From the NCBI GenBank assembly GCA_021325135.1, contig JAJPHT010000015.1:181320-245319 (forward strand): a stretch of DNA of 64,000 nucleotides, written 5' to 3'. A program made the translations under genes and the position numbers. Shown piece after piece: positions 1 to 64,000 of the stretch. This stretch comes from Pseudomonadota bacterium. GTDB taxonomy: Archaea > Thermoplasmatota > SW-10-69-26 > JACQPN01 > JAJPHT01. The notes beneath the pieces are model-generated. The model made no database searches. It was not told where the DNA came from and saw only the letters and a program-made list of their open reading frames with translations. How positions within the stretch are numbered: the first letter of the stretch is position 1; every line of letters begins with the position of its first letter.

Positions 1-285
<285 letters not shown>

Positions 286-352
286 ACGGGCGGGAAGGGC
301 GCTTTCCGGAAAAGCCGCGCCGTCTTGCGAGCGGGCGCCCTTCTCGCCGAGC

Positions 353-613
353 ATGGCCCAGGCCACATCCCCCAAGCATGCGAGCAACACCCACGAGCAC
401 CGCACGGCCAAGATCATCGAGCTGGTCGGAAGCTCGCGGATCGGCTTCGAGGACGCCATCCGGAACGCCCTGGAGGACGCCCGCGAGAGCGTCCACGGCA
501 TCGGCGGCGCGCACGTGACCAACTACAGCGTCAAGTGCGAGGACGGGCACGTCATCGAGTGGAAGGTCGACCTCAAGATCGCCTTCGGGATCGACCGGAC
601 GAGCCCGCCGTGA
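353..613 (+). CDS. Dodecin family flavin-binding protein
   Basis: KIIELVGSS..FEDAIRNAL...WKVDLKIAF dodecin pattern, 86 aa. Confidence 0.88.
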   Translation: MAQATSPKHASNTHEHRTAKIIELVGSSRIGFEDAIRNALEDARESVHGIGGAHVTNYSVKCEDGHVIEWKVDLKIAFGIDRTSPP

Positions 614-650
614 ACAAGGGAGCGTCGTGGGGTTTCCTCATCGTCATCGT

Positions 651-770
651 CCGGCGGCGCCGCTACCCGCGGGGGGTTCGGGGGGCGCAGCCCCCTGACG
701 TTTCGATCGTCTGCTGGAACGGTTCCTTCACGTCAGGGGGGCGAGCCCCCCTGAAACCCCCCATTTTGGC
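651..770. repeat. Palindromic REP/MITE-like element, copy 1
   Basis: Arms GGGGGCGCAGCCCCCTGACGT / ACGTCAGGGGGGCGAGCCCCCC around a 28-bp core; similar copies at 46305-46418 and 53532-53637. Confidence 0.85.
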
Positions 771-849
771 CGCGCTGCGGCGCGGCCGGACAACGACCCC
801 CGCTTTGGGCCGCAGCCCTTTTGCCGCCCCGCCCGGATGGCCCGCCCCG

Positions 850-1959
850 ATGAACGTGGAGGACCGCCTGGCCCTCGTCCGCGAGGTGGGCGAGGAGATC
901 GTCACCGAGGACGAGCTTCGCGCCCTGCTGGAGGCGAAGCCGCACCCCGTGGCCTACGACGGCTTCGAGCCCAGCGGCACGATCCACGTCGCGCAGGGCA
1001 TCCTGCGGGCCATCAACGTCAACAAGATGACGCTGGCCGGCGTCCGGTTCAAGATGTTCGTCGCGGACTGGCACGCGTGGGCCAACAACAAGATGGGCGG
1101 CGACCTGGAGAAGATCCAGGCCACGGGCCGCTACATCGTGGAGATCTGGAAGGCCACCGGCATGGACCTGGACCACGTCCAGTTCGTGTGGGCCAGCGAG
1201 TTCGTGACCGACGAGGCGTACTGGAAGAAGGTCATGAACATCGCGCGGGACTCGTCGCTGGACCGCATCCTGCGCACGACGCAGATCATGGGCCGCAGCG
1301 ACAAGGACAAGCTCAGCGCCGCGCAGATCCTGTACCCGTGCATGCAGGCCGCGGACATCTTCCACCTGGGCGCTGACATCACCCAGCTTGGCATGGACCA
1401 GAGGAAGGTCAACATGCTGGCGCGCGAGGTGGGGCCCAAGCTCGGCTACTACAAGCCCATCGTCGTGAGCCACCACATGATGATGGGGCTCCAGGCGCCC
1501 CCCTCGGCCGAGATGGACCCCGTGGAGCGCGCCACCGCGATGAAGATGAGCAAGTCCAACCCCGACAGCGCCATCTTCATGTCCGACTCCGCGGAGCAGG
1601 TCACGAAGAAGCTCAACAAGGCCTTCTGCCCCGAGAAGGTCGTCGAGGAGAACCCCGTCCTCGAATACTTCCGCTATCTCATCTTCCAGCGCCACTGGGC
1701 GAACCACCGCACTGGGCGCCCCGGCGAGAGCCCCGTCACCATCGAGCGCCCCGAGAAGTTCGGCGGCAACGTCACCTACGAGACGTATGCGGCGCTCGCG
1801 GCGGACTACGCCGAGGGCAAGGTCCACCCGGCGGACCTCAAGAAGACCGCCGCGCGCTACCTCAACGAGATCCTCCAGCCCGTCAGGGACCACTTCGAGA
1901 AGGACGAGAAGGCCAAGGCCCTGAAGGCGCAGGTCGAGTCGTTCAAGGTGACGCGATAG
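850..1959 (+). CDS. tyrS: Tyrosine--tRNA ligase (archaeal/eukaryotic type)
   Basis: YDGFEPSG, HVAQG (HIGH), YPCMQAAD, GMDQRK, KMSKS; ATG 850 chosen over the upstream extension, which runs through the repeat. Confidence 0.96.
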   Translation: MNVEDRLALVREVGEEIVTEDELRALLEAKPHPVAYDGFEPSGTIHVAQGILRAINVNKMTLAGVRFKMFVADWHAWANNKMGGDLEKIQATGRYIVEIWKATGMDLDHVQFVWASEFVTDEAYWKKVMNIARDSSLDRILRTTQIMGRSDKDKLSAAQILYPCMQAADIFHLGADITQLGMDQRKVNMLAREVGPKLGYYKPIVVSHHMMMGLQAPPSAEMDPVERATAMKMSKSNPDSAIFMSDSAEQVTKKLNKAFCPEKVVEENPVLEYFRYLIFQRHWANHRTGRPGESPVTIERPEKFGGNVTYETYAALAADYAEGKVHPADLKKTAARYLNEILQPVRDHFEKDEKAKALKAQVESFKVTR

Positions 1960-2061
1960 CTTCGCGTGCGGAGCGCGAGGGGCGCATTGCGCCGCGGGCA
2001 GAACGGTTCCGTGCGAAAGCTCGGTTCTGAGGCCAAGGATTTGCAGCTGCGCGCGAGGGGA

Positions 2062-2685
2062 CTACGGGGTCGCCGATGCCGGTCGCCATTCGACAGGGCG
2101 CGACACCGTCCAAGTCAATTCCGCTGAAGGGGTGGAATCCTCGAATCGTGCCGAAACGACATACACGCCCGGCGGGATCGTGCGGCTCACCGGGACGCAG
2201 GTTGAGCCGGTCGCCGTCGCGTTCGGCGGCGTCGAGGTGCACGCGTAATCCTGGACTGTGCCGTTCCACGTGATGTTGAACGTGCGCAGTTCCCCCGGAG
2301 GAAGCTGGTCGGCGTCGAACGTGGGACATCCTCCGTGCATGATCGACCAGGCTGAGCTGTTCTCGAAAGCCGCGTCTGGACTGCGTTCGGAGACGTACTC
2401 GAATCCGCCCAGGCCAACGCGAAGGTCTGGCCCGCCTCCGCATCGCCCACCCGGCGTCAGGTTGAGGGGCTGGCTGCCACAGTTGAGCAGAGAGATGGAG
2501 AAGAGGACCCTGGCGCCGATCTGCCCTTGTGACGTCGATGGGGTGAGCCCAATTTGCGCGCACGACCCAGGAACGCGCGCCTGGCCCGCGGGATCTCCAG
2601 GCTGCGCGGATGGGGCCCGTCCAGTTCCGGAGCAGCCAGCGAGAATGGCTGCGACGATGACGACGATGACCACAAGAATGCGCAT
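2062..2685 (-). CDS. Lipoprotein with Ig-like domain resembling BsuPI proteinase-inhibitor domain
   Basis: Lipobox LAGC; FSISLLNCGSQPLNL...LPPGELRTFNITWNG...PPGVYVVSA. Confidence 0.55.
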   Translation of the reverse strand: MRILVVIVVIVAAILAGCSGTGRAPSAQPGDPAGQARVPGSCAQIGLTPSTSQGQIGARVLFSISLLNCGSQPLNLTPGGRCGGGPDLRVGLGGFEYVSERSPDAAFENSSAWSIMHGGCPTFDADQLPPGELRTFNITWNGTVQDYACTSTPPNATATGSTCVPVSRTIPPGVYVVSARFEDSTPSAELTWTVSRPVEWRPASATP

Positions 2686-2869
2686 GTCTATCCTCGTGAT
2701 GAGGTGGGGCCATTTTCCTCTTTCGGTGCGAGACGTGAGGCGGAACCGGGCAGCGGTCGCTCGGGTGGAGAATTATTTCGCGAAGCACCGCGTCGAAACG
2801 GTGCGCAAGCAAGATTGTTACTCGGTCACGAAGCGTTTATCCTCGCTCGGGCCAGTCGCTGCGCTTCGG

Positions 2870-3874
2870 ATGAACGTCAAAATCGTGGTTCTCTGCGCCA
2901 TAGCGCTCGCCGGGGCCCCTCTCTTCGCGCTCTCAGCGCCAGCCACAGCGTACCAACTTCCCGCCGTGAGCGATGGGCATACGCCCGTGCCCATGCCGGA
3001 TGGATCGGGACGCTTCGTGGTCCCTCCCCCGGGAACTCCCTTGCCGCTCGTGATGGCGGAGATGGTCCCCGCCAAAACGCAGCCGCATGGCATGTACGTG
3101 CCCGGCTCGAAGCCGGTGGACGCCAACATCCACTTCGTCGATCCCGAATGGGTCACCAACCCACAGGGGAGCGGCGCGCTGACCTTGACGTGCCAGAGTT
3201 TCCACGCAGGCTGGGACCAGAACGGCGCGACCACCCAGCGCGGCACGAGCATCTTCATCAAGATCGCGGGCCTGCCCTTCACGTTCACCTCGGACAATTG
3301 CAGCGGTGGCGACGTCTCGGCTTGGGAGGGCACGCCCCTATCTTGCTCGGGGTCCTGCTCCGCCTACATCCAGGCGGGATGGGAAGTCGATCCCGGCACG
3401 AGCACGGTTGCCCACTTCATGTGCGAGTCCCGCGCCGGCGGCGGGATCGACCACAAGATCGACACCACCAATCACGCGAACAACGAGCGCGTGAACTTCT
3501 GGACCACCTACACGACGCCTTCCGGCAAGCCCACGGGGTGGTACGCCTTCGCGTCCAACGCTCTCCTGACCTGCTCGGGTCTTGGTGGGGTCACGAGCTC
3601 CTCGTATTCCGGGCTGTTCGAAACGGAGGAGAACTACGCGACCGCGTCCACCTCCACGGACGGGCCCTTCAACTACCAGAGCTTCACCTACGGTTGCGGC
3701 AGCCTCGACTGGTGCAGCGTCGCCCAGATCATTGCGAAGTATCAGCCGAGCCAAACCGAGGCGTGCGCAGGGAACACGAAGGCAGGGACGCCCACCAACA
3801 CCGTCGGTGGAGACGTCACCATCGGCTCGGGCCAGACTTGCACGGTGGCGGGCACCACGTTCAACATTCCGTAG
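2870..3874 (+). CDS. Secreted Cys-containing protein, possible glutamic peptidase (G1/neprosin-like fold)
   Basis: Signal peptide, Pro-rich pro-region, SAWxG...YIQAGWEVDP motif; TTTAT ~30 nt upstream. Confidence 0.5.
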   Translation: MNVKIVVLCAIALAGAPLFALSAPATAYQLPAVSDGHTPVPMPDGSGRFVVPPPGTPLPLVMAEMVPAKTQPHGMYVPGSKPVDANIHFVDPEWVTNPQGSGALTLTCQSFHAGWDQNGATTQRGTSIFIKIAGLPFTFTSDNCSGGDVSAWEGTPLSCSGSCSAYIQAGWEVDPGTSTVAHFMCESRAGGGIDHKIDTTNHANNERVNFWTTYTTPSGKPTGWYAFASNALLTCSGLGGVTSSSYSGLFETEENYATASTSTDGPFNYQSFTYGCGSLDWCSVAQIIAKYQPSQTEACAGNTKAGTPTNTVGGDVTIGSGQTCTVAGTTFNIP

Positions 3875-3954
3875 GGCCAGCGTCAGCCGCGCCTGGTCCT
3901 GCCTCCGCCCCCGGTTGCCGAAACGGTTAATCCCGGCTGCGCGAATCGTTCGAC

Positions 3955-4386
3955 GTGCCCTCCTTCCTGCTGGTGGACGACAGCCCCACGGTCCTCCTGA
4001 CGCTGCGGCACGCCATCGTCCAGGCGCGGGGCGACGTGCGCATCCACGAGGCGACGGACGCGAGCCGCGCGCTGAAGCTCTTCGACGACGCGCGGCCCGA
4101 CGTCGTGATGATGGACATGGTCATGCCCGAGGACCAGGAGGAGCCCAAGGAGGAGGACGACGAGCCCGAGAGCGCGGGGCTCAAGCTCGTCCAGGAGATG
4201 CTGGCGCGCCGGCCCGGGACGACGATCCTCCTCGTGACGGGGCTTCCGCCCAGCCACCCCGACGTGACGGCGGCGGTGAGCCTGGGCGTCGCGGGCGTCA
4301 TGCGCAAGCCGGTGCGGCCCGACGACGTGAAGGCGGCGCTGGCGTCGCTCTTCCCCGACGCGGACTCGCTCTCCTACTTCGGCTGA
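3955..4386 (+). CDS. Stand-alone response regulator receiver (CheY-like)
   Basis: LLVDDS, MMDMVMP (phospho-Asp), VTG, RKP; acidic insert. Confidence 0.9.
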   Translation: MPSFLLVDDSPTVLLTLRHAIVQARGDVRIHEATDASRALKLFDDARPDVVMMDMVMPEDQEEPKEEDDEPESAGLKLVQEMLARRPGTTILLVTGLPPSHPDVTAAVSLGVAGVMRKPVRPDDVKAALASLFPDADSLSYFG

Positions 4387-4712
4387 TCGCGCAGCCAGGC
4401 GAGGCCGCTCTCGCGCTGCTTCTGCGCCCGCGCGAGCCGGTCGCGCCACGCGTCGGGCGGCGTCGCGTCGGGCATATGCTCCACCTCGCGCATGGTGGCG
4501 GAGAGGCCGGCGAGCCCGAAGAGGGCGGCGCTGGACTTCAGCGAGTGCGCGGCGCGGCGGGCCCGCTCCCACGAGCGCGTCTCGATGCCGAGGCGAAGCT
4601 CCTCCAGGTGCTTGCCCGACTCCGCCTCGAAGATCGCGCGGATCGGCTCGTAGTCCTCGCCCATCTGCTCGCGCAGCGTCGCCAGCACGGAGGGTTCCAG
4701 CTCGGGCTCCAC
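4374..4712 (-). CDS. Stand-alone Hpt domain protein
   Basis: ARRAAHSLKSSAALFG Hpt motif; GTG start inferred. Confidence 0.85.
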   Translation of the reverse strand: MEPELEPSVLATLREQMGEDYEPIRAIFEAESGKHLEELRLGIETRSWERARRAAHSLKSSAALFGLAGLSATMREVEHMPDATPPDAWRDRLARAQKQRESGLAWLRDQPK

Positions 4713-4848
4713 GGCCGCCGGAGGCGGTAACGGGGTTTGGGCTTTTCCGAGGGAGGGGCGTTCCCTCCTTGTCGGATGAAGACGGAAATCAGGGCCATCG
4801 GCTTCCGCCGGCCTTCGGGCCGTCGGGCCGATGGTCCTGGGAGAGCGC

Positions 4849-5394
4849 ATGAAAAGCGAGATCAGGACCATCGGCTTCGACGACGCCCCGTTCACGCGCC
4901 CCGACGGCCGCGTCCCCGTGGTGGGCGTCCACATGCGCGGCTCGACCCGCGTGGAGGGCATCCTGGCCACGGACGTGCTGCGCGACGGAGGCGACGCCAC
5001 GGCCCGCGTCGCGCGCTGCGTCGCCGGGTCGGGCCTGCGCGGCACCAAGGCGATCCTCCTGGACGGGGCCTCCTTCGCGGGGTTCAACGTCGTGGACCTC
5101 GACGGGCTGGCGGAGGAGACGGGCGTCCCCTGCATCGCGTTCACCAAGGGCGTGCCGGACTACGCGGCCATCCGCGCCGCGCTGGCCAACGTGCCCGACC
5201 CCGAGGCCAAGTGGGCGCTCATCGAGCGGCGCCGCACCGCGACGCTCCCCACGGCGACCTCGCCCATCACCGTCTCGTGGGCAGGGGATGTGGACCAGGC
5301 GCGCGTTGCGGAGATCCTTGCTCTCACGACGGCCCACGGCCTCGTGCCCGAGCCGCTGCGCGTGGCGCACCTCGTGGCCAGCGTCATGCGCTAG
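4849..5394 (+). CDS. DUF99 family protein (endonuclease V-like)
   Basis: IRTIGFDDAPF, DGGDAT, LLDGASFAGFNVVD, PEPLRVAHL. Confidence 0.9.
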   Translation: MKSEIRTIGFDDAPFTRPDGRVPVVGVHMRGSTRVEGILATDVLRDGGDATARVARCVAGSGLRGTKAILLDGASFAGFNVVDLDGLAEETGVPCIAFTKGVPDYAAIRAALANVPDPEAKWALIERRRTATLPTATSPITVSWAGDVDQARVAEILALTTAHGLVPEPLRVAHLVASVMR

Positions 5395-5977
5395 CGGGCG
5401 CCAGGGTGAGCGTGCCCTGCACCTTGAAGTCCACGCTGGAGAAGACCAGCGCGCCGCTGGGCGTCGGCGTGATGGCCAGGCTCCCGACGCTCAACGCGAT
5501 GGCGCCGTCGGCGGGCAGCGCCTTCAGGTCGACGTCCAGCGTCATGGGGCTGGGCGCCGACTTGTAATCATTGCACTGGAAGCTCGCGGCGTCCCCCTTC
5601 TTGCCGGTGCAGACCGAGGCGTAGAACGTCATGCCGGGCTGCTGCGCGCCGTACTCGATCTTCACGACGACGCGCCTGGGCACGCCCTTGGCGTCCACGA
5701 CGTGGAAGCTCTCGGAGCCCGTCTGGGAGAACTGGCACTGGTCCGCGGGCGTGCCGTAGGAGCAGGCCCCCGTGGGCGACGTGCCGCTGTACGAGATGGG
5801 GACGGGCGGCGGAGCCACGGGCGCCGTCTCGTTGGGCGTCGCGTTCGCCAGGGGCGCCGCGGCGGGCGAGAGGGTGGCGGTCTCCTTCGTCGCGGGCGTG
5901 GGCGTGGAGCCCCCGAGGCAGCCGGCGCCAAGGGATGCGGAGAGAAGGATGAGCGCGAGCAGCCGGGCCTGGATCAC
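5384..5977 (-). CDS. Hypothetical lipoprotein
   Basis: Hydrophobic leader ending GAGCLGG, T/P/A linker, beta-rich domain. Confidence 0.7.
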   Translation of the reverse strand: MIQARLLALILLSASLGAGCLGGSTPTPATKETATLSPAAAPLANATPNETAPVAPPPVPISYSGTSPTGACSYGTPADQCQFSQTGSESFHVVDAKGVPRRVVVKIEYGAQQPGMTFYASVCTGKKGDAASFQCNDYKSAPSPMTLDVDLKALPADGAIALSVGSLAITPTPSGALVFSSVDFKVQGTLTLAPASA

Positions 5978-6168
5978 GGGGTTCCCCGGCGGCGCGAGGC
6001 CAGGACGGGTCTTCACGTTTGTGGATGGGTCGTGCTCCGGCGATCGTCCGGCTGGGGGCGCCCGCCTGGCCGGATGAACAAAAGCCGAAAGTGATATCAC
6101 GATGGGGCCCGATCAAAGGGTGGCCGGGTCCACCCCCCCATCCCGTTTTTCCCGGCCTTTTCATGCCG

Positions 6169-7245
6169 TTACTTGATGGACGCCGCGAAGCCCGTCTCGC
6201 CCACGCGGCGCTTCAGCTCCACGATGACGTCCACGGGGGTGGGGTCCACGCTGCGCAGCGCGGCGAGGTAGACCGAGACGGCGTCCCCCGCGAGGCTGCT
6301 GGTGAGGAGGCGCTCGGGGAGCGTCTCGCCGCGGCTGTCGATCTGCACGACGCGCCCCCCCTTCTCCTGGATGAGGCGGCCGGTGAACGCGAAGCGCGCC
6401 TTGGCCTGCTCGTGCTCGCCCGCGTGGCGCAGGAAGACGGCGGTGAAGCGGTCGAGGTCCACGTCGCCGTCCCAGCCCACGAGCTCGTTGTGGTTCATCT
6501 CCGGCATGACGCCCCACCACGAGAGGACCTTGCCGTTCTCGTTGAGCTGGTTCGCGAAGCGGCGCGCGGCGGGGGCCAGGACGCCCGACGCGTAGACGGC
6601 CGCGACGCTCTCCTGGAGCGCGAGGGCGATGCGCTTGGCCTCGTTCTTGGCCGCGGGCACGTCGGGCGCCACCTCGACGACGGACTCGCGCAGCGTGCGC
6701 ACGGTCCTCTCCAGCGCGCGGCGCGTGGGCAGGACGCCCAGGTGGTCCAGGAGCGCGGCGCAGGTGCCGAAATTCGCGGGCAGCGCGGCGCGGGGCATCA
6801 TCTTCGCGCCCGAGATGCGCGCGAAGGGCGCGCCGTAGGACTTGGCGAGCTGCTCCAGGCGCGCGCCGGTGCTCACCGCGGCGAGCATGGCGCCCTGCTT
6901 GCGCGCCTGCGCGAAGGCGGCCAGCGTCTCCTCGGTGTTGCCGCTGTAGGAGACGGCCAGCACGAGCGTGTCCTTGTCGACCCAGCGCGGAAGCTCGTAG
7001 GCCCGGGAGACGAGCACGGGCGCCTTGCCCTCCTCGTCGGCCCACGCCGCGAGGTAGTCCCCGCTGATGGCGCTGCCGCCCATGCCCACGACGAGCACGC
7101 GCTGCGGCGCGCGGGGCAGGCTCCCCTCGAAGGTCTGCTGGAGCGCGGCGTCGAGCTGCTGGGGGTAGCTCAGCACGTGCCCCAGCATGTCCTCGCGGTC
7201 GGCCGCGCGCAGCGTCTCCTCGGGAATGTCCAGCATGTCGACCAT
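6169..7245 (-). CDS. Bifunctional phosphoglucose/phosphomannose isomerase
   Basis: GMGGSAISG, SYSGNTEET, PRAA, NENGK, PEMNHNEL, VDPTPV. Confidence 0.92.
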   Translation of the reverse strand: MVDMLDIPEETLRAADREDMLGHVLSYPQQLDAALQQTFEGSLPRAPQRVLVVGMGGSAISGDYLAAWADEEGKAPVLVSRAYELPRWVDKDTLVLAVSYSGNTEETLAAFAQARKQGAMLAAVSTGARLEQLAKSYGAPFARISGAKMMPRAALPANFGTCAALLDHLGVLPTRRALERTVRTLRESVVEVAPDVPAAKNEAKRIALALQESVAAVYASGVLAPAARRFANQLNENGKVLSWWGVMPEMNHNELVGWDGDVDLDRFTAVFLRHAGEHEQAKARFAFTGRLIQEKGGRVVQIDSRGETLPERLLTSSLAGDAVSVYLAALRSVDPTPVDVIVELKRRVGETGFAASIK

Positions 7246-7446
7246 CGGCCCCCACGCGGCGGCAAGGTCGTTAAGGTTTGGGGCTCGCGCCCCTTTCGGC
7301 GGGCCCTGCCGCGTCGCGCTATGCGCGCGCGGGCGCTGCGCAGCCCCGGCCCGCGGCGGGTCGGGAAGGCAGCACAGAGGCCCCGCCGCGGGCCGGCTCC
7401 AAAGGCTGATGCACGCCCAGTCCGTTGCGAGCGCGAGGCTGAACAC

Positions 7447-7659
7447 TTGCGCGTCCTCTTTGCTGCCCTGCTCGTGCTCGCGATCGCGACCTTCCTCGTG
7501 CCCCCGACGGCGCAGGCCACCGAGACGGTGACCGTCTGCTCCGAGTTCGAGCCCAACGGAGGCTGCGGCCTGGAGTACCTCTGCGTCAGCGCGTCGGGCG
7601 ACGTGAACCTGGGCCCCCGCTGCATCCGCGACCCCTGCACGAACCCCAACGTCTGCTGA
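7447..7659 (+). CDS. Secreted six-cysteine mini-protein (70 aa)
   Basis: TTG start, signal peptide ending AQA, mature C-x8-C-x5-C-x12-C-x4-C-x5-C. Confidence 0.7.
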   Translation: MRVLFAALLVLAIATFLVPPTAQATETVTVCSEFEPNGGCGLEYLCVSASGDVNLGPRCIRDPCTNPNVC

Positions 7660-7696
7660 GCAAGGCTCATGCCGGGGGGCCCGTCATGGGGCGGCG

Positions 7697-8344
7697 ATGC
7701 CCGGCCGCCTGACCCTCGGGCTCTACAACTCCTACGACCCGAGGCGCTTCCTGGAGGCCCACCGCCGCGCGCTGGTCCGCGCCGCGCCCCTGGCGCTGGC
7801 GTTCGACGCCAGCGTGGCGGCCTTCGGGTTCCCCTTCGCGGACCTCGCCGCGCACGGTGGGCGCACCTCGGAGAACCGCAGCCGCGGCTCCGAGGACAAG
7901 CGCGGCCAGGGGGAGCCCGTGGAGCTTCGCACGCCCGTGGAGATCGCCGAGTACGTCGCCGCGACGACCAGCGTGGCCGGCGCCAAGGGCGCGGAGGAGG
8001 GCGCCGAGCCCTTCGTCGCGCTGGCCCGCGCGGGGCGCTTCCACGTCTTCGACTTCCCCAAGAAGGGCTTCCCGCCGCAGCTTGGCGCGCTGGTCCTGGC
8101 CACCGAGCACGCGCAATGCCCCAAGGACACCAGCGCGCGGGCCATCGCGAGGGAGCTCGTGGACGGCCGCAGCCAGCTGGTCCTCTTCGGGCTCGGGCCC
8201 CACGGCACGCCTCCCGAGGTGCGCGAGGTCGCGCAGTGGGAGTTCGACGTGACCGGCGGCAACGTGGGGCTGGAGACCGCGACGGCCATGGGCGCCGTGG
8301 CCGCCGCCATCGCCGCGCACCGCGAGATGCTCCAACCCCGCTAG
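7697..8344 (+). CDS. DUF531 family protein (SPOUT-like)
   Basis: LTLGLYNSYD..EAHRRAL.RAAPLALAF; GLGPHG; LETATAMG. Confidence 0.85.
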   Translation: MPGRLTLGLYNSYDPRRFLEAHRRALVRAAPLALAFDASVAAFGFPFADLAAHGGRTSENRSRGSEDKRGQGEPVELRTPVEIAEYVAATTSVAGAKGAEEGAEPFVALARAGRFHVFDFPKKGFPPQLGALVLATEHAQCPKDTSARAIARELVDGRSQLVLFGLGPHGTPPEVREVAQWEFDVTGGNVGLETATAMGAVAAAIAAHREMLQPR

Positions 8345-8406
8345 AAGAGGGCCTGCGTAGGCGCGTGGCTTATCTACCCCCGAGAGGCGTTGGGCGCCGG
8401 GAGACC

Positions 8407-11400
8407 TTGGCTGCCCCCTCGTACACGGAGGCGCTCGCCCGCGGGTCCACGGAGGCCCTCCTGAGCGTCACGCCCAGCGGCCGGGTCCTGACGTGGAGCC
8501 ACGGCGCCGAGATGGCCTTCGGCTACCATCGCGACGAGGCCATCGGCCGGCTCCTCGTGGTCCTCGTGGCCTCCGCGGAGGACGTCGAGCGCGTGCAGGC
8601 GGCGCTGCGCCAGGCCGCGACGGAGGGCTCCGCGACCTGCGACGGGCTGCGCCGCCGCAAGGACGGCTCGCGCTTCGCGTCGCCCATGCCGGTGCGCATC
8701 GTCCGCGAGGGCGACGGGCCGGGCCTCCAGCTCACCGTCTACGTGGGCCGCGAGGCCTCGGGCGACCTTCTCTCGGACCCCGAGCCGGGCGCCGCCGAGG
8801 CGCCCCTGGCGCCGCTGGAGGACCCGCTGCGCGAGCCCCTGGAGCGCGTCCGGGCCGAGCTGCGCGCCGACGCCGCCGCGGTCTACGTCTTCGCGCCCAC
8901 CGGAGGGCTCGCCGTGCGCGCCACCGTGCGCGGCCCCGGCGCGCCAGCACCCCCCCTTCCCCGGCTCGAAGGCGAGGCGACCGCGCCCAGCCCCGCCGAG
9001 GCCTACCGCTCGCAGATCGCCGTCACCGTCCGCGTGGGCGGCGCGCCCGCGGGCGTGCTCCAGGTCGCCTCGCGCGAGGCCCGCGTCTTCACGCCCGACG
9101 ACGCCCGCGTCCTGGGCCTGGGCGCCGACCTCATCGGCTGGGCGCTGGAGCCGGGCCGCGGCCCCCTGGCCGGCATGGACCCCGCGATGGAGGCCGACCT
9201 TGCCGCGCTGCGAAGCGCGTGCGAGCGGGCGATGGAAGGCTCCCACGACCCCGGCGTCATGCTGGCCGCCATGGCGCGGGCTCTCGTGCCCCGCTTCGCG
9301 GACTGGTGCGCGGCCGACCTCGTGGAGCCCGCGGGCGGGCTGCGCCGCGTCGCGTTCGTCCACCGCGAGCCCTCCCGCGAGGCGACGGGCTACGAGGCCG
9401 CCTCGATCCCCGGCGCCAGCGCGCCGCTGGCCCCGCGGGACGCGGTGCGCGCGGCGCGCACCTTCGCGCGCCTCGCAGGCGAGGCCGAGCCCGAGCGCCG
9501 CCCCGAGGAGCGCCGCGCCCTGGCCGCGCTGGGCGACGCGTCGTGGATCGTCGTCCCCATCGCGGGGCGCGTGCGCGTCCTGGGCGCCCTGACCCTCGGG
9601 CAGGCCACCCCGGAGCGCGCCTTCGTGGACCGCGACGTGGCGTGGGTGCGCGACCTCGCGCGCCGCGCCGCGCTGGAGGTGGAGAACGCGCGCCTGCACG
9701 ACATGGTGCAGCGCTCCCGCGAGCAGGCGGGGCGCGCCACCGTGCGCGGCAAGCTCCTCCAGGAGGTCGCGGCCTCGCTCTCCGAGGCGCTCACCCCCAC
9801 CGAGGTCATCGAGACGGTGGTCGCGCGGGCGCGGGAGGGCCTGCGCGCCACGGGCGGCGCCCTCGCGGTGCTCACCGACGACCGCGCGGCCTTCGAGATC
9901 GCGGGCACGGTGGGCGCCGCCGACGCGCTGCACAACGCGTGGCGCCGCTTCCCCGTCCACACGCGCGTCCCGCTGGCGGACGCGGGCCGCTCCCGCGAGG
10001 TGGTGACCGTGGAGTCGGTCCCCGCCGGCATCGCGCGCTACCCCCACCTCGCGGGCGCCCACGAGAAGCTGGGCTCCCTCGTGGCCGTGCCCCTCGTCGT
10101 GGACGGCCGCACCGTGGGCGCCCTGGGCCTCGTCTTCGAGGAGAAGCGCGCCTTCGACGCGGACGACCTCTCCTTCCTGCGCACGCTGGCGCGCCAGTGC
10201 GGCGACGCCGTCGAGCGCACGCGCCTGCTCAACGCGGAGCGCAGCGCCCGCGCCGCGGCCGACAGCGAGGCGCGCCGCGCGGCGTTCCTCGCGGACGCCA
10301 GCCGCATCCTCTCCGCCTCCTTCGACTTCGAGAGCACGCTGGGCCAGACGGGCCGCATGCTCGTGCCGGTCTACGCGGACTGGTGCCTCATCCACCTGGC
10401 GGAGCCCGACGGCTCGCTGCGCGCCCTCGTCTCGGTCCACGGCGAGGGCGCGAAGCTCGCGGCCGTGGAGGAGCTTCGCTGGCTGCATCGCCTCGACCCC
10501 AACGGCGAGGCCGGCATCCCGCGCGTCGTGCGCACGGGGCGCCCCGAGATCCACTTCGAGGTGCCCGACTCGCTGGTGGAGCGCATGTGCGCGAGCCCCG
10601 AGGAGGCCGCGCTCATGCGCAAGGTGGGCGTCCGCTCGCAGATGATCGTGCCCATGGTCGCGCGCGGCCGCGTGCTGGGCGCCATCACGTTCCGCCAGTC
10701 GGGCATCCGCCGCTTCGGCATCAACGACGTGCCCCTCGCGGAGGAGCTGGCCATCCGCGCCGCCATCGCGGTGGACAACGCGCGCCTCTTCCGCGAGTCG
10801 CAGGAGGCGTTCCTGCGCCGCGAGGAGAGCCTGGCGCTCCTGGCGACGCTCCTCTCCAGCGCGCCCATCGGCATCGCGTTCTTCGACCGCGAGATGCGCG
10901 TCGCGCGCGTGAACGACGCGCTGAGGGCCGCCGGCGCGCCCGCCGACGCCGTGGGCCTCACGCTCGCCGAGGCGCTCCCCTTCCTCTCCGAGGAGACGCG
11001 GGAGCGCTTCCGCCAGGTCCTCGTCACGGGCGAGCCCGTCGTGGACCTGGAGGTGGCGGAGGCCTCCGACGGCCTCTTCCCGCGCCACTGGCTCGCGTCG
11101 TGCTATCCCGTGACGGCGCGCCCCGGCGACACGCTGGGCGTCGGCCTGCTCCTGGCGGACATCACCGCGCGCAAGCGGGCCGAGGAGGCCCTGCGGGAGA
11201 GCGAAGAACGATATCGCCTCCTCGTCGAGGGCGTCAAGGACCACGCCATCCTCAGCCTCGACCCCGAGGGGCGCATCATGAGCTGGAACGCGGCCGCGGA
11301 GAGGCTCCACGGCTACAAGGCGGAGGAGGTCGTGGGCAAGCCCTTCAGCGTCTTCCACCCCCCCGAGCTGGAGGGCGCCGCGGCCGTGGAGGAGCTTGCG

Positions 11401-12297
11401 ACCGCGCTGAAGGACGGACGCTGCGAGATCGAGGGGTGGCGCGTGCGCAAGGACGGCTCGCGCTTCTACGCCAACGTGCTCCTGGCCCCGCTGCGCGACG
11501 CGGAGGGGCGCCTCGTGGGCTTCTCCAAGCTCACGCGCGACCTCACCGAGGCGCGCCGGGCGCGCGAGGACCTGGAATTGGCCCGCCAGCAGGTGGCGCG
11601 CACGGAGAAGCTCTCCACCATGGGCACCCTCGTCTCGGGCGTCGCGCACGAGATCCGCACGCCGCTCACCGCCATCGCGAACAGCCTCTTCATGATGAAG
11701 ATGCGGCTCGACCGCGGGCCCACCGCGGAGGAGCTTCGCTCGTCCACGTTCCGCCAGCACATGGACCTCGCGCTGGAAGGCATCGACCGCATCAACCGCC
11801 TGGTGCAGGACCTCCGGCGCTTCACCAAGGTCCCCGTGGGCCAGGGGCGCGTCCGCGCAGGGCTCGACGACGTGGCCGGCGAGGCGCTGAGCCTCTTCCG
11901 CGCCGCGTACCGCGGGCGCATCGAGGTCGCCAGCGAGCTTCGGCCCACGCCCCCCTGCGAGGTGGACCGCGCGCAGATCCAGCAGCTCGTCCTCAACCTC
12001 CTCCAGAACGCCTCCGAGGCCATGCCCCACGGCGGCACGGTGCGGCTCCTCACGGGGGCCAGCGGCACGCACGCGTTCATCCGCGTCGTGGACACGGGCG
12101 TGGGCATGCCCCCCGAGGTCACGAAGCGCATGTTCGAGGAGTTCTTCACGACGAAGCCCGAGGGCACGGGGCTGGGCCTCTCCATCGTGAGGCGCATCGT
12201 GGAGGCCCACGGCGGCCGCATCGAGCACCACACGGAGGAGGGGAAGGGCACCACCTTCACCATCCACGTCCCGCTGGCCTCCGCGCCCCCTCCGTGA
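8407..12297 (+). CDS. Cytoplasmic multi-PAS/GAF sensor histidine kinase (~1296 aa)
   Basis: PAS, several GAF repeats (ADWC...IVP..RGRVLGA), PAS, H-box VAHEIRTPL, N/G boxes; TTG start inferred ~30 nt after CTTATCTA. Confidence 0.9.
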   Translation: MAAPSYTEALARGSTEALLSVTPSGRVLTWSHGAEMAFGYHRDEAIGRLLVVLVASAEDVERVQAALRQAATEGSATCDGLRRRKDGSRFASPMPVRIVREGDGPGLQLTVYVGREASGDLLSDPEPGAAEAPLAPLEDPLREPLERVRAELRADAAAVYVFAPTGGLAVRATVRGPGAPAPPLPRLEGEATAPSPAEAYRSQIAVTVRVGGAPAGVLQVASREARVFTPDDARVLGLGADLIGWALEPGRGPLAGMDPAMEADLAALRSACERAMEGSHDPGVMLAAMARALVPRFADWCAADLVEPAGGLRRVAFVHREPSREATGYEAASIPGASAPLAPRDAVRAARTFARLAGEAEPERRPEERRALAALGDASWIVVPIAGRVRVLGALTLGQATPERAFVDRDVAWVRDLARRAALEVENARLHDMVQRSREQAGRATVRGKLLQEVAASLSEALTPTEVIETVVARAREGLRATGGALAVLTDDRAAFEIAGTVGAADALHNAWRRFPVHTRVPLADAGRSREVVTVESVPAGIARYPHLAGAHEKLGSLVAVPLVVDGRTVGALGLVFEEKRAFDADDLSFLRTLARQCGDAVERTRLLNAERSARAAADSEARRAAFLADASRILSASFDFESTLGQTGRMLVPVYADWCLIHLAEPDGSLRALVSVHGEGAKLAAVEELRWLHRLDPNGEAGIPRVVRTGRPEIHFEVPDSLVERMCASPEEAALMRKVGVRSQMIVPMVARGRVLGAITFRQSGIRRFGINDVPLAEELAIRAAIAVDNARLFRESQEAFLRREESLALLATLLSSAPIGIAFFDREMRVARVNDALRAAGAPADAVGLTLAEALPFLSEETRERFRQVLVTGEPVVDLEVAEASDGLFPRHWLASCYPVTARPGDTLGVGLLLADITARKRAEEALRESEERYRLLVEGVKDHAILSLDPEGRIMSWNAAAERLHGYKAEEVVGKPFSVFHPPELEGAAAVEELATALKDGRCEIEGWRVRKDGSRFYANVLLAPLRDAEGRLVGFSKLTRDLTEARRAREDLELARQQVARTEKLSTMGTLVSGVAHEIRTPLTAIANSLFMMKMRLDRGPTAEELRSSTFRQHMDLALEGIDRINRLVQDLRRFTKVPVGQGRVRAGLDDVAGEALSLFRAAYRGRIEVASELRPTPPCEVDRAQIQQLVLNLLQNASEAMPHGGTVRLLTGASGTHAFIRVVDTGVGMPPEVTKRMFEEFFTTKPEGTGLGLSIVRRIVEAHGGRIEHHTEEGKGTTFTIHVPLASAPPP

Positions 12298-12409
12298 GGC
12301 GAGGGCCAGCAGGCTCCCGGGTTCGTAGCAGGAATCCTTTAGTCCCTCTCGGCCCTCGTCGAAGCGACTTCCCACCCGGGCAGCGGTGGGCGACTGGAGA
12401 GGCAGAACC

Positions 12410-13069
12410 ATGCAGAAGACCATCATCCCCCAGACGACGAGCACGGTCTACGACATCGGGGTCCGCGAGCTCCACCGCATCTCCCAGGACGAGGCCGCGC
12501 GCCGCGAGATCGACCACAACCTCAACGAGTCGCGCGGCCGGGAGGCGGCCCGCCTCCACGTCACGCTGACGGCGCTCTCGGCCATGGACCGGAAGAACAT
12601 GGAGGCGCTGGAGGCCATGGCCACGGAGCTCCAGGCGCGCGTCGCGGAGCTTGCCGCCTCGGTCTCCGGCACCGAGGGCGTCGCCGAGAAGCGCTCGCAG
12701 GAGATCGTGGCGTTGACCACGCAGCTCACCTCCGCCATGAAGGACAACTTCGAGGCGACGCGCAGCCATCTCGTCAACCTCCAGAACGCCCTCTCCACGC
12801 AGGTCCACGAGGCGCGCCTCGCCCTGGCCAACCAGGCGGACGGCTCGCTCCAGAGCATCTCCTCGCAGCAGCGCGAGAACACCGAGCGCCTCGCCGTGGA
12901 CGTGCGCAAGCTGCGCGACGAGGTCGTCTCCCTCGTGGACAGCCGCATGAACCAGGCCGACGCCAGCTTCGCCGCCCTGCGCGGCGACGTCGAGGTCGTG
13001 AAGTACCTCGTCATGGACCTCATCAAGGACCGCATCGGCCGCGCCGACCCCAAGTCCAAGACCTACTGA
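12410..13069 (+). CDS. Hypothetical coiled-coil protein
   Basis: Heptad-like helical sequence, typical codon usage, GGAGAGG upstream. Confidence 0.7.
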   Translation: MQKTIIPQTTSTVYDIGVRELHRISQDEAARREIDHNLNESRGREAARLHVTLTALSAMDRKNMEALEAMATELQARVAELAASVSGTEGVAEKRSQEIVALTTQLTSAMKDNFEATRSHLVNLQNALSTQVHEARLALANQADGSLQSISSQQRENTERLAVDVRKLRDEVVSLVDSRMNQADASFAALRGDVEVVKYLVMDLIKDRIGRADPKSKTY

Positions 13070-13081
13070 GGTGCCCGCCCC

Positions 13082-13999
13082 ATGCGGGCCCTCCTGTGCG
13101 CGCTCGTCCTCTCGGCCCTCCTGGCGCCCTCCTCCGCGCTGGCCCAGGTGCCCGCCGCCCAGCCGCAGGTGGGGCTCTCCCTGTCGGCGGCCGCCCTGCG
13201 CGTGGACGCGGGAAACGAGAGCGTCGTCCTCGCCAACGTCACCAACCAGGGCAGCCTCCCGGCCACCGTCACGCTCTCCTTCGCTCCGCTGGCAGGGTGG
13301 ACCGTCACGCCCGACGTGGCGAGCCCCTTCGCCCTGGCCGCCAACGGCGCGCAGACGGTGCGCCTCACGGTGCGCGCTCCAGCCGCCGGCGCGGGCGCCG
13401 CGGAGGGCCCCCTGGGCGTCACGGCCACCCTCACCGAATCCACCACCGGGCGCCAGGCTCCTCCGGCCAAGGCGACGCTGGCCCTCTCCCGCGTCGACCC
13501 CGCCGCCGCGGCCCCGCCCTCCTTGTGGCCCCCGGAGCGCGTCGCCGCCGCGGCGCTGGGCTCCGTCGCGGTGGTCGCGGGCGTCGTCGCGCTGGAGCGG
13601 AGGCGCCGCGTCCGCGCCGAGGCCCTCTGGCGCGAGCGCGAGACGGGCCTCGCCCTGGAGCCGGACGGGCCCACGATGCCCTGGGGCGCGCGCCGCGAGA
13701 TGCTCCAGCGCGTCGCGGTGCGCAACGTGGGCTCGCGCCCCCTGGTCGCCCTCGTGGGCGTGCGCGCGGCGAGCCCCGGCTGGACGGCCGCCCTCTCGCT
13801 GCCGCGCCTGCCCCTGGCCCCCGGCGAGCGCGCGGTGGTCACGCTCTACCTCAACCCCGCGCCCGACGTGCCCGGCGGCGCGCCCGGCGAGGTGACGCTC
13901 TACGCCCGCACGGCCGAGGCGCAGGAGCACGAGGAGGTGGCGCGCGTGGCCCTGGAGGCGCCCCCGGTGCGCGTCCCTGCGGCAGCGGGCGGGCGCTAG
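13082..13999 (+). CDS. Membrane protein with two Ig-like (NEW3/CARDB-like) domains either side of a TM helix
   Basis: Signal peptide; NVTNQG..GWTV; TM; VRNVG..GWTA..LAPGE. Confidence 0.65.
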   Translation: MRALLCALVLSALLAPSSALAQVPAAQPQVGLSLSAAALRVDAGNESVVLANVTNQGSLPATVTLSFAPLAGWTVTPDVASPFALAANGAQTVRLTVRAPAAGAGAAEGPLGVTATLTESTTGRQAPPAKATLALSRVDPAAAAPPSLWPPERVAAAALGSVAVVAGVVALERRRRVRAEALWRERETGLALEPDGPTMPWGARREMLQRVAVRNVGSRPLVALVGVRAASPGWTAALSLPRLPLAPGERAVVTLYLNPAPDVPGGAPGEVTLYARTAEAQEHEEVARVALEAPPVRVPAAAGGR

Positions 14000-14030
14000 C
14001 CTCAAGGCTCGCAGCCCGGATCGCCCCCCG

Positions 14031-14507
14031 ATGCCCGAGGTCCGCAACGTGAACGGCTACGTCGCGCCGGCGCTCACCGCGGACGCCGTCCTCCTCAAGG
14101 GCCGCGAGGCGCTCCTCATCCGCCGCGGCCGCGACCCGTTCAAGGGCTCGTGGGCCCTGCCTGGAGGCTTCGTCGAGCCGGGCGAGCGCGTCGAGGACGC
14201 CTGCCGCCGCGAGCTCATGGAGGAGACGGGCCTCAAGGGCGACATCGTCGACCTCCTGGGCGTCTACAGCGATCCCGGCCGCGACCCGCGGGGGCCCACC
14301 GTCACCGTGGCCTACGTGCTGAAGGTCTCCGGCATCGTGCAGGTGGCTGCCGCGGACGACGCGGACGAGGCGCGCTGGTTCCCCCTCGACGCGTTGCCTC
14401 CGCTGGCGTTCGACCACGATCGCATCCTCTCCGACGCGGCGCGGTGGCTCGCGCAGCCGGGGTGCTTCGAGAAGCTGGCGGACACCGATTTTGGGAAGTG
14501 CGCCTGA
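14031..14507 (+). CDS. NUDIX hydrolase (ADP-ribose pyrophosphatase-like)
   Basis: WALPGGFVEPGE..CRRELMEETGL, RDPRG, LAFDH. Confidence 0.93.
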   Translation: MPEVRNVNGYVAPALTADAVLLKGREALLIRRGRDPFKGSWALPGGFVEPGERVEDACRRELMEETGLKGDIVDLLGVYSDPGRDPRGPTVTVAYVLKVSGIVQVAAADDADEARWFPLDALPPLAFDHDRILSDAARWLAQPGCFEKLADTDFGKCA

Positions 14508-14601
14508 GGCTTGCCTCCTGGTCCGGTGGTTCGTGGGTTCGGGTTGCATCGTGGAACAGCGAGCAGAGGGATTCATCCCCCGCTCGCGCGCTCGCCGAGG
14601 C

Positions 14602-14952
14602 GTGATCCCCGAGGGCCTCCGGGAGGGCATCCGCCGCTTCAACGCGCGCGAGTGGTTCGAGGCCCACGAGGCGTGGGAGGACCACTGGGGGTCGGGCGGA
14701 GCGGGCGAGCGCGAGGCCACGCTGGGGCTCATCAAGGCCGCCGTCGCGCTGCACCACCTCGCGGCCGGCAACGAGGCGGGCTTCCTCTGGCAGGCCAAGG
14801 AGGCGATCCCCAGGCTGCGCGCGCAGGCGGGGCTCTGGCCGGAGCTGGCGCTGGACGACCTCGCCGAGGCGCTGGACTCCCTGGCCGCGCAGGCGCGCTT
14901 CGCCGGGCGGCTGCCCACCGCCTGGGACGCGCCCCGCCTGCCGGAGCCGTGA
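14602..14952 (+). CDS. DUF309 family protein
   Basis: GIRRFNAREWFEAHEAWEDHW...GLIKAAVALHH. Confidence 0.85.
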   Translation: MIPEGLREGIRRFNAREWFEAHEAWEDHWGSGGAGEREATLGLIKAAVALHHLAAGNEAGFLWQAKEAIPRLRAQAGLWPELALDDLAEALDSLAAQARFAGRLPTAWDAPRLPEP

Positions 14953-15008
14953 ACGTCCTCACAACAAGGGATAAATGGGCCGATTCGGTCCCCACGCCCG
15001 GGGCAGGC

Positions 15009-16214
15009 ATGCGCGCGGACGTCCCCCTCGGAGCCCTTCTCCTCGTGGCCCTCCTCTCGGCGGGCTGCATCGGCACGTTCAACCACACGCTGGACGAGCA
15101 CCCCGCGACCGTGGACGACGGCCACGGAGGCGGCCCCCTCCTCCCTCCGCCCCCCAAGCCCATGCTCAAGCCCACCGTGGCGCCCGTCGTCGCCCCCGCG
15201 CCGTGGGTCCTCAACGGCACGCAGGTGGAGATGCAGGCCGTCGCCCCCGCCGACGCCAAGGCGCCCCTCTCGTGGACGTGGGGCGTCGCCCCCCTCCTGG
15301 GCACGGCGCCCCTCGCGCAGAAGGCCACTGGCCTCGACACGGGCTCCAAGAAGCCCGACGACTACCTCTCCCCCGGCCAGAGCGCGTCGCTCACCTTCTC
15401 CCTCCCCGGCGTCTACCAGATGCACTGCCACCCGCACGCGAACTTCATGCGCGGCAACGTGACCGTCATCGACGGCCTGCCCGGCGCCAAGAATTTCGAC
15501 GTCTACATCGAGGACGGCGCGACGTACAAGGACTTCCGCTTCGTCCCCGAGAACCTCACCGTCCCCGCGGGCTCCGTCGTCACCTACCACAACGTGGGCA
15601 GCCAGGCCCACAGCGCGACCCTCCTCTCCCAGGACCCTGGCCTCGTCCCGCAGCCCGTCACCGGCAGCAAGGGCACCGTCACCCTCACGGGCAACGGCTG
15701 GACGCGCGTCATCGCCATCCTCCACGACGCGGAAGGCCGCATCGGCCAGGCCGAGTGGCCCGTCTACGTCGCGCCCTACCCCGAGGACTACCAGAAGACG
15801 TTCTACCAGAACTTCAGCGCCGGAGCCCCCGCACAGCTGGACGCCGCGCCCGTCTCCGTCGCGCCGGGCGGCACGCTCTCGTTCAAGACGGACTACAACG
15901 GCACCGCGTTCGTGAACGTCACCTTCCTCGACCCGCCCTCCCAGCAGGCGCTCCCCGCCGCCGACCCCGCCAACGCCTGCGCGGGCGAGTTCCACCTCCG
16001 CGAACAGGGCTCCCAGACGGACCTGCTCACCGGCGCGCAAGGGCCCTCCCCCGCCGCCCACGGCCGCGTCCTCACCACGACGTACAACCTCGTCGTCGTG
16101 CCGCGCCAGGGCGCCAGCTGCGAGGCCATCGTGCAGCTCCACGTGCTCTACGACCACGAGCCGCCAGCCCCGCTGGCCTACGTGGACCCGGAGAGCGTTC
16201 CGCATCATCACTGA
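15009..16214 (+). CDS. Lipoprotein with blue-copper (cupredoxin) domain, apparently circularly permuted
   Basis: Lipobox SAGC; YQMHCHPHANFMRG followed by FRFVPENLTVPAG..HNVGSQAHSAT. Confidence 0.8.
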   Translation: MRADVPLGALLLVALLSAGCIGTFNHTLDEHPATVDDGHGGGPLLPPPPKPMLKPTVAPVVAPAPWVLNGTQVEMQAVAPADAKAPLSWTWGVAPLLGTAPLAQKATGLDTGSKKPDDYLSPGQSASLTFSLPGVYQMHCHPHANFMRGNVTVIDGLPGAKNFDVYIEDGATYKDFRFVPENLTVPAGSVVTYHNVGSQAHSATLLSQDPGLVPQPVTGSKGTVTLTGNGWTRVIAILHDAEGRIGQAEWPVYVAPYPEDYQKTFYQNFSAGAPAQLDAAPVSVAPGGTLSFKTDYNGTAFVNVTFLDPPSQQALPAADPANACAGEFHLREQGSQTDLLTGAQGPSPAAHGRVLTTTYNLVVVPRQGASCEAIVQLHVLYDHEPPAPLAYVDPESVPHHH

Positions 16215-16217
16215 TAC

Positions 16218-16440
16218 GGCCCGCTCGCTTCGCTCGCGGACCGACTCGGCTGGGGGCCCTTCGGGCCCCCGGGGAGCGCCCCTTTTTTCGCAGAAATGCC
16301 CTTAGGGGCGCTCCGGCGCCGCCTTCGGCGGCGCCTGCGGCCCCTACAAGGCATCCGGCATTTCTGCGAAAAAACGGGCGCTCGGTGATGGCCCTCTGCG
16401 GGGGGCCGCGAGTGGTGGGCTCTTCGTCGCGCGCGCGGGC
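16218..16440. repeat. Nested palindromic intergenic element
   Basis: 26/27-bp inverted repeat 16274-16300 / 16357-16383 plus CTTCGG-capped hairpins. Confidence 0.75.
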
Positions 16441-16506
16441 GCCGCGGCGGGGGCCCTCGCTTCGGGTCCGCAAGGGCTTTCAATGAAACGAGGGCTGCGG
16501 CCGATC

Positions 16507-16824
16507 ATGTTCTGTCCCAACGACAAGGCGATGCTCAAGCCTGTGAACGGGGTGCTGACGTGCCCGAAATGCGGGTACACGAAGCAGGCCGTCGCGGGGC
16601 AGAACGTCGTGCGGAGCAAGGCCGTCGAGGACGTCCACAAGTCGGTCATGGACGACTCGGCGCAGAAGGTCAGCCTCCTGCCCACGACCAACGAGTACCA
16701 GTGCGAGAAGTGCGGCAACCACCTCGCGTACTACTACATGCGCCAGACGCGCAGCGCGGATGAGGCCACGACGCGCTTCCTGGAGTGCACCAAGTGTGGC
16801 CACAAGTGGAGGGAATACCGGTGA
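16507..16824 (+). CDS. tfs: Transcription factor S (TFS/RpoM)
   Basis: Two Zn ribbons and QTRSADE acidic hairpin, ends CTKCGHKWREY. Confidence 0.93.
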   Translation: MFCPNDKAMLKPVNGVLTCPKCGYTKQAVAGQNVVRSKAVEDVHKSVMDDSAQKVSLLPTTNEYQCEKCGNHLAYYYMRQTRSADEATTRFLECTKCGHKWREYR

Positions 16825-16876
16825 GCGAAGCGAACCGGTTTCCCTACACTGAAGCCGGACCGCAGTCCGGCTGGAA

Positions 16877-17314
16877 GTGGAGGGAATACCGATAGCGTCG
16901 CCCGAGCTTCGCCTCGCGGGGTCGGTGCTCCACCTTCCGGACACCGCGGGCGTCTTCGTGATCGCGTGCCGCTTCATGGGGACCACCGCGCATCCCTTGG
17001 GCGCCGTGCTCTACGTGGGGGTCGCGGAGGACATGCGGCGCCGCGTGCTCTCGCTCCTCTCCGGGGGCAAGTCGGGGCTCCACGCGCCGCTGCGCGAGCT
17101 GCACGAGGCCGGCGGCCAGGTGGACGTCCTCTACGTCGAGGTCAAGGGCGCGGGGAAGATGCCCGGGCTGGAGGCCGCCCTCGTGCAGGAGCACATGCAC
17201 CGCTCCGGGACGAAGCCTGCGTGGAACCGCGGGCCCGCCCGCACGAAGCCCTCCCCCGAAGCCTTGGCGACGGCGGAGCACATCCTGGACGCGCTGCGCA
17301 TCCTGCCGCGCTGA
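16877..17314 (+). CDS. GIY-YIG-like nuclease domain protein
   Basis: GVFVI...LYVG.AEDMRRRV...LEAALV...PAWN. Confidence 0.6.
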   Translation: MEGIPIASPELRLAGSVLHLPDTAGVFVIACRFMGTTAHPLGAVLYVGVAEDMRRRVLSLLSGGKSGLHAPLRELHEAGGQVDVLYVEVKGAGKMPGLEAALVQEHMHRSGTKPAWNRGPARTKPSPEALATAEHILDALRILPR

Positions 17315-17770
17315 TCAGCAGCCGCGCAGGCCCAGGTCGAGGCGCCACCCTCCGGCGTGCGGCGCGACGTCGCCCGCCATCGCCTCCACGCGCCGCGAGA
17401 AGCGCGGGCCCTCCACGACGAGCGTCGCCGCGGCCGCGCCGGGCGCCAGCAGGTCCACGCCCATGGCGCGGGCGTCCGCCAGCAGGGGCTCGTCCACGAA
17501 GCGGCCCAGCCACTCCGCGCTCAACGGGGGGCGGCACGCGCAGACGAACGCCCGCAGCCCGCCAAGCCCCGACGCGGGGCCCGGGCGCGCCGTCGCGGGC
17601 CCCTCCGCCAGGGGCAGGCGCAGCGCGGCGGCCTGCTCCTCCAGGAGAAAACGGGGCACGGGGCCGTCCTCCTCGGGGAGGGCCAGCGCAACGTCGGCGC
17701 CCCCGGCAAGCAGCCGGTCGAGGGCCGCCGCGGCCGGGATGCCGCCGTCCCACGCCAGCGCCACGCGCAT
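17315..17770 (-). CDS. Degenerate diphthamide-synthetase (Dph6/DUF71)-like protein
   Basis: MRVALAWDGG, LLEEQAAAL.LPL, WLGR..D, TLVVEGPRF; PP-loop SGGKDS absent, short. Confidence 0.55.
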   Translation of the reverse strand: MRVALAWDGGIPAAAALDRLLAGGADVALALPEEDGPVPRFLLEEQAAALRLPLAEGPATARPGPASGLGGLRAFVCACRPPLSAEWLGRFVDEPLLADARAMGVDLLAPGAAAATLVVEGPRFSRRVEAMAGDVAPHAGGWRLDLGLRGC

Positions 17771-17890
17771 GCCCCTCCCATGGCGCCCCGCCTCCGTGAA
17801 TCCTCCAGTGGAAGCAGCGGTCGGCCCCGCCGCGCTGGGGCAGGAGTTTAAGTCGATGCGACCGATTGCCCAGGCATCCGGGGTCCTCTG

Positions 17891-18625
17891 ATGCTCCACG
17901 CCCGCTGCAAGGCCGACGTTCTCAAGACGCTCATCGACGCCACGAGCACGCTGGTCGACGAGGTGAAGGTCCACGTCGCGGCCGAAGGGCTCTCGCTCAA
18001 GGCGGTCGACCCCGCGCACGTCGCCATGGTGGAGCTGACGCTCCGCGGCGCCGCGTTCCAGGAGTACAAGGCGGACGCCATGGAGATGGGCGTCGACCTG
18101 GAGAAGTTCAAGGAGGTCCTCAAGCTGGCCTCCGGCGACGACGAGGTGGAGATGGACTTCGACCCCGCGGGCCACCGCCTCGTCATGAAGATCGGCAACG
18201 TCACGCGCCGCATGTCGCTGGTCGACACCAGCGGCATGAACGACCCCAAGGTCCCCAAGCTCGACCTGCCCGTCCACGTCACCATCGCGCCGGGCGAGCT
18301 GGAGCGCGGCATCCGCGCCTCCGAGGCCATCGCCGACCACGTCGCGCTCATCGCCAACAAGGACACCTTCGAGCTTCTCGCCGAGGGCGACACGGACCAG
18401 GTCCACCTCAAGCTCGACAAGAGCATGCTCGCCGAGCTGAAGGCGAGCGAGAGCGCGAAGTCGCTCTTCTCCCTGGACTACTTCGCCAACATGGTGAAGG
18501 CCGCCAAGGGGTCCCCCGGCATCCACCTCAACCTCGGGAACGACTACCCGGTGAAGATCGAGTTCGACCTGGCGGGCGGGAACGGGCACGTGACCTACCT
18601 GCTCGCGCCGCGCATCGAGTCGTGA
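17891..18625 (+). CDS. pcn: DNA polymerase sliding clamp PCNA
   Basis: LKAVDPAHVAMV, SLFSLDYF, DYPVKIEF, YLLAPRIE. Confidence 0.96.
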   Translation: MLHARCKADVLKTLIDATSTLVDEVKVHVAAEGLSLKAVDPAHVAMVELTLRGAAFQEYKADAMEMGVDLEKFKEVLKLASGDDEVEMDFDPAGHRLVMKIGNVTRRMSLVDTSGMNDPKVPKLDLPVHVTIAPGELERGIRASEAIADHVALIANKDTFELLAEGDTDQVHLKLDKSMLAELKASESAKSLFSLDYFANMVKAAKGSPGIHLNLGNDYPVKIEFDLAGGNGHVTYLLAPRIES

Positions 18626-18626
18626 G

Positions 18627-18652
18627 CTTTTCTTCTTCTTTGCGTTTCTCTT
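18627..18652 (+). terminator. Pyrimidine/T-rich archaeal-type terminator after pcn
   Basis: CTTTTCTTCTTCTTTGCGTTTCTCTT directly after the stop codon. Confidence 0.55.
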
Positions 18653-18785
18653 GGGGGACTCCGTCCCCCAAACCCCCACAACACCCGAATCTCCGAATCA
18701 GCGCCGCGACAAACACTCGTGGGTGGTTTTCTCCTCGGTGATTCCGAGATTCGGGTCTCGCGGGGGTCTGGGGGCGGAGCCCCCA
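18652..18785. repeat. Palindromic element with GGGGGCGGAGCCCCCA arms
   Basis: Outer arms TGGGGGACTCCGTCCCCCAAACCCCC / GGGGGTCTGGGGGCGGAGCCCCCA; inner 17/18-bp IR 18683-18700 / 18739-18756. Confidence 0.75.
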
Positions 18786-18886
18786 GGCGGATCCAGAGAG
18801 GACAACACCACGCCCACGTACACCGGCGGGATCGGCCTTTGTCGCACGTTCAAGCACGGCAGGCCGCTTGGCTGCCCGGGATTCGC

Positions 18887-19714
18887 ATGGTCACCGCCTC
18901 TGCCACCTCCCGCGCGGCCTCCACCACCGGCATGGCCCGCTGGCCCGCGCACCGCATCGCGTCGGTCGCCGCCGCGCTTGTCATGGTCCTCATGTTCCCC
19001 CTCTTCACGGGGACGGAGTTCTTCGGCTTCGGCCCCGTGCCGTACTTCCTCGCCGCGTTCCTCGTCCTGGCCATCGCGCTCTGCTTCCCGTTGCGCGCGT
19101 GGATGCAGCGCACGGATCAGGTGCTCCTGGGGCTCCTGGGCCTCTTCTTCATGGGCGCCAACGCCTCGTTCGTCTTCCCTGAGCTGGCGCACCCCGAGCA
19201 CTTCCCGGACTACGGCTTCTCCACGCTGGGCGTGGCCGCGGCCCTGGTGCTCGCGGCGGCCGCCGTCGCGGCGTTCATCCCCGCCTTGGGCCACCCGGCG
19301 CGCTGGGGAAGCTGGGGCGTCGCGGCGCTCCTCGTCCTCGCGGGCGTCTCCGTGGGCGCCACCGCCGCGATGTACGAGGAGCACGCCGTCCCCGCCGCGG
19401 GCGCCGGCAGCGTGCTGCTCACCCCCGACGTCACGCTGGAGGTCACGGCGCAGAACGCGCAGTTCTCCCCCGCCTCGCTGACCCTGCCCGCGGGCAAGAT
19501 CGTGAAGATCCACGTCACCAACGCCGATTCGGGCACGCACAACTTCCGCGTGGATGCGCTGGGCCTCGCCAGCGACCTGCTCGCCGGCAAGACGACGGAC
19601 CTCTGGATCAGGACAGACAAGACGGGCACGTATCAGTTCTACTGCTCCATCCACAGCACGCAGAACGCGGACGGCACGTGGACGGGCATGACGGGCACCC
19701 TCGTCGTGACGTGA
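18887..19714 (+). CDS. Multi-TM protein with C-terminal cupredoxin domain
   Basis: About 5 TM segments then FSPASLTL..HNF..YQFYCSIH..GMTGTLVV. Confidence 0.8.
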   Translation: MVTASATSRAASTTGMARWPAHRIASVAAALVMVLMFPLFTGTEFFGFGPVPYFLAAFLVLAIALCFPLRAWMQRTDQVLLGLLGLFFMGANASFVFPELAHPEHFPDYGFSTLGVAAALVLAAAAVAAFIPALGHPARWGSWGVAALLVLAGVSVGATAAMYEEHAVPAAGAGSVLLTPDVTLEVTAQNAQFSPASLTLPAGKIVKIHVTNADSGTHNFRVDALGLASDLLAGKTTDLWIRTDKTGTYQFYCSIHSTQNADGTWTGMTGTLVVT

Positions 19715-19757
19715 CCTGGGCGAGGGGTCCAAGCACTGGCAGCGCCGATCCTCGCCG

Positions 19758-20675
19758 ATGGCCTCCGGCTTCGAGTCCGCGGTGCTGGGCTTCCTCCAGC
19801 ACTACGGCTACGTGGCCCTCTTCGTGGTCCTCGCCCTGGAGACGGCGATGATCCTCCACTTCGTGCCGGGGGAGCTGATCGTCTCGGCGGCGACGGCCGC
19901 GCTGGCGCGCGATCCGCTCTCGCTGGCACTGGTCATCGCGGTGAGCACGGCGGGCGCCACCGCGGGCGCGTGGCTCCTCTTCTGGGCGACGCGCCGCGGC
20001 GGGCGCAAGCTCCTCGCGCGCCACGGCCGCTGGATCCACGCGACGCCCGAGCGCGTCGAGCGGCTGGAGCGCCTCTTCGCGAAGCCCGCGGGAGAGGTGC
20101 TCGTGTTCGTGGGCCGCCTGCTGCCCATCGCCCGCGCGGTCGTGAGCATCCCCGCGGGGCTCGCGAAGATGGACACGCGCAAGTTCCTCGTCTACAGCGC
20201 GGCGGGCAGCGCCATCATGAACGCGGCCATCGCGTACACGACCTACGCCGCGACGACGAACCCGCGCGTCGTCGCGTGGATCGACGCGCAGACGGCCCAC
20301 TGGCCCCTCTGGCTCCTGGGCGCCCTCGCGGTGGTCGCCGTCTCGTGGTGGGCGTGGCGGCGGCGCCACCTTCCGCCCGAGCACGTCGTGGGCCCGGCGT
20401 GGCGGGCGACCGCCGCGGCGCTCGTGGCGCTGGGCGCGCTCATCCTCGTCGCCGGCGTCGTGGCGCCCGCGCTCACCTACGACGCGCTCACGCGCGTCGC
20501 GGACGACGCCAGCGCGGCCGCGCAGGCGCAGGGGGTGGCGCCCCTGGCGTTCATCGTCGCCTACGCGCTGGCCCTCGCGGGCCTGGGCCTGCTGGCGCTG
20601 GCGCTCACGGACTGGGTGAAGGAAGGGGTGGCCCGCGCGCGTGACATCATCACGCGGCGCGAGCCCAGGGCCTGA
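19758..20675 (+). CDS. DedA family membrane protein
   Basis: YGYVALF..LET..VPGEL, GRLLPIARAVVSIPAG. Confidence 0.88.
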   Translation: MASGFESAVLGFLQHYGYVALFVVLALETAMILHFVPGELIVSAATAALARDPLSLALVIAVSTAGATAGAWLLFWATRRGGRKLLARHGRWIHATPERVERLERLFAKPAGEVLVFVGRLLPIARAVVSIPAGLAKMDTRKFLVYSAAGSAIMNAAIAYTTYAATTNPRVVAWIDAQTAHWPLWLLGALAVVAVSWWAWRRRHLPPEHVVGPAWRATAAALVALGALILVAGVVAPALTYDALTRVADDASAAAQAQGVAPLAFIVAYALALAGLGLLALALTDWVKEGVARARDIITRREPRA

Positions 20676-22214
20676 TCAGGCGCTCGTGGGGACGTCCACG
20701 CTCACCGACACGTCGTAGACGCCCGGCTCGCGGTTGACGGCGTGCGCGAGGTCGCTCGTGCTGACTTGGAGCGCAAGCTGGTGGCCCGCGGGGAGCACGT
20801 AGTCGACGCCCACGAGGTCCACGTCCGCGACGCTCGCGCTGAAGGGCGAGACCGGCATGCGGAACGCCTGCGTCTGGCCGTCGAGCACCGTGCCGTCCGT
20901 CGCGTCCACGAGGCGGAAGAACAGGAACGCCTCGGTGCCGATGCCGGTCACGCTGAGGTGGACCTTGCCGATGCCGCTGACCTCGGTGGCGTTCCCGGAC
21001 GTCGCGATGGGCACGAGCCCGCTGGCGACGCCCTGCGCGTCGGTGACCTGGGGGATGGCGCCGCTGACGCCGCCCGCGCCGATGCTGTACGAGCCGCCGC
21101 CCACGGGGGCCGGGACGGAGACAAGCTGGAGCGAGCCCGCGGCGTGGAGCCACGCCGCGTCGTGCGGGGGCCACGAGAGCGCGCCGTGCCACGCGCCGGT
21201 GTTGTCCTCCCACTGGACCGGGGGCCACAGGAGGCCCGAGGGCTCGCCCTTGAGCCAGAGGGAGAGCCACGCGACCGTGGCGTCGTCGACGCGGCTGCCG
21301 GGGCCCGCGTAGGGGCAGCCCGCGTGGCCGCCGCAGTAGAGCATCAGCTCCGCGGGCGTGCCGTGGGCGAGAAGGCCCTGCACGTTGGCCATCGCCTCGT
21401 TGGCGTTGAACAGCGTGTCGGGGAGGCCCTGCGTGAAGAGGGCGGGCGCGCGGATGTGGCTCATCCACGCGGCGGCGCTGCGCTCGCGCAGGCCTTCAGA
21501 GACGTCGGGGGTCAGGCCGTTGACGGCGTGGACCTCGGCGTACCAGAGGGGGAGGTTGATATCATATCCCTGGGCCTGGGGGCCCGTGGGGTTGCCGGGC
21601 TCCAGGCCGTAGGCCTCGCCGGTGGCGGCGCCGGAGCCGAAGAGCACCGCGATCCACGCCTCCTTGGGCACGCCGCCGGGGCCGAGGCTCTGGCGCAGGT
21701 CGTTCCAGGTGATGTCGGGCACGATGGCGTCGATGCGCGAATCGAACGCCGCGGTGAGGAGCTGGATGCCGCCCGCGTAGGAGCCGCCCGCCATGCCCAC
21801 GAGGGGATCGCCGTCCCGCTGCGCGATGAGGGGGCTTGCCGCGAGCATGTCGACGAGCGCGCTGGCGTCGCGCACCTCGTAGGCGGGGCTGTCAAGCTCG
21901 ATGAAGCCGCCCGACTGGCCGAAGCCGCGGGAGTCCCACGTCACGACCGCGAAGCCCGCGTCCAGCAGGCGCCCGACCATGCCGCCCGTGCCGGTCTGGC
22001 GCGAGCCGGCCCAGCCGTGGGTCATGAGCACCGCGGGGACCGGGTGGTCCGCGCTGGCGCCCGCGGGCAGGAAGAGCGTGTAGACGATGGGCGTGCCGTC
22101 GAAGGAGTTCAGGACGCCGGTGGTGACGCTGGCGTCGGCCTGCGCCGCCGGGGCGAGGGCGGGCGCCGCGAGGGCCGCGACGAGGGCGAGGGCCGTGAAC
22201 GGGACGATTCGCAT
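20676..22214 (-). CDS. Secreted CocE/NonD (peptidase S15-like) alpha/beta hydrolase
   Basis: Signal peptide, SFDGTPI, HGWAG, DSRGFGQSGG, GGSYAGG. Confidence 0.85.
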   Translation of the reverse strand: MRIVPFTALALVAALAAPALAPAAQADASVTTGVLNSFDGTPIVYTLFLPAGASADHPVPAVLMTHGWAGSRQTGTGGMVGRLLDAGFAVVTWDSRGFGQSGGFIELDSPAYEVRDASALVDMLAASPLIAQRDGDPLVGMAGGSYAGGIQLLTAAFDSRIDAIVPDITWNDLRQSLGPGGVPKEAWIAVLFGSGAATGEAYGLEPGNPTGPQAQGYDINLPLWYAEVHAVNGLTPDVSEGLRERSAAAWMSHIRAPALFTQGLPDTLFNANEAMANVQGLLAHGTPAELMLYCGGHAGCPYAGPGSRVDDATVAWLSLWLKGEPSGLLWPPVQWEDNTGAWHGALSWPPHDAAWLHAAGSLQLVSVPAPVGGGSYSIGAGGVSGAIPQVTDAQGVASGLVPIATSGNATEVSGIGKVHLSVTGIGTEAFLFFRLVDATDGTVLDGQTQAFRMPVSPFSASVADVDLVGVDYVLPAGHQLALQVSTSDLAHAVNREPGVYDVSVSVDVPTSA

Positions 22215-22281
22215 GGGAGCCTCCAGGCGGGCCACGCCGTGGGGGGGCCTTGAACCTTCTCCGTAGCGCCTTGTCGGGGGC

Positions 22282-23325
22282 TCAGCCGCCCCTCCTCTTG
22301 CGCTCCACGTTGTGGGCCGCCTCGCGGTGGGCGCGCCCGAAGGAGCGCTTCGCCTCCTCCCGGAGACGCCGGGCGAGCCCCTCGTCCCGCCGCGCCGCGG
22401 CCCGCAGCGCCTCGCGCCGCAGCTTGCGCCACGCCTCCAGCCGCGCGGGCTCCACGGCGCCGCGCACCGCGCAGCCAGGCTCTGTGCCGTGCGCGCAATC
22501 CCGGAAGCGGCACCCCGTGGCCAGGGCGTCGACCTCCTCGAACGCGTCTGCGAGGCCCTCCTCGCCGACGAGCCCCACCTCGCGCAGGCCCGGCGTGTCC
22601 AGGAGCGCGCCGCCTCCCGGAAGCGGCACCATCTCGCGCCAGGTCGTCGTGTGCCGCCCCTTGCGGTCGCCCTCCCGCACCTCGCCCGTCGCCAGGAGGT
22701 CCTCGCCCAGGAGCGCGTTGGCGAGGCTCGACTTCCCCGCGCCGGAGGGCCCCACCAGGGCAAGGGTCCTCGCCGGCCGCGCCAACGCGCGAAGCCCCTC
22801 CAGGCCGAGCCCCGCCCGCGCGCTGGTCACGAGCACGGGCGCGCCCAGGGGCTCCGCCTCGCGCCGCGCCGCCTCGGGGTCCGCGCAGGCGTCCGCCTTG
22901 GTGAGCGCGACGACGGGCTGCGCGCCGCCGCCGTGCGCGAGGGCGAGCACGCGCTCCAGCCGGCGCAGGTTCAGGGGCGCGTCCAGCGCGGCCACCGCCA
23001 CGAGGGCGTCCACGTGGGCCGCGACCACCTGCTCCTCGCCTTCGGCGCCGGCCGCGCGCCGCGCGATCACGCCGCGGCGCGGCAGCAAGGCGTGGATCGC
23101 CCAGCCGCCCAGGCCGTCGGGCCTCCCCGCGACCCAGTCTCCGGTGACGGGCCGCTGGCCGCGCAGGCGCCCGGCGGCGCGCGCCTCGCGCTCGCCCTCC
23201 CGGGTCGCGACGCGCCAGCGCGTGCGCTCCTGCCTCGTCACGCGGGCGGGCTCCAGCGCGGGGTCGTCCAGGTCGTCAAGGTGCTTCTGGAGGCTGGCCT
23301 TCCAGCCGAGGGGTTCGAGGGACAT
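22282..23325 (-). CDS. rsgA: Ribosome small subunit-dependent GTPase A
   Basis: TKAD, GPSGAGKSSL, GRHTT, DTPG, CRFRDCAHGTEPGC zinc finger. Confidence 0.92.
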   Translation of the reverse strand: MSLEPLGWKASLQKHLDDLDDPALEPARVTRQERTRWRVATREGEREARAAGRLRGQRPVTGDWVAGRPDGLGGWAIHALLPRRGVIARRAAGAEGEEQVVAAHVDALVAVAALDAPLNLRRLERVLALAHGGGAQPVVALTKADACADPEAARREAEPLGAPVLVTSARAGLGLEGLRALARPARTLALVGPSGAGKSSLANALLGEDLLATGEVREGDRKGRHTTTWREMVPLPGGGALLDTPGLREVGLVGEEGLADAFEEVDALATGCRFRDCAHGTEPGCAVRGAVEPARLEAWRKLRREALRAAARRDEGLARRLREEAKRSFGRAHREAAHNVERKRRGG

Positions 23326-23352
23326 GGTGGGGTCTCCGCTTCGGTCGACGCG

Positions 23353-23472
23353 AAAAAGCGGGCCCGTGGAGGCGCGTCCGCTGGGGCCACGAGGATGGGA
23401 CCGGCCCGCGCCTGCGATTCACGCCGCGCGAAGGGCGGGGCCGGGGATGCGCGCCACGTCAAAGCCGGACAT
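23353..23472 (-). promoter_or_regulatory. Putative leader-peptide attenuator upstream of rsgA
   Basis: uORF 23472-23419 with AGGTGG SD, then GCGGGCC...GGCCCGC-TTTTT terminator-like stem. Confidence 0.45.
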
Positions 23473-23588
23473 CAAGGACCACCACCTGTGGGGCTTCCCA
23501 GGCGATAGGCCTGGATGAGGGTTTCGAGTGGCCGATCCGCGCGCGGCTTCGCGGGAAAAGCCATGATCCCTTCGCTGGGTGCCGGCCC

Positions 23589-24671
23589 GTGCGAGCCCCC
23601 GTCCTGCTTCTTGTCGCCTGCCTCCTTCCTTTCACCCCGGTCCCCGGGGCCCGCGCTGACCCGACCCCCGGAAGCGACGCGGCCCACGCCATCGTGATCG
23701 GCCCTGGCGACACCACCGGCGTCCTGGCCGCGGACCAGCCTTCGATCTGGTACGCCGTGGACACGCCCGCCGGCGAGGGCGCGATGGGGAGCGTCGCCGC
23801 CACCGACGGCTCCAGCCCGTGCCTGCAGGTCCTGGGCGCCGGCGCCAACGACTTCGCGCAGGAGTGCGGGGCCCCCGTGGGCGCGGGCAACGGCGGACGC
23901 GTCTATTTCGTGGTGTTCACCTGGGGCGGCGCGTCCAGCTTCACCCTCACGGTCCGCCAAGGGCCGCTTCCGCTTTTCCAGGTGACGGGGTTTGACGTGG
24001 TCCCCACCGCGACCGGGCCCGTGCCCGACGCGCATCGGGAGGTGCGGCTCACGATCGAGAATCTCGGGGACGCAGACGGCGTCATGGCGGTCGAGGTCCG
24101 CGCGTGGGCGCACAGCCTCAACTTCCAGACCGGGACCGTGGTCGTCGATCGCGTTCCGGTCGCGGTGTCCGCCCACTCGGTCGTCCACGCCAGGTGGACG
24201 TGGGACGCCAGCCCCTACGTCGGGCGCGTGGACCTGAGCGAGGCCGCCCACGCCGACGTCGCGCAACGCGACCACGTCCAGGAAGAGCGAGCCGCCACCT
24301 CGGTCCTCCTCCCGGACGAGGGCCTCGGAGTCGAGCAGCCCCTCATCGTCAATCCCATGGGGGACGCGAGCGGGGGCTACGTCACCGTGAGCGGGACGGG
24401 CGATGCCCGCGGGGACAATTACGTCGTGAGCGGCACGGGAGACGCGACGGCGTGCCCTGGAGGCGGATCCTGGGGCTCGTGCTTCGCGGTGGGCGGCCAC
24501 GACGCGTCGGCCTGCGAAGGGGGCGATCATTTCGAATCGGACTGCGAGGCGATCGCGCTGACGGGAGAGGCGCGCAGCTGCCAGGACGACTTCTTCGCGC
24601 CCTGCGGGAGCTTCAGCCTGGCCGATGGCGGCGGCTGCCTCGAAAGGCTATGCACGCCCACCCTCCCGTGA
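23589..24671 (+). CDS. Secreted protein with PPC/CARDB-like domains and Cys-rich C-terminus
   Basis: Signal peptide, LTIENLGD CARDB-like strand, repeated GxAxxC motifs. Confidence 0.6.
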   Translation: MRAPVLLLVACLLPFTPVPGARADPTPGSDAAHAIVIGPGDTTGVLAADQPSIWYAVDTPAGEGAMGSVAATDGSSPCLQVLGAGANDFAQECGAPVGAGNGGRVYFVVFTWGGASSFTLTVRQGPLPLFQVTGFDVVPTATGPVPDAHREVRLTIENLGDADGVMAVEVRAWAHSLNFQTGTVVVDRVPVAVSAHSVVHARWTWDASPYVGRVDLSEAAHADVAQRDHVQEERAATSVLLPDEGLGVEQPLIVNPMGDASGGYVTVSGTGDARGDNYVVSGTGDATACPGGGSWGSCFAVGGHDASACEGGDHFESDCEAIALTGEARSCQDDFFAPCGSFSLADGGGCLERLCTPTLP

Positions 24672-24724
24672 TGGGCAAGCGCGCCCCCACAACCTTTTAG
24701 AACGCCCCGCCGGGCTCCGGGACC

Positions 24725-26434
24725 GTGCGCCCCCTCCTGCTGGCCCTCGCCGCGGCCCTCCTCACCCCGGCCCTCGCGGGCTGCCTCACGCCGGGGGGGA
24801 CCACCGCGCCGTCCAACGCCTCGGCGCTCCTCTCGCCCATCCAGTTCCCGTCCATCAAGAAGGAGCAGGCGCTCGTCGCCATGGCCGACGGCGTGAAGCT
24901 GGACAACTGGGTCTACCGCCCCGACGCGCCCGGGCAGTTCCCCGTCATCATCGAGAGCCGCCCCTACTTCGGCAACCTCGATCCCCCGGCGCAGGAGGAG
25001 GGGCAGAAGTTCAGCAAGTGGCTCATCCACGAGTTCGTCCCCCGCGGCTACGTCGTCGTCCTGCACAGCGTCCGCGGCACGGGCGACTCGGGCGGCTGCT
25101 ACGGCCAGGGCGGCATCACCGAGCAGAAGGACGAGGCCGCCACCGTGGAGGCGTTCGCCAAGATGCCCTACAGCGACGGCAAGGTGGGCATGATCGGCAA
25201 GTCCTACGGCGGGACCACGCCCTGGGAGGCCGCGGTGCAGGCGCCGCCGCACCTCGTGACCATCGTCCCCGTCTCGGGCATCACCGAGTGGTACCTCTAC
25301 GTCGCGAGCCACGGCGTGTGGTACGACTCGGGCACGCAGTTCAACGAGGAGTACCCCTTCACCATCAGCTTCCACGCCGACCCCACCGGCGCGGACCCCA
25401 ACGACCCCACCTCGTTCCTGCCGCCGCAGTCGCAGCTTTCCCACTACCCCGAGAAGGTCTGCCAGGACTTCGCGCAGGACGAGGCCGCCGGCGCCTCGGG
25501 CGCCAGCACCGGCGACGAGGACGCGTTCTGGCAGGAGCGCGACTACCAGACCGACGCGCAGATCGCCAAGATCGACAAGGCCAACGTCTCGGTCTACGTC
25601 GTCCACGGGCTCCAGGACTGGAACGTCAAGCCCGACAACGTCGTGGACGTCTACAACAAGCTCGCCGTGCCCAAGCACATGCAGCTTGGCCAGTGGGACC
25701 ACCAGTATCCGCTGCGCAACGACTGGGGCACGGAGCTCCTGCGCTGGTTCGACTACTGGCTCAAGGGCGTGAAGAACGGCATCATGGACGAGCCGCCCGT
25801 GAAGCTCATGGACAGCGCGGGCGTCTGGCACGACGAGATGGACTTCCCCGAGTCGCGCGCCGTGAACCTCACGCTGCATCCGGACGACAAGGGCGCCCTC
25901 GCCGAGTCCGCCCCCAAGGGCTCCATGACCTACGTCTCCAGCCCGGCCACCTCCGCCAACGACGCCGCGCCCGGCCAGGACAAGCTCGTCTGGGCCGGCG
26001 CCGCGGAGGCCTCCACGCTGCGCGTCTCTGGCGCGCCGTGGCTCGCCTTCAACGCCACCATCACCGGGCCCAACGCGCAGTTCGTCGCGACGCTCTATGA
26101 TATCAACGGCTCGACGTGGACCGCCATCAACTGGGCCCACCTCGACGCGCGGCACCGCGACGGCGCGGACAAGCCCTCCACCTCGCCCCAGATGGGCGCG
26201 GGCTCGTTCCGCCTGCGCTTCTACCCCATGGACGCGGAGATCGCGCCGGGCCACAAGCTGGGCCTCACCCTCGCGGGCGCGGGCGGCTTCGCGGCGCCGG
26301 GCCAAGGCACCACGGCGCAGGTGGAGGTCGAGACGGGCACCGCCGCGCTGACGCTCCCCACGCTCCCCTCCATCGCGCCCGAGTCTCCGCAGCCCACCAT
26401 GGCGAAGGCCGCGGACCTGGGCTGGACGAGCTGA
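24725..26434 (+). CDS. CocE/NonD family hydrolase lipoprotein (X-Pro dipeptidyl-peptidase-like)
   Basis: LAGC lipobox, MADGVKL, RGTGDSGG, GKSYGG, HGLQDWNV. Confidence 0.88.
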   Translation: MRPLLLALAAALLTPALAGCLTPGGTTAPSNASALLSPIQFPSIKKEQALVAMADGVKLDNWVYRPDAPGQFPVIIESRPYFGNLDPPAQEEGQKFSKWLIHEFVPRGYVVVLHSVRGTGDSGGCYGQGGITEQKDEAATVEAFAKMPYSDGKVGMIGKSYGGTTPWEAAVQAPPHLVTIVPVSGITEWYLYVASHGVWYDSGTQFNEEYPFTISFHADPTGADPNDPTSFLPPQSQLSHYPEKVCQDFAQDEAAGASGASTGDEDAFWQERDYQTDAQIAKIDKANVSVYVVHGLQDWNVKPDNVVDVYNKLAVPKHMQLGQWDHQYPLRNDWGTELLRWFDYWLKGVKNGIMDEPPVKLMDSAGVWHDEMDFPESRAVNLTLHPDDKGALAESAPKGSMTYVSSPATSANDAAPGQDKLVWAGAAEASTLRVSGAPWLAFNATITGPNAQFVATLYDINGSTWTAINWAHLDARHRDGADKPSTSPQMGAGSFRLRFYPMDAEIAPGHKLGLTLAGAGGFAAPGQGTTAQVEVETGTAALTLPTLPSIAPESPQPTMAKAADLGWTS

Positions 26435-26442
26435 GGGCATGC

Positions 26443-27807
26443 ATGCGTCGCGCGCTGGCCCTCCTCCTCGTCGCGCTGACGCTGGGCTGCGCTGCGCCCG
26501 CCGCGCGCCACGAGGCGGAGGCGCCCGTCGTCGCGGCCCGCGCGCCCGATCCGACCCCGGCAAGCCCGACCCCGGAGGCGCCCACGCCTGCGCCCCAGCC
26601 CGCGGCGCCCCCCGCGCCGGAGGCGCCCGCGTTCCGCCGCCACGTCTCGCCCGCCGGCAAGGCGGACGACGCGGGCGAGCCCTCCCTCGGCGTCGACCCG
26701 CGCAACGGCGCCGTGCTCTACCAGGCGAACCTGGAGACGTTCCGCGTGGACCTGGCCAACGACTCGTGGACCTCCGTGGCGCCGCTCACGACGACGCTTC
26801 ACAGCGAGGACCCCATCCTGGCGGTCGATCCGTTCACCGGGCGCGTGTACGTCTCGCAGCTCATGGCGGACTGCAGCATCCTCGCGTGGAGCGACGACGA
26901 CGGCGCGACGTGGACCACGAACCCGCTGGGCTGCGGCGCGGGCACCGGCTTCGACCACCAGACCGTGGGCGGCGGCCCCTTCGCCGCGGGCGTGACGCCC
27001 CTGGGCGGCGCCAAGGACGCGCTCTACTACTGCTCCCACGACACCGTGACGACCTCCTGCGCCGCGTCGCGCGACGGCGGGCTCACCTTCCTGCCCGCGG
27101 TCCCCGTGAACACGGCCGCCACGTGCGACGTCACGGGGCCGGGCCACGTCCGGGTGGGGCGCGACGGCACGGTCTACCTCCCGGAGCGCGCGTGCCACGG
27201 CAGCCAGGACCAGGGCTTCGCCCTCTCCACCGACGGCGGCGTGACGTGGACGCAGCGCTTCCTCGCGGGCGTCGGCAGCCAGGGGGAGAGCGACGCCAGC
27301 CTCGCGCTGGACGCGACGGACAAGATCTACTTCTGCTTCGAGGGCGGAGACGGGCACGCGGGCGTCGCCACCACGGTCGACCGCGGCAAGACGTGGTCCA
27401 AGCCCGTCGACCTGGGCGCGCCCTTCGGGCTCCAGAACACGCAGTTCGAGGTCGCCGTCGCGGGCGCCGCCGGCAAGGCCGCGTGCGCGTTCCTGGGCAC
27501 GCCCACGCCGGGAGACGACCAGGCCGCCGAGTTCAACGGCACGTGGCGCCTCTACGTCGCGTTCACCTGGGACGGAGGCGCCAACTGGACCACCCTCGAC
27601 GCGACGCCCGACGACGTCGTGCAGCAGGGCTGCATCTACCTCTTCGGCAACTTCGGCCCGCCCTGCCGCAACCTCTACGACTTCATGGACGCCGCCGTGC
27701 TCCCCGACGGGCGCGTGCTGGTGGGCTACGCCGACGGCGACGTGGACGGCCGGCAGGCGACGAAGGGCGTCATCGCCGAGCAGGTCGCGGGACCCGGGCT
27801 GCGGTGA
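26443..27807 (+). CDS. BNR/Asp-box (sialidase-like) beta-propeller lipoprotein
   Basis: TLGC lipobox; Asp-boxes SDDDGATW, SRDGGLTF, STDGGVTW, TVDRGKTW, TWDGGANW. Confidence 0.85.
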   Translation: MRRALALLLVALTLGCAAPAARHEAEAPVVAARAPDPTPASPTPEAPTPAPQPAAPPAPEAPAFRRHVSPAGKADDAGEPSLGVDPRNGAVLYQANLETFRVDLANDSWTSVAPLTTTLHSEDPILAVDPFTGRVYVSQLMADCSILAWSDDDGATWTTNPLGCGAGTGFDHQTVGGGPFAAGVTPLGGAKDALYYCSHDTVTTSCAASRDGGLTFLPAVPVNTAATCDVTGPGHVRVGRDGTVYLPERACHGSQDQGFALSTDGGVTWTQRFLAGVGSQGESDASLALDATDKIYFCFEGGDGHAGVATTVDRGKTWSKPVDLGAPFGLQNTQFEVAVAGAAGKAACAFLGTPTPGDDQAAEFNGTWRLYVAFTWDGGANWTTLDATPDDVVQQGCIYLFGNFGPPCRNLYDFMDAAVLPDGRVLVGYADGDVDGRQATKGVIAEQVAGPGLR

Positions 27808-27938
27808 GCGCCTCCCCGTTTCCTTCTCGTCACGTCTTGACGCGACGAGAAGGACGACACGCCCGCCCCCCGTGACCCCCCGCGTCCGCCAGCCCCTTCT
27901 CCAAACCTTAAGACGGGATGGGGCGCCTCCCCGGCCTC

Positions 27939-28871
27939 ATGCACGCCGAGGCGGAGTCCCCCTGCACCGTGGGCAACTTCGGCCCCGGCTTCGACGTGCT
28001 CAGCCTCGCCCTCGCCCGGCGCGGCGACAAGGTGTGGGTCCGCACGGCGGAGGCCGACAAGGTCACGGTGCGCGGGCCCGGCCACGAGCGCGTCCCCACC
28101 GAGTGGGCGCGCAACTCCGCCTGCGCGAGCCTCGACCACCTGCGCAAGCTCACCGGCCGCGCCGAGCCGCTGGAGGTCGTCATCGAGAAGGGCATGCCCC
28201 CCGGCAGCGGCCTCGGCAGCAGCGCGTCCTCCAACGCCAGCGCGGTGCGCGCGTTCGCCCGCCTATGGGGTGTCGCGCTCTCGCCCTTGCAGGCGCTGGA
28301 GGCCGCCGCCGCGGGCGAGGCCGTCGCCACGGGGAGCGCGCACACGGACGACGTGGCCGCCGCGCTCTTCGGCGGGCTCACCGTGGTGGGCGGGAAGGGC
28401 CCGGACGCCGTGATCCGGCTGCGCCCTCCCCCTCTGCATCTCGTCGTCGCGCGCCCCGAGGTCGACCTCCCCACGCGGGAGATGCGCCGCCTCATCCCGG
28501 ACGCGCTGCCCAAGGCCGCCGTCGTGGGCAACCTGAGCAACGTCGCGCGCATCGTGCACGCCTGCCACCGCGGCGACGCGGCCATGCTCTGCCGCGCGCT
28601 GGAGGACGGCATCTCGCGCCCCTACCGCGCGCCCCGCGTCCCCCTCTTCGAGGAGGCGCGCCAGGCGGCCCTCGCGCAGGGCGCCGAGGCCTTTTTGCTA
28701 TCTGGGTCGGGCCCCGCCATGATCGCGGCGATGCCCGCCGAGAAGGACCCCCGCGCCGTGGAGAGCGCCATGCGCGACGTCTTCGTCAAGGCCGCGCTGG
28801 ACGCCGAGGTGTTCACGACGCAGCCGCTCCCGGAGGTGAAGGACCCTGCGATTCCGCTGCATCCGCTGTGA
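27939..28871 (+). CDS. thrB: Homoserine kinase
   Basis: NFGPGFDVL, PGSGLGSSAS GHMP motif, SGSGP; CCTTAAG TATA-like upstream. Confidence 0.92.
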   Translation: MHAEAESPCTVGNFGPGFDVLSLALARRGDKVWVRTAEADKVTVRGPGHERVPTEWARNSACASLDHLRKLTGRAEPLEVVIEKGMPPGSGLGSSASSNASAVRAFARLWGVALSPLQALEAAAAGEAVATGSAHTDDVAAALFGGLTVVGGKGPDAVIRLRPPPLHLVVARPEVDLPTREMRRLIPDALPKAAVVGNLSNVARIVHACHRGDAAMLCRALEDGISRPYRAPRVPLFEEARQAALAQGAEAFLLSGSGPAMIAAMPAEKDPRAVESAMRDVFVKAALDAEVFTTQPLPEVKDPAIPLHPL

Positions 28872-30003
28872 CCGCGACTATCCCCTCGCGCAGGTGCGCT
28901 ACCGCTGCGAGTGCGGCGGCCTCCTGGAGGTCGAGGCGGACTGGCGCTGGCGCCCCACGGAGGCGCGCGGCCTGTGGCGATATCGTTCCCTCCTCCCCAC
29001 GCTGGACGAGGCGCCGCCCGTCACGCTCCAGGAGGGGGGAACGCCCCTCGTGAGGTGCGAGCGCCTCGCGGCGTGGGCCGGCGTGCGCGAGCTGAGCGTC
29101 AAGGTCGAGGGCGCGAACCCCACGGGCTCCTTCAAGGACCGCGGCATGACGGTGGGCGTCACCCTCGCGCGCAGCCTCGGCATGAAGGCCCTCGCGTGCG
29201 CGAGCACGGGCAACACCAGCGCGTCCCTCGCAGCGTATGGCGCGCGGGCCGGGCTCCCCGTGAGCGTCCTCGTCCCCGCGGGCAAGATCGCGGCCGGCAA
29301 GATGGCGCAGGCCCTCGCCTTCGGCGCCAAGGTGATCGAGGTGGAGGGCGGCTTCGACGAGGCCATGTCCCTGGTGGAGCAGCTTTCCGCCGACGGCCAC
29401 GTCTACCTCCTGAACTCCCTCAACCCGCTGCGCCTTGAAGGGCAGAAGACGCTCCTCTTCGAGGTGCTGGAGGCGGCCTCGCCCGACCGCGTCGTCTTCC
29501 CCGTGGGCAACGGCGGCAACGTCAGCGCCGCGCACAAGGCCATCCGCGAGGCCAACGCCACGGGCCTCTCCCGCGCGACGCCCATGCTCACCGGCGTCCA
29601 GGCCGAGGGCGCGGCGCCCCTCGCCTCCGGAAGCTATCACCCTGTGGACAAGGCCGAGACGCTGGCCACCGCCATCCGCATCGGGCGCCCGGTCAACGCC
29701 GACAAGGCCCTGCGCGCCGTGAAGGAGACGGGCGGCGCGTTCGCCAAGGTCAGCGACGCGGAGATCTTCGACGCGCAGCGCCGCCTCGCGCGGGAGGAGG
29801 GGCTCTTCGTCGAGCCCGCCAGCGCGGCGCCCCTTGCGGGCCTTCGCAGGCTCGTGGAGTCCGGCGTCGTGGACCGCTCCGAGAGCGTGGTGCTCGTCGC
29901 GACGGGGAACGGCATGAAGGACCCCGACGTGGTGTCGCGCTACGCGTCCCCTCCGTTGCGGACGAAGGCCGATCTTCCCTCTCTTCTGAAGGTGCTATCG
30001 TGA
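28846..30003 (+). CDS. thrC: Threonine synthase (CTG start inferred)
   Basis: NPTGSFKDRG, ASTGNTSAS, PVGNGGN, EPASAA; N-terminal CIRC..CECG ribbon needs a start at CTG 28846. Confidence 0.93.
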   Translation: MRFRCIRCDRDYPLAQVRYRCECGGLLEVEADWRWRPTEARGLWRYRSLLPTLDEAPPVTLQEGGTPLVRCERLAAWAGVRELSVKVEGANPTGSFKDRGMTVGVTLARSLGMKALACASTGNTSASLAAYGARAGLPVSVLVPAGKIAAGKMAQALAFGAKVIEVEGGFDEAMSLVEQLSADGHVYLLNSLNPLRLEGQKTLLFEVLEAASPDRVVFPVGNGGNVSAAHKAIREANATGLSRATPMLTGVQAEGAAPLASGSYHPVDKAETLATAIRIGRPVNADKALRAVKETGGAFAKVSDAEIFDAQRRLAREEGLFVEPASAAPLAGLRRLVESGVVDRSESVVLVATGNGMKDPDVVSRYASPPLRTKADLPSLLKVLS

Positions 30004-30010
30004 TCGACAA

Positions 30011-30110
30011 GGGTCCAAAGAACGCGACGAGCGCCACGAGCGCAAAGGACGCGACGACGGGAAACATCGCGACCTTGGCGCTCTTCGCGCTCGTCGCGTT
30101 CTTTGGACCC
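30011..30110. repeat. Long palindrome with 9-nt periodicity between thrC and the ACT gene
   Basis: Perfect 24-bp IR 30011-30034 / 30087-30110 plus imperfect inner stem. Confidence 0.85.
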
Positions 30111-30133
30111 CTGGCCAGGGAGGTGACGTTCAG

Positions 30134-30631
30134 GTGAAGCTCGACATCCTCGTGGAACTCCGGGACTCTCCAGGCCAGCTCAGCCAGGCCCTCGCCACCG
30201 TGAGCCGCTTCGGAGGCAACGTCATCAGCGTCCTCCACGAGCACGGCAAGCGTCGCGGCGACTGGGTCCCCGTGCGCATCGTGCTGGAGATCCCCAAGGA
30301 GGGGGAGGAGCCGCTGGTCAACGCGCTCAAGGCCGAAAGCCGCGTCGTCTCCGTGGGCGGCGCCAGCGCGACGATCCCCTTCGCGTTCCTCCTCCTGGGG
30401 CACGTCTTCGAGTCGCACGTGCAGGAGATCACCGACGCCGTCTTCGCCGCGGGCGCCGAGGTGCGCCGCTTCAGCGCGGAGATCGCGAGCCGCGAGGCGC
30501 CCAGCGCGGCCCTGGTGGAGATCGCGGCGGGCAACGCCGAGACGCTCCAGGCCGCCCGCGAGCGCGTGCAGGAGATGGCGCGCGCCAAGGGGCTTCTCAT
30601 GATCGAGGCCCTGGGGGGCGCTCCCGAATGA
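30134..30631 (+). CDS. ACT-domain regulatory protein associated with homoserine dehydrogenase
   Basis: ELRDSPGQL..GGNVISVLH, LLGHVFES; GGAGGTGA SD. Confidence 0.85.
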   Translation: MKLDILVELRDSPGQLSQALATVSRFGGNVISVLHEHGKRRGDWVPVRIVLEIPKEGEEPLVNALKAESRVVSVGGASATIPFAFLLLGHVFESHVQEITDAVFAAGAEVRRFSAEIASREAPSAALVEIAAGNAETLQAARERVQEMARAKGLLMIEALGGAPE

Positions 30632-30716
30632 GCCGCATCCTGCTCGCTTCGGCCGAAGCCTCTCCTCGCGGCCTTGCGGCCGCTCGTCGGGATCGGCCTC
30701 GCTCGGAGGATGCGTC

Positions 30717-31703
30717 ATGAGCCGCATCCTCCTCGCTGGGCACGGCAACGTGGGGAAGGCGTTCCATGAGCTTCTCCTGGAGGAGGCCCCGCGCCTCGCG
30801 GCCCTCCTGGGCGAGGCGCCCAAGGTGGTGGGCGTGCTGCGCCGCAGCGGCGCGTGGCTCGACGAGAACGGCGTCGGCGTGGGCGCCACGCTGCTCTCGC
30901 GGCGGCAATCGCTCTCCGTCGTGGACGCGCTGGACAAGGTGCGGCCCGACGTCTTCGTGGAGCTGACCACCAGCAACCTCCAGACGGGCGAGCCGGGCGC
31001 TTCCTACATCCGCGCGGCGCTGGAGCGCGGCATCCCCGTCGTCACGGCCAACAAGGGGCCCCTCCTGCGCCACTACGAGAGCCTCACCACGCTGGCGAAG
31101 AGGAAGGGCGTGCCGCTGCGCTTCGAAGGCACGGTGGCAGGCTCGATCCCCACGCTCAACCTCCACGAGTTCACCCTGGTCGGGAACCCGGTCACGCGCT
31201 TCGACGGCATCCTCAACGGCACGTCGAACTACATCCTCACGCGCATGGCCGAGGAGGGGCTCGCCTTCGCGGACGCGCTCAAGGAGGCGCAGGAGCTTGG
31301 CTACGCCGAGGCGGACCCCACGAGCGACGTGGGCGGCCACGACGCGGCGGCGAAGCTCGTCATCCTCGCCAACCACGTCCTGGGCGTGCCCCTGTCGTTC
31401 GAGGACGTTCAGCGCGAGGGGATCGAGCGCATCAGCGCGGCCGCCATCCGCCTCGCCGCCAAGGAGGGCTACGCCATCCGGCTCATCGCGACCGCGGACG
31501 CCGCCACGCGGCAGGCCAGCGTCGCGCCGCGCCTCGTGCCCGTGGACTCCTCCCTCAACGTGCGCGGCAGCCTCAACGTCGTGCGCTTCGCCACCGCGCA
31601 CGCGGGCTCGTTCACCATCAGCGGCAAGGGCGCGGGCGGCCGGGAGACGGCCACGGCGGTCCTCAGCGACGTCATCCACGTCCTGCGGGGGCGAACGACC
31701 TAG
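30717..31703 (+). CDS. hom: Homoserine dehydrogenase
   Basis: GHGNVG, VVTANKGP, GILNGTSNYIL, AEADPTSDV, GKGAGGRETA. Confidence 0.95.
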   Translation: MSRILLAGHGNVGKAFHELLLEEAPRLAALLGEAPKVVGVLRRSGAWLDENGVGVGATLLSRRQSLSVVDALDKVRPDVFVELTTSNLQTGEPGASYIRAALERGIPVVTANKGPLLRHYESLTTLAKRKGVPLRFEGTVAGSIPTLNLHEFTLVGNPVTRFDGILNGTSNYILTRMAEEGLAFADALKEAQELGYAEADPTSDVGGHDAAAKLVILANHVLGVPLSFEDVQREGIERISAAAIRLAAKEGYAIRLIATADAATRQASVAPRLVPVDSSLNVRGSLNVVRFATAHAGSFTISGKGAGGRETATAVLSDVIHVLRGRTT

Positions 31704-31758
31704 AACGGTGCCCGGAAGAAGGCGGTGGATTGATCCTGCAAGGCTCCTTCGATGGGGC

Positions 31759-33936
31759 ATGGGCGGAGAGGGGCAGGCCGACGCCGACCGCCGCACCCGC
31801 CTCCTTCTGCGGGCGGGGCAGGTCTTCGCCTCCTCCCTGGACTACGACCTCACGCTCCAGAACCTCGCCGACCTCGTCGTCCCCGAGCTTGCCGACTGGT
31901 GCGGCGTCCACATGCTGGCGGAGGGCGGGCTCGTCCTCCCCCTGGCGATCCGCCACCGCCGCGCGGACGGCGACGAGATCTCGAAGGAGTGGATCACGCG
32001 CTTCCCCGCGCGCGTCGGCGACCCCGCCGGCATCGGCCGCGTCGTGCGCGAGGGCCGCACCGCCAGCGCGCTGGACGTGACGCCCGCCATCCTGCGCGCC
32101 TTCGCCCCCTCGGAGGAGGCGGCCCGCGTCGCGGAGCGCGTGGGCGTCCGCTCCGTCATCATCGTGCCGCTGCGCGTCCGCGGCGAGACGGTGGGCGCCG
32201 TGTCCCTCGCCATGGCCGAGTCGGGGCGCCGCCACGCGCCCGAGGACGTGACGCTCGCCGAGGACCTCGCGCTGCGCGCCGCGGCCGCCATCGACAATGC
32301 GCGGCTCCTCCAGGCGGAGCGCGACCAGCGCGCCCGCGCCGAGCGCGCGCTCTCCGCCCTGGGCCGGCTGCACGCCGTCACCTCCGCGCTGGCCGGCGCC
32401 TCCACGCTGGAGGAGGTGGGCTCCTTCCTCGTGCGCGAGGCCAGCGCCAGCGTCGAGGCCGAGTCGGGCCTCCTCGCGCTCCTCGACGAGGAGGGCCGCG
32501 CGCTGGACCTCTTCCGCATCCACGAGGTCCCCGACGACCTCGCGCGCCCCTTCGCGCGCATCCCCCTGGACGCCGACCTGCCCGCGGCGGAGGCCTTCCG
32601 CACGGGCGAGCCCGTCTTCGTCGAGACGCGCGAGGCGCTCTACGCCCGCTGGTCGGGCCTCCAAGGGCGCGCCGTCCAGAACGAGGCGTGGGCCGTCGTC
32701 CCCCTCGTCTGGGGCGAGACGCGCCTGGGCGCCGCGTGGTTCGGCTTCCCCGCGCCGCGCGCGTTCAGCGCCGAGGACCGCGCCTTCCTCCTGGCCCTCG
32801 CCGCGCAGGGCGCGCAGGCCCTGGGCCGCACGCGCCTGGAGGCCGCCTCGCGGCTCCAGCGGCGCCTCCTGGAGTCGGAGAACGAGGCCGCGCTGGACGG
32901 CATCTGCCTCCAGGGCGCCGACGGGCGCGTCATCTTCCACAACAGGCGCCTCCTCGCCCTCTTCCACGTGGAGGAGAAGGCGCTGCGCGAAGCCGGCCCC
33001 GACGCGCTTGTCGCGGCGTGCATGGGCCAGATGGAGGACCCCGAGGCGTTCCGTGCCCTCGCGCGCAAGCTGGGCGGCGAGAGTGACGACTCGCTGCGCT
33101 TCGACCTGCGCCTCCGCGGCGGCCGCACGCTGGACGCCTACACCGCGCCCGTGAAGGGCGAGCGCGGCGAGCGCCTGGCCCGCGCGTGGTACTTCCGCGA
33201 CGTCACCGAGCGCCGCCGCCTGGAGGCCGAGCTCCTGGAGGCGCGCCGGCAGCTGGCCCACCGCGAGAAGCTCGCCGCCATGGGCACCCTCGTCTCGGGC
33301 GTCGCGCACGAGATCCGCACGCCCCTCGCGTACATGGGCAACCACGCCTTCGTCCTCCAGCGCCTCGCCGCGCCGGGCTCGGGCGTCCCCGAGGGCGAGG
33401 CCGCCCGGCTGCGCGAGGCCGCGGACGCCATCGTCGAGGGCGTCGACCGCATCAACCACCTCGTGCGCGAGCTTCGCCGCTTCGTCCGCATGAACGAGGG
33501 CGAGCCCCGGGCGTTCGCGTGGGACGAGATGGTGGAGGCCGCCGCGCGCCTCTTCGAGGTCACGCACCGCGGCGTCCGCCTCTCCGTCTCCTTGCGCTCC
33601 GGCGCCGAGGTCCGCGCCGACCGCCTCCAGCTCCAGCAGGTGGTCCTCAACCTCCTGGAGAACGCGGCCGACGCCTCCCCTCCGGACGCCGAGGTGCGCC
33701 TCGCCACGAGCCTGGAGGCGGGGTGGGCCGTCCTGCGCGTCGAGGACGACGGCACGGGCATCCCTCCCGACGTGAAGGCGCGCATCTTCGAGCCCTTCTT
33801 CACCACGAAGGAGGGGGGCACGGGGCTGGGCCTCGCCATCGTGCGCCGCATCGTGGAGGCCCACGAGGGGCGCGTCTCCGTCGAGTCCGAGCCGGGGAAG
33901 GGGACCCTCTTCGAGGCGCGGCTCAGGGTGGCGTAG
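31759..33936 (+). CDS. Cytoplasmic GAF-GAF-PAS histidine kinase
   Basis: LADWC GAF, second GAF, PAS, VAHEIRTPL, NLLENA, GTGLGL. Confidence 0.9.
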   Translation: MGGEGQADADRRTRLLLRAGQVFASSLDYDLTLQNLADLVVPELADWCGVHMLAEGGLVLPLAIRHRRADGDEISKEWITRFPARVGDPAGIGRVVREGRTASALDVTPAILRAFAPSEEAARVAERVGVRSVIIVPLRVRGETVGAVSLAMAESGRRHAPEDVTLAEDLALRAAAAIDNARLLQAERDQRARAERALSALGRLHAVTSALAGASTLEEVGSFLVREASASVEAESGLLALLDEEGRALDLFRIHEVPDDLARPFARIPLDADLPAAEAFRTGEPVFVETREALYARWSGLQGRAVQNEAWAVVPLVWGETRLGAAWFGFPAPRAFSAEDRAFLLALAAQGAQALGRTRLEAASRLQRRLLESENEAALDGICLQGADGRVIFHNRRLLALFHVEEKALREAGPDALVAACMGQMEDPEAFRALARKLGGESDDSLRFDLRLRGGRTLDAYTAPVKGERGERLARAWYFRDVTERRRLEAELLEARRQLAHREKLAAMGTLVSGVAHEIRTPLAYMGNHAFVLQRLAAPGSGVPEGEAARLREAADAIVEGVDRINHLVRELRRFVRMNEGEPRAFAWDEMVEAAARLFEVTHRGVRLSVSLRSGAEVRADRLQLQQVVLNLLENAADASPPDAEVRLATSLEAGWAVLRVEDDGTGIPPDVKARIFEPFFTTKEGGTGLGLAIVRRIVEAHEGRVSVESEPGKGTLFEARLRVA

Positions 33937-33980
33937 CCCCCCGCAAACGTTCAAGTCCAGCCCCCTTCCTCGCCCTCGCC

Positions 33981-35318
33981 GTGAACCTGGCGGCGCTCGC
34001 GCGCTACCCCTTCCTCCCCGAGGCCGGCGCCTGGGTCGCGCAGGAGGGCCCCTCCCTGGAGGACCTGCTCGCCGAGCGCGTGTACGCCGGGGCCCGGGCG
34101 CGGGGGCGCGAGCGGCTGCTGGCCGCCATCGAGCAGGGGGAGCTTCCCGCGACGGCGCTCGCCGAGGCCTCGGGCCCGCGCGAGCTTCTGGAGGAGCTTC
34201 TGGCCTACGTCTACGCGCGCATCCTGGTGTGCGCCATGGACGACCCCTACGTCGTGCGACGGCACGCGCTGGCGGAGGCGGTGCGGGCGCGCGGCTTCCT
34301 GGCAGTGGAGCGCGATCCCGCGCTCCTCGCGCGCGCGGCGGAGGCGGTGGGCCTCGCCTTCGAGCCCGAGGGCGCGGGCTTCCGCGCGCACTTCACGGAG
34401 TACCTGCGCTACGCGGTCCACCTCAAGGACGTGGAGTGGAAGCTCGTGCGGCAGCCGCTCTCCCGGGGGTTCGTCCAGATGGACGCGGCCACCGCGTCGC
34501 GCCTCGTGCAGGAGGCGTTGAGGCGGCGCATCGAGGCCGAGCTTCCCAAGCCCTTGGCGGAGGAGGTGGAGGAGGCGGTGGCGGGGGACCTCGCGCCGCT
34601 CCTGGAGGCCGCGCGCGTGCGCAAGGAGGCCATCCGCCCCGAGGCGTTCGGCGCGGTGCAGCTTGACCTCATCCCGCCCTGCATGGCGAACCTCCTCGCG
34701 GAGCTTCAGCAGGGGAAGAACGTCGCGCACAACGGGCGCTTCGCCATCACGACGTTCCTGCACAAGATCGGCCTCTCCAGCGAGGACATCATGAAGCTCT
34801 TCGCGCAGGCGCCCGACTTCCGCGAGGACCTCACGCGATATCAGGTCGAGCACATCACGGGCGTCACGTCGTCCACCGTCTACAACGTGCCCGGCTGCGA
34901 CAACCTCCAGACGTTCAGCCTCTGCTACGCGGACGATCTCTGCCGCACCAAGACCAAGGCGGGCATGCCGCGCGTGCGCTACCCGGGCGACTACTACCGC
35001 TACATGGTGGAGGCGCAGGCCGTAAGCGGGCCCATCGCGCAGCGCGTTCCCCTGGACGACCCCAAGGTGCTCACGATGCACCTCGCCAAGAGCTACGGCC
35101 TCCTCATGCGCGCGAAGGAGATGGCGGAGTCGCCGGCCTTCCAGCGCGTCGAGCCGGAGGCCGTGCTCGCGTGGGTCGCGGAGGCGAAGATCCCCGTGAA
35201 GGTCAAGGCCGGCGAGAAGGGCTCCTCCATCGTCATGGAGCCCGACGACCCGTGGCAGGTCCTCCGCCTGGTGGAGGGGTTCCTGGCGGCGCGCCCCGCC
35301 GCGAAGCGCGGCCCGTGA
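33981..35318 (+). CDS. priL: DNA primase large subunit
   Basis: LARYPFL, PPCM, HNGRF, PDFREDLTRYQVEHI, Fe-S Cys cluster. Confidence 0.9.
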   Translation: MNLAALARYPFLPEAGAWVAQEGPSLEDLLAERVYAGARARGRERLLAAIEQGELPATALAEASGPRELLEELLAYVYARILVCAMDDPYVVRRHALAEAVRARGFLAVERDPALLARAAEAVGLAFEPEGAGFRAHFTEYLRYAVHLKDVEWKLVRQPLSRGFVQMDAATASRLVQEALRRRIEAELPKPLAEEVEEAVAGDLAPLLEAARVRKEAIRPEAFGAVQLDLIPPCMANLLAELQQGKNVAHNGRFAITTFLHKIGLSSEDIMKLFAQAPDFREDLTRYQVEHITGVTSSTVYNVPGCDNLQTFSLCYADDLCRTKTKAGMPRVRYPGDYYRYMVEAQAVSGPIAQRVPLDDPKVLTMHLAKSYGLLMRAKEMAESPAFQRVEPEAVLAWVAEAKIPVKVKAGEKGSSIVMEPDDPWQVLRLVEGFLAARPAAKRGP

Positions 35319-35324
35319 GCGGCC

Positions 35325-36419
35325 TCACCCGCACGCAAGGGGCACGGGCGCGAGGCCCGGCTGCGCCGCGAACGCCAGGTGCGCGAGGCCGAAGGAGTCC
35401 TCCATGCCGCGCAGCAGGCTGTAGTGGTTCACGGGCGTCGTGTCGATGCGGCCCGGCGCGATGCAGGGGCCCAGCACGACGGCGCCCACCTGGCCGCCGC
35501 CCGCGCCCTGCTCGCCGGCCATGGGCGTGTCGTAGCCGCTCTGCTCGCCGCAGCACGCGGCGTTGTCGTCCCCCTCGTCGAAGACGATGACGATGCGCCC
35601 GTCCTGCTGGTAGGCGGGGCTGGCCTCGATGCGGGGGACCCAGGCGCGGAGGAACTGCTCGATGCCGGCGTAGCCGCCGGGGCGCGTCGCGTTCTTGGAG
35701 CAGGGGCTGTCGTGGCCGTCGCTGCAGAGGTTGGGCGTGATGAACGCGAGGTTGGGCGTCGTGCCCACGCTCTGAAGGTCCGCGTTGAGGTCGTCGAGGT
35801 CCACGACGTGCTGCGAGCAGGAGGCCGCGTCGTCGATGACGCTGTGGAAGTAGACGAAGGGGACGTGCTTCGTCGCGTACTGGTCGTCCGCGCTGGTCTC
35901 GCCCTCCCACGGGTCCTGAGCGTTGAGGGGCGCGTGGCGGCAGGTGGTGGGCGCGCTCTGGGGCGAGGCGGCCATGTCCTCGCCGTACATGCGCCACGTC
36001 TTGCCCGCGGCGCTGAGCTGGTCGCCGATGGTCTTCGCGGCGGCCGGGTAGACGCAGCCCTGCCCGATGGCCTGGCCATCCAGCGGGTTGACGACGCCCA
36101 CGAAGTCGGTGTAGGACGGGCAGTCGGCCTGCGTCTGGGGGTTGGGGCCCTGGCCGCTCACCATGGAGATGTAGTTGTCCAGGCTCGCGTGGCCCGTGCC
36201 GTAGTAGTTGGGCAGGAAGAGGCCCGCGTTCACGAGGTCGTGCGCGAGGTAGGGCGAGCCGCCGTTGGGGCCGAAGGTCCGGCTGAAGCCCTTGTTCTCC
36301 AGGACGATGACGAAGACGTGGCCCGGCTGGGCGGGGAGCGCGGCGCCGGCGTCGAACGTCGCCAGGAAGGGGAGCGTGAGGAGCGCGCAGAGCGCCAGGC
36401 TCGGCAGGGGGGAGCGCAT
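35325..36419 (-). CDS. Secreted phosphoesterase (acid phosphatase family)
   Basis: HVFVIVLENKG, HASLDNY, KHVPF, TPNLCSDGHD, FDE, NHYSLLR. Confidence 0.88.
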   Translation of the reverse strand: MRSPLPSLALCALLTLPFLATFDAGAALPAQPGHVFVIVLENKGFSRTFGPNGGSPYLAHDLVNAGLFLPNYYGTGHASLDNYISMVSGQGPNPQTQADCPSYTDFVGVVNPLDGQAIGQGCVYPAAAKTIGDQLSAAGKTWRMYGEDMAASPQSAPTTCRHAPLNAQDPWEGETSADDQYATKHVPFVYFHSVIDDAASCSQHVVDLDDLNADLQSVGTTPNLAFITPNLCSDGHDSPCSKNATRPGGYAGIEQFLRAWVPRIEASPAYQQDGRIVIVFDEGDDNAACCGEQSGYDTPMAGEQGAGGGQVGAVVLGPCIAPGRIDTTPVNHYSLLRGMEDSFGLAHLAFAAQPGLAPVPLACG

Positions 36420-36549
36420 GCGGGCCTCGAACGGGGGAGCAGGGCTTGAGCCGTGCGCCCGGAGACGCGGGAAGGGCCGAAGACCTCCGGATGTCTCCGA
36501 AGGCTCGCTTGCCGCCGGGCTCAAGCACGCGGGAGCGCCCGAGGGGCCC

Positions 36550-37071
36550 ATGGGACGCTGGACCGACGTGGGTCCTGGCGAGGCGCCGCCCGACGACCTC
36601 TACGCCCTCGTCGAGGTCGCGCAGGGGAGCCGCCTCAAGCACGAGGCCGACCTCGCCGCGGGCGTGCTGCGGCTCAGCCGCGTGCTGCCGCTGGGCCTCG
36701 CCTACCCCGTGAGCTACGGATGCCTGCCCGCCATCCCCGGCAAGGACGGCGACCCTCTCGACGTGCTCGTGCTCGCCAGCGCGCCGCTGCTGCCGGGGAC
36801 GCTCGTGCGCGTGCGGCCCGTGGGGGAGCTTCGCCTGCGCGACGAAGGCGAGGACGACGCGAAGCTCCTGGGCGCCTGCCTGGGCGACCCCCTGACGAAG
36901 AGCTGGCGGCGCCTGGGCGACGTGGACGGGCGCCTGCTGGAGGGCGTCGCGGACTTCTTCCGCGTCTACAAGCGCGCCGAAGGGGAGCAGGACGAGGTGC
37001 GCGTCCTGGGCTGGCGCGACGAGGACGCCGCGCGCTCGCGGGTCGTGGAGGCGCTGGCCGCCCCCTTGTGA
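36550..37071 (+). CDS. ppa: Family I inorganic pyrophosphatase
   Basis: YPVSYG, DGDPLDVLV, DEGEDDAK, FFRVYK. Confidence 0.9.
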   Translation: MGRWTDVGPGEAPPDDLYALVEVAQGSRLKHEADLAAGVLRLSRVLPLGLAYPVSYGCLPAIPGKDGDPLDVLVLASAPLLPGTLVRVRPVGELRLRDEGEDDAKLLGACLGDPLTKSWRRLGDVDGRLLEGVADFFRVYKRAEGEQDEVRVLGWRDEDAARSRVVEALAAPL

Positions 37072-37187
37072 GCCTCTCCGGGGGACCCTGAAGGCGGCTC
37101 TGCCGCGCGCCCCGGAGGGGCGAGGCTCCGGAGCCTCCAGGCTCTCCAAGGCTCCAGGCCATACCCGAGAAGCGCCTCAAGGGGGCC

Positions 37188-37499
37188 ATGATCCGGTGGG
37201 CCGCGAACGCCATCGACGCCGGCACCGCGGAGCGCCTCGTGGAGGACGAGGGCGCGCTCCTCCTGGACGTCCGCGAGGCGTACCGCCGCGAGCGGTGGCC
37301 CGTGGGCGCGACGCTGCAACGGCCGCTGGGCCTCCTGCTCGCGGACGACAGCGGCCTGCCGCGCGACCGCGCGCTCCTCGTGGTCACGGAAGAAGGGGAG
37401 ACCGCGCGCCTCGCCGCGGCCGTGCTCAAGGAGCGCGGCTACGAGGCCTACGCGGTGGAAGGGGGCGCCCTCGCCCTCGACCCGCCAGGATCGTGGTGA
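37188..37499 (+). CDS. Rhodanese-like single-domain protein without catalytic Cys
   Basis: LLDVRE, LVVTEEG (no Cys), AVEGG. Confidence 0.7.
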   Translation: MIRWAANAIDAGTAERLVEDEGALLLDVREAYRRERWPVGATLQRPLGLLLADDSGLPRDRALLVVTEEGETARLAAAVLKERGYEAYAVEGGALALDPPGSW

Positions 37500-37515
37500 G
37501 GGCGCCGGGGCCCGC

Positions 37516-37755
37516 TCACTCGATGGGCGGGGGCGGCACGCAGAACTGGCAGGGGTAGTACATGCCGATCTCGCACCACTGCACATTGCCCCACTCGTTG
37601 TAGTGGGGGTGATAGCACAGCATGTAGGGGCAGGACGAGTCGTTGCCCAGGCTGTAGCTGCAGAAGCCGAGGTCGGGCCGCGCGCTGGCCGAGGGGACGA
37701 GCGCGATGGTGGCCGCCACGAGGACGAGGCCGAAGGCGAGGATCGAGACCTTCAT
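37516..37755 (-). CDS. Secreted six-cysteine mini-protein A (79 aa)
   Basis: Signal ending ASA; C-x9-C-x4-C-x13-C-x7-C-x2-C; GAGGTGG SD. Confidence 0.8.
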   Translation of the reverse strand: MKVSILAFGLVLVAATIALVPSASARPDLGFCSYSLGNDSSCPYMLCYHPHYNEWGNVQWCEIGMYYPCQFCVPPPPIE

Positions 37756-37764
37756 CCATCCACC

Positions 37765-38022
37765 TCAGGGGAGCACGGGGCCGGGGCCGCAGGTGAGGAG
37801 GTCGCAGGGCCCGTAGATGGGCGGGATGCCGTACTGGCAGTGGAAGCCCGTGCCGACGCCCCACGAGTAGCCGACGCAGAGCAGGTAGCCGCCGCAGTCG
37901 TAGGGGCCGGGGTCGTTGTGGAGCAGCGCCGAGCACCAGCCGAAGGCCGAGCCTTCGGGGGCCACGAGGGTGAGACCGGTGGCGGCGACGACGAGCGCGA
38001 TGGCGATGGGGGCGATTCGCAT
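37765..38022 (-). CDS. Secreted six-cysteine mini-protein B (85 aa)
   Basis: Signal ending GSA; C-x12-C-x5-C-x12-C-x10-C-x4-C; GGAGGT SD. Confidence 0.8.
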   Translation of the reverse strand: MRIAPIAIALVVAATGLTLVAPEGSAFGWCSALLHNDPGPYDCGGYLLCVGYSWGVGTGFHCQYGIPPIYGPCDLLTCGPGPVLP

Positions 38023-38102
38023 GGGGTTTGCAACCTCCGGTCGCGGCATGCCATTGAGGCGCATGGTCGTTTCGCATGCAGCCGGCGCGCTGCATCGACG
38101 GG

Positions 38103-38507
38103 TCAACGCAGGCGGCGTTCCCAGGGGCGGATGACCTCGGCCTCCCGCCGGTCGCTCACGTGGACCTGCGCCCAGCCGACGCGCCCCTGGAGGACGGCGT
38201 CGCGGATGGCCTGCTGCTCGGGCGAGAGGCGGCTGCTGGCGGCCTTGATCTCCACGAGGTAGACGGCGTCCTTCTCGAACTGCACGCCGTCCACGGGCTT
38301 GCCCAGGAAGCGGAAGCCGCCGGGGTCCTCGAAGGGCCAGCCGCGCATCCACGGCGCGAACTGCTCGGTGAGGTTGCCGTACTTCGACGACTGGCTGCGC
38401 TTGGCCCGGCGGGCTTCGCGCAGCGCGCGCAGCGAGGCGAGCGCGACGAGCCAGCCGAGGGCAAGGAGGAGCACGAGAAGGAGAAGAAGGGCGTCGGGCA
38501 CGTCCAC
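38103..38507 (-). CDS. Membrane-anchored Holliday-junction-resolvase-like PD-(D/E)xK endonuclease
   Basis: N-terminal TM; EQFAP, RFLGKPVDGVQF, VEIK, LSPEQQAIRDAV. Confidence 0.82.
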   Translation of the reverse strand: MDVPDALLLLLVLLLALGWLVALASLRALREARRAKRSQSSKYGNLTEQFAPWMRGWPFEDPGGFRFLGKPVDGVQFEKDAVYLVEIKAASSRLSPEQQAIRDAVLQGRVGWAQVHVSDRREAEVIRPWERRLR

Positions 38508-38541
38508 GAGGGGGCGAGCCCGGCGCGGAGGATGAACCCGC

Positions 38542-38778
38542 CTAGATGGGGGACGGGCACGCGCCGGGGTCGCAGGGGATCAGCTGGACGCCGACCGTGC
38601 AGCCCTGGAAGTTCCCGTTGGCGTCGCGCTGGTCGCCGACGCACACGAGGTAGAAGCCGCAGTTGCCCGAGAGCGACGTGCAGGCCGCGACGCGGGCCTC
38701 CGCGGGCGCCGCGACGAGGAGCATGGCGCCCAGGAGCGCCAGGGAGACGAGGACGCGCGAGACGATCACGCGGCTCAC
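38542..38778 (-). CDS. Secreted six-cysteine mini-protein C (78 aa; start may be 38769)
   Basis: Signal ending AEA; C-x6-C-x5-C-x13-C-x8-C-x4-C; GTGA overlap with upstream gene. Confidence 0.8.
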   Translation of the reverse strand: MSRVIVSRVLVSLALLGAMLLVAAPAEARVAACTSLSGNCGFYLVCVGDQRDANGNFQGCTVGVQLIPCDPGACPSPI

Positions 38779-38999
38779 TCCTGCGGGGGCGGGCACGGGT
38801 CGCAGGGCGAGGGCGCGGGGATGCCGTGCTCGCAGTGCGTGAGGTGGCCGTAGCTGGTCTGCGTGCCGACGCAGACGAGGTAGCCGTCGCAGTGGCCGGT
38901 GACCGCGTTGCACGTGCCCACGGCGTCGCCGCCGGGCATGGCGAGGGCGATGGCGGAGAGGGCGACGAGGGCGGAGAGGACGAGGGTGGTGGTTCTCAT
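38775..38999 (-). CDS. Secreted six-cysteine mini-protein D (74 aa)
   Basis: Signal ending GDA; C-x6-C-x5-C-x12-C-x9-C-x2-C. Confidence 0.8.
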   Translation of the reverse strand: MRTTTLVLSALVALSAIALAMPGGDAVGTCNAVTGHCDGYLVCVGTQTSYGHLTHCEHGIPAPSPCDPCPPPQE

Positions 39000-39022
39000 G
39001 ATATCATTCCTGGGTTGCGGTC

Positions 39023-39274
39023 TCACTCGAGGGGCTTGCAGTATTGGCAGGGGTAGCCGTAGACGCCCCACTCGCAGCCGGTGACGCGGCCCTGGGAGTC
39101 GTACTGGGTGGGCTCCCAGCAGATGGTCCAGGGGCAGTGGTTGGCGTCGCCCGCGACGCCGACGCCCAGGGCGGTGCAGAAGGCGATGGGGTCGCTGGCG
39201 GAGCCGGCGGGCGCGACGAGCGTCGCCGCCGTGCCGGCGAGCAGAAGGGAGAGAACGAGGATCGTGGTGCGCAT
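39023..39274 (-). CDS. Secreted six-cysteine mini-protein E (83 aa)
   Basis: Signal ending GSA; C-x13-C-x4-C-x14-C-x8-C-x2-C; GGAGG SD. Confidence 0.8.
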   Translation of the reverse strand: MRTTILVLSLLLAGTAATLVAPAGSASDPIAFCTALGVGVAGDANHCPWTICWEPTQYDSQGRVTGCEWGVYGYPCQYCKPLE

Positions 39275-39381
39275 GGGGGTTGTGCCTCCGCCGCGGGGAA
39301 TGCCATTCCGTAACATGGCCCTTTCGCGTCACGGCAAGGGGCGAGCCGGACATGTCTGGGCGCAGCCGCCGGGGTGCGGCC

Positions 39382-40173
39382 TCACGCCAGCGCGACGGCG
39401 CGCCCCTCGGAGGTCCGGGGCGCGCCCAGGAGGTGCGCCCGCGCCTCGGGGCAGTCGCGCAGGAAGGCGCGCAGCGCGTCCTCAGCCCGCGACTCCTCCC
39501 CCTTGAAGCGCAGCGTGACGCGCCGCTCGCCGTGGTGCGGGTAGCTCCCGATCTCCACGTCGCCGAAGCGCTCCGCCACCGCGCCCAGCGCCGCAGCGAA
39601 CGCCGCCTCCGCCATCTCCACCTCCGCCTCCACGAGGCCCACCTTGGCGCCGGCGGGCACGATGCGGCCCACGACGCCCTGCTCGAAGATGCCCACCAGC
39701 TCCGCCGGCACGCCGGGCATGACCACCAGCGCGGCCGCGCCCTCGCGCAGCACGTAGCCGGGCGCCGCGCCCACGGGGTTCTCCAGCACCTCGGCGCCCT
39801 CGGGCACGGTCACCATCTTGCGTGCGGCCTCGATGGCGTGCTGCGGCACGTTGCCGCGCTTGTTGTAGCGCTCCAGGAGGCGCTGCCAGGAGGGCTCATG
39901 CGCCACGAGGCGCCGCCCGAAGCGCGCCGCGATGGCCTCGGTGGTGCGGTCGTCGTGGGTGGGCCCCAGGCCGCCGCTCACGAACACCACGTCGGCCAGC
40001 GGCAGCGCGTGGTCGATCTCCGCCGCGATGGCGTGCGCCTCGTCGGGCACCACGATGACGCGCCGGAGACGATGGCCCAACTGGTGGAGCCGCTGCGCCA
40101 GGAAGTGCGCGTTCGCGTCGCGGGTGTGGCCTGCCAGGAGCTCGTCGCCCACCAGGATCACGGCGGCCTGCAC
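39382..40173 (-). CDS. CinA-like molybdopterin-binding domain protein
   Basis: VGDELLAG..DANA, VPDE, SGGLGPTHDDRT, MPGVPAE, IGSYP. Confidence 0.88.
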   Translation of the reverse strand: MQAAVILVGDELLAGHTRDANAHFLAQRLHQLGHRLRRVIVVPDEAHAIAAEIDHALPLADVVFVSGGLGPTHDDRTTEAIAARFGRRLVAHEPSWQRLLERYNKRGNVPQHAIEAARKMVTVPEGAEVLENPVGAAPGYVLREGAAALVVMPGVPAELVGIFEQGVVGRIVPAGAKVGLVEAEVEMAEAAFAAALGAVAERFGDVEIGSYPHHGERRVTLRFKGEESRAEDALRAFLRDCPEARAHLLGAPRTSEGRAVALA

Positions 40174-40406
40174 GGAGGGGTGAACGAAGGGACACGAAAA
40201 AGGTGTTCCCCCTGTTGAAGGCGCAAATTGACGGGGCGCTCAAGGGGGCAATCCCATTCTACGTGCCTTCTTGTTTGTCGTCATAATTCGGACGCCGAGT
40301 ATTTCTGTTATTTTGTCGTGAATCATCATTTTCTCAGAAAATACAATTGATGAATGTGGGGGAAAAGGATTAAACGTCGGTTTGCATTTTCTTTTGTGGG
40401 GCTGTA

Positions 40407-40718
40407 ATGTATTTCCTAAGGCCTATCTTTCTCACTTGCTTGCTCGTGATTGTGATCAGCCCCAGCCCTGCCGCCGCTACAGGGTGCTATGACCGTCCTC
40501 TGGGTGGGTCAATTTGGATTCCAGACCAGAATGGGCCTGCAGTCATCGGCACTTTCAAAGACTACTGGGGGTGCACCTATACTGGAGAGGGTGTGAAAGA
40601 TCCGAGTCTTGGATGCACGTCCTATGGTTGCGCCTACAACGGACGCTGGACTCAATCCGGATCTACGATGGACTCCGTGATCGGAACGGTCGAGTACGTT
40701 CTGAACATGACACATTGA
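40407..40718 (+). CDS. Low-GC small secreted protein (103 aa)
   Basis: Signal ending AAA, four mature Cys, atypical codon usage, TTAAA ~35 nt upstream. Confidence 0.55.
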   Translation: MYFLRPIFLTCLLVIVISPSPAAATGCYDRPLGGSIWIPDQNGPAVIGTFKDYWGCTYTGEGVKDPSLGCTSYGCAYNGRWTQSGSTMDSVIGTVEYVLNMTH

Positions 40719-40853
40719 GATTTGATCCGGACCTCGCTCTCAATGGGTATAGGATTGGACCGTGCGTCCAACACCCTATCCTCAAGCTTTATAAGCGGAC
40801 TCGCCGCGTCAACCCTGCCCGAAGCGCGGAGGCAACGCCAGTTGGACAGCAGG

Positions 40854-41507
40854 ATGGTGAAGGCCGCAGCCGCAGCCGCCCTGGGGATCGTCCTTCTTCT
40901 GCCCACGTTCAACGCGCTGAACAACTCCTACGTCCAGAACGTGCCCCCGCCCCCGTGGGTCCCGACGCCCAGCACGATCCCGGACATCACGCCCCCCTCC
41001 GACTTCAAGCCCCCGCCGGACTTCAAGCCGCCCCCGGACTTCGACGCCTCGAAGTACAAGGGGCAGATCCCTCCGGGTGGCTGCCCTCCGCCCATCATCC
41101 AGGTGATCAAGGAGGCGACGTTCAACGACAGCATCACGCAGTCCAGCAACGGGCTGCTCCCCATCGGGAACCCCACCTCGTACGACCTGGCGAGGGACTT
41201 CTCCCCGCCCAACGGCACCTACGCGATCATCGGGTTCGTCAATCTGACCCAGTGGGAGGGCACCAACTTCACGGCCACGGTGCACCAGCCCGGCGGTGGC
41301 TCGTGGAGCGGCTACGGCAACAACACCATGAGCCCGCCCCGCCAGGAAGACGAGTCCATCCTCTACAACTCCTACGAGGCCCTCGGGCACAAGCCCGCGC
41401 CCTCGGGGCAGTACACGCTCACGCTCCACGCGGACGCGCCCTTCGTGCAGGGCGACATCCGCAGCACGTTCTACTCCATCATCCCCTGCGGAGGACTCCT
41501 CAAGTGA
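40854..41507 (+). CDS. Secreted/membrane-anchored protein with Pro-rich PPDFK repeats
   Basis: N-terminal hydrophobic segment; first gene of the MoxR operon. Confidence 0.7.
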   Translation: MVKAAAAAALGIVLLLPTFNALNNSYVQNVPPPPWVPTPSTIPDITPPSDFKPPPDFKPPPDFDASKYKGQIPPGGCPPPIIQVIKEATFNDSITQSSNGLLPIGNPTSYDLARDFSPPNGTYAIIGFVNLTQWEGTNFTATVHQPGGGSWSGYGNNTMSPPRQEDESILYNSYEALGHKPAPSGQYTLTLHADAPFVQGDIRSTFYSIIPCGGLLK

Positions 41508-42403
41508 TGCGCCTCGTCCTGAAGCCTGCCGGCGTGAAAGCCCTGTGGATCGGAGGCGGCGCCCTCGTGGGGCTCGCCGTGGGGGCGCTTATCGCGAACT
41601 TCGACGCGGCCGTGGGGCTCGCGCCGATCTGGCTGCTCCTCTGCGTGGCCTACGCGGGCGGCATCGGCTTCTTCCTGCGCGAGAAGGACGCGGCGCCCCG
41701 CGAGGCGGCCCGCGCCGCGGCGCCCGCCCCCGCGCCGGTCCGAGCCTCCGCGCGCCCCGCCCCCGCGCCGCTGCCGCGCGGCAACGGCCTCTCGGTCCTT
41801 CTCGACCTGCCCGACGTGCCCGAGGGCTTCCCCACGGTCATCGGCGAGCGCGAGACGGTGCGCGTCGTCGTCTCCGTCCAGACCGTCTCCGGCCCCGCGA
41901 CCGGCGCCGCGGTGCGCCTCGCCAGCGCGCCCCGCGACGGCGCGCGTGCCCTGGCGGGCGAGGGCGTCACGGGCGCGGACGGCACCGTCGCGTTCACGCT
42001 CCACGCTCCCGGAGTCGGCGAGCTTCTCCTCGACGCCGAGGCGAGCCTCGAAGGGCTCACGGGCTTCGCCAGCGCGACGGCCAGCGTCGTGCGCTACGAG
42101 GAGGAGATCGCGCGCCTCTTCGGCGAGTTCCGCTCCTTCGCCATCGGCCTGCTGGGCCCCGACGCCGAGGCGTGCACCGCCCGCGAATTGGCCGAGCGCC
42201 TGCGCGTGGGCTCCGACGCCGCCTCCGCGCGCGCCCTGCTGGAGCTGGCGCGCATCTACGAGCTTGTCGCCTACGGCGAGCGCGAGGCGGACCGCCGCCT
42301 CTACCTGGCGCTCATGCAGCAGCTCCTCGTGCTGGAGCGCGCCGACCTGCCGCAAGCGGGCGGCTCCCCGGGCGCCTCGCCCCCCGCGCTGACGGAGGTC
42401 TGA
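41507..42403 (+). CDS. Membrane protein with Ig-like and DUF4129-like C-terminal domain
   Basis: Two TMs; TARELAERL..LARIYELVAYG; TGATG coupling. Confidence 0.65.
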   Translation: MRLVLKPAGVKALWIGGGALVGLAVGALIANFDAAVGLAPIWLLLCVAYAGGIGFFLREKDAAPREAARAAAPAPAPVRASARPAPAPLPRGNGLSVLLDLPDVPEGFPTVIGERETVRVVVSVQTVSGPATGAAVRLASAPRDGARALAGEGVTGADGTVAFTLHAPGVGELLLDAEASLEGLTGFASATASVVRYEEEIARLFGEFRSFAIGLLGPDAEACTARELAERLRVGSDAASARALLELARIYELVAYGEREADRRLYLALMQQLLVLERADLPQAGGSPGASPPALTEV

Positions 42404-42406
42404 GCG

Positions 42407-43279
42407 CTGCTCGAGCCCCTGGTCCCTCCGCGTGCCGGCCGCATGCTCAACCTCGCGGGCGCGGGCCTCTCCGCGTTCGCGTTCCTGCTCTCCACCACCG
42501 TGACCACGGTGAGCGGCGTCATCCCCGTCACCATCCTCGCGCCGCTCCTCGTCGTCGCCTTCGGCCTGCGCGTCGCGGGCATCAGCCACGCCCTCTCCAA
42601 CGGGCGCGCCGTCATGGCGTGGTCGCCGCGCGTCGCGTCGTGGGTCTTCTTCGGCGCCGCCGCGCTCCTCCTGGGCCTCTCGGGTTCGAAGTACGTCGTG
42701 GCCCTCTTCGCCGCGTTCCTCGTGCTGGACTTCGCCGCGGGCTGGACCAAGCGCGACCTGGACGAGAAGGGCGCGAAGGAGCGCAAGGCGTTTCCCTACC
42801 GGAAGGCGCTTCTCGTGGCGGCCGCCATCGGCTACGCCGCGCTGGTCGCCGCGTTCCAGATCCTCTACGCGCGATATCTTTCCTACGGCGAGCTGATCAC
42901 GTGGGCGCTCATCGGCGCGGGCTTCGCCGTCGCGCTGCGCCTCTGGCTCGCGGGGCCCAAGGCCGGCGACGCGTGGCTCTTCGCGCCGCGCGACCACCGG
43001 CGCCACGAGCGCCGCGAGGCCCGCGTCCTGGACCCCAAGCGCGTGCGCGCCGAGGCGGTCCTCGACGCCTTCCGCGCCCGAGGCGACGCCGCGCCCTTCC
43101 TCCAGTTCGTCCGCGACTCCGCCACCGCCGCCGACCTCGCCGAGGAGGACGTGCGCGCGCTGGAGTCGCGCATCCTCGCGTCCATCGCCCGCGCCGGCAC
43201 CAACCGCGACGCGGACGCGCGCGCCGCCCTCGACGAGGTCGAGCGCATCCTCTCCCTTCGACGCTCCCAGGAGTTCTGA
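42407..43279 (+). CDS. Multi-TM hypothetical protein (CTG 42407 or ATG 42443 start)
   Basis: About 6 TM segments; GGAGGT 7 nt before CTG. Confidence 0.7.
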   Translation: MLEPLVPPRAGRMLNLAGAGLSAFAFLLSTTVTTVSGVIPVTILAPLLVVAFGLRVAGISHALSNGRAVMAWSPRVASWVFFGAAALLLGLSGSKYVVALFAAFLVLDFAAGWTKRDLDEKGAKERKAFPYRKALLVAAAIGYAALVAAFQILYARYLSYGELITWALIGAGFAVALRLWLAGPKAGDAWLFAPRDHRRHERREARVLDPKRVRAEAVLDAFRARGDAAPFLQFVRDSATAADLAEEDVRALESRILASIARAGTNRDADARAALDEVERILSLRRSQEF

Positions 43280-43281
43280 CC

Positions 43282-44292
43282 ATGAAGACCGACGACTACC
43301 TCGAGGCCTCGCACGCGGTGTACAAGGACGAGGTCAACAGCCTGCAATCGCTCATCCGCGGCGTGGGCCGCAGCATCGTGGGCAAGGACGTCGTCGTGGA
43401 GAAGCTCATCGCGGGCGCGCTCGCCGGCGGCCACGTCCTCATGGAGGACTACCCGGGCCTGGGGAAGACGCTCCTCGTGAAGACCTTCGCGCGCAGCGTG
43501 AGCGCGGACTTCAAGCGCGTGCAGTTCACGCCCGACATCCTGCCTTCCGACATCCTGGGCACGAAGATCTGGAACCAGGAGACGCGCCAGTTCCAGCTCT
43601 ACAAGGGCCCCATCTTCACCAACATCCTGCTGGCCGACGAGATCAACCGCGCGCCGCCCAAGACGCAGAGCGCGCTCCTGGAGGCGATGGAGGAGCGGCA
43701 GGTCACCATCGACGGCGAGACGCACAAGCTCCCGCGCCCCTTCTTCGTGCTGGCCACGCAGAACCCCGTCGAGCAGGAGGGCACGTATCCCCTGCCCGAG
43801 GCGCAGATGGACCGTTTCCTCATCCGCCTGAGCATGGGCTACCCCGCGACGGACGAGGAGGAGGCCGCCATCCTCCAGCGCCGCGCCGGCTGGGCCAAGG
43901 ACGACCCCACCGGGGACTACAAGCCCGTCATGGACCTCCAGCAGTTCGACGCCCTGCGGCAGCGCGTGGAGAACGGCGTCATCGTCAGCAGCGACGTCAT
44001 GCTCTACATCGGCCGCGTCGTGCGCGCCGTCCGCGCCCACCACCAGGTGCGCGTCGGGCCCAGCCCGCGCGGCTCGCTGGCCCTCTTCAAGCTCAGCAAG
44101 GCGCTCGCCCTCCTGCGCGGCCGTGACTTCGTCGTTCCCGACGACGTGAAGACGTTCGCCGTCGACGCCCTCGCGCACCGCACGCTGCTGAAGGTGGAGG
44201 ACCTGCTGGCGGGCGGCTCGCCCGAGAAGGCCGTGCGCGAGGCCATGGCGACCGTCCCCGTCCCCGCCGCGAAGCCGCGCCGGCTCTCGTGA
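43282..44292 (+). CDS. moxR: MoxR family AAA+ ATPase
   Basis: PGLGKT, RVQFTPDILPSD, LADEINRAPPKTQSALLEAM, TQNP, SPRG. Confidence 0.95.
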   Translation: MKTDDYLEASHAVYKDEVNSLQSLIRGVGRSIVGKDVVVEKLIAGALAGGHVLMEDYPGLGKTLLVKTFARSVSADFKRVQFTPDILPSDILGTKIWNQETRQFQLYKGPIFTNILLADEINRAPPKTQSALLEAMEERQVTIDGETHKLPRPFFVLATQNPVEQEGTYPLPEAQMDRFLIRLSMGYPATDEEEAAILQRRAGWAKDDPTGDYKPVMDLQQFDALRQRVENGVIVSSDVMLYIGRVVRAVRAHHQVRVGPSPRGSLALFKLSKALALLRGRDFVVPDDVKTFAVDALAHRTLLKVEDLLAGGSPEKAVREAMATVPVPAAKPRRLS

Positions 44293-44301
44293 GGATCCAT
44301 C

Positions 44302-45615
44302 ATGGCCCGGCCGAAAGAGAGGACCGAGGATGACGCCAAGGGCCTGGCGCCCTTCGGCCGCGCGCTCGCCACCGCGGGCGCCGCCATGCTCACCCTCGGC
44401 CTCGCCTTCGGCGACTACCCGTACCTCATCATCGCCGTGATGCTCCTGGGCCTCTGCTACTGGGCGCGCGGCCACGCGGTGCCCGGCCTCTCCGCCACGC
44501 GCACGCTCTCCCGCCGCGAGGTCCGCGCGGGCGACACGGTGGACGTCTCGGTGGAGGTGCGCAACGAGGGCGCGCAGCCCGTGGGCCTCTCGCTCCACGA
44601 CAAGGCCCCCGACGCGTTCTCCCTGGAGGCAGGGGGCAACTTCGGCGCCGGGTGGCTCGCCCCCGGCCAGCGCGCCACGCTGCGCTACCGCCTTCGCCCG
44701 CCGCGCCGCGGCACGCACCCCGTGGGCGCGCTGCGCGCCACGGCCTACGATCCGCTCTTCCTCCAGAGCGCGCCCGTCTCCGAGGCCGCGCCTGCGGACG
44801 ACGTCACGGTCCACCCGCGCACGCCGCCCGCGCCGCGCATCCGCACCAGCGCCGCGTGGGGCCGCACGCTCCTGCCCGGAGGCGACAAGGCGTCGCGCGG
44901 CATCCTGACCAACGACTTCCGCGAGCTTCGCCCCTACGCGCGCGGCGATCCCCTCAAGAGCGTCAACTGGAAGGCCACGGCCCGCGAGAGCCGCGAGGAC
45001 CTGAGGCTCATCGTCAACGACTACGAGGTCGAGGGCAAGAAGGTCGTCTGGCTCTTCGTCGACGCAAGCCCCTACACCGTGGGCGGCACGAACCTCGGCA
45101 GCGTGTTCGACGAGATCGCCAGCGGCGCGCTCGCCGTGGCGGGGCACTACCTGGACATGGGCCACCGCGTGGGCTTCACGCTCTTCGGCGCGGGCCAGAC
45201 GCGCATCCTCTACGCCGAAGGCGGCGACGCGCAGGAGCGGCGCATGGCGGCCCTCCTCGCCACCGCGATGCCCGGCGAGCCGGGCGAGGACGTGCAGCGC
45301 GCCGTCGAGGCCGCCAAGGGCTTCCTCGCCCGCGAGAAGCCCCTCGTCTTCGTCTTCACGCTCCCCGGCCGCGACCCGGGCCTCGCCAAGGCGCTCCTCT
45401 CCGCGCGCGCCCTCGCCAGCACCGGCCGCCGCCCCGCGCCCGTCGTGTGCGTGACGCCCATCCTCCCCGGCGACGGCAGCACCGCCGCGCGCATCGTGGC
45501 CATCGAGGAGAAGGCGCAGCTGAAGGGGCTGGAGCGGCGCGGCATCACCGTCATCCGCTATCACCCGCAGCGCGCGCCGCTCCAGGCGCTCCTCGCCAAG
45601 GGGGTGCTCCGCTGA
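44302..45615 (+). CDS. DUF58 domain protein
   Basis: FRELRPYARGDPLKSVNWKATAR, LFVDAS. Confidence 0.9.
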   Translation: MARPKERTEDDAKGLAPFGRALATAGAAMLTLGLAFGDYPYLIIAVMLLGLCYWARGHAVPGLSATRTLSRREVRAGDTVDVSVEVRNEGAQPVGLSLHDKAPDAFSLEAGGNFGAGWLAPGQRATLRYRLRPPRRGTHPVGALRATAYDPLFLQSAPVSEAAPADDVTVHPRTPPAPRIRTSAAWGRTLLPGGDKASRGILTNDFRELRPYARGDPLKSVNWKATARESREDLRLIVNDYEVEGKKVVWLFVDASPYTVGGTNLGSVFDEIASGALAVAGHYLDMGHRVGFTLFGAGQTRILYAEGGDAQERRMAALLATAMPGEPGEDVQRAVEAAKGFLAREKPLVFVFTLPGRDPGLAKALLSARALASTGRRPAPVVCVTPILPGDGSTAARIVAIEEKAQLKGLERRGITVIRYHPQRAPLQALLAKGVLR

Positions 45616-46301
45616 GCACGGGCATCGGCTTCGTGGACGAGAAGATCGACGCGCTGCGCGCGCTCCCGCCCGGAAGCCTCGCCCGCCGCGCGCTCTACGC
45701 CTTCCTCGTGGGCCTGGGCGTCACGCTCACGGGCTATGGCAGCATGTTCGTCAAGGACACGCCCGCCATCCCCTACAAGCTCATCCCCGACCTGCGCGGC
45801 GCGCTCTTCCTCCTCAGCGGCACGACGCTGGGCCTCTATGCGGCCTACGGCCGGTCGAGCCACCGCACGTGGGCGCTCTGGGGCGTCCTCGCGTTCGTCA
45901 TCGGCTTCCACCTGGAGGAGGCGACGGTCCACTGGATCGGCCCTTTCCCAGGCAGCATCACGGGCATCCGCGTCGGCCTCCTGGGCACCGCGGGCTCGCT
46001 CCTCGCCATCGCCGCCGTCGTGCTCCTCCACGTCGAGGTCGAGTCGTCGCGCCTCGCGCAGGACCTCGACAAGCGCGGCGCCGGAAGGGACTCGGGGCTC
46101 GCCGTCGCGGAGGGCCTGCGCGGCGAAGGCGCGCGCCGCGTCGTCGCCGTCGCCGCAGGCGCCGCCGGGCTCGGGCTCCTCGCCATCGTGTCGGAGAAGA
46201 TCATCGGCAACGGCGCGACGGGCGGCGTCTACGTTCTGTTCCTCGGGAGCGCCATCCTCTTCGGGCTCGCGTTCGCCTTGGTCCGGTTCGGGCGCCGCTG
46301 A
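45612..46301 (+). CDS. Multi-TM hypothetical protein (CTG start inferred)
   Basis: About 6 TM segments; CTGA overlap with the DUF58 stop; next GTG at 45633. Confidence 0.65.
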   Translation: MSTGIGFVDEKIDALRALPPGSLARRALYAFLVGLGVTLTGYGSMFVKDTPAIPYKLIPDLRGALFLLSGTTLGLYAAYGRSSHRTWALWGVLAFVIGFHLEEATVHWIGPFPGSITGIRVGLLGTAGSLLAIAAVVLLHVEVESSRLAQDLDKRGAGRDSGLAVAEGLRGEGARRVVAVAAGAAGLGLLAIVSEKIIGNGATGGVYVLFLGSAILFGLAFALVRFGRR

Positions 46302-46304
46302 AGC

Positions 46305-46418
46305 CCAAACGCGGGGGGATTCGGGGGGCGGAAGCCCCCTGACGTGAAGGAAAAGTCCGGCAGACGATCAAAACGTCAGGGGGCTGCGCTCCCTGAAACC
46401 CCCGCTTTTGGCGCCGCC
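46305..46418. repeat. Palindromic REP/MITE-like element, copy 2 (reverse orientation)
   Basis: CCCCCTGACGT-core-ACGTCAGGGGG filling the gap between two convergent stops. Confidence 0.85.
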
Positions 46419-47366
46419 TCACCCTCTCATGTCCAGCGCCTTCCGGACCTCCCCCGCGATCGCAAGGGAAAGGGGCGGCGGCACGCTCTCGCCGATCATG
46501 TTCATCTGCTCGTTCTTGGAGCCGTGGAACACGAAGTCGTCGGGGTAGCCCATGAGGCGCGCGTGCTCGCGGGCCGTGAGGAGGCGGTCCTCCACGGGGT
46601 GGATGAAGCGGCCCAGCCCCTTCACGGTGGGCGCCAGCTCGTCGGCCTTGAGGCGCGTGAAGGCGCCGTGCATGCGGCCGTCCGCGGCCCGGTAGCGGTA
46701 GAGGCTGTCGCCCTCCTCCATCTCGCGCATGCGCTGGCCGCGCTTGCCTCGCATGGGGACCTCCTCGTGGTTGGGGATCTCCACGTCGAGGCTCTGGAGG
46801 TCCGCGATGGCCTCCTCCACCGTGACGCGGCGCGCGACCTTGGGTGGTGATATCACCACGTTGGAGATGAAGACGCGGTCGCGGTGGCTGGGCGTGCCGT
46901 GGTCCTCCGCCTGGAGGCGGTTGAAGTGGATGGAGGGGTAGCCCTGCCGCGCGAAGATGGTGCGAAGCTCGGCCTCCAGCGGGCCCTCCATGATGGGGGG
47001 CACATTCTCCATGACGAAGACGCGCGGCTGCAGCTCCTTCACGACTTTGGCGTACTGGAGCGTCAGGCTCCCCACGGGGTCGGTGTAGAGGCGGTCCAGG
47101 GGGTTGCGGCGGCGGTCGGCGTTGGCCACGGTGAACGCCTCGCAGGGCGGGCCGCCGATGAGCACGTCGGGCCGGCCCATCTTCGCGTACTCCTGCGTCC
47201 GGACGTCGCCCAGGTGCGGCTCGCCCACGGGCACGTTGGCGACGTAGGTCTCCAGCGACGTGCGGAACGACTCGACGGCGTGCCCAATGCGGAAGCCGCG
47301 CTCGGCGAAGCCGAACCCGAAGCCGCCGCAGCCGGCGAAGATGTCAACAACATTCGGCGCGTCCAT
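46419..47366 (-). CDS. Orphan DNA (cytosine-5)-methyltransferase
   Basis: Motif I DIFAGCGG, IV GGPPC, VI ENV, VIII RDRVF, IX/X REHARLMGYPD..GESVPP. Confidence 0.9.
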   Translation of the reverse strand: MDAPNVVDIFAGCGGFGFGFAERGFRIGHAVESFRTSLETYVANVPVGEPHLGDVRTQEYAKMGRPDVLIGGPPCEAFTVANADRRRNPLDRLYTDPVGSLTLQYAKVVKELQPRVFVMENVPPIMEGPLEAELRTIFARQGYPSIHFNRLQAEDHGTPSHRDRVFISNVVISPPKVARRVTVEEAIADLQSLDVEIPNHEEVPMRGKRGQRMREMEEGDSLYRYRAADGRMHGAFTRLKADELAPTVKGLGRFIHPVEDRLLTAREHARLMGYPDDFVFHGSKNEQMNMIGESVPPPLSLAIAGEVRKALDMRG

Positions 47367-47483
47367 CAGGACCACCCGAATGTTGTTGAGAGGCCGGGCT
47401 GGCGACCGAAGGGAGCCAGTGCGGCTGAATCCACGACCGTGGGCGCGTCCACGGGCGCGCGAGGAGGGTCTTCCTACAAAGCC

Positions 47484-47705
47484 CTACTTGGGCGGCAGGA
47501 GCGGGGGCAGGACGTAGAGGAAGAACCCCAGGAACGCCGCGCACACGCCGCCGAACGCGATGGTGCCCGCGGCCATCATGGCGAGCTTGGAGGAGCCCAG
47601 CCCCACGAGGGTCCCCACGAGGATCAGCGCGAGGCCCGCGACCAGGAGGCTCACGCCCCGCACCAGCGAGGCGGTGTTCTCGCGGACCTGGTCGAGGAAG
47701 CCCAC
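47484..47705 (-). CDS. Small two-TM membrane protein
   Basis: 73 aa, two hydrophobic helices, TTCAAAT upstream. Confidence 0.6.
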   Translation of the reverse strand: MGFLDQVRENTASLVRGVSLLVAGLALILVGTLVGLGSSKLAMMAAGTIAFGGVCAAFLGFFLYVLPPLLPPK

Positions 47706-47825
47706 GTCCAGGGCGACCGTTTGGGGCCATTTGAAGGCTGCGGACGCGACCTGCACGCGTCGCGACAAGGCGCTGAGGAGAAACGTTGATGGCGGCGCCT
47801 CGGGCTGTTGGCGCGGAGGCTTCCC

Positions 47826-48605
47826 ATGCTTCGCTGGACCCGGCACGCCGCCCTCTGTCTCCTGCTCGTCCTCCCCTCGGCCCTCGCCGGCACCGCCGTG
47901 AGCCCCGACGTCACCGACGCCGCGGGGGACGCGCCCGGCCCGCTGGACGTCACCAGCATGTGGATCACCAGCGACGCGGCCAGCGTCACGTTCCACCTCA
48001 AGGTCGCGAACCTCACCGGGCCCGACCCGCTCCTGGGCGGCGAGGGCGCGCGCTACTACTACCGCGTCGAGTTCCAGTCGTCCACGTCCGGGCGCGCCTG
48101 GTACGTCCAGGGGCAGATCTGCGCCCTCGACACCGCGAGCCGCGGCGTCGCCGTCGCGCCCCCGTCCCAGGTCTACGAGCGGCCCGTGACCGGCGTCGAC
48201 TCCTCCGACGGCGGCGTGAACGGCGTGGGCGCCTGCGCGGGCAGCACCGCCCTCGACGCGGAGAACCTCACCGGCGCGCCGGTCAGCTCCAGCGTCCAGA
48301 CGCCCAACTCCACCGCGGCCTCCATCGGCGTGGACCCCGCCGCGGGCATCGTCACGCTCCGCATGGAGCGCCAGGAGAACTACGTCCTCCTCACCGACAC
48401 GGGCAGCCCCACGCACCCGGGCGCCCTGGAGCCCAAGAGCACGGAGGTCGGCCTCGGCGCCGGCACGGTCCTGCGCCACGTCGTCGTGGAGACGTTCCTG
48501 GGCAAGGGCCCCCTGGTGGACCAGGGCCACACCGGCCCCCTCGACGGCGGCAGCAAGGACCTCGCCGACGTCGCGGGCCCCGGCCCCGACTTCCCGCTGG
48601 ACTGA
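47826..48605 (+). CDS. Secreted hypothetical protein
   Basis: Signal ending ALA; VTDAAGD..LDVTSMW..VTFHLKV pattern. Confidence 0.65.
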   Translation: MLRWTRHAALCLLLVLPSALAGTAVSPDVTDAAGDAPGPLDVTSMWITSDAASVTFHLKVANLTGPDPLLGGEGARYYYRVEFQSSTSGRAWYVQGQICALDTASRGVAVAPPSQVYERPVTGVDSSDGGVNGVGACAGSTALDAENLTGAPVSSSVQTPNSTAASIGVDPAAGIVTLRMERQENYVLLTDTGSPTHPGALEPKSTEVGLGAGTVLRHVVVETFLGKGPLVDQGHTGPLDGGSKDLADVAGPGPDFPLD

Positions 48606-48655
48606 GCCGCCCCCACCCCAAGCGTCTTGAAGGGGCCTCGCGTGTTGCGTCCACC

Positions 48656-49888
48656 ATGGGCGGGCCCCCTCCGCAGGAGCAGATCGACGCGACCCTGGAG
48701 TGGGTCACGTCGGTCTTCCGCGGCCACTACGCGGCGAACCCGCCCGAGCCGCCCGCGCGCTTCGGCCGCCGCGAGTTCGGCTTCCTCTGGAACGGCAAGA
48801 AGTTCTTCCTGCGCCACGTGGGCTTTCCCAGCCGCGAGGCCTTCCAGGAGTTCATGGCCCGCGACGGGCCGCACCACGCGTACTACAGCACGGCGTACTA
48901 CAAGACGCCCAGCGCCGCGACCATGAAGGAGAAGGAGTGGCTGGGCGCGGACCTCATCTTCGACCTGGACGCGGACCACCTGCCCGACGCCGACAAGATG
49001 AGCTACGAGGAGCAGCTCGCCGAGGTCAAGCGCCAGGCGCGCAAGCTCCTCCACGAGTTCCTCCTGGGCGACTTCGGCTTCGACCCCGAGCACGTGCGCA
49101 TCGTCTTCTCCGGCGGCAGGGGCTATCACTTCCACGTCACCGACCCGCGCGTGCTGCCGCTGGACTCCGCGGCGCGGCGCGAGATCGTGGACTACCTGAG
49201 CCCCAACGAGCAGGTCTCCTCCGCCCTCGTGGAGGGGTTCGTCAAGGAGAAGACCTGGAAGAAGGACGCCTTCGGCCCGCAGAAGGACCGCATCATCCCG
49301 CCCGCCAGCGCGCCGGGCTGGGACGGCATCATCACGCGCACCATCGTCGCGTTCCTGGGCGACGTCGCCGCGCTGCCCGAGGAGGAGGCCGTCGCGCGCC
49401 TGCGCCGGATCAACGGCATCGGCGAGAAGACCGCGGCCGAGATCCGCGCGCAGCTGACGCCCGAGCGCATCGCCCTCATCCGCGAGCACGGCCGCCTGGC
49501 GATCCCCGCCCTCGCGCAGAAGAAGGCGCTGGAGGGCCTGATCGAGATGGCCCGCGTCGCGGCCGAAGGCGAGACCGACGAGCCCGTCACGGCCGATATC
49601 AAACGCCTCATCCGCCTCCCCGGCTCGCTCCACGGCAAGACGGGGCTGCGCGTCACGGCGCTCACGCTGGAGGAGTTCGAGCGCTTCGACCCGTTGCGCG
49701 ACGCGGTGGCGCTGGGGGAGGAGCCCGTGCGCGTCGTGGTGAGCAAGCCGGTGGACGTGCCGCTCAAGGGGCGGCGCCTGCGGCTGGAGCCCGGCGAGCA
49801 GGAGGCGCCCCTCTACGCCGCGGCGTTCGCGGTGCTGCGACGCAGCGCGCTGCGGCCCTACGCGGGGCCCGTCGCCAGCGTCCCCTGA
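48656..49888 (+). CDS. priS: DNA primase catalytic (small) subunit
   Basis: RREFGF, LIFDLDAD, FSGGRGYH, DEPVTADIKRLIRLPGSLHGKTG; HhH-like insert. Confidence 0.94.
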   Translation: MGGPPPQEQIDATLEWVTSVFRGHYAANPPEPPARFGRREFGFLWNGKKFFLRHVGFPSREAFQEFMARDGPHHAYYSTAYYKTPSAATMKEKEWLGADLIFDLDADHLPDADKMSYEEQLAEVKRQARKLLHEFLLGDFGFDPEHVRIVFSGGRGYHFHVTDPRVLPLDSAARREIVDYLSPNEQVSSALVEGFVKEKTWKKDAFGPQKDRIIPPASAPGWDGIITRTIVAFLGDVAALPEEEAVARLRRINGIGEKTAAEIRAQLTPERIALIREHGRLAIPALAQKKALEGLIEMARVAAEGETDEPVTADIKRLIRLPGSLHGKTGLRVTALTLEEFERFDPLRDAVALGEEPVRVVVSKPVDVPLKGRRLRLEPGEQEAPLYAAAFAVLRRSALRPYAGPVASVP

Positions 49889-50631
49889 TCGGCCTTCGCC
49901 ACGGGGATCGTCTGCCCTTCGCGCAGCACGACGACCTCGCCGCCGAAGGCGCCCTTGGCCTCGGCGTGCGACTCCTCCGCGTTGCCGTAGAAGGGGACGT
50001 GCGAGAGGGCGAGCTTGCCCACGCCGGCCTCGCGCGCGAGGCGGCCCGCCGCGCCCGCGGTGAGGTTCGTCCGCGCGGCCTCGCCCTCGTCGCGGTCCAG
50101 CAGGAGCGTGTGGACGAGGAGCACGTCGGCGCCGCGGGCGAAGTCGGCGAACCAGGGGCGCGGGCCCGTGTCGGCGAGGTAGACCAGCGTGCCCGAGGGG
50201 CCCTCGATGCGCGCGCCCACCGCGGGGCAGCCGTGGCCCACGTTGCAGAACGTGAGGCGGAAGGGGCCGATCTCCACCTTGGACTTGCGCGTGAGGCCTT
50301 CGAGGCGCGCGTTCTGGATCCACGAGCGGTCCATGCTGTACGCGCGCAGCACGTCCTTGAGGCGCGCCTCGGCGCCGGTGGGGATGAGGAGCGGCGTGCC
50401 GGGGGCGAGGGAGAAGGCGACGGGGAGCAGGTCCGCGACGTTGTCCAGGTGGAAGTGGCTCACCAGCACGCCCGAGAGGGGCTTGCCTTCGAGCACCTGC
50501 GCGAGGCGGAGGTGCGTGCCGTTGCCGCAGTCCAGGAGGAGCCGCGCGTCGCCCTCGGAAAGCAGGTACGACGTGCCCGCGCCCAGGGGCACGAGGTAGC
50601 GGCTGCTGTTGCCCAGGACGCTCAGCTCCAC
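49858..50631 (-). CDS. Metallo-beta-lactamase fold protein (RNase Z-like)
   Basis: LLDCGNG, SHFHLDN, YLADT, LALSH. Confidence 0.85.
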   Translation of the reverse strand: MELSVLGNSSRYLVPLGAGTSYLLSEGDARLLLDCGNGTHLRLAQVLEGKPLSGVLVSHFHLDNVADLLPVAFSLAPGTPLLIPTGAEARLKDVLRAYSMDRSWIQNARLEGLTRKSKVEIGPFRLTFCNVGHGCPAVGARIEGPSGTLVYLADTGPRPWFADFARGADVLLVHTLLLDRDEGEAARTNLTAGAAGRLAREAGVGKLALSHVPFYGNAEESHAEAKGAFGGEVVVLREGQTIPVAKADQGTLATGPA

Positions 50632-50690
50632 CTCGTCCCCTTGCGTGCCCTCGGGCAAAGGCTTTTCGAGGACGGCCCGCTCGCCGGGGC

Positions 50691-51383
50691 ATGCCTTTCC
50701 TCCTGCGCGTCCGCGGCGGGCAGCCCCTCGCCGCCGGCAAGGTGGTCGCCGTCGCGAAGAACTACGAGGACCACCGCAAGGAGATGGCGGGCGCCATGGG
50801 CTCGGGAGCCGCGGGGGACCGCCGGCCGCCGGAGGACCCCGTGGTCTTCCTGAAGCCCTCCTCGTGCCTCGCGCACGACGGGGGCGAGGTCGTGATCCCT
50901 CACGGCGTCGCGAACGTCCACTGGGAGACGGAGCTTGCCGTCGTCGTGGGCCGCGAGATGCGCCGCGTGGACGAGGCGGAGGCGATGCGCCGCGTGCTGG
51001 GCTATGCCGTCTTCCTGGACATGACGGCGCGTGACCTCCAGGCGGATGCCAAGAAGGGTGGCATGCCCTGGACGCTCTCCAAGGGCATGGACACCTTCGG
51101 CCCCATCAGCGAGGTCGTGCCCGTCGCGCAGGCGCCCGCGTGGGACGCGATGGAGCTGGAGCTGCGCGTCAACGGCGAGGTGCGCCAGAAGGGCGCCACG
51201 CGCGACATGATCCACCCCGTGCCGCGGATCCTCAGCCACGTCTCGCGCTACATGACGCTGGAGCCCGGCGACGTCGTCGCCACCGGGACCCCCGCGGGCG
51301 TCGGCGCGTGCAAGCCCGGCGACGCGCTGGAGGCGAAGCTCCCCGGAATCGCGGCGCTCAACGTAAGGGTCGTCGCGGGTTGA
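50691..51383 (+). CDS. Fumarylacetoacetate hydrolase family protein
   Basis: KNYEDH, FLKP, HWETEL, DMTARDLQ, KGMDTF, TGTPAGVG. Confidence 0.92.
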   Translation: MPFLLRVRGGQPLAAGKVVAVAKNYEDHRKEMAGAMGSGAAGDRRPPEDPVVFLKPSSCLAHDGGEVVIPHGVANVHWETELAVVVGREMRRVDEAEAMRRVLGYAVFLDMTARDLQADAKKGGMPWTLSKGMDTFGPISEVVPVAQAPAWDAMELELRVNGEVRQKGATRDMIHPVPRILSHVSRYMTLEPGDVVATGTPAGVGACKPGDALEAKLPGIAALNVRVVAG

Positions 51384-51602
51384 CGTGGGACCGCAGCGGT
51401 GCGATCGAAGCCCTTATCCAAGGCCCCCGCCTCCTCGAACCGGATACGGAATCAGGGTGGCCCGGGACGTTTCCCGGTCACCGGGCGCGCCCGTGGTTTT
51501 GGGCCGCCCTTCCCCTCTCCTTCCAGCGGAAGCCAAGCGCGTTCTCCTGGCGTGCCTGGCGCGGAGAAGGGACCAAATAGGCGCGCCGGGGTTCGACCGC
51601 CC

Positions 51603-52382
51603 GTGGCGCCTGACGAGGACGAGTTCACGTACCCCGCCCTCGTGAACCGCTGGCGCCGCGAGCGCAGCACCACCGCGCTGGGCAAGATGGACAACGGCTT
51701 CTACGAGGCCTTCGACAACCACCTGCGCGCGCTTCGCGAGGACTACCAGAAGGAGCACGCCGCGAACCCGGCCACGCCCAAGGTCCTCATCCTCCAGGAC
51801 GAACTGACGAAGCTCCAGGGCGTGCGCGACGACCTCTACGACCTGCGCGAGCGGAAGATCGTCACCGCCGCCCTCATCGCCGCGCGGGGCGGCCACGCGG
51901 AGAAGACCAACATGACGCGGGAGGAGGAGCTTGTCTTCGACGAGCTTCTCCGCACCCTGCGCGACGCCCGCCGCAGCCTGCTGCGCCGCGGCCAGCCGCC
52001 CGCCGTCGAGCCCACGCGCCCCGCGCCCGCCGGGCCCCCGTCGCCCCCCGACCCCGCGCCCCCCGCGGCCAGCGCGCAGCCCGCCTCGCCGCTTGCCGAG
52101 CGCCCCTCGGAGCCGCCCGCCGAGGCGCCGCTGCCTGGCGCGCCCGCGGCGCCCACGCGCGACCCGGCCCCGGCGGCGGAGGCCGTCACCGCCAGCGAGC
52201 CCGAGGCGCCGCGCCGCATCGCTCCGCCGCGCATGCTCGTGCGCGTGAAGTCCGCCTTCGGCCCCTTCGTCGGGCCCGACCTGAGGAACTACCTCCTGGC
52301 GGCGGAGGACGTGGCGGCGCTCCCCAAGGAGGTCGCGCACGTGCTCATCCAGCGCGGCGTCGCGGTCGCTGTGGGTGGGTAG
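51603..52382 (+). CDS. GINS complex subunit (Gins51-like) with long Pro/Ala linker
   Basis: A domain FYE..RERKIV..NMTREEE; B domain VRV..FVGPDLRNY..LP..A..LIQRG. Confidence 0.8.
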   Translation: MAPDEDEFTYPALVNRWRRERSTTALGKMDNGFYEAFDNHLRALREDYQKEHAANPATPKVLILQDELTKLQGVRDDLYDLRERKIVTAALIAARGGHAEKTNMTREEELVFDELLRTLRDARRSLLRRGQPPAVEPTRPAPAGPPSPPDPAPPAASAQPASPLAERPSEPPAEAPLPGAPAAPTRDPAPAAEAVTASEPEAPRRIAPPRMLVRVKSAFGPFVGPDLRNYLLAAEDVAALPKEVAHVLIQRGVAVAVGG

Positions 52383-52406
52383 ACTGTTGGACCCTTGATC
52401 AGAGGA

Positions 52407-52796
52407 TCAAGGAGGAACGCCGAGGTCGTCGGGCTCGGTGAACTCGACCTTGAGGACGTCCTCGCCGTCCTCGTGGTAGGAGGCGCACGCCATGTTCTCG
52501 AAGAGGAGGAAGCCCATGTCGCCCAGGTCGTTCTCCTCGACGACGATGAAGAGCTTGGACTCGGAGATCTCGTACCAGACGCGCACGAAGAAGGCGTGCT
52601 CGTAGCTGGAGTCGAGCCAGATGATGTGCTCGGTCTCCTGGCCGTCCTCGATGGCCTCCTTGACGCTCTGCTCGGCGAAGCGTCGCACCGTGGCGATGGT
52701 CTTCCCGTCGTTGAGCGCGCGGAGGATCTCCCGCTTCAGGCGGGCCTCCTCCTCGAACTCGGGGTTCCAATCGACGGTCCACACCACGGATTCCAT
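52407..52796 (-). CDS. Acidic hypothetical protein
   Basis: 129-aa ORF with typical codon usage and GGAGTGAGG SD. Confidence 0.7.
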   Translation of the reverse strand: MESVVWTVDWNPEFEEEARLKREILRALNDGKTIATVRRFAEQSVKEAIEDGQETEHIIWLDSSYEHAFFVRVWYEISESKLFIVVEENDLGDMGFLLFENMACASYHEDGEDVLKVEFTEPDDLGVPP

Positions 52797-52976
52797 GGGG
52801 CCTCACTCCATCTGGGCGCTTGATGGGCTTGAAGCTTCCGTATGGGACGAGAGTGGTTTCCCTTGGAAGCGGCGCGGATTCCTGGGACAACAGGCGAAGG
52901 CTCGCGTTCAGGCGGCGCGCACGAGCGTCTCGCCAAGCGGCGTTCAGCCGCCTCCGCGGAGGCGGCTTCTCGCGAC

Positions 52977-53204
52977 TCAGCTGGAAACAGGCGCGAGCTG
53001 AGTCGCGACGATGCCGAAGAAGCGGAGGTGGTCCAGAAGCGCGCTCTTCGTCGTCTTGCGCTCGTCGTAGGCGACGGAGAGCGTGTCGCGCGCGAGGTCG
53101 ATCTCGGCGGCGAGCACGCCCTCGTGGGCCAGAAGGTCGTCCAGGACGACGGACTCGTCCGCTTCGCAACCGAGCGTGTCGACGTGGATCGCAAGGCGCT
53201 TCAT
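52977..53204 (-). CDS. Heavy-metal-associated (HMA/CopZ-like) domain protein with atypical metal motif
   Basis: TLGCEAD in place of GMxCxxC; EGV..AEIDL..SVAYD pattern. Confidence 0.7.
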   Translation of the reverse strand: MKRLAIHVDTLGCEADESVVLDDLLAHEGVLAAEIDLARDTLSVAYDERKTTKSALLDHLRFFGIVATQLAPVSS

Positions 53205-53313
53205 CGTGGCTTCGACAGAATACTCAGGAGTCGAAGACTTGAGCTTCGTGTCCGAATCTGGACACAAGTGCCCAGGCGAGTCCGATCCGGGGGCAGCGTG
53301 GGGTCCTGGCCCG

Positions 53314-53484
53314 TCAGCACGGCGTCCACGTGCATTGATAGCATCCGCAGCGCCAGCCGGTGAAGAGGTCCGGCGGCGCGGGCGCCTCTCCCATGGGGCC
53401 CCCGCACGACGGGCACGGCGCTCCGGCGCGCACCACCGCGGCGTGGGTGCAGGTGGCGCAGCGCGCGAAGGTGCGGGCGGGCAC
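53314..53484 (-). CDS. Small Cys-rich (8 Cys, CPxCG-type) protein
   Basis: 56 aa with CATC, CPSCG, CGCYQC..PC; GTG start. Confidence 0.5.
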   Translation of the reverse strand: MPARTFARCATCTHAAVVRAGAPCPSCGGPMGEAPAPPDLFTGWRCGCYQCTWTPC

Positions 53485-53531
53485 GAGGGAGGAATGGCGG
53501 GCCCAGGAGAAAAACGAATGCGTTTCGTCAT

Positions 53532-53637
53532 CCGGCGGCGCCGCCAAATGCGGGGGGTTTGGGGGCGCAGCCCCCTGACGTGAAGGAACGTCGAGCAGAC
53601 AACGAGACGTCAGGGGGGCGAGCCCCCCGAACCCCCC
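53532..53637. repeat. Palindromic REP/MITE-like element, copy 3
   Basis: Same arms as copy 1, core inverted; abuts the purH stop. Confidence 0.85.
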
Positions 53638-55182
53638 TCAGTGGCGAAAGCTTCGTTGGCCAGTGAACACCATGGCGATCCCGTGCTCGTCCGCGGCCTG
53701 GATGACCTCCGCGTCGCGGATGGAGCCGCCGGGGTGCACGATGGCGGCGACGCCCGCCTCGGCGGCCTCGTCCACGCCGTCGCGGAAGGGGAAGAACGCG
53801 TCGCTGGCCATGACGGAGCCGCGCAGCGCCGTGCCGCCCTTGAGGACCGCGATGCGCGTGGCGTCGACGCGGGCGGTCTGGCCGCCGCCGATGGCGACGG
53901 TCCGCTCGTCCTTGACGAAGCACACGCTGTTGCTGCGGATGTGGCGCACGGCCTTGAACGCGAAGAGCATGTCGCGCATCTGCGCCTCGGTGGGCTGGAC
54001 GCGGGAGACGACCTTCCACTTGGCGACGTCGGGCTCCAGGATGTCGCGGTCCTGGACCACGAGGCCGCCCACGACGCTCTTGATCATGAGGCCGCCGTAG
54101 TGGCCGTGCGTCGCGAGGCCCGGCACCTCCAGCAGGCGCAGGTTCTTCTTGGCCTGGAGGACCGCGAGCGCCTCCGCGCCGAAGGAGGGCGCGATGATCA
54201 GCTCCAGGAAGAGCTTGCCCATCTCCTCGGCGGTGGCGCGGTCCACCTCGCGGTTCAGCGCGATGACGCCGCCGAAGGGCGAGTACGTGTCGCACGCGTA
54301 GGCCGCCTGGTACGCCCCGAGGGGCGAATCCGCGCTGGCGATGCCGCTGGGCGTCGCGTGCTTGATGATGACGCACGAGGGGCGCGCGAACTCCTTGACC
54401 GCCTCGATGGCGGTGTCCGCGTCCACGATGTTGTTGTACGAGAGCTCCTTGCCGTGGATCTGCCGCGCGTTCACGACGCTGGGCTCGCCGGTGGGCTTGC
54501 CCTTGTAGAACGCCGCGCGCTGGTGCGAGTTCTCGCCGTAGCGGAGGTCCTGCGCCTTCTCGTAGGAGAGGCTGAGGTAGCGGGGGAAGTCCTCGTCGAG
54601 CACCTTGCTGCGGAAGTACTGGTTGATGATGGCGTCGTAGCGCGCCGTGTGCGCGAACGCGTCGGCCGCGAGGCGCTCCCGCGTCGCGAGCGTCGCGTGC
54701 CCGTGGGCCTCGATCTCCGACGCGACGAGGTCGTACTGCCCGGGGCTCGTGACGACGGCCACGTCGTGGTAGTTCTTCGCCGCGCTGCGGATGAGCGTGG
54801 GCCCGCCGATGTCGATGTTCTCCAGCACCTCGGCCAGGGGCGCGCCCGCGGCCACGGTCTGCTCGAAGGGGTAGAGGTTGACGACGACGAGGTCGATGAG
54901 GGGGATGTCGTGCTTCGCGGCGGACTCCAGGTCCTTGGGGTTCTGCCGCCGCGCGAGCACGCCGCCCGTGATGCGCGGGTGCATGGTCTTCACGCGCCCG
55001 TCCATCATCTCCGGGAAGCCCGTGACCTCGCTCACGTCCTTGACCGCGAGGCCCGAGTCGCGCAGCAGCTTCGCCGTGCCGCCCGTGGAGAGGATCTGGC
55101 CGCCCGCCTTGGCGATGCGGCGCGCGAAGTCCGGAAGGCCGGACTTGTCGGACACCGAGAAGAGCGCGTGGAACGTCCGCAA
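53638..55182 (-). CDS. purH: Bifunctional AICAR transformylase/IMP cyclohydrolase
   Basis: SVSDK, STGGT, GRVKTMHP, IDIGGPT, LRYGEN, ASDAFFPF, PGGSIRD, FRH. Confidence 0.96.
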   Translation of the reverse strand: MRTFHALFSVSDKSGLPDFARRIAKAGGQILSTGGTAKLLRDSGLAVKDVSEVTGFPEMMDGRVKTMHPRITGGVLARRQNPKDLESAAKHDIPLIDLVVVNLYPFEQTVAAGAPLAEVLENIDIGGPTLIRSAAKNYHDVAVVTSPGQYDLVASEIEAHGHATLATRERLAADAFAHTARYDAIINQYFRSKVLDEDFPRYLSLSYEKAQDLRYGENSHQRAAFYKGKPTGEPSVVNARQIHGKELSYNNIVDADTAIEAVKEFARPSCVIIKHATPSGIASADSPLGAYQAAYACDTYSPFGGVIALNREVDRATAEEMGKLFLELIIAPSFGAEALAVLQAKKNLRLLEVPGLATHGHYGGLMIKSVVGGLVVQDRDILEPDVAKWKVVSRVQPTEAQMRDMLFAFKAVRHIRSNSVCFVKDERTVAIGGGQTARVDATRIAVLKGGTALRGSVMASDAFFPFRDGVDEAAEAGVAAIVHPGGSIRDAEVIQAADEHGIAMVFTGQRSFRH

Positions 55183-55245
55183 CGTCGCTTACCCAGCGGA
55201 GATTGCGGACCCCTACAAAAGCCTAGGGGTGGCGTCGCGCCCGGC

Positions 55246-55704
55246 TCAGCGCCTGGCGGCCTCGCGCGCCAGCGTGCCCGCGATCTTCTGGATGCGCCGC
55301 TTCAGCGAGGGGTCGACGGGGAACTGCCGGTGGTGCGGGCAGTCGTCGTCGCGCACGAGGCGCTGGTCCTCCGTGAGCACGAAGGGGTAGATGCGGCACC
55401 CGATGGGGCGGTCCGCGTAGACGCTGCACTGGTTGTCCTTGAGGAAGAAGCACGGGCGGCCGGGCTTGCCCGCGGCCACGTCCTTCGGCGAGCGGCCCGC
55501 GTCGGTCATGCCCTCGGGGCGCGGCACGGTGAGGAGGTAGAGCGCGCGGTCCTCCCTCTTCACGAAGGAGAAGTCCGCCCGCTTGTGGCCCAGGGCCTCC
55601 AGCCGCTGCGCGTCCTCCTCGGTCAAGGGCATCTCGGTGTCGTAGCAGCACGACGCGCACCCGTTGGCGACGCACGGATTCCCCTGGAGCATGGGCAGGC
55701 TCAT
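55246..55704 (-). CDS. YkgJ/CxxCxxCC cysteine cluster protein
   Basis: CVANGCASCC, CFFL..QCSVYADRPIGCRIYPF, CP. Confidence 0.85.
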   Translation of the reverse strand: MSLPMLQGNPCVANGCASCCYDTEMPLTEEDAQRLEALGHKRADFSFVKREDRALYLLTVPRPEGMTDAGRSPKDVAAGKPGRPCFFLKDNQCSVYADRPIGCRIYPFVLTEDQRLVRDDDCPHHRQFPVDPSLKRRIQKIAGTLAREAARR

Positions 55705-56192
55705 CGCGCGTCCCTCGCCAGCGTGATCCCGCTCTGCCCCTGGTAGTGGCCGCTGCGCTCGTGGTAGAGCGCGACGGGGGGCGTCTCCAGCCGCTCCAGG
55801 ACGAGCTGGCAGAAGCGGTCGCCCACGGGCACCTCCAGGGGCGCGCGGCCCGCGTTGAGGCCGCCCACCGTGAGCGTGCCCTCGAAGCCCGCCTCCACCT
55901 TGCCGAAGGAGCCGAACACGCCGCGGCGCGCGTAGGAGGAGCGCAGCCACAGCGAGCCGCACACGTCGGGCGGCATCCGCACGCGCTCCACCGTGGAGAC
56001 GAGGAAGCGCGCGCCGCCGGGCACGACGACCTTCCCCTCGCGCACGACCTCGCCCCCCTCGTCCGGGAGCATGACCTCGGCCACGCGCAGGTCGTAGCCG
56101 TTGGGGGTCAGGCCGCGGGGCTCGAAGGGCGCGATCCCCAGGCTGCCCGTCGCCATGCGCTGCGCGATGTCCCGGTCCGAGAGGACGCCCAT
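55701..56192 (-). CDS. dcd: dCTP deaminase
   Basis: LSDRDI, PNGYDLR, RSSYARRG, EAGFEG, YQGQSG. Confidence 0.9.
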   Translation of the reverse strand: MGVLSDRDIAQRMATGSLGIAPFEPRGLTPNGYDLRVAEVMLPDEGGEVVREGKVVVPGGARFLVSTVERVRMPPDVCGSLWLRSSYARRGVFGSFGKVEAGFEGTLTVGGLNAGRAPLEVPVGDRFCQLVLERLETPPVALYHERSGHYQGQSGITLARDAR

Positions 56193-56284
56193 GCGGCGCC
56201 CCACCGCCGCGCCGCGAGATAAACGCTGCCCGCCCCGCGCGGGGGAAGCATTCATCCGGGATCGGCGGATTGGACCGAACCACG

Positions 56285-56359
56285 GGGCCTGTAGCCTAGC
56301 CCGGATAAGGCGGCAGCCTTCGGAGCTGTTTGTCTTGGGTTCGAATCCCAACAGGCCCG
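56285..56359 (+). tRNA. tRNA-Arg (TCG)
   Basis: GGGCCTG/CAGGCCC acceptor stem, GCAGC-CTTCGGA-GCTGT anticodon arm, GGTTCGAATCC T-arm; no encoded CCA. Confidence 0.95.
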
Positions 56360-56667
56360 CTCACTTCGTTCGCGGCCCCGTTGCCAGCGCTGCGCGCGGG
56401 TCGCTGGACTGCGGTCCGGCGGCCACCCTCGGCGCCGATGCGCCCGCGGGTCCCAAAAAAGCCCGCTCAATTCGCGCGCGGCCGCGCCTCCGTCGGCGGT
56501 CCTCCCTGAAGCGCCCCCAGTCCCAGACGCTCCCGCCCGGTGCCCGCGCCGTGCACAGAGGCACTGACACGGCGCGGGCAAGCGGACGGGAGCGTCAGGC
56601 TCCGCGGCCCTTGGAACCGGGGAAGGCTGTTACCCAAGTGGTAGGGGGCAGGAGGGGGCGTCATCCT

Positions 56668-56687
56668 TTGCAGGATCGATCCTGCAA
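56668..56687. promoter_or_regulatory. Perfect 20-bp palindrome, candidate operator of the ArsR-FHA gene
   Basis: TTGCAGGATCGATCCTGCAA about 50 nt upstream of ATG 56740. Confidence 0.5.
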
Positions 56688-56739
56688 GGGCGTCGCCCCG
56701 GGCAAGCACCCTGAAGCGGCGCGCCGCGCATGCCGACGC

Positions 56740-57429
56740 ATGCCCCTGGGGGACGTGGACGTGGAGCGGCTCAGCGCGCACCTGCGGGCCCTGGCCCATC
56801 CGGCGCGGCTGGAGCTCCTGCGCCTCCTGAGGCGCCCCGCCGCGCCGGCGGAGATGGAGGTGCGCCCGCGGCGGCGCGACGCGGACCTGCACCCGGAGCG
56901 CGCCATGAGCCGGCAGTCCATCATGGACCACCTGGCGACGCTGGAGGAGGTCGGCGTGGTCAACCGCATCGAGGCGGACGGCGCCACGCGCTACGTGACC
57001 AGCGCGCAGCGGCTCTTCGCCCTGGTGGAGGAGCTTCGCAGCCTCACGGCGCTGGAGCCCTCGATGCGCGTCGACGTGGAGGCGACGCTCGCCAACGGGG
57101 CCGCGGACGCGCCCGCCTGGACGCCGGGCCCGCGCCTCGTGCTCCTGGGCGGGCCGTGGGAGGGGCGCGCGTTCGCGCTGGCGGGGGCGGGCCCCTGGAC
57201 GCTGGGGCGCTCGCGGGAGCGGGACGTGGCGCTCACCTACGACCCCTTCGCCAGCGCGGAGCAGGCGCGCATCGAGCGGCAGGGGGCGACGCTCACCGTG
57301 AGGCCCGAGGAGGGCGCGCGCAACCCGACGCGCCTCAACTTCGCGACGCTGGCGACGGGGGCTCCGCGGCCGCTGCGCCCGGGGGACGTCATCGGGATCG
57401 GGCGGTCGCACCTGGTGTTCCAGCCCTGA
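56740..57429 (+). CDS. ArsR-type wHTH regulator fused to a C-terminal FHA domain
   Basis: LRALAHPARLELLRLL..SRQSIMDHLATLEEVGVV; WTLGRS..DPFAS..NPTRLN..LRPGDVIGIGRS. Confidence 0.88.
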   Translation: MPLGDVDVERLSAHLRALAHPARLELLRLLRRPAAPAEMEVRPRRRDADLHPERAMSRQSIMDHLATLEEVGVVNRIEADGATRYVTSAQRLFALVEELRSLTALEPSMRVDVEATLANGAADAPAWTPGPRLVLLGGPWEGRAFALAGAGPWTLGRSRERDVALTYDPFASAEQARIERQGATLTVRPEEGARNPTRLNFATLATGAPRPLRPGDVIGIGRSHLVFQP

Positions 57430-59473
57430 GGGCGGCGCGGAACGCGGCCGGGTCCGCGGGGCGCTCCTCGGGCCGCTTGGAGAGCGCGGCGCGCAGCGGC
57501 GCCTCCAGCCACGACGGGATCGCCGGGTGCGGCAGGCGCGGCGCGTCCAGGAGGATGCGCTCGCGGGCCGAGAAGGCGTCCGCGCCCGCGAGGTCGATGG
57601 GGTGCTCGCCGGTGAGCAGCCGGTAGAGGACCGCGCCGGCGGCGTAGACGTCGGAGGCGGCCGCGGGGCGCGCGCCGCGCACGACCTCGGGCGCCATCGT
57701 TGAGAGCGTCCCCTCCACGGCCGCGCCGGTGAGCGTCGTCCCCGGGTCGGCGGCGCGCGCGGAGCCGAAGTCCGCAAGGAGGCCGCGCCCGTCCGCGTCC
57801 AGGAGGAGGTTCTCGCACTTCACGTCACCGTGCACGAGGCCCGCCGCGTGCAGCGCCGCGAGCCCTTCGAGGAGGTCGTCCAGGAGGGGCAGCGCGCGCT
57901 CGGGGGGCAGCGGGCCCTCCCGCGCGAGGAGGTCCTTCGCGCTGCCGCCGGGGGCGCGCTCCATGACGAGGAAGGCGTCCCCCTCGCGGCGGTCGACGTC
58001 CAGGAGCCGCACGATGCGGGGGCTCTGGACGGCCTGGAGCGCGCGCGCCTCGGCGACGAGCCGGGAGCCCTCCCGCGGGGTGTGATATCGTTTCACGACG
58101 ACCTCGCGCCCCGTCTCGGCGTCGGAGGCGAGGTAGACGGTGGCGGTGGCGCCGCGGCCGATCTCGGCGCCCAGCACGTAGCGGCCGATGCGCTCGCGCG
58201 ACTCCAGGCCGCGCAGGAGCATGGCGTGCTCGCGCTCGGTGACGCCCAGGTCGCGGCGCAGGTCGGCAAGGAGGCCGTCGCTTCCGGGGATCTCGCGCCC
58301 GTTGCCGCCCCGCGTCGCGGCGAGGGCGGCGGCGTAGCGGCGGGCGCGCTCGGCGACGGCGCGCGGGTCGTCGGCCGCGAGGAGCGCGCGCTCGGCCAGG
58401 GCGTCGACGGGGCGCCAGAGGGCGAGCCCCGCGGCGAGGGCCACCAGCGCGCCCGCGCCCAGGGCGAGCCCCCCTTCGCCCAGGGCGCCCATGACGAGGA
58501 GCCCGAAGAGGGCGCCCGCGGCCGCGGCGAAGAGGGCGCGCAGCGCGGCCCGCGCCCGGCGGCGCTCGCGCCCGCCCGCTCCGGCGAGGCCGTAGCGCGC
58601 GACGGCGAGGACGACGACGAGGGCGAAGAGGAGGCGCAGGAGGAGGTCCGTGCCGTCGTACCGGGAGAAGGAGGAGCCCAGGTCGGGGCGCGCCTTGAGG
58701 AGGCCGTCCAGGGCGCCCAGGCTCGCGAGGACCGCGGCGCCCGTGGCGACGATGCGCCCCGCGCTGGCGCCCAGGGGCCTCACGAGGCGCGGGGCGTACG
58801 CGACGACGGCGAGGCCGCCCGCGATGGTGGCCGCCGCGCGCAGGACGAAGGGCGCGTAGGCGGCCTCCGCGGGCGCGAACGCGGTGAAGGAGACGAAGAA
58901 CGCGCCGCTCTGGACGAGGTAGGGCGAGAAGGCGAGCCCCAGGGCGCCCGCGATGCGGCGCTCCGGCTCGGGGCGCAACTCGTCCGCCGCGACGCGCGCC
59001 GCGGCCACGACGAACGCGACGAGGGCCGCCGTGGAGGGGACGGTGGCGACGTAGGTGAGGGGCCCGCTGACCATGGCCCACTCGGAGGAGACGCGCGCGA
59101 CGCCGGCCACGAAGAGCGCGGGCTGCCACGCGAACGCGGCGCCCAGGAGGACGGCCGCCGCCGCGGTGGCCGCGAGGAGCGCGCGCCTGGCGGGGAGCGC
59201 GTCGGGCCAGAGGAGGGCGGCCACGTAGAGCGTGAGGAAGGGGATCGCCAGCGACCAGGCGGTGGAGAGCCGGGCGAGGACCAGCGCGGTCGCGGCGGAG
59301 GGGGCGCCCGGCAGCAGCGTGACGGACGCCATGTAGCCGGCGCGCAGGAGCATGAGCGCGGCGAGGACCTTGTGCGACGCGGCCTCGGGGCGGACGACGA
59401 GGACGAGGACGCCCGCCGCGCCCACCGCGGCGGCCAGGGCAAGCCCCAGGGTGCCAAGCGCCAGCGCGGTCAC
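57389..59473 (-). CDS. Multi-TM receptor-like Ser/Thr (Hanks-type) protein kinase
   Basis: About 9 TM helices then IGRGATATV, VVVK, HGDVKCEN, DFG, MAPE, SDVY. Confidence 0.9.
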   Translation of the reverse strand: MTALALGTLGLALAAAVGAAGVLVLVVRPEAASHKVLAALMLLRAGYMASVTLLPGAPSAATALVLARLSTAWSLAIPFLTLYVAALLWPDALPARRALLAATAAAAVLLGAAFAWQPALFVAGVARVSSEWAMVSGPLTYVATVPSTAALVAFVVAAARVAADELRPEPERRIAGALGLAFSPYLVQSGAFFVSFTAFAPAEAAYAPFVLRAAATIAGGLAVVAYAPRLVRPLGASAGRIVATGAAVLASLGALDGLLKARPDLGSSFSRYDGTDLLLRLLFALVVVLAVARYGLAGAGGRERRRARAALRALFAAAAGALFGLLVMGALGEGGLALGAGALVALAAGLALWRPVDALAERALLAADDPRAVAERARRYAAALAATRGGNGREIPGSDGLLADLRRDLGVTEREHAMLLRGLESRERIGRYVLGAEIGRGATATVYLASDAETGREVVVKRYHTPREGSRLVAEARALQAVQSPRIVRLLDVDRREGDAFLVMERAPGGSAKDLLAREGPLPPERALPLLDDLLEGLAALHAAGLVHGDVKCENLLLDADGRGLLADFGSARAADPGTTLTGAAVEGTLSTMAPEVVRGARPAAASDVYAAGAVLYRLLTGEHPIDLAGADAFSARERILLDAPRLPHPAIPSWLEAPLRAALSKRPEERPADPAAFRAALRAGTPGATARSR

Positions 59474-60060
59474 CCGCCCGGCGGCGGAGGCGGGGGCGAA
59501 AGGGGGCAGCACTCGGGCGGCGGGCAGCCCACGCAGTCGAGCTGGACCTTAGTGCCCGTCGTCCCGGTGAAGGGGGGATCGTCCAGGTGCAGGCCGATGG
59601 GGGCGTGCGGCTCGACGTAGTAGCGGCCCGTGGCGACGTCGTAGGACGCGTAGAGGGGGCACGCCGCGAGGAGGCACGACGTGGGCGTCGCGATGCAGGG
59701 GGGCACGATCCCCACGAGGGACGTGTCGGGCTGGGGGACCTCGCCCAGGATCGTGTCGAGGCCGGGGAGGACGAGGCGCTCGACGGCGTCGGCCGGGTCC
59801 GCGGGGCGGTCCGCCAGCGAGCAGTCGTCCGACGCGGCGCTCCCGGAGTGGGGCACCTCGGGCGTGGCGAGGGTGATCGACACGATGTAAGGGTCGTCCG
59901 GGCCCTCCAGGCCGTCGGGGCCCACGGCGACGGGCCCGGCGCCGATGGACGGCGACAGGCCGTCCGTGGTCCAGGCGAGGTATTCGGTCCGGGGCGGGCT
60001 CCAGGCGGCGGCCGGGCCGGCGACGGACACGAGCAGGACGATCAGCAGGGCGACGCGCAT
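59470..60060 (-). CDS. Secreted Pro/Cys-rich protein coupled to the kinase gene
   Basis: Signal ending AAA; 8 Cys; stop overlaps the kinase GTG (GTGA). Confidence 0.65.
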   Translation of the reverse strand: MRVALLIVLLVSVAGPAAAWSPPRTEYLAWTTDGLSPSIGAGPVAVGPDGLEGPDDPYIVSITLATPEVPHSGSAASDDCSLADRPADPADAVERLVLPGLDTILGEVPQPDTSLVGIVPPCIATPTSCLLAACPLYASYDVATGRYYVEPHAPIGLHLDDPPFTGTTGTKVQLDCVGCPPPECCPLSPPPPPPGG

Positions 60061-60345
60061 CGAGGAGCCTCCCGCCGATGCACGCTCGTTAGCGGGCAAA
60101 GAATGTTCCCGTGGGGGTCGGGCAAATCCGCGCTTTGGCGAGGAAGAGTAACCGATGCAGCCGTTCGGATGCGCGCTCTGCGCAAGGGGCAACCACCCGC
60201 GAGGGGTAGCAGCGGGCCGGATGCGGCGCCGCCTCCTTGATGGGTTCTGCGACGATCCATCAGGCGAGGGCCGCGAGGGTGGCCCGTCGGCAGGGCGGTG
60301 CGGTTACGCCCTCCGGCTCCATCCTCGCCGCACCCTCATTTTCTC

Positions 60346-60849
60346 TCACGGATCGACGCCCAGGTCCACGTCCGTCCCTTCCGAGACGGGGACGCGCACG
60401 CTGCTGGTCGCCTCCTCGATCGCGCCCTTCCAGGCCTCGGCCGGCGCGCCCGCCTGGTGCGCCTCGCGCATCGCGCGCAACGCGGCGCCCAGGATGCGGT
60501 CCCCCTGCGCCTGGCTCTCCGCGGCGTCGACGCAGGGCACGCCGTCGAACACGACGCAGCCCAGCCGCTCGCGCAGCGTCTCGTCCAGAAGGTAGAACCC
60601 GTGGCGCCGCGCGCCGGGCTCCCAGGTGACGGAGACGCACGCGGAGCCGCAGGCGGCCTCGATCCACACGCGGACCTCCAGGTCGGCGCCCGCGGTCGCA
60701 CGCTGGAGGTCGAGGAACGCGGCGCTGCGCAGGAGGACGTCGGCCTTCTCGGCGACGGCGCGGGCGTAGTCGTCCTCGGCCGGCGCGCCCACCGCCGCGA
60801 TCCAGTCGACGCGGAAGGGGCTCGCGAAGCGCTCGTCGAAGGCCTTCAT
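60346..60849 (-). CDS. Hypothetical protein
   Basis: ORF with typical GC3 codon usage, no recognisable motif. Confidence 0.5.
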   Translation of the reverse strand: MKAFDERFASPFRVDWIAAVGAPAEDDYARAVAEKADVLLRSAAFLDLQRATAGADLEVRVWIEAACGSACVSVTWEPGARRHGFYLLDETLRERLGCVVFDGVPCVDAAESQAQGDRILGAALRAMREAHQAGAPAEAWKGAIEEATSSVRVPVSEGTDVDLGVDP

Positions 60850-60941
60850 GCCCAAGCCTTGGCGGCGCTGGAGAACATGCGTTGGGCGAAGGACGCAGCG
60901 CCCTTCGCGCGAGCTTTATCCCCCAGGAGCGGCGGGCGGCC

Positions 60942-62099
60942 TCACGGGCTGCCGGTGAAGTCCGCCAGCACCGGATGCGCCGAGTCGTAGGCGACGACCT
61001 GCAGCTTGTACTGCACCTGCGCGTCGGAGCAGGCCGTGCACTGCCCCATGCCGGTGGGGTCGCTGGTGGACACCTGGAGGTCGAAGCGCCACTGGCTCGT
61101 CTTCGCGTAGGGGCTGTCGGTCTGCTGCATGTTCACGGGCCACGAGAACTGGAAGACGCCCTTGCCCATGTCCGCGTGGGTGACGTTCGCGCGGCGGAAG
61201 TTGCTGGAGTCCGCCGACTTGTAGAGGAAGGAGATGTTGCGCACCTGGCCGATCTGCGCCGTGGCGTCGGTGATGGTGACGTTGGCCGTCATCCAGACCG
61301 TCTCCATGGGGACGACCTTCTGCGACGCGACGCCCTCGGGGGGCTGGTCGCCGTTGTTCTGGATGCGGTCCACGATGGCCGTCTCCGCGCTCTGGTGCGA
61401 GCTGGTCGCGGGCCCGTCGAAGAGGCCCAGCGTGTGGCCCGCGCCGAAGAGCATGCCGTGGCCCGGCCAGAGCGAGAGGTCGCGCATGCGCACGATGTCG
61501 GCGCGCAGGTGGACGTTCCCCTCGATGACGCCGCCCTGCGCGGGCAGCAGCTGGAAGGCCCAGCGGCTCGTCTTCTCGTGGGGCATGTCGCACATCTCGG
61601 GCGTGACGTCGATCTTGAGGGGCGCGCCGCTCGTGATGGGCTGCGGCTTCGACCAGTCCGTGTCCGCCGCGCTGCGGTAGCGCAGCGTGACGCTGGTCAC
61701 GGTGGGGTCGCTCCACGTCGCGGTGATCTCCATGCGGCCCGTGCCCTCGAAGACCGTGGCGCCGTCGGTGGGGCGCGCCATCGCGCCGCCCACGCCGGGC
61801 GTCTGGTAGCGAAGCACGTCCGCGAAGGTGTATTGCAGCGCGTCCTGGGGCTGCACGTCGAGGTCCTGGTCCAGGATCGTGACGCGCTCCTTGCCCTCCC
61901 AGTAGTCGTGCATGTGCGCCATCTGGCCCATGTCGCCCGTGGCGTTGGTGGAGTTGCCCGTGTCGACGATCACGGGGGGAGCCTTGGCCGCCGTCGTGTT
62001 GACGGCAGGCGCGGGCTTGTCTCCGCCCGAGCCGCCCAGGCAGCCCGCGAAGCCGCCGGTGACGAAGAGGGCCGCGACGAGGACAAGGAGCAGGCGCAT
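60942..62099 (-). CDS. Hypothetical lipoprotein with two similar beta domains
   Basis: FAGC lipobox; HMHDYW; repeated YRSA/YKSA..D.P..KTS.W.F; TTTAAATA upstream. Confidence 0.75.
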   Translation of the reverse strand: MRLLLVLVAALFVTGGFAGCLGGSGGDKPAPAVNTTAAKAPPVIVDTGNSTNATGDMGQMAHMHDYWEGKERVTILDQDLDVQPQDALQYTFADVLRYQTPGVGGAMARPTDGATVFEGTGRMEITATWSDPTVTSVTLRYRSAADTDWSKPQPITSGAPLKIDVTPEMCDMPHEKTSRWAFQLLPAQGGVIEGNVHLRADIVRMRDLSLWPGHGMLFGAGHTLGLFDGPATSSHQSAETAIVDRIQNNGDQPPEGVASQKVVPMETVWMTANVTITDATAQIGQVRNISFLYKSADSSNFRRANVTHADMGKGVFQFSWPVNMQQTDSPYAKTSQWRFDLQVSTSDPTGMGQCTACSDAQVQYKLQVVAYDSAHPVLADFTGSP

Positions 62100-62173
62100 G
62101 CTGATCAGCCCGGAAGCCCGCGAAGGGGGTATTTAAAGAGTTTGGAGCCCTCGTTGTCCTCGCCCTGGAAGGC

Positions 62174-63229
62174 TCACGTCGGGCGCCGGCCGCGCTGCCG
62201 CTCCCTGCCCGGGTCGCGCGGGGTCTGCTCGGCCCCCTCGGCGCCGGGGGCGCGGTGGTCCTCCATCACCGCCTCCTGGAGGCTGCGCGCGTTCCGGCTG
62301 GGCCGCACGTGCGCGCCGAACGAGTTGGCGTACACCTGCGTGAGCTCCGCGCCCACGAAGACGATGAGGCTCGTGTAGTAGAGCCAGACGAGGATGGCCA
62401 GCACGGCCCCCGCGGCCCCGTACTGCGTGGCGATGGGGCCCCGGCCGATGTAGAGGCTGATCGCATACTCCCCCGCGACGAAGAGGACCGCCGTGACCAG
62501 GGCGCCCTTGAAGGTGTCCTTCGCGCTCACCTTGGCGTCGGGGATGAACTTGAACATCAGCGTGAAGAGGAGCGTCACGACCGCGAGCGTGAGGACCAGG
62601 TCCAGCGCGGCGCCCAGCGCGGCCCCGAGCCCCAGGGCGCCCCCGACGCGCGAGGAGACGGCGGCGAGGAGCGCGCTCAGCGCCAGGGAGAGGAGCAGGA
62701 GGAACACGCCGCCCAGCAGCGCGCCGAAGCTGAGCAGGTTGTCGCGGATGGCGCCCCAGACCTTGTTCCGGAAGCCCTTGCGCGGCTTGGCGTCCACCTC
62801 CCAGATGGCGTTCATGGTCTCCTTGAGCTGCGCGAAGACGCCCACGGCGCCCGCCAGGAGCGCGATGGCGCCCACGACCGTCCCCGCGACGCCCACGCGG
62901 GGCCGCGAGCTGCCCGCCATGATGTCGGCCAGCGCCTGCGCGCCCTGCGGGCCCAGGACGAGGCCAAGCTGCCCCATGATGGCGCCCCGCGCGGCGGTGG
63001 CGCCGAAGAGGAGGCCCGCGACGAAGACGCAGATGGCCAGCAGGGGCCCGATGGCGAAGAGGCTGTAGTACGCCAGCGCGGCGGCCTGCTTGGGCGCCTT
63101 GTCCCGCCCCAGCGCGACGAGGGTGTTCTTCACGAGCGTCCACACCGTCCGCGGGCGCCAGTCGAAGGCGCGCCTGCCCGCCTCGTCGCTCGCCTGGGGG
63201 TCGTGGGCCTCTGCGTCGTCGGTCCTCAT
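62174..63229 (-). CDS. YihY/virulence factor BrkB family membrane protein
   Basis: AAALAYYSLFAIGP, FKFIPD, YGAAGAVLAILVWLYY..GAE. Confidence 0.9.
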   Translation of the reverse strand: MRTDDAEAHDPQASDEAGRRAFDWRPRTVWTLVKNTLVALGRDKAPKQAAALAYYSLFAIGPLLAICVFVAGLLFGATAARGAIMGQLGLVLGPQGAQALADIMAGSSRPRVGVAGTVVGAIALLAGAVGVFAQLKETMNAIWEVDAKPRKGFRNKVWGAIRDNLLSFGALLGGVFLLLLSLALSALLAAVSSRVGGALGLGAALGAALDLVLTLAVVTLLFTLMFKFIPDAKVSAKDTFKGALVTAVLFVAGEYAISLYIGRGPIATQYGAAGAVLAILVWLYYTSLIVFVGAELTQVYANSFGAHVRPSRNARSLQEAVMEDHRAPGAEGAEQTPRDPGRERQRGRRPT

Positions 63230-63360
63230 TGCGGCGCCTCGCTTCTCACCCTCGCCGCTTCGCGCCGCGCTTCGGAGAGGCCTTGTGGCCGCTTCGTTCA
63301 TGGAGGCCGAGACAAGCCCTTATGCCGGGGTCCGGGCTCCGAGGATGAGCCCATCGACCT

Positions 63361-63435
63361 GGACCCGTAGCCTAGCCCGGATATGGCGCAGGCCTCCTAA
63401 GCCTGAGACCTGGGGTTCGAATCCCCACGGGTCCG
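63361..63435 (+). tRNA. tRNA-Arg (CCT)
   Basis: GGACCCG/CGGGTCC acceptor stem, CAGGC-CTCCTAA-GCCTG anticodon arm, GGTTCGAATCC; no encoded CCA. Confidence 0.95.
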
Positions 63436-63716
63436 CTCCTCGCTTCGCTCGCCTTCCCAGAGAGGATATCACCCGCGATCGCGGGAAGAAGGGAAGCCCC
63501 CTGCGGCCGTGGCGGGTTGCGGAGCTGGGGGGCTGATGAGGGGGCCGCAGGGGCTGTGGGCCCAGTGGGGCTGGCAGGGGATAACGCCGATCCGCCGAGA
63601 CTCCCGGGGGCGGCAAGCTCTCTGGTGGTCTCCGGAGGCGTCTGATCGATCCGGATTCTTCGTCGAGAATCGGTTTCCCCCGCGCGCGCTCCTTGCCCGC
63701 TTGGAGACACTGAGCC

Positions 63717-64000
63717 ATGAAGATCGCTTCCCTGGCGCTCCTTCTCGTCGCGGGCCTGGTCCTGGCCGGCTGCGCGAGCAACGCGCCCCCCTCGTCGTCC
63801 ACGCCCTCCACGTCGACCCCCGCCGGGACGACGCCCTCGACGTCGACGCCCGCGCTCCACGCGGACCTGCTGGGCGATGGCTCCACGTTCGTGGCTCCCC
63901 TCATGGACAAGTGGCGCACGGCGTTCCACGACCAGAACTCCGGAGTGACGATCTCCTACACCGGCGGCGGCTCGGGCAAGGGCCGCGGCGACATCACCAA
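63717..64000 (+). CDS. pstS: Phosphate ABC transporter substrate-binding protein, 3' truncated by window edge
   Basis: LAGC lipobox, GDGSTFVAPLMDKW, SYTGGGSGKG. Confidence 0.88.
   Translation, partial: MKIASLALLLVAGLVLAGCASNAPPSSSTPSTSTPAGTTPSTSTPALHADLLGDGSTFVAPLMDKWRTAFHDQNSGVTISYTGGGSGKGRGDIT

Follow-up and report, generated by a model that had tools for sequence, protein, structure and literature searches.

Hairpin cassettes that double gene ends in a soil archaeon of the Thermoplasmata belong to a lineage-wide set of small elements

Introduction

REP, REPIN, and BIME sequences with their RAYT transposases, and MITEs such as Correia and ERIC, are short, non-coding, palindromic, and intergenic; they are polymorphic between relatives and co-transcribed with genes, and their target duplications are either absent or 2–10 bp long. 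Prophages e14 and 21 in icd of E. coli, and islands at tRNA ends, restore the gene upon integration by providing a substitute end, which requires an integrase and a fixed attachment site; these elements are far larger than those described here. Selfish elements that replace gene ends have been described in yeasts, in fungal mitochondria, and among prophages; each has its own enzyme and its own target. The precedents for end replacement considered here are the WHO elements of yeasts (PMC7282813) and the mobile ORFs of fungal mitochondria (PMC3630166).

In a genome of a soil archaeon (Thermoplasmata), four genes with doubled termini are located within one window (the whole stretch of DNA analyzed, 64,000 nucleotides). 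The cassettes that separate the doubled termini are compared here with one another, with the remainder of the genome, and with related genomes.

Results

The initial annotation had described DUF99 (Endo_dU), tfs, hom, and a C5 methylase gene as having one terminus present twice, and all four repeats were found as described (Table 1), with offsets of 73 (4776/4849), 71, 89, and 86, respectively. The names of the targeted genes were confirmed using Pfam, and gene starts were taken from the in-house gene caller of this analysis. In all four cassettes the gap contains an inverted copy of the terminus, and the order of parts is fixed, running from the working gene end through the loop, the inverted copy, and the core to the displaced copy. 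The inverted copy adjoins the working terminus and, as had been claimed, pairs with it; the predicted duplex was in every case more stable than that with the displaced end (−30.2 versus −29.6 kcal/mol for DUF99, −22.8 versus −18.5 kcal/mol for tfs, −24.8 versus −20.2 kcal/mol for hom, and −22.9 versus −7.6 kcal/mol for the methylase). The corresponding fold z-scores were −4.1, −3.8, −1.8, and −4.4. Mini-ORFs joined to their genes by overlaps were confirmed for tfs, hom, and the methylase; DUF99 lacks one and has no coupling to keep because its upstream neighbor points away. Apart from two tRNAs, neither the window nor 16 cassette loci yielded a match to a known structured RNA in Rfam. The cassettes had been considered mutually different in sequence, which proved wrong: core alignments revealed a core common to the tfs, hom, and methylase cassettes (clearly) and to that of DUF99 (weakly).

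Table 1. Positions of cassette parts and neighboring features in the window.
Feature	Position	Strand	Basis or remark
Displaced DUF99 (Endo_dU) start, 10 codons	4776..4805	+	Repeat comparison, duplex energies
DUF99 inner hairpin, weak relative of the shared core	4806..4827		Least similar row of the core alignment
Inverted copy of the DUF99 start region	4828..4839	-	Fold, duplex energies
Working DUF99 start (offset 73), without a bridging ORF	4849..4878	+	Pfam, duplex energies
Working tfs end, comprising the stop and the 6 codons before it	16804..16824	+	Pfam, repeat comparison
Bridging mini-ORF at tfs, 24 codons	16821..16895	+	29 codons in G002, frame kept
Inverted copy of the tfs end	16835..16850	-	Fold, duplex energies
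Shared core hairpin at tfs, short form	16852..16873	+	Core scan and alignment
Displaced tfs end, also holding the start of the next gene	16875..16895	+	Comparison with relatives
GIY-YIG-like nuclease gene coupled to tfs	16877..17314	+	Neighbor, not cassette cargo
Hairpin insert of 130 nt from a different family, separating thrC from the ACT gene	30000..30137	+	Outside the initial annotation
Displaced hom start, in -4 overlap with the ACT-domain gene stop	30628..30648	+	Repeat comparison
Bridging mini-ORF of 30 codons at hom, with a -4 overlap on either side	30628..30720	+	Junction comparison
Family P core at hom, 7 copies in the genome	30650..30699	-	Core search
Inverted copy of the hom start	30699..30714	-	Includes the working start's Shine-Dalgarno-like run
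Working hom start	30717..30737	+	Pfam
Working C5 methylase start, A/T-rich synonymous codons	47344..47366	-	Repeat comparison, duplex energies
Mini-ORF at the methylase, 28 codons, -1 overlap with the working start	47366..47452	-	Comparison with relatives
Inverted copy at the methylase, 14/14 complementary to the working start	47376..47389	+	Fold, duplex energies
Shared core hairpin at the methylase, medium form	47391..47427	+	Core scan and alignment
Displaced methylase start, resembling the empty-site start in G002	47429..47452	-	Comparison with relatives

As the genome is metagenome-assembled and a bin (94% complete, 5.6% contaminated), such structures might be assembly artefacts. However, contigs of the independent run X2 (records 10–11) covered the hom cassette without any difference, the same cassette was found again in a relative at 89% identity, and that of tfs was found again in G002. 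As both recur independently, they are not chimeras, which rules out an artefact for hom and tfs; furthermore, synonymous differences separate the cassette copies. The four cassettes are all real, and the likelihood of their being assembly errors is negligible.

The idea of a repeated process that copies its target, with further cases to be expected, was borne out by ∼25 sites in the genome, situated at either end of genes (3′ or 5′) and at the ends of tRNAs. The gene stays whole and a second copy of its end sits behind the element; the target-derived repeats vary in length (19–143 bp), and the inserts comprise 70–190 bp. Duplications of at least 28 bits near 3′ ends numbered 14, compared with 0.4 in permuted pairs. 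Two cores, each of one polarity, are shared between sites: that of family P (7 copies) and that of family Q (15 copies). As these are also polymorphic between species, the view that the cassettes do not represent one mobile sequence is not supported. Nor is the inverted copy a constant part: the arrangement of copy, inverted copy, and copy characterizes family P and all four sites of the window, whereas family Q duplicates 30–140 bp and has no inverted copy. In all cases of family P, the inverted arm ends precisely at the start of the core, and the displaced copy starts precisely at its end. A core scan returned 9 strong triads among 2397 cores, compared with 0 among 2308 of the wrong polarity and 0–1 in six control motifs, a comparison that is partly circular, as the pattern was derived partly from these same cases. 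Other genomes and metagenomes contained no exact match to the pattern of the family P core; a short variant is present at hom in L141.

The relatives compared included genomes G001–G003, G006, and G007, loci L138, L139, L141, and L144, and contig C28. Empty orthologous sites, for which the initial annotation had proposed looking, were found among them, and filled/empty polymorphism was seen between species. The DUF99 site is without such a cassette in G001–G003, G007, and L144, and the tfs junction is empty on C28, L138, and L139. Genome G002 has six copies of family Q, all with terminal duplications, and all six sites are empty in G000. Moreover, different elements strike the same conserved gene ends in different species. 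The cassettes belong to a set of small hairpin elements that extends across the lineage. Beside the methylase cassette, at 47355, a contig of run X3 departs from the reference; it was not counted as an empty allele.

The two copies of a terminus range from identical to ∼40% of codons changed. As had been remarked, many differences are synonymous (57 codons versus 19 non-synonymous; neutral share 0.24), and the changes are distributed 64:12:10 over the codon positions, that is, 64 of 86 affect the third. Outgroups favored neither copy consistently (21 versus 15 sites, P = 0.41), and the notion that the working copy is always the newer one was not upheld. For the methylase and three other genes, the working end is foreign and the displaced end native; for others the opposite applies. 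An A/T skew is directed toward the working copy (34:16). As the copies differ mostly synonymously and no direction is consistent, both copies have apparently served as working ends. A different origin would be a replication accident, in which a REP-like hairpin is resident first and template switching or flap fold-back then generates a small inverted triplication of the gene end; homing would play no part, and the copies would drift apart afterwards. Hairpin repeats are indeed abundant in the genome, the copies are identical in young cases, the layout equals that of small inverted triplications arising at Okazaki-fragment ends when FEN1 fails (PMC13334657), and template switching evens out inverted arms (PMC8604942). 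A freed copy, however, should change at all codon positions, which is at odds with the bias toward the third, and derived synonymous changes occur in displaced copies too. The fixed polarity, duplication beginning right at the core end, and the long, armless duplications of family Q also argue against such an accident, which we consider unlikely, albeit worth keeping in mind.

Translational coupling in archaea requires overlaps or very short gaps (PMC10666635). An offset of 2 mod 3, initially thought to be typical, holds at gene starts (6 of 8) but not as a general rule, being depleted at 3′ ends (2 of 20). At the ACT/hom junction, four loci are directly coupled, and the six filled loci, representing five independent inserts, are all bridged with −4 overlaps on both sides. 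That five independent inserts are all doubly coupled points to selection for translational coupling. Hairpin-bearing gaps were in frame in 13 of 18 cases (6.0 expected; P ∼ 0.001, with a hairpin threshold picked after the fact), and plain gaps in 17 of 43 (14.7 expected). The ACT/hom inserts and the hairpin-bearing gaps support the proposal that selection maintains coupling at junctions. An unfiltered genome-wide bridging test with frame-shift controls, which is confounded by mis-called starts, gave no excess (29 versus 31 and 17). The transketolase junction lay outside the scripted junction test, and its case is based on other comparisons. The insert between thrC and the ACT gene reads as a bridging ORF of 45 codons; the site is empty and directly coupled in G002, G003, G006, and G007, and the spacer in G001 is not bridged. 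Together, the junctions point to inserts that split coupled genes surviving almost only as a short bridging frame.

The bridging frame has withstood indels of 6 and 24 nt (L141) and of 15 nt (tfs), and in the mini-ORFs the frame alone is conserved, neither peptide nor length. Because five unrelated inserts show it and only the frame is kept, the mini-ORF is more plausibly a repair by which the insertion can persist than an evolved peptide or a dedicated switch. If the cassettes were regulatory switches, alternative hairpins and the mini-ORF would tie translation to the upstream ribosome, and the benefit to the host would have fixed them. In line with this, the Shine-Dalgarno-like run of hom forms part of the arm and is base-paired in both folds, and the hom cassette is well kept across species. 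Yet most cassettes are located at 3′ ends or tRNA ends and have no coupled ORF, the direct coupling in relatives already provides dependence on upstream translation, and unrelated inserts with unconserved peptides of unconserved length do the same job. Selection by the host for a switch is, thus, improbable.

As for a mobilizing enzyme, no Y1/RAYT transposase was found in nine genomes of the family (72–100% complete), and neither a reverse transcriptase nor DUF559 in G000; RAYT, reverse transcriptase, and DUF559 were therefore rejected as mobilizers in G000. The GIY-YIG genes of G000 are one UvrC and one small gene without flanking repeats, to which NCBIfam assigns no family. The GIY-YIG-like gene following tfs, of which three other relatives were found, was discarded as an autonomous partner, being coupled to tfs at empty sites too. 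Small nuclease genes of the relatives had neither hairpin ends nor tail duplications around them, and at 200–3000 bp no terminal duplication was found to enclose a gene.

Homing could conceivably be guided by the element itself: the inverted arm would be a DNA guide that pairs with the recipient gene end in single-stranded donor DNA, and the core, as the binding site for a small single-strand nuclease, would come to lie at the cut point, so that one enzyme acting in trans could serve any target. The borders between arm, core, and displaced copy, exact in all cases of family P, would suit this idea, and Ssn cuts single-stranded DNA beside a hairpin, in a single orientation and even when two molecules form the stem (PMC11893778). 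However, of the two copies it is the working one that the arm fits better, the opposite of what a guide directed at empty alleles should do; the arm is missing from family Q, and no Ssn-type gene was identified. Guidance by the arm is hence highly doubtful. That these are protein-less, retargetable homing elements with a constant hairpin core and a target-copied arm that guides a single-strand nuclease in trans is quite unlikely as well. If it were true, one small system would keep rewriting the first and last codons of many housekeeping genes, as well as tRNA ends, and preserve the hand-over of ribosomes via throw-away mini-ORFs.

Discussion

Shared cores whose orientation relative to the gene body is fixed, target-derived repeats, filled and empty sites, and frame-keeping at coupled junctions characterize the cassettes. 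The explanation toward which we lean, and which is somewhat probable, is that non-coding selfish hairpin elements settle at gene termini and keep the gene whole by duplicating its end. Such an element would first arrive when a nick initiates insertion of its core, with a long duplication of the target; in family P, an extra fold-back copying step would write the inverted arm, which may later be kept matched to the working copy by palindrome correction. Spread among alleles would proceed by homing-like gene conversion, replacing the gene end with the donor's and moving the recipient's own end behind the core, with a putative nuclease working in trans. Both copies would have changed mainly synonymously because conversion swaps ends between alleles. 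At coupled junctions, the survivors would be those versions whose short open frame delivers the ribosome leaving the upstream stop to the start of the downstream gene.

A literature search covering few subscription journals found no published account of such elements or of bridging ORFs. A gene-less version of end replacement, acting on dozens of targets and on both gene ends, would be an unrecognized force on the termini of archaeal core genes and would also give rise to spurious small ORFs and wrongly called starts. A natural experiment is provided by the ACT/hom junction, in which five independent inserts rebuilt the overlap at both ends. At the level of sequence comparison, it is evidence for selection on termination-reinitiation in uncultured Thermoplasmata and for the ability of an arbitrary short frame to relay it.

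Like REP and REPIN sequences, the elements are numerous short intergenic palindromes with a shared core; unlike REP sequences and MITEs, they involve duplications of 20–140 bp of coding sequence, and no Y1 transposase was found in nine genomes of the family. The terminal inverted repeats and short, fixed target duplications of MITEs are not found, the duplications being variable. With small inverted triplications (PMC13334657) they share an inverted copy placed between two direct copies, a short spacer, and the possibility of removal by slippage; those, however, arise at random through replication errors, show no preference for gene ends, and have no foreign core in common, and their junctions consist of local sequence only, whereas here one junction is the core common to unrelated loci. 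Ssn with its NTS/SRM hairpins (PMC11893778) likewise features many oriented small hairpins, one-sided action, and a nuclease likely acting in trans, but has been described in bacteria, and gene-end duplication is not reported for NTS repeats. In fungal mitochondrial mobile ORFs (PMC3630166), the gene tail is also duplicated around a mobile insert, with mainly synonymous differences; these ORFs, however, encode LAGLIDADG or GIY-YIG enzymes, measure ∼1 kb, occur at 3′ ends only, and lack both a hairpin core common to the targets and a bridging ORF. The WHO elements of Torulaspora and Lachancea yeasts (PMC7282813) bring a replacement gene end and move the old one behind the element, the downstream fragment is a recombination site, and repeated events stack. 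WHO elements carry an endonuclease gene, have mainly one target (FBA1), and replace ∼400 bp, whereas the present elements have no gene, dozens of targets at both gene ends and tRNAs, repeats of 20–140 bp, and often an inverted copy. The endonuclease gene that WHO elements and mobile ORFs contain is absent from the 70–190 bp inserts; for both, as here, both copies are taken to have served as working ends.

Duplicated gene termini in the window and across the genome

The bin holding the window (G000; 3.77 Mb, 71.6% GC; window at C15:181320-245319) contains dispersed hairpin repeats of several families. The methylase of a close relative carries the label Thermoplasmata archaeon, and the sequencing run that matches best comes from a soil metagenome. 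The four direct repeats, the inverted arms, and the three mini-ORFs that the initial annotation described for the DUF99 (Endo_dU), tfs, hom, and C5 methylase genes were all found where it had put them. In each of the four cassettes, the arm forms a stronger duplex with the working copy of the terminus (that in use by the gene) than with the displaced copy, by a margin of 0.6 to 15 kcal/mol. That the cassettes are assembly chimeras is excluded for tfs and hom because the former is common to the window and the relative G002, and the latter is matched without any difference by contigs from a separate run and is also present in a relative (89% identity). One contig of the probable source run spans the whole methylase cassette.

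To survey G000, each gene terminus, as defined by a simple gene caller, was compared with its own flank, permuted flanks serving as control. At 3′ ends, 14 duplications scored at least 28 bits (0.4 expected) and 24 were found at 24 bits (2.2 expected); at 5′ ends there were four (0.4 expected), two of which are true cassettes. Ends of tRNAs are also targeted. Counted by eye, the genome contains ∼25 sites, which bears out the expectation of further cases beyond the window; thus, four sites within one window represent a local excess, and the region concerned is one of core genes.

Shared cores and element mobility

The initial view that the cassettes reflect a process rather than one mobile sequence was half right: its rejection of a mobile sequence does not hold in light of shared cores, filled and empty orthologous sites, and different elements at the same gene ends. 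The cassettes are mobile elements. A 48-nt core inside the hom insert occurs seven times (family P); the tfs and methylase inserts, like those at aRF1 and other genes, contain shorter forms with identical six-base borders, and the DUF99 insert is only a loose fit to the core. The parts follow one fixed order, from the gene body through working terminus, loop, inverted arm, and core to the displaced copy, which runs on the coding strand for 3′ targets and on the opposite strand for 5′ targets. Scanning for this order, with a pattern derived from some of the cases that it then scored, picked out nine strong cases from 2397 cores, whereas 2308 cores of the wrong polarity gave none and six control motifs gave 0–1 each. 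Family Q (15 copies) has a different core and no arm, many copies being accompanied by a 30–140 bp duplication. All six family Q copies found in G002 have duplications of this kind, split evenly between gene ends (three) and gene starts (three), and their six counterpart sites in G000 are all empty. Which element occupies the end of a proteasome-type ATPase gene, or that of a GTPase gene, differs between species.

Further features observed in the window, in G000, and in relatives (G001, G002, G004); L, sequence loci; C, contigs
Location	Feature	Reading
Window 671-760, 46315-46403, 53552-53636	REP-like dyad family common across the genome, present here in three copies, each with two inverted hairpin units separated by 25-28 nt; no RAYT found in nine genomes of the archaeal family	
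Window 16263-16394, 18665-18774	Additional long inverted repeats between genes, from other families	
Window 30000-30137	Insert with a long hairpin, from another family, separating thrC from the ACT gene; reads as a 45-codon doubly coupled ORF; site empty in four relatives	
C3:44897	Second copy of the preceding insert, likewise bridged	
G000 C40:81987	Duplicated start; bridging frame ends on CTG, not the usual start codon	Suggests reinitiation at a rare start codon
Window 56347-56486	Degenerate 34-nt repeat, 106 bp apart, beginning in tRNA 3′ end	Probably older tRNA-end insertion
Window 63430-63455	Small hairpin immediately behind second tRNA	Probably older tRNA-end insertion
G000 C28 (L079), 2.6 kb	Second tfs with degenerate GIY-YIG-like neighbour, cassette absent	Likely from a relative, at strain or species level, that entered the bin
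L061:1330-1700 (G002)	First ∼25 bases of family Q element begin anew beyond displaced copy	Suggests stacked insertions
L097:1380-1660 (G004)	End of the ribosomal protein S10 gene present twice (>100 bp); hairpin element within displaced copy	
L036 (G004)	Duplication, at offset 236, of the DUF99 start (143 bp) together with 30 bp of upstream sequence; copies differ by a single synonymous change; displaced frame terminates on working start	
L120:1440-1830 (G001), L136:1400-1900 (G004), L137 (G002)	Small nuclease genes (DUF559 or GIY-YIG) with atypical composition, each immediately following a housekeeping gene	Possible mobile nuclease genes

Mini-ORFs bridging coupled genes

An offset of 2 mod 3 is enriched at gene starts (6/8; P 0.02) and depleted at gene ends (2/20; P 0.018). 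The tfs junction is mixed: at empty sites, the tfs end and the beginning of a GIY-YIG-like gene overlap; the displaced copy retains the start of this gene, and the mini-ORF restores the overlap. The upstream neighbour of DUF99, the exception in the initial annotation, is divergent, leaving no coupling to preserve. Where an ACT-domain gene precedes hom, four loci are coupled directly and six are filled, from five unrelated inserts, four of which were located via orthology rather than via the bridge. All six filled loci contain a frame of 24–43 codons that overlaps by four bases at either end, with the stop of the preceding gene and with the start of hom. The unselected cases (four ACT/hom inserts, the transketolase insert of G002, and one family Q site) are bridged in six of six instances, for which chance by frame alone is ∼(1/3)^6, and indels (6 and 24 nt at hom, 15 nt at tfs) have left the frame intact. 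Across the genome, 13 of 18 hairpin-bearing gaps that show both overlap signals are in frame (6.0 expected), compared with 17 of 43 plain gaps (14.7 expected); an earlier unfiltered genome-wide bridging test gave no signal, and one thrC/ACT spacer is without a bridge.

In Haloferax, gaps of ∼20 nt nearly abolish reinitiation (PMC10666635), and an insert at a coupled junction would therefore be costly unless the ribosome is relayed. Comparison of loci provides good evidence for selection on such a relay. As neither peptide nor length is conserved, the mini-ORFs are read as survivors of selection and not as designed switches. At hom, a Shine–Dalgarno-like run is paired in both alternative folds, which would strengthen the dependence on the relay.

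Divergence of the copies and search for a mobiliser

The two copies range from identical to heavily recoded. Of the codon differences in 28 pairs, 57 are synonymous and 19 non-synonymous (neutral share 0.24), three mis-framed rows biasing against this result; 64 of 86 changed bases lie at third positions. Since outgroups match either copy at synonymous sites (working 21, displaced 15) and the changes are mostly synonymous, both copies have accumulated changes under protein-level selection, a pattern that a simply freed copy would not give. In the WHO model, each homing event brings in the donor's end, and the end that until recently worked in the recipient is moved to the far side of the element (PMC7282813); by analogy, we infer that a WHO-like homing step may account for two synonymously diverged copies. 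Fungal mobile ORFs have the same signature of synonymous differences (PMC3630166).

No Y1 transposase was found in nine genomes and neither DUF559 nor a reverse transcriptase in G000, and a search for an ORF framed by a terminal duplication returned none. Small nuclease genes immediately behind housekeeping genes in three relatives have neither hairpin ends nor duplicated tails. The gene behind tfs, with a GIY-YIG-like fold (Atlas search), was rejected as mobiliser, being a neighbour that is present at empty sites too. Ssn nucleases cleave single-stranded DNA to one side of a hairpin (PMC11893778); an enzyme of this kind might suit the polarity of the cassettes, as a lead only.

Comparison with known systems

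The elements are real, lineage-wide, mobile, and gene-less; they duplicate gene termini and probably keep replacing them. In mode of working they are like WHO and mobile-ORF elements but, lacking the enzyme gene which those carry, are not members of either. They are also neither a REP/RAYT system nor a classic MITE, and a literature search found no paper describing such elements. This case contributes the copy-arm-core-copy anatomy with fixed polarity, the activity of two families at both gene ends and at tRNAs in one genus, and five independent bridges at one junction.

Follow-up and report, generated by a model that had tools for sequence, protein, structure and literature searches.

The threonine operon in the window, the 64,000-nucleotide stretch of archaeal DNA analysed here, consists of thrB, thrC, a gene for an ACT-domain protein and hom, which were identified with Pfam and NCBIfam profiles (Table 1). 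The ACT gene adjoins hom in every relative examined. The ACT-domain protein is probably the regulatory partner of homoserine dehydrogenase, and the pair probably represents the regulatory and the catalytic subunit of one enzyme.

Table 1. Features of the threonine operon and of its two expanded junctions, footprints of the hairpin repeat at other sites, and lengths of the expanded ACT/hom junctions
Feature	Position	Strand	Evidence and remarks
thrB	27918-28871		threonine operon
thrC (threonine synthase), upstream gene of the operon	28894-30003	+	TIGR00260, 299 bits (cut-off 167); PALP domain
First relay ORF, 45 codons	30000-30137	+	GTG overlaps thrC stop (GTGA); TGA overlaps ACT GTG start (GTGA); reads across the palindromic repeat
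Palindromic repeat element, 47-nt arms, 89% complementary	30008-30113	.	repeat search; blastn against the genome, 31 loci of the family
ACT-domain protein, 165 aa	30134-30631	+	PF01842, 25 bits, just below the cut-off of 27; adjoins hom in relatives
T1, upstream target copy (ACT stop and first 21 nt of hom)	30628-30648	+	ATGAGCCGCATCCTGCTCGCT
Relay mini-ORF, 30 codons	30628-30720	+	reads MSRILLASAEASPRGLAAARRDRPRSEDAS; ATGA overlap with ACT stop and with hom start
Core hairpin repeat	30646-30704	+	outer stem GGCCGA/TCGGCC, inner stem GCGGCC/GGCCGC; blastn, nhmmer, alignment; covariance model R1, 83 bits
T', imperfect inversion of hom nt 1-16 lacking 2 nt	30706-30719	+	supplies GGAGG
T':T2 hairpin, 10 bp, 8-nt loop holding AUG	30706-30732	+	predicted fold, -19.4 kcal/mol, z = -3.7
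T2, downstream target copy, real hom start	30717-30737	+	ATGAGCCGCATCCTCCTCGCT
hom (homoserine dehydrogenase, short form without an ACT domain of its own)	30717-31703	+	PF00742, PF03447; NF004976, 279 bits (cut-off 205)
Footprint on C3			T 36 nt, including last 19 nt of tRNA(CAT)
Footprint on C18			T 40 nt
Footprint on C23			T 19 nt
Footprint on C33			T 11 nt
Footprint on C12			T 10 nt
Footprint on C17			35-bp perfect T':T pair
Footprint in G002			last four codons and stop of thermosome-like gene
Footprints in G002 and G003			tRNA 3' ends
Expanded ACT/hom junction, this genome (G000)			start-to-start 89 nt
Expanded ACT/hom junction, G002			116 nt
Expanded ACT/hom junction, G001			110 nt
Expanded ACT/hom junction, G004			113 nt
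Expanded ACT/hom junction, contig L061			230 + 56 nt, two successive frames joined TTGA, ATGA, GTGA

The beginning of hom is present twice. The two copies, T1 and T2, are 89 nucleotides apart and identical at 20 of 21 positions, and the sole difference, CTG versus CTC, is synonymous. With up to three mismatches allowed, the 21-mer occurs in the 64 kb only at 30628 and 30717; none of 100 dinucleotide shuffles gave two matches. The second ATG, at 30717, is the true start of hom because all orthologous N-termini align with MSRILLAGHGNVGKAF. The first ATG overlaps the end of the ACT frame at 30631, the TGA (30629-30631) being part of an ATGA (30628-30631). The frame that opens there is closed by a TGA (30718-30720) that overlaps the ATG of hom at 30717, again as ATGA (30717-30720). 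The start-to-start distance equals 2 modulo 3 and is free of in-frame stops.

The 68 nucleotides between T1 and T2 contain a core of about 52 nucleotides with the arrangement CGGCCGAAGCCTCTCCTCGCGGCC-loop-GGCCGCTCGTCGGGATCGGCCTC. Behind the core lies T', in which GGAGG begins 11 nucleotides upstream of the hom ATG. The segment GGAGGATGCG (30706-30715) pairs at 10 of 10 positions with CGCATCCTCC (30723-30732), that is, with nucleotides 7-16 of hom (codons 3-6). An alternative predicted pairing, in which T1, the core and T' fold together at -45.8 kcal/mol, is mutually exclusive with the T':T2 hairpin at -19.4 kcal/mol. The whole 161-nucleotide region 30600-30760 folds no better than its shuffles (z = -0.86), and only the local 10-bp hairpin stands out. 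A preliminary description of this DNA had reported a hom start duplicated with one synonymous difference, a mini-ORF coupled at both of its ends and an inverted copy that doubles as a Shine-Dalgarno (SD) sequence while pairing 10/10 with hom codons. The sequence, the list of open reading frames and the predicted fold bear out these three points.

The duplication is carried unchanged by contigs from two independent studies. In run X1 (soil, 2017) Logan contigs cover positions 30466-30869 and in run X4 (a mine metagenome of 2024, from another study) they cover 30514-30778, in both cases with 0 differences. None of the runs listed as containing the locus is an RNA run. The joined, insert-free form was looked for in Logan contigs and none was seen. 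The core is a dispersed repeat and the unitigs of some runs break there (X2 records 9 and 11), so that mis-assembly of the repeat might be suspected as the source of the duplication. With single contigs from two studies crossing both copies, the probability of such an artefact is next to nil.

At the orthologous ACT/hom junctions plain overlaps had been predicted, and these were found: ATGA in G003, G007 and the metagenome contig L060, GTGA in G011 and TGATG in G006. In G018 and G020 the overlap is 8 nucleotides long. ACT and hom overlap in every relative that has no insert. G003 and L060 represent empty sites; both have the plain ATGA, G003 has the same hom start and the hom of L060 is 89% identical. 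Neither the core nor another hairpin is present at these two junctions. A GGAGG-like motif is located upstream of hom in all relatives, either within ACT or within the relay.

The expanded junctions are five in number, one of which, in L061, contains two segments. All six expanded segments have a length of 2 modulo 3, an open frame and a 4-nucleotide NTGA overlap at both ends. The inserts cannot be aligned to each other, those of the relatives have no relationship to the core, and the relay peptides are unrelated. Since these peptides share nothing, only the frame is kept. Depending on the insert, shuffled sequence has an open frame with a chance of 0.29-0.82, and the length class has a chance of 1/3, which results in a joint chance of 1.7e-5 if all six are independent. 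The expansions are not fully independent, with G001 and G004 as well as G000 and G002 being sisters and the relatives being few and related. In the hom tree L060, with its plain junction, lies outside the G000 and G002 pair, and G001 and G004 are sisters. This topology calls for at least four to five separate insertion events, and the chance, as the product of the shuffling values, is therefore still about 1e-4. Scans of metagenomes and of species genomes with hom gave only two informative junctions, L060 and L061.

The core is found at seven other loci of this Thermoplasmata genome with an identity of 88-94%, giving eight copies in all. The sequence of the inner stem differs among the copies, but its pairing is kept; the copy on C12 is without the inner hairpin. 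Convincing matches to the covariance model R1 are confined to the genus, with eight to nine copies in G000, four to five in G002 and one in G003. The outer stem of the G003 copy is compensatory (GGACGA/TCGTCC). An Rfam search of positions 29900-30900 in E-value mode gave no family for the core.

The flanks of the core copies have a recurring layout, T - core - T' - (short hairpin) - T, in which T denotes a local sequence of 10-40 nucleotides and T' an imperfect inverted version of T. Among the sites, the lengths of the target duplication are 10, 11, 14, 15, 19, 21, 36 and 40 nucleotides. The tRNA-associated copies of the core are positioned behind complete tRNA genes, not within them. At hom the GGAGG of T' has a simple derivation: it lies upstream of the gene because hom codons 5-6 are CTC CTC, which are inverted in T'. 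Both the doubling of the start and the inverted copy with its SD sequence are therefore the ordinary footprint of a hairpin repeat, and it can be said with high confidence that the duplication at hom originated by insertion of this genus-specific element. The interpretation given in the preliminary description thus stands only in part. Its junctions in orthologues are plain and relay frames are present in 6/6 expansions, whereas the duplication and the inverted SD copy are the footprint of a repeat and not a purpose-built device.

The junction between thrC and ACT has undergone a comparable expansion. The two genes meet in a plain ATGA, TTGA or TGATG overlap in G002, G003, G007, G011, G006 and L061. 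In this genome they are separated by a 134-nucleotide insertion that is bridged by a relay ORF (30000-30137). A 65-nucleotide insert in G004 is bridged by a relay likewise. The insert of about 110 nucleotides in G001 is without a complete relay, so that a relay is found in two of the three expansions there. The possibility that a relay is a property of the palindromic family itself, whose elements are about 115 nucleotides long, was considered and rejected, only 3 of the 31 loci bridging two genes with overlaps at both ends. In the Rfam search mentioned above the only matches were weak, miRNA-like ones to the palindrome at 30023-30098.

Among same-strand genes of the genome, a -4 overlap is more frequent than any other spacing. 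The GGAGG motif peaks 15 to 11 nucleotides upstream of starts genome-wide, SD use being judged from motif positions, with the 3' end of the 16S RNA absent from the assembly. In experiments with Haloferax volcanii and Escherichia coli, strict coupling was seen for 13 of 14 overlapping gene pairs, and separation by about 20 nucleotides almost abolished coupling and reinitiation (PMC6728339, PMC10666635). As gaps of that size almost abolish reinitiation, an insert of 89 nucleotides would uncouple hom unless ribosomes were carried across it.

The arrangement suggests the following course of events. ACT and hom would originally have overlapped by ATGA and been translated by termination-reinitiation. 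The hairpin repeat of about 52 nucleotides would have been inserted at the overlap, leaving behind, in this order, the 21-nucleotide T, the core, the imperfect T' and a second T. Both genes would have come through intact, with T' turning the CCTCC of hom into a GGAGG 11 nucleotides before the ATG. T' would pair with hom codons 3-6 (or with T1) and would thereby place the SD sequence and the AUG in a hairpin that is predicted to be stable and that would block independent initiation of hom. Ribosomes ending ACT would restart at the old ATGA, read 30 codons, stop at the second ATGA and restart on hom, opening the hairpin as they arrive. Such a restart is possible because the insert adds 89 nucleotides (2 modulo 3) and no in-frame stop. 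The mini-ORF would then be a relay that keeps the coupling over a gap that would otherwise abolish it, and its peptide would be irrelevant. Insertion of a hairpin repeat at the ATGA, combined with a mini-ORF relay that preserves the coupling of ACT and hom, has in our estimate a probability of about 0.68. That termination-reinitiation coupling is maintained by the relay is, judged from sequence, a likely component of this explanation, although clearly a less secure one than the origin of the insert. We infer that the mini-ORF is translated and that hom depends on it.

The main competing explanation is that the insert is a neutral scar. The genes would have survived through the target duplication, hom would be initiated de novo at the GGAGG of T', and the open 30-codon frame with its overlapping ends would be a functionless coincidence. 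Such a coincidence is not demanding for a single insert, because the chance of the relay arrangement for the 89-nucleotide insert alone is about 0.23, and in GC-rich inserts all three frames are often open. The GGAGG falls inside the genomic SD window, and hom could start alone if the hairpin breathes. Furthermore, the insertion at 4776-4878 duplicates a start without a relay frame: its first ATG is outside any such frame, and the gene is not behind a coupled partner. What speaks against a scar is the repetition of the pattern, relays with 4-nucleotide overlaps at both ends being present in 6/6 ACT/hom and 2/3 thrC/ACT expansions whose sequences are unrelated. The SD sequence and the AUG are inside the predicted -19.4 kcal/mol hairpin, and the overlap of ACT and hom in every insert-free relative argues that coupling matters. 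A neutral scar is thus improbable, at perhaps one chance in five. On the side against the relay, relay-compatible spacings were only modestly in excess across the genome (26 vs 10) in a crude survey, which is confounded, since any TGA creates an NTG and the starts are uncertain.

Two further explanations give the insert a function of another kind. The pairings T1:T' and T':T2, which are mutually exclusive in prediction (-45.8 and -19.4 kcal/mol), might together with a sensing mini-ORF tune hom to the amino-acid supply in the manner of an attenuator, and the operon is indeed one of amino-acid biosynthesis. The mini-ORF peptide, however, lacks Thr and any run of Met and has a single Ile, and the SD sequence is sequestered in both predicted structures, neither of which could serve as an on-state. 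Unrelated genes and tRNAs show this layout too, as the generic footprint of the repeat, the insert is missing from close relatives, and the region as a whole folds no better than shuffles (z = -0.86). A regulatory switch or leader peptide is accordingly very unlikely. The insert might instead be removed from the RNA like an archaeal bulge-helix-bulge intron. Excision of one 89-nucleotide repeat unit would exactly restore the ancestral ATGA junction in the mRNA, and some copies of the core are located at tRNA genes, where archaeal introns occur. The predicted T1:T' helix, however, has one 2-nucleotide bulge and an internal loop rather than two 3-nucleotide bulges 4 bp apart, and the tRNA-linked copies sit behind complete genes. 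Selection for open relay frames in the relatives would also be needless if the inserts were spliced out. Excision is even less credible than the switch.

The closest known functional case is that of the mycobacterial MIRU, a mobile repeat whose insertions fall on start codons and whose internal ORF is coupled to a gene at -4 nucleotides (PMC12548453, citing Supply et al. 1997). By analogy, the element at hom would work like a MIRU without being one. In both, as far as MIRUs are described in that source, a short dispersed repeat lies between co-directional genes and an ORF overlaps the upstream stop and the downstream start (-4). The MIRUs of that description are tandem units of 40-100 bp, whereas here there is a single core, no tandem array and an archaeal host. 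The core has no Rfam match and is probably unrelated to MIRUs in sequence. Unlike the insertions described for MIRUs, the one at hom duplicates 21 nucleotides of the target and adds an inverted copy. A further difference from that description is that the relays of the relatives cross differing inserts, so that it is the frame that recurs and not the ORF of one element.

Subunit-encoding pairs are enriched among overlapping gene pairs (Huber et al. 2019, 2023; PMC6728339, PMC10666635). ACT and hom resemble the termination-reinitiation pairs in their ATGA/GTGA overlaps, in an SD sequence inside the upstream frame and in being a probable two-subunit pair. The pairs tested were direct ones, whereas at hom a non-coding relay frame of 30 codons links two successive overlaps; a natural relay over an insertion was not part of those studies (PMC6728339, PMC10666635). 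The leader ORF of iraD in E. coli is a short upstream ORF that delivers ribosomes (PMC5574718). In both, what would count is not the peptide but the act of translating the short ORF, by which the start downstream is opened or supplied with ribosomes. ORFs of the iraD type are located in 5' leaders and have their own SD sequence, whereas the mini-ORF is intercistronic and would be started by reinitiation.

As a small, GC-rich hairpin repeat of low copy number that is lineage-specific and situated at gene boundaries, the element is reminiscent of the REP/BIME sequences and MITEs known from bacteria and archaea. A REP/REPIN system with a RAYT was rejected, because the Y1 transposase profile PF01797, which matched control genomes, has no match in this 94%-complete genome. 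MITEs differ in that here the target duplication varies over 10-40 nucleotides and is accompanied by an inverted copy, and fixed terminal inverted repeats are lacking; the R1 matches include no larger element with the core inside it, and this candidate was rejected too. Casposon-type integration was set aside with the lack of a Cas1 match (PF01867) in the 94%-complete genome. The same applies to retroelement insertion and the reverse transcriptase profile PF00078, for which the incompleteness of the genome makes the negative weak. We know of no mobile element that combines a conserved hairpin with a flanking target duplication of variable length and an inverted copy of the target.

Inverted triplications formed by fold-back or template switching are known from the tandem inversion duplications of Salmonella. 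In ODIRA, inverted triplications arise at inverted repeats that are already present (PMC4689423). The footprint at hom has the same direct-inverted-direct order (T1, T', T2) with hairpin-forming sequence at the turns, which is what a hairpin-capped ('dog-bone') intermediate or snap-back of the nascent strand would be expected to give. It differs in its scale of tens of bases versus kilobases, and there is no replication origin inside. Another difference is that the hairpin of the turn is imported and conserved, the empty sites of G003 and L060 being without a pre-existing one.

If a hairpin were added to a DNA end and that end then snapped back, both the order T - core - T' - T and a variable length of T would follow. 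The insertions of this genus might result from an undescribed process that moves or copies DNA, in which an end receives a conserved hairpin and then folds back to copy 10-40 nucleotides of local sequence, and in which only relay-forming insertions survive at coupled junctions. This proposal is tentative and somewhat more likely to be wrong than right. If true, the genus would constitute a natural, repeated experiment on termination-reinitiation in archaea. The footprint merits a separate study, the mechanism of insertion being a more novel question than the relay.

The junctions provide what would be comparative natural evidence, from an uncultured archaeal lineage, that selection acts on the coupling of a regulatory and catalytic pair. 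At a single junction, no fewer than four to five separate insertions have all been retained in the frame class that would hand ribosomes on, in agreement with the effect of a gap of about 20 nucleotides in the laboratory. The MIRU principle, a repeat with its own coupled ORF, would be extended from mycobacteria to archaea. For annotation, short frames within operons should be taken seriously when they overlap their neighbours at both ends, and a duplicated gene start should raise the suspicion of an element footprint before that of a regulatory design.

A genome-wide scan for direct-inverted-direct layouts gave more hits in the reversed-sequence control than in the test and is too noisy in this GC-rich genome to yield a count, but its top hits are clear cases. 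Two further layouts of this kind, with other hairpin caps, can be read directly in the window at 4776-4878 and 16804-16895.

Around the core, a dispersed hairpin repeat, the two direct copies of the target are often identical (36/36 and 40/40 positions; contigs C3 and C18 of the archaeal genome, G000, and other copies), and the inverted copy that lies between such identical direct copies is clearly imperfect. This combination is unexpected if all three copies arose together and then drifted equally.

Three copies of the core are positioned directly behind tRNA genes, and in all three the 3' end of the tRNA is duplicated over 14-36 nt. The copies in the related genomes G002 and G003 contain two additional nested hairpins. 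In the G003 copy the outer stem is GGACGA/TCGTCC versus GGCCGA/TCGGCC, and these compensatory changes show that the core hairpin as such is maintained.

The palindromic repeat at the thrC/ACT junction is found at 31 loci genome-wide with 87-93% identity. It is spanned by a 45-codon ORF with a GTGA overlap at either end; the junction in relatives is a simple ATGA overlap.

Locations of the repeats, layouts and bridging frames
Feature	Location	Coordinates	Details
Palindromic repeat, ~115 nt, and 45-codon ORF	thrC/ACT junction, window	30000-30137	palindrome arms 30008-30054 / 30067-30113
Direct-inverted-direct layout, gene start (MKSEIRTIGFDD...)	window	4776-4878	
Duplicated end of tfs-like gene	window	16804-16895	
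Two chained relay frames, ACT to hom	L061 (Ga0070713_100430506)	536-860	
Core behind tRNA gene	G000:C3	12849-13053	
Core behind tRNA gene	L046 (G002:C45)		
Core behind tRNA gene	L032 (G003:C101)	3308-3367	

In the metagenome contig L061, ACT and hom are bridged by two relay frames, short overlapping open frames, in a chain. The second (MSRILLAGHGAADRREAQP*) opens with a duplicate of the hom start, 20 nt of which match the upstream hom-start copy of the window exactly. The real hom start in L061 has been recoded and uses AT-rich codons (GTG ACC GGA CGA ATA CTA CTT). The ACT/hom inserts of three congeners (L002 of G002, L004 of G001 and L005 of G004) are hairpins, the arms of which are built of tandem 7-10-mers (CACGAAGG x3, CCACGGAGGG x2 and TCGCGTCT x3); these three inserts are related neither to one another nor to the core.

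Direct-inverted-direct layouts also occur at other genes of the window. At one gene start, the first 10 codons recur 73 nt upstream, and the stretch separating these direct copies contains two hairpin caps and a further copy in inverted orientation. The upstream ATG is not in frame, and there is thus no relay. The final codons and stop of a tfs-like gene (KWREYR*) occur twice, separated by an imperfect inverted copy, with a GCGAAGC mini-hairpin forming one turn and a GCCGGAC/GTCCGGC hairpin the other.

Follow-up and report, generated by a model that had tools for sequence, protein, structure and literature searches.

The window, a stretch of 64,000 nt, carries three adjoining genes between positions 56740 and 60060, and their third-position GC values (0.98, 0.97 and 0.96) show that all three code well. 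A gene for a regulator of 229 aa, with a winged helix-turn-helix (wHTH) and an FHA domain, lies on the plus strand (56740..57429) and converges with the gene for a polytopic Ser/Thr kinase of 707 aa on the minus strand (57389..59512). The 3′ ends of both genes overlap by exactly 41 nt (57389..57429). The third gene (59470..60060, minus strand) has a GGAGG box before its ATG and encodes a secreted Cys/Pro-rich protein of 196 aa with a signal-like N-terminal segment, 8 Cys and 33 Pro (17%). Its stop codon overlaps a possible kinase start in a GTGA junction (59470..59473, minus strand). We place the kinase start at the in-frame GTG 39 nt upstream (59512), with the GTG at 59473 as the alternative, and either start leaves the two genes overlapping. 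The initial annotation had described the 41-bp convergent overlap, the GTGA coupling and the Cys/Pro-rich secreted product, and all three features are real, with a second possible start to be kept in mind for the coupling. It had also taken the DNA to be archaeal. The genome contains two TBP repeats, close relatives are MAGs entered in the database as Thermoplasmata archaeon, and on this evidence the host is an uncultured Thermoplasmata archaeon. Orthologous loci do not share their flanking genes. A match to Rfam mir-H2 at 56520-56602 scored far under the gathering threshold and was dismissed.

The AlphaFold2 model of the regulator (mean pLDDT 87) consists of a winged-helix N-domain and an FHA domain. 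The ArsR-like wHTH domain (aa 8-103; 56761..57048, plus strand) is built from helices 8-17, 21-29 and 58-71, a wing (74-87) and a further helix (89-103), with pLDDT values above 90 except for an insert at 35-55. Profile scores for the window regulator stayed below the cut-offs (HTH_20, PF12840, 20.5 bits versus 27; NF033788, 26.2 versus 55). Many of its relatives score for PF12840, and the ArsR-like recognition helix (xSRQ..xxHL) and the wing are kept across the family. The Cys residues by which ArsR/SmtB metalloregulators sense metals are absent and the wHTH part has no Cys at all; the resemblance to ArsR concerns fold and DNA binding, not metal sensing. In a search with an alignment of 8 regulator sequences, relatives over the full length came from three archaeal MAG records only, and all bacterial matches were confined to the HTH.

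The FHA domain (aa 130-229; 57127..57426, plus strand) was recognised by Pfam FHA (PF00498) with 30.6 bits versus a cut-off of 20.7. Its model (pLDDT > 90) superposes on GarA and OdhI with TM scores of 0.89-0.94 and an rmsd of 1.2 Å, and Foldseek returned the FHA domains of GarA, OdhI and DgcB (E ~2e-8), with EmbR also among the structural matches. The phospho-threonine (pThr)-binding residues G156, R157, S172 and N195 are present, as had been noted together with the caveat that Q replaces the usual FHA His. Among 239 relatives, G156 and R157 are found in 239, S172 in 233 and N195 in 231, and the His position is occupied by H (104), N (103), S (20) or Q (11). Since this position varies while the GR, S and N residues are almost invariant, the caveat is minor. 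Between the two domains lies a linker that is predicted to be disordered (pLDDT < 50) and contains Thr116 (codon 57085..57087, plus strand). This residue is T in 225 of the 239 family members, while the neighbouring columns are variable. Such conservation suggests a GarA-like pThr/FHA switch with Thr116 as candidate phospho-acceptor.

The Hanks-type domain of the kinase (aa 445-685; 57458..58180, minus strand) is intact, as had been claimed. Pfam Pkinase (PF00069) matched it with 137.8 bits versus a cut-off of 31.7 (E = 5.8e-40), and all catalytic motifs can be read in the sequence: the Gly-loop (GRGATA), the Lys in VVVK, the alpha-C Glu in EARAL, HGDVKCEN, DFG, the TTLT of the activation loop, and MAPE. 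The Arg of the HRD motif is replaced by Gly, as in 8 of 34 relatives, and in such a non-RD kinase activation-loop phosphorylation is perhaps dispensable. An NCBIfam match to the MADS6 defence kinase was far under its cut-off and was dismissed. The domain is preceded by a cytoplasmic helical linker (58181..58408, minus strand), in which the reported motif LADLRRDLGVTEREH is present (58226-58270); its pattern, L-R-x-[DE]-L-G-[ILV]-[STD]-x-x-E, recurs in 6 of 9 other paralogous kinases and in the orthologues. The N-terminal part is a membrane sensor (58409..59473, minus strand) with short loops, the longest of about 22 aa, and no ectodomain as judged by hydropathy. The initial annotation was right about the multi-TM build, but hydropathy gives 10-11 hydrophobic segments rather than about nine helices. 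Its suggestion that this part resembles HisKA_7TM sensors is no more than plausible for this kinase: neither HisKA_7TM (PF16927) nor any other Pfam family matches the sensor of the window kinase at E ≤ 10, but HisKA_7TM clusters head the ESM Atlas matches (score 0.91). Two paralogous kinases are recognised by PF16927 (C23, 28.2-29.2 bits with a cut-off of 28.6; C3, 18.4 bits), and in hhalign the orthogroup of the window kinase aligned over 288 columns, at 63% probability, with the PF16927-matching paralogue group. Homology of the sensor module to HisKA_7TM is probable.

The genome of the window (G000) has 8 wHTH-FHA genes, and 7 of these lie directly next to a gene for a multi-TM kinase built in the same way; three kinases have no regulator nearby. 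Such regulators occur in 1-16 copies in each of 20 relatives of the same class, and 20 genomes from other classes yielded none. In the survey of 20 related genomes, with 50 regulators sampled across 15 genomes, a kinase domain lies within 2.8 kb of 34 regulators (18 pairs convergent, 10 tandem, 6 divergent), and about 30% of the regulators have no kinase within 5 kb. At two other paralogous pairs the 3′ ends overlap in a similar way, by 13 and 44 nt. For 18 of the 34 pairs, the closest relative of the regulator and the closest relative of the kinase belong to the same other pair, while within-genome shuffling gave 4.2 on average and at most 14, and none of 3000 shuffles reached 18. The correlation between the regulator and kinase distance matrices (rho 0.33) was above all 2000 full permutations, but exceeded only about 92% of the within-genome permutations (378 of 5000 not beaten), and the nearest-neighbour test is the stronger of the two. 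Inheritance of both families as pairs is strongly supported by these comparisons. That kinase and regulator are neighbours by chance, or for purely local reasons without functional coupling, is hardly conceivable in view of the frequency of the pairs, their occurrence in three orientations and the concordance that no shuffle reached. The synteny survey has thus upheld the proposed pathway from kinase to FHA regulator, the two genes being co-conserved across related archaea. It did not uphold the inclusion of all three genes, since the family of the secreted protein is tiny and stands beside a minority of the kinases only.

A perfect 20-bp palindrome, TTGCAGGATCGATCCTGCAA, is located 72 nt upstream of the regulator ATG (56668..56687) and represents a candidate operator. 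Allowing up to 3 mismatches, 2 sites were found in the window genome and 5 in a congener (G002), while a reversed-pattern control gave none; no site was present in three relatives lacking a close orthologue (G001, G004, G014). Presence of the palindrome tracks presence of the regulator orthogroup. In the window genome and the congener, seven of eight sites lie 35-130 nt upstream of genes for signal-peptide proteins, most of them Cys-rich. Signal peptides were called by a simple hydropathy rule, not by a trained predictor. The shorter form GCAGG-N6-CCTGC occurs 19 times in the window genome, and 10 of these sites precede SP-like genes, versus 7.6% of random positions; 3 of the 19 are at −70 of regulator genes. 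Copies of the palindrome in metagenomes served as a negative control: they fell on 38 unrelated low-GC contigs, and none of the 38 had a kinase, FHA or signal-peptide neighbour. Two paralogous regulators (on C12 and C21) have GCAGGG-N4-CCCTGC at the same −70 position. Of the 8 regulator genes in this genome, no more than 3 have a recognisable palindrome at −70. By our own estimates, perfect palindromes with 7-nt arms upstream of regulators are not above a rough expectation, and those with 10-nt arms number 3 versus about 0.2 expected. Only the 10-nt-arm palindromes and the common motif stand out.

The palindromes could be read by another factor. The wHTH-FHA protein might then be no transcription factor but a scaffold or a modulator of the kinase that uses its winged helix for protein contacts. 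The sub-cut-off scores of the window wHTH are in line with such a role, as is the lack of the palindrome upstream of both orthologous regulator genes of the congener; it is also absent from the G014 locus. However, conservation of the recognition helix and wing, the scores of many relatives for PF12840, the related palindromes at −70 of three paralogous regulator genes and the co-occurrence of palindrome and regulator orthogroup make a scaffold very unlikely.

The initial annotation considered the secreted protein as ligand of the kinase and the locus as self-contained. Our data do not favour this view. Among 5.8 billion clusters the family counts 5 members, which share 5 invariant Cys; there is also one distant relative (E = 0.004, G006). 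Neither Pfam nor NCBIfam gave a match for the protein, and its AlphaFold2 model reaches a pLDDT of 35. The palindromes rather point to outputs: as copies of the palindrome sit upstream of signal-peptide genes, the secreted Cys-rich proteins, several of them encoded elsewhere in the genome, look like regulated products.

An autoinducing loop, in which the secreted protein or a fragment of it is both output and extracellular ligand of the co-transcribed kinase, is nevertheless possible, if rather doubtful. It would follow the logic of the peptide-pheromone operons Agr and Com, except that a Hanks kinase would stand in for the histidine kinase and an FHA regulator for the response regulator. As in those operons, the secreted product is encoded directly upstream of the putative receptor kinase: the gene overlaps the kinase start in the window, abuts the kinase in both copies of the congener, and its distant relative has the same position in G006. 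About 9 of 37 kinases have a co-directional gene immediately upstream for a secreted protein of 100-240 aa with at least 4 Cys. At one locus of the congener (G002:C97) the candidate operator precedes the operon, about 90 nt upstream of the secreted-gene orthologue, so the regulator may control a signal-plus-receptor operon there. In the window, on the other hand, the secreted gene has no palindrome in front of it, such a gene is missing beside most kinases of the family, and the small size of the secreted family and the short loops of the sensor argue against a ligand role. At other paralogous loci, Cys-rich genes are divergent from the regulator or located elsewhere behind a palindrome, a layout expected of targets. 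Unlike the short peptides of Agr and Com, the product of the window family is a protein of about 175 aa, and no processing or export gene accompanies it.

The candidate regulon consists of mutually unrelated, fast-evolving secreted Cys-rich proteins for which no Pfam family was found. Together with the 1-16 paralogous channels per genome and the membrane-embedded type of sensor, this is what would be expected if the locus were the regulatory arm of inter-microbial conflict or surface remodelling, with the Cys-rich proteins acting as halocin-like antimicrobials or adhesins and the kinase sensing envelope damage or competitors instead of its own product. The proteins show no similarity to known bacteriocin, toxin or immunity families, however, and the neighbourhood holds no conserved transporter or immunity gene, so that we regard this function as quite unlikely.

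We found no description of a kinase/wHTH-FHA pair in the literature searched. The arrangement is similar to PknH/EmbR of Mycobacterium tuberculosis, where the gene for a membrane Hanks kinase adjoins that of a transcription factor with a C-terminal FHA domain, and the EmbR FHA domain mediates kinase-dependent phosphorylation. EmbR differs by its OmpR/SARP-type DNA-binding domain and BTAD, for neither of which the window regulator, with its ArsR-like wHTH, has a Pfam or NCBIfam match. PknH is a single-pass protein with an N-terminal kinase and a folded ectodomain, whereas the window kinase domain is C-terminal to a sensor with 10-11 TM segments, and the window pair is archaeal and expanded within genomes. 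The closest FHA structures are those of GarA and OdhI, which act with PknB/PknG in Actinobacteria, and of DgcB from Bdellovibrio. Each of these proteins has an on/off switch in which the FHA domain binds a Thr of a flexible stretch beyond its own borders once this Thr has been phosphorylated, a design that Thr116 would fit. None of them binds DNA: the targets of GarA and OdhI are metabolic enzymes, and DgcB is itself a diguanylate cyclase. In Sulfolobales, ArnA/ArnB with ArnC/ArnD, and ST0829/ST1565, are archaeal examples in which Hanks kinases act on transcription by way of an FHA protein (PMC5007285, PMC10470591). ArnA, however, carries a zinc finger instead of a wHTH, and it works jointly with the vWA protein ArnB. 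The Arn kinases are not polytopic sensors, and their genes do not form conserved pairs of neighbours. Two-component systems with HisKA_7TM share with the window pair a membrane sensor kinase, a cognate DNA-binding partner and many co-inherited paralogous pairs. Neither window protein matches a HisKA/HATPase_c core or a REC receiver, and Ser/Thr phosphorylation would be read by the FHA domain instead. The locus would act in the manner of a two-component system, but it does not belong to the His-Asp class. The module does not replace missing two-component systems, as the same genome contains 36 REC and about 27 HATPase_c matches. A PP2C_2 phosphatase was not found in this genome.

We consider it likely that, at its core, the locus encodes a pair of proteins that signal through phospho-threonine, kinase and wHTH-FHA regulator, with a secreted-protein regulon. 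The pair probably forms a so far undescribed route by which genes for secreted Cys-rich proteins are controlled. Phosphorylation steps, DNA binding, direction of regulation and input signal are all what we infer, and the route would run as follows. The polytopic sensor, probably HisKA_7TM-like, would control the cytoplasmic Hanks kinase through the helical linker, and a signal would lead to autophosphorylation on Thr in the TTLT activation loop and/or the linker. The FHA domain of the regulator would dock on the pThr of the kinase, which would then phosphorylate Thr116. The FHA domain would bind pThr116 as in GarA/OdhI or DgcB, either within the same chain or between the chains of the dimer, and may thereby change how the winged-helix dimer is seated on the 20-bp palindrome. 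The presence of the palindrome before the regulator's own gene in the window genome, and before secreted-protein genes in this genome and the congener, suggests autoregulation and control of a small secreted-protein regulon as the output. The secreted protein co-transcribed with the kinase would be one of the regulated products and might in addition serve as signal or co-sensor. It seems unlikely that a class of Thermoplasmatota operates many insulated paralogous phospho-Thr channels, each with a HisKA_7TM-type sensor-Hanks kinase and a pThr116-FHA latch and each tuned to its own secreted Cys-rich signal and output, amounting to archaeal quorum-type autoinduction without His-Asp chemistry.

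To our knowledge, the coupling of membrane sensing to transcription is poorly known in archaea, where most response regulators lack DNA-binding outputs, and ArnA/B is the only archaeal FHA pathway studied so far and is not a sensor-to-promoter route. At the level of sequence, what is new here is the near-invariant Thr116 of the linker and the 20-bp palindrome with copies before signal-peptide genes. The family offers a compact, testable example of a polytopic sensor kinase with an FHA-bearing DNA-binding partner and a predicted phospho-acceptor, together with a 20-bp sequence as candidate operator and a small set of secreted-protein genes as candidate regulon, in which a sensor module typical of histidine kinases would have been re-used on a Hanks kinase. 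Since the pairs are inherited like cognate two-component pairs, partner specificity and insulation may become addressable in a Ser/Thr system.

The region between 56740 and 60060 of the window (C15:181320-245319 of the source assembly, which comprises 3.77 Mb with a GC content of about 72%) contains three ORFs with a third-position GC of 0.96–0.98. They encode a wHTH-FHA regulator of 229 aa (56740-57429, plus strand), a Ser/Thr kinase of 707 aa (57389-59512, minus strand) and a secreted protein of 196 aa (59470-60060, minus strand). The genes for regulator and kinase are convergent and overlap by 41 nt at their 3′ ends, and at a GTGA junction the stop codon of the secreted-protein gene overlaps a GTG from which the kinase may start; an in-frame GTG located 39 nt further upstream is a second candidate start. 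The three-gene arrangement described in the initial annotation is thus correct. The kinase is polytopic as proposed, but hydropathy gives 10–11 membrane segments instead of about nine helices. The GC content of the kinase/regulator block (57000-59500) is 0.77–0.79 versus about 0.70–0.73 in the flanks, which is partly explained by the Ala/Gly/Leu-rich membrane domain.

The regulator gene follows a tRNA-Arg(TCG) gene (56285-56360, plus strand) at a distance of 380 nt. A dCTP deaminase gene (55701-56351, minus strand) has a long open frame that extends into this tRNA, so that its translation probably begins at an internal Met. A 169-aa ORF (60346-60855, minus strand, GC3 0.97) lies between the secreted-protein gene and a gene for a 385-aa lipoprotein-like protein (60942-62099, minus strand). 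The ORF matched no Pfam family, has no paralogue in the source genome and is not conserved beside the orthologues in the congener G002. The lipoprotein-like protein, whose signal ends in AGC, is also without a Pfam family; at least 10 paralogues of it (22–39% identity) occur in the source genome. Two TBP repeats were found in this genome and close homologues are deposited under Thermoplasmata archaeon MAGs, identifying the source as an archaeon.

The FHA domain of the regulator matches Pfam above the cut-off, and the matches to HTH_20 and ArsR-type models were below cut-offs only. An AlphaFold2 model (22 relatives; mean pLDDT 87) predicts a winged helix, a disordered linker (pLDDT below 50 for residues 109–121) and an FHA sandwich, which superposes on the FHA domains of GarA, OdhI and DgcB with TM scores of 0.89–0.94 and an rmsd of 1.2–1.4 Å. 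All 239 aligned relatives have G156 and R157, 233 have S172 and 231 have N195. The initial annotation had noted a Gln in place of the usual His (residue 175, 57262-57264). This observation is real, but Gln is ordinary for the family, given the spread over His (104), Asn (103), Ser (20) and Gln (11) among the relatives. The near-even split between His and Asn may mark two functional subclasses. Of the 239 relatives 225 retain Thr116, with a hydrophobic residue after it, while the surrounding linker is variable and predicted to be disordered. In GarA/OdhI and DgcB, which are the best structural relatives of this FHA domain, a Thr located in a flexible tail becomes phosphorylated, whereupon the protein's own or the neighbouring FHA domain captures it; Thr116 in the flexible linker parallels this tail Thr. 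From the conservation of Thr116 and this analogy we propose that the kinase would phosphorylate Thr116, and that contact between the FHA domain and pThr116 would re-set the winged-helix dimer.

The catalytic domain of the kinase (aa 445–685), located in its cytoplasmic part (aa ~370–707), matches Pfam Pkinase with an E-value of 5.8e-40, and inspection of the sequence revealed the Gly-loop, the VVVK lysine, the alpha-C Glu, HGDVKCEN, DFG and APE. The kinase is non-RD, as are 8 of 34 relatives. A Thr in the activation loop is common across the kinase family and could serve as FHA docking site. For the N-terminal region (aa 1–431) no Pfam match was obtained even at E ≤ 10. The proposed resemblance to HisKA_7TM sensors nevertheless finds some support: an ESM Atlas feature search with the sensor ranked two HisKA_7TM clusters first (score 0.91, 188–190 features in common), and PF16927 matches the membrane regions of two paralogous kinases of the source genome, on contig C23 at the cut-off and on contig C3 at 18 bits. 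Profile-profile comparison linked the orthogroup of the window kinase to the PF16927-matching paralogue group with 63% probability over 288 colinear columns, although composition bias of membrane segments could inflate both this figure and the paralogue scores. A HisKA_7TM nature of the sensor is therefore plausible but not established for the window copy. With its short loops of no more than 22 aa, the sensor probably detects a signal in or at the membrane. The kinase linker carries the motif L-R-x-[DE]-L-G-[ILV]-[S/T/D]-x-x-E (58226-58270), which is conserved in most partnered kinases (contigs C48, C23, C3, C36, C17 and C15:46k of the source genome). In some of them Asp replaces the S/T residue, as would be compatible with a phospho-site or a mimic of one.

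FHA and Pkinase searches, followed by reading of the frames, revealed eight wHTH-FHA genes in the source genome, along with about 10 kinases whose N-terminal region is polytopic; seven of the eight regulators directly adjoin such a kinase. Each of the 20 genomes sampled from the same class carries the regulator family (1–16 copies), which was not found in 20 genomes searched from other classes of the phylum; two further families of the phylum carry it at E ≤ 1e-40. At E ≤ 1e-30 an exhaustive profile search retrieved 372 clusters (50% identity), almost all of them 220–300 aa long and matching end to end. We surveyed the neighbourhoods of 50 regulators, comprising 40 loci in relatives together with those of the source genome. 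A kinase catalytic domain was found within 2.8 kb of 34 regulators, in convergent (18), tandem (10) or divergent (6) orientation. This adjacency outlasts rearrangement, which favours function over a frozen operon. In 18 of the 34 pairs, the nearest relatives of regulator and kinase fall in one other pair, often from a different genus or family; shuffling of partners within genomes gave 4.2 on average and 14 at most, and none of 3000 shuffles reached 18. The pairing is an old one, and the regulator and kinase families are inherited as pairs. Adjacency within and beyond the source genome, conservation in three orientations and nearest-neighbour concordance support the view that the kinase signals to the FHA regulator.

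The secreted protein starts with a signal-like segment and contains 8 Cys and 17% Pro. Its family comprises five sequences with five invariant Cys and motifs including YASYDVxTGRYY and DCxGCPPP. The gene lies directly upstream of the kinase gene in the window and in both G002 copies, with differing genes in the remaining flanks, and a distant relative holds the same position in the related genome G006. About 9 of 37 kinases have a co-directional gene for a secreted protein with at least 4 Cys just upstream. At other paralogous loci of the source genome the Cys-rich genes are instead oriented divergently to the regulator or sit upstream of it. The kinases thus often, but not universally, have a secreted Cys-rich protein as companion.

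A perfect 20-bp palindrome, TTGCAGGATCGATCCTGCAA (56668-56687), is located 72 nt upstream of the regulator ATG. The source genome contains 19 GCAGG-N6-CCTGC sites, three of them at exactly −70 of three regulator genes (window, C12 and C21), with about 0.01 expected in 200-nt upstream stretches. Ten of the 19 sites are 15–170 nt upstream of genes with a signal-peptide-like start by our own crude rule, mostly Cys-rich, compared to 7.6% of random positions. With up to three mismatches, the 20-mer occurs twice in the source genome and five times in G002, which holds two orthologues of the regulator/kinase pair. It is absent from the related genomes G001, G004 and G014, and a reversed-pattern control had no occurrence in the genomes scanned. 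Reading of the flanks placed seven of eight sites 35–130 nt upstream of signal-peptide genes (same crude rule), the eighth being the regulator's own promoter in the window. These genes, none with a Pfam family, include several Cys-rich ones (13 Cys in 256 aa, 8 in 117 aa, 12 in 441 aa). A control set of 38 exact motif copies from unrelated metagenome contigs lacked such neighbours. In G002 the regulator genes lack the palindrome in their upstream regions; one of the seven sites precedes the orthologue of the secreted-protein gene (contig C97), which there heads a secreted-gene/kinase operon. The simplest reading is that the regulator would bind the palindrome, a candidate operator, and control its own gene and a small set of secreted proteins.

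The initial annotation had cast the secreted protein as ligand of a self-contained pathway. This is not supported as stated: the companion is not universal, and the candidate operator points to the secreted protein as output. The ligand idea survives solely as an autoinduction variant, which we consider rather unlikely.

Throughout the source genome, GCAGG-N6-CCTGC palindromes are found 20–130 nt upstream of scattered genes for small secreted, mostly Cys-rich (5–18 Cys) proteins, for example at C42:58161, C39:6163, C33:34007, C23:62743, C27:107384 and C49:23397. These resemble a dispersed regulon under control of the paralogous wHTH-FHA regulators. Orthologous regulators from two genera (loci L034 in G018 and L036 in G017) share the palindrome TTCAACC-N-GTTGGTTGA, located about 75 nt ahead of the start. 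A common ACAAAAGGCTTCT box upstream of the palindrome may be a promoter element.

In its logic and in the pair-wise inheritance of its partners the locus is akin to two-component systems, without any of their domains. Ordinary two-component genes are also present in the source genome, which rules out that the kinase/FHA module replaces them; it rather adds to them. At a paralogous locus on contig C12 the gene for a 911-aa histidine kinase (24761-27496, plus strand) converges on a Ser/Thr kinase gene (27477-29294, minus strand) with a 20-nt overlap, so that His and Ser/Thr signalling chemistries are encoded tail to tail. In a 1769-aa protein (C35:53654-58963, minus strand) a degenerate Pkinase-like N-terminus is followed by a long helical/NTPase-like middle region and a HisKA-HATPase histidine-kinase core at the C-terminus, and a REC match lies just upstream of its gene.

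The locus follows the scheme of PknH/EmbR, a Ser/Thr kinase paired with an FHA transcription factor. It differs in its ArsR-like instead of SARP DNA-binding domain, in a polytopic N-terminal sensor instead of a single-pass ectodomain kinase, and in its archaeal host, in which the family is expanded to many copies. ArnA/ArnB, the FHA pathway that has been studied in archaea, is built differently (PMC5007285, PMC10470591), and no description of an archaeal wHTH-FHA/polytopic-kinase pair was found in the full-text literature searched, the coverage of which was incomplete. To the theme of kinase and FHA transcription factor the locus makes testable additions: a conserved linker Thr, a candidate operator and a candidate secreted-protein regulon.
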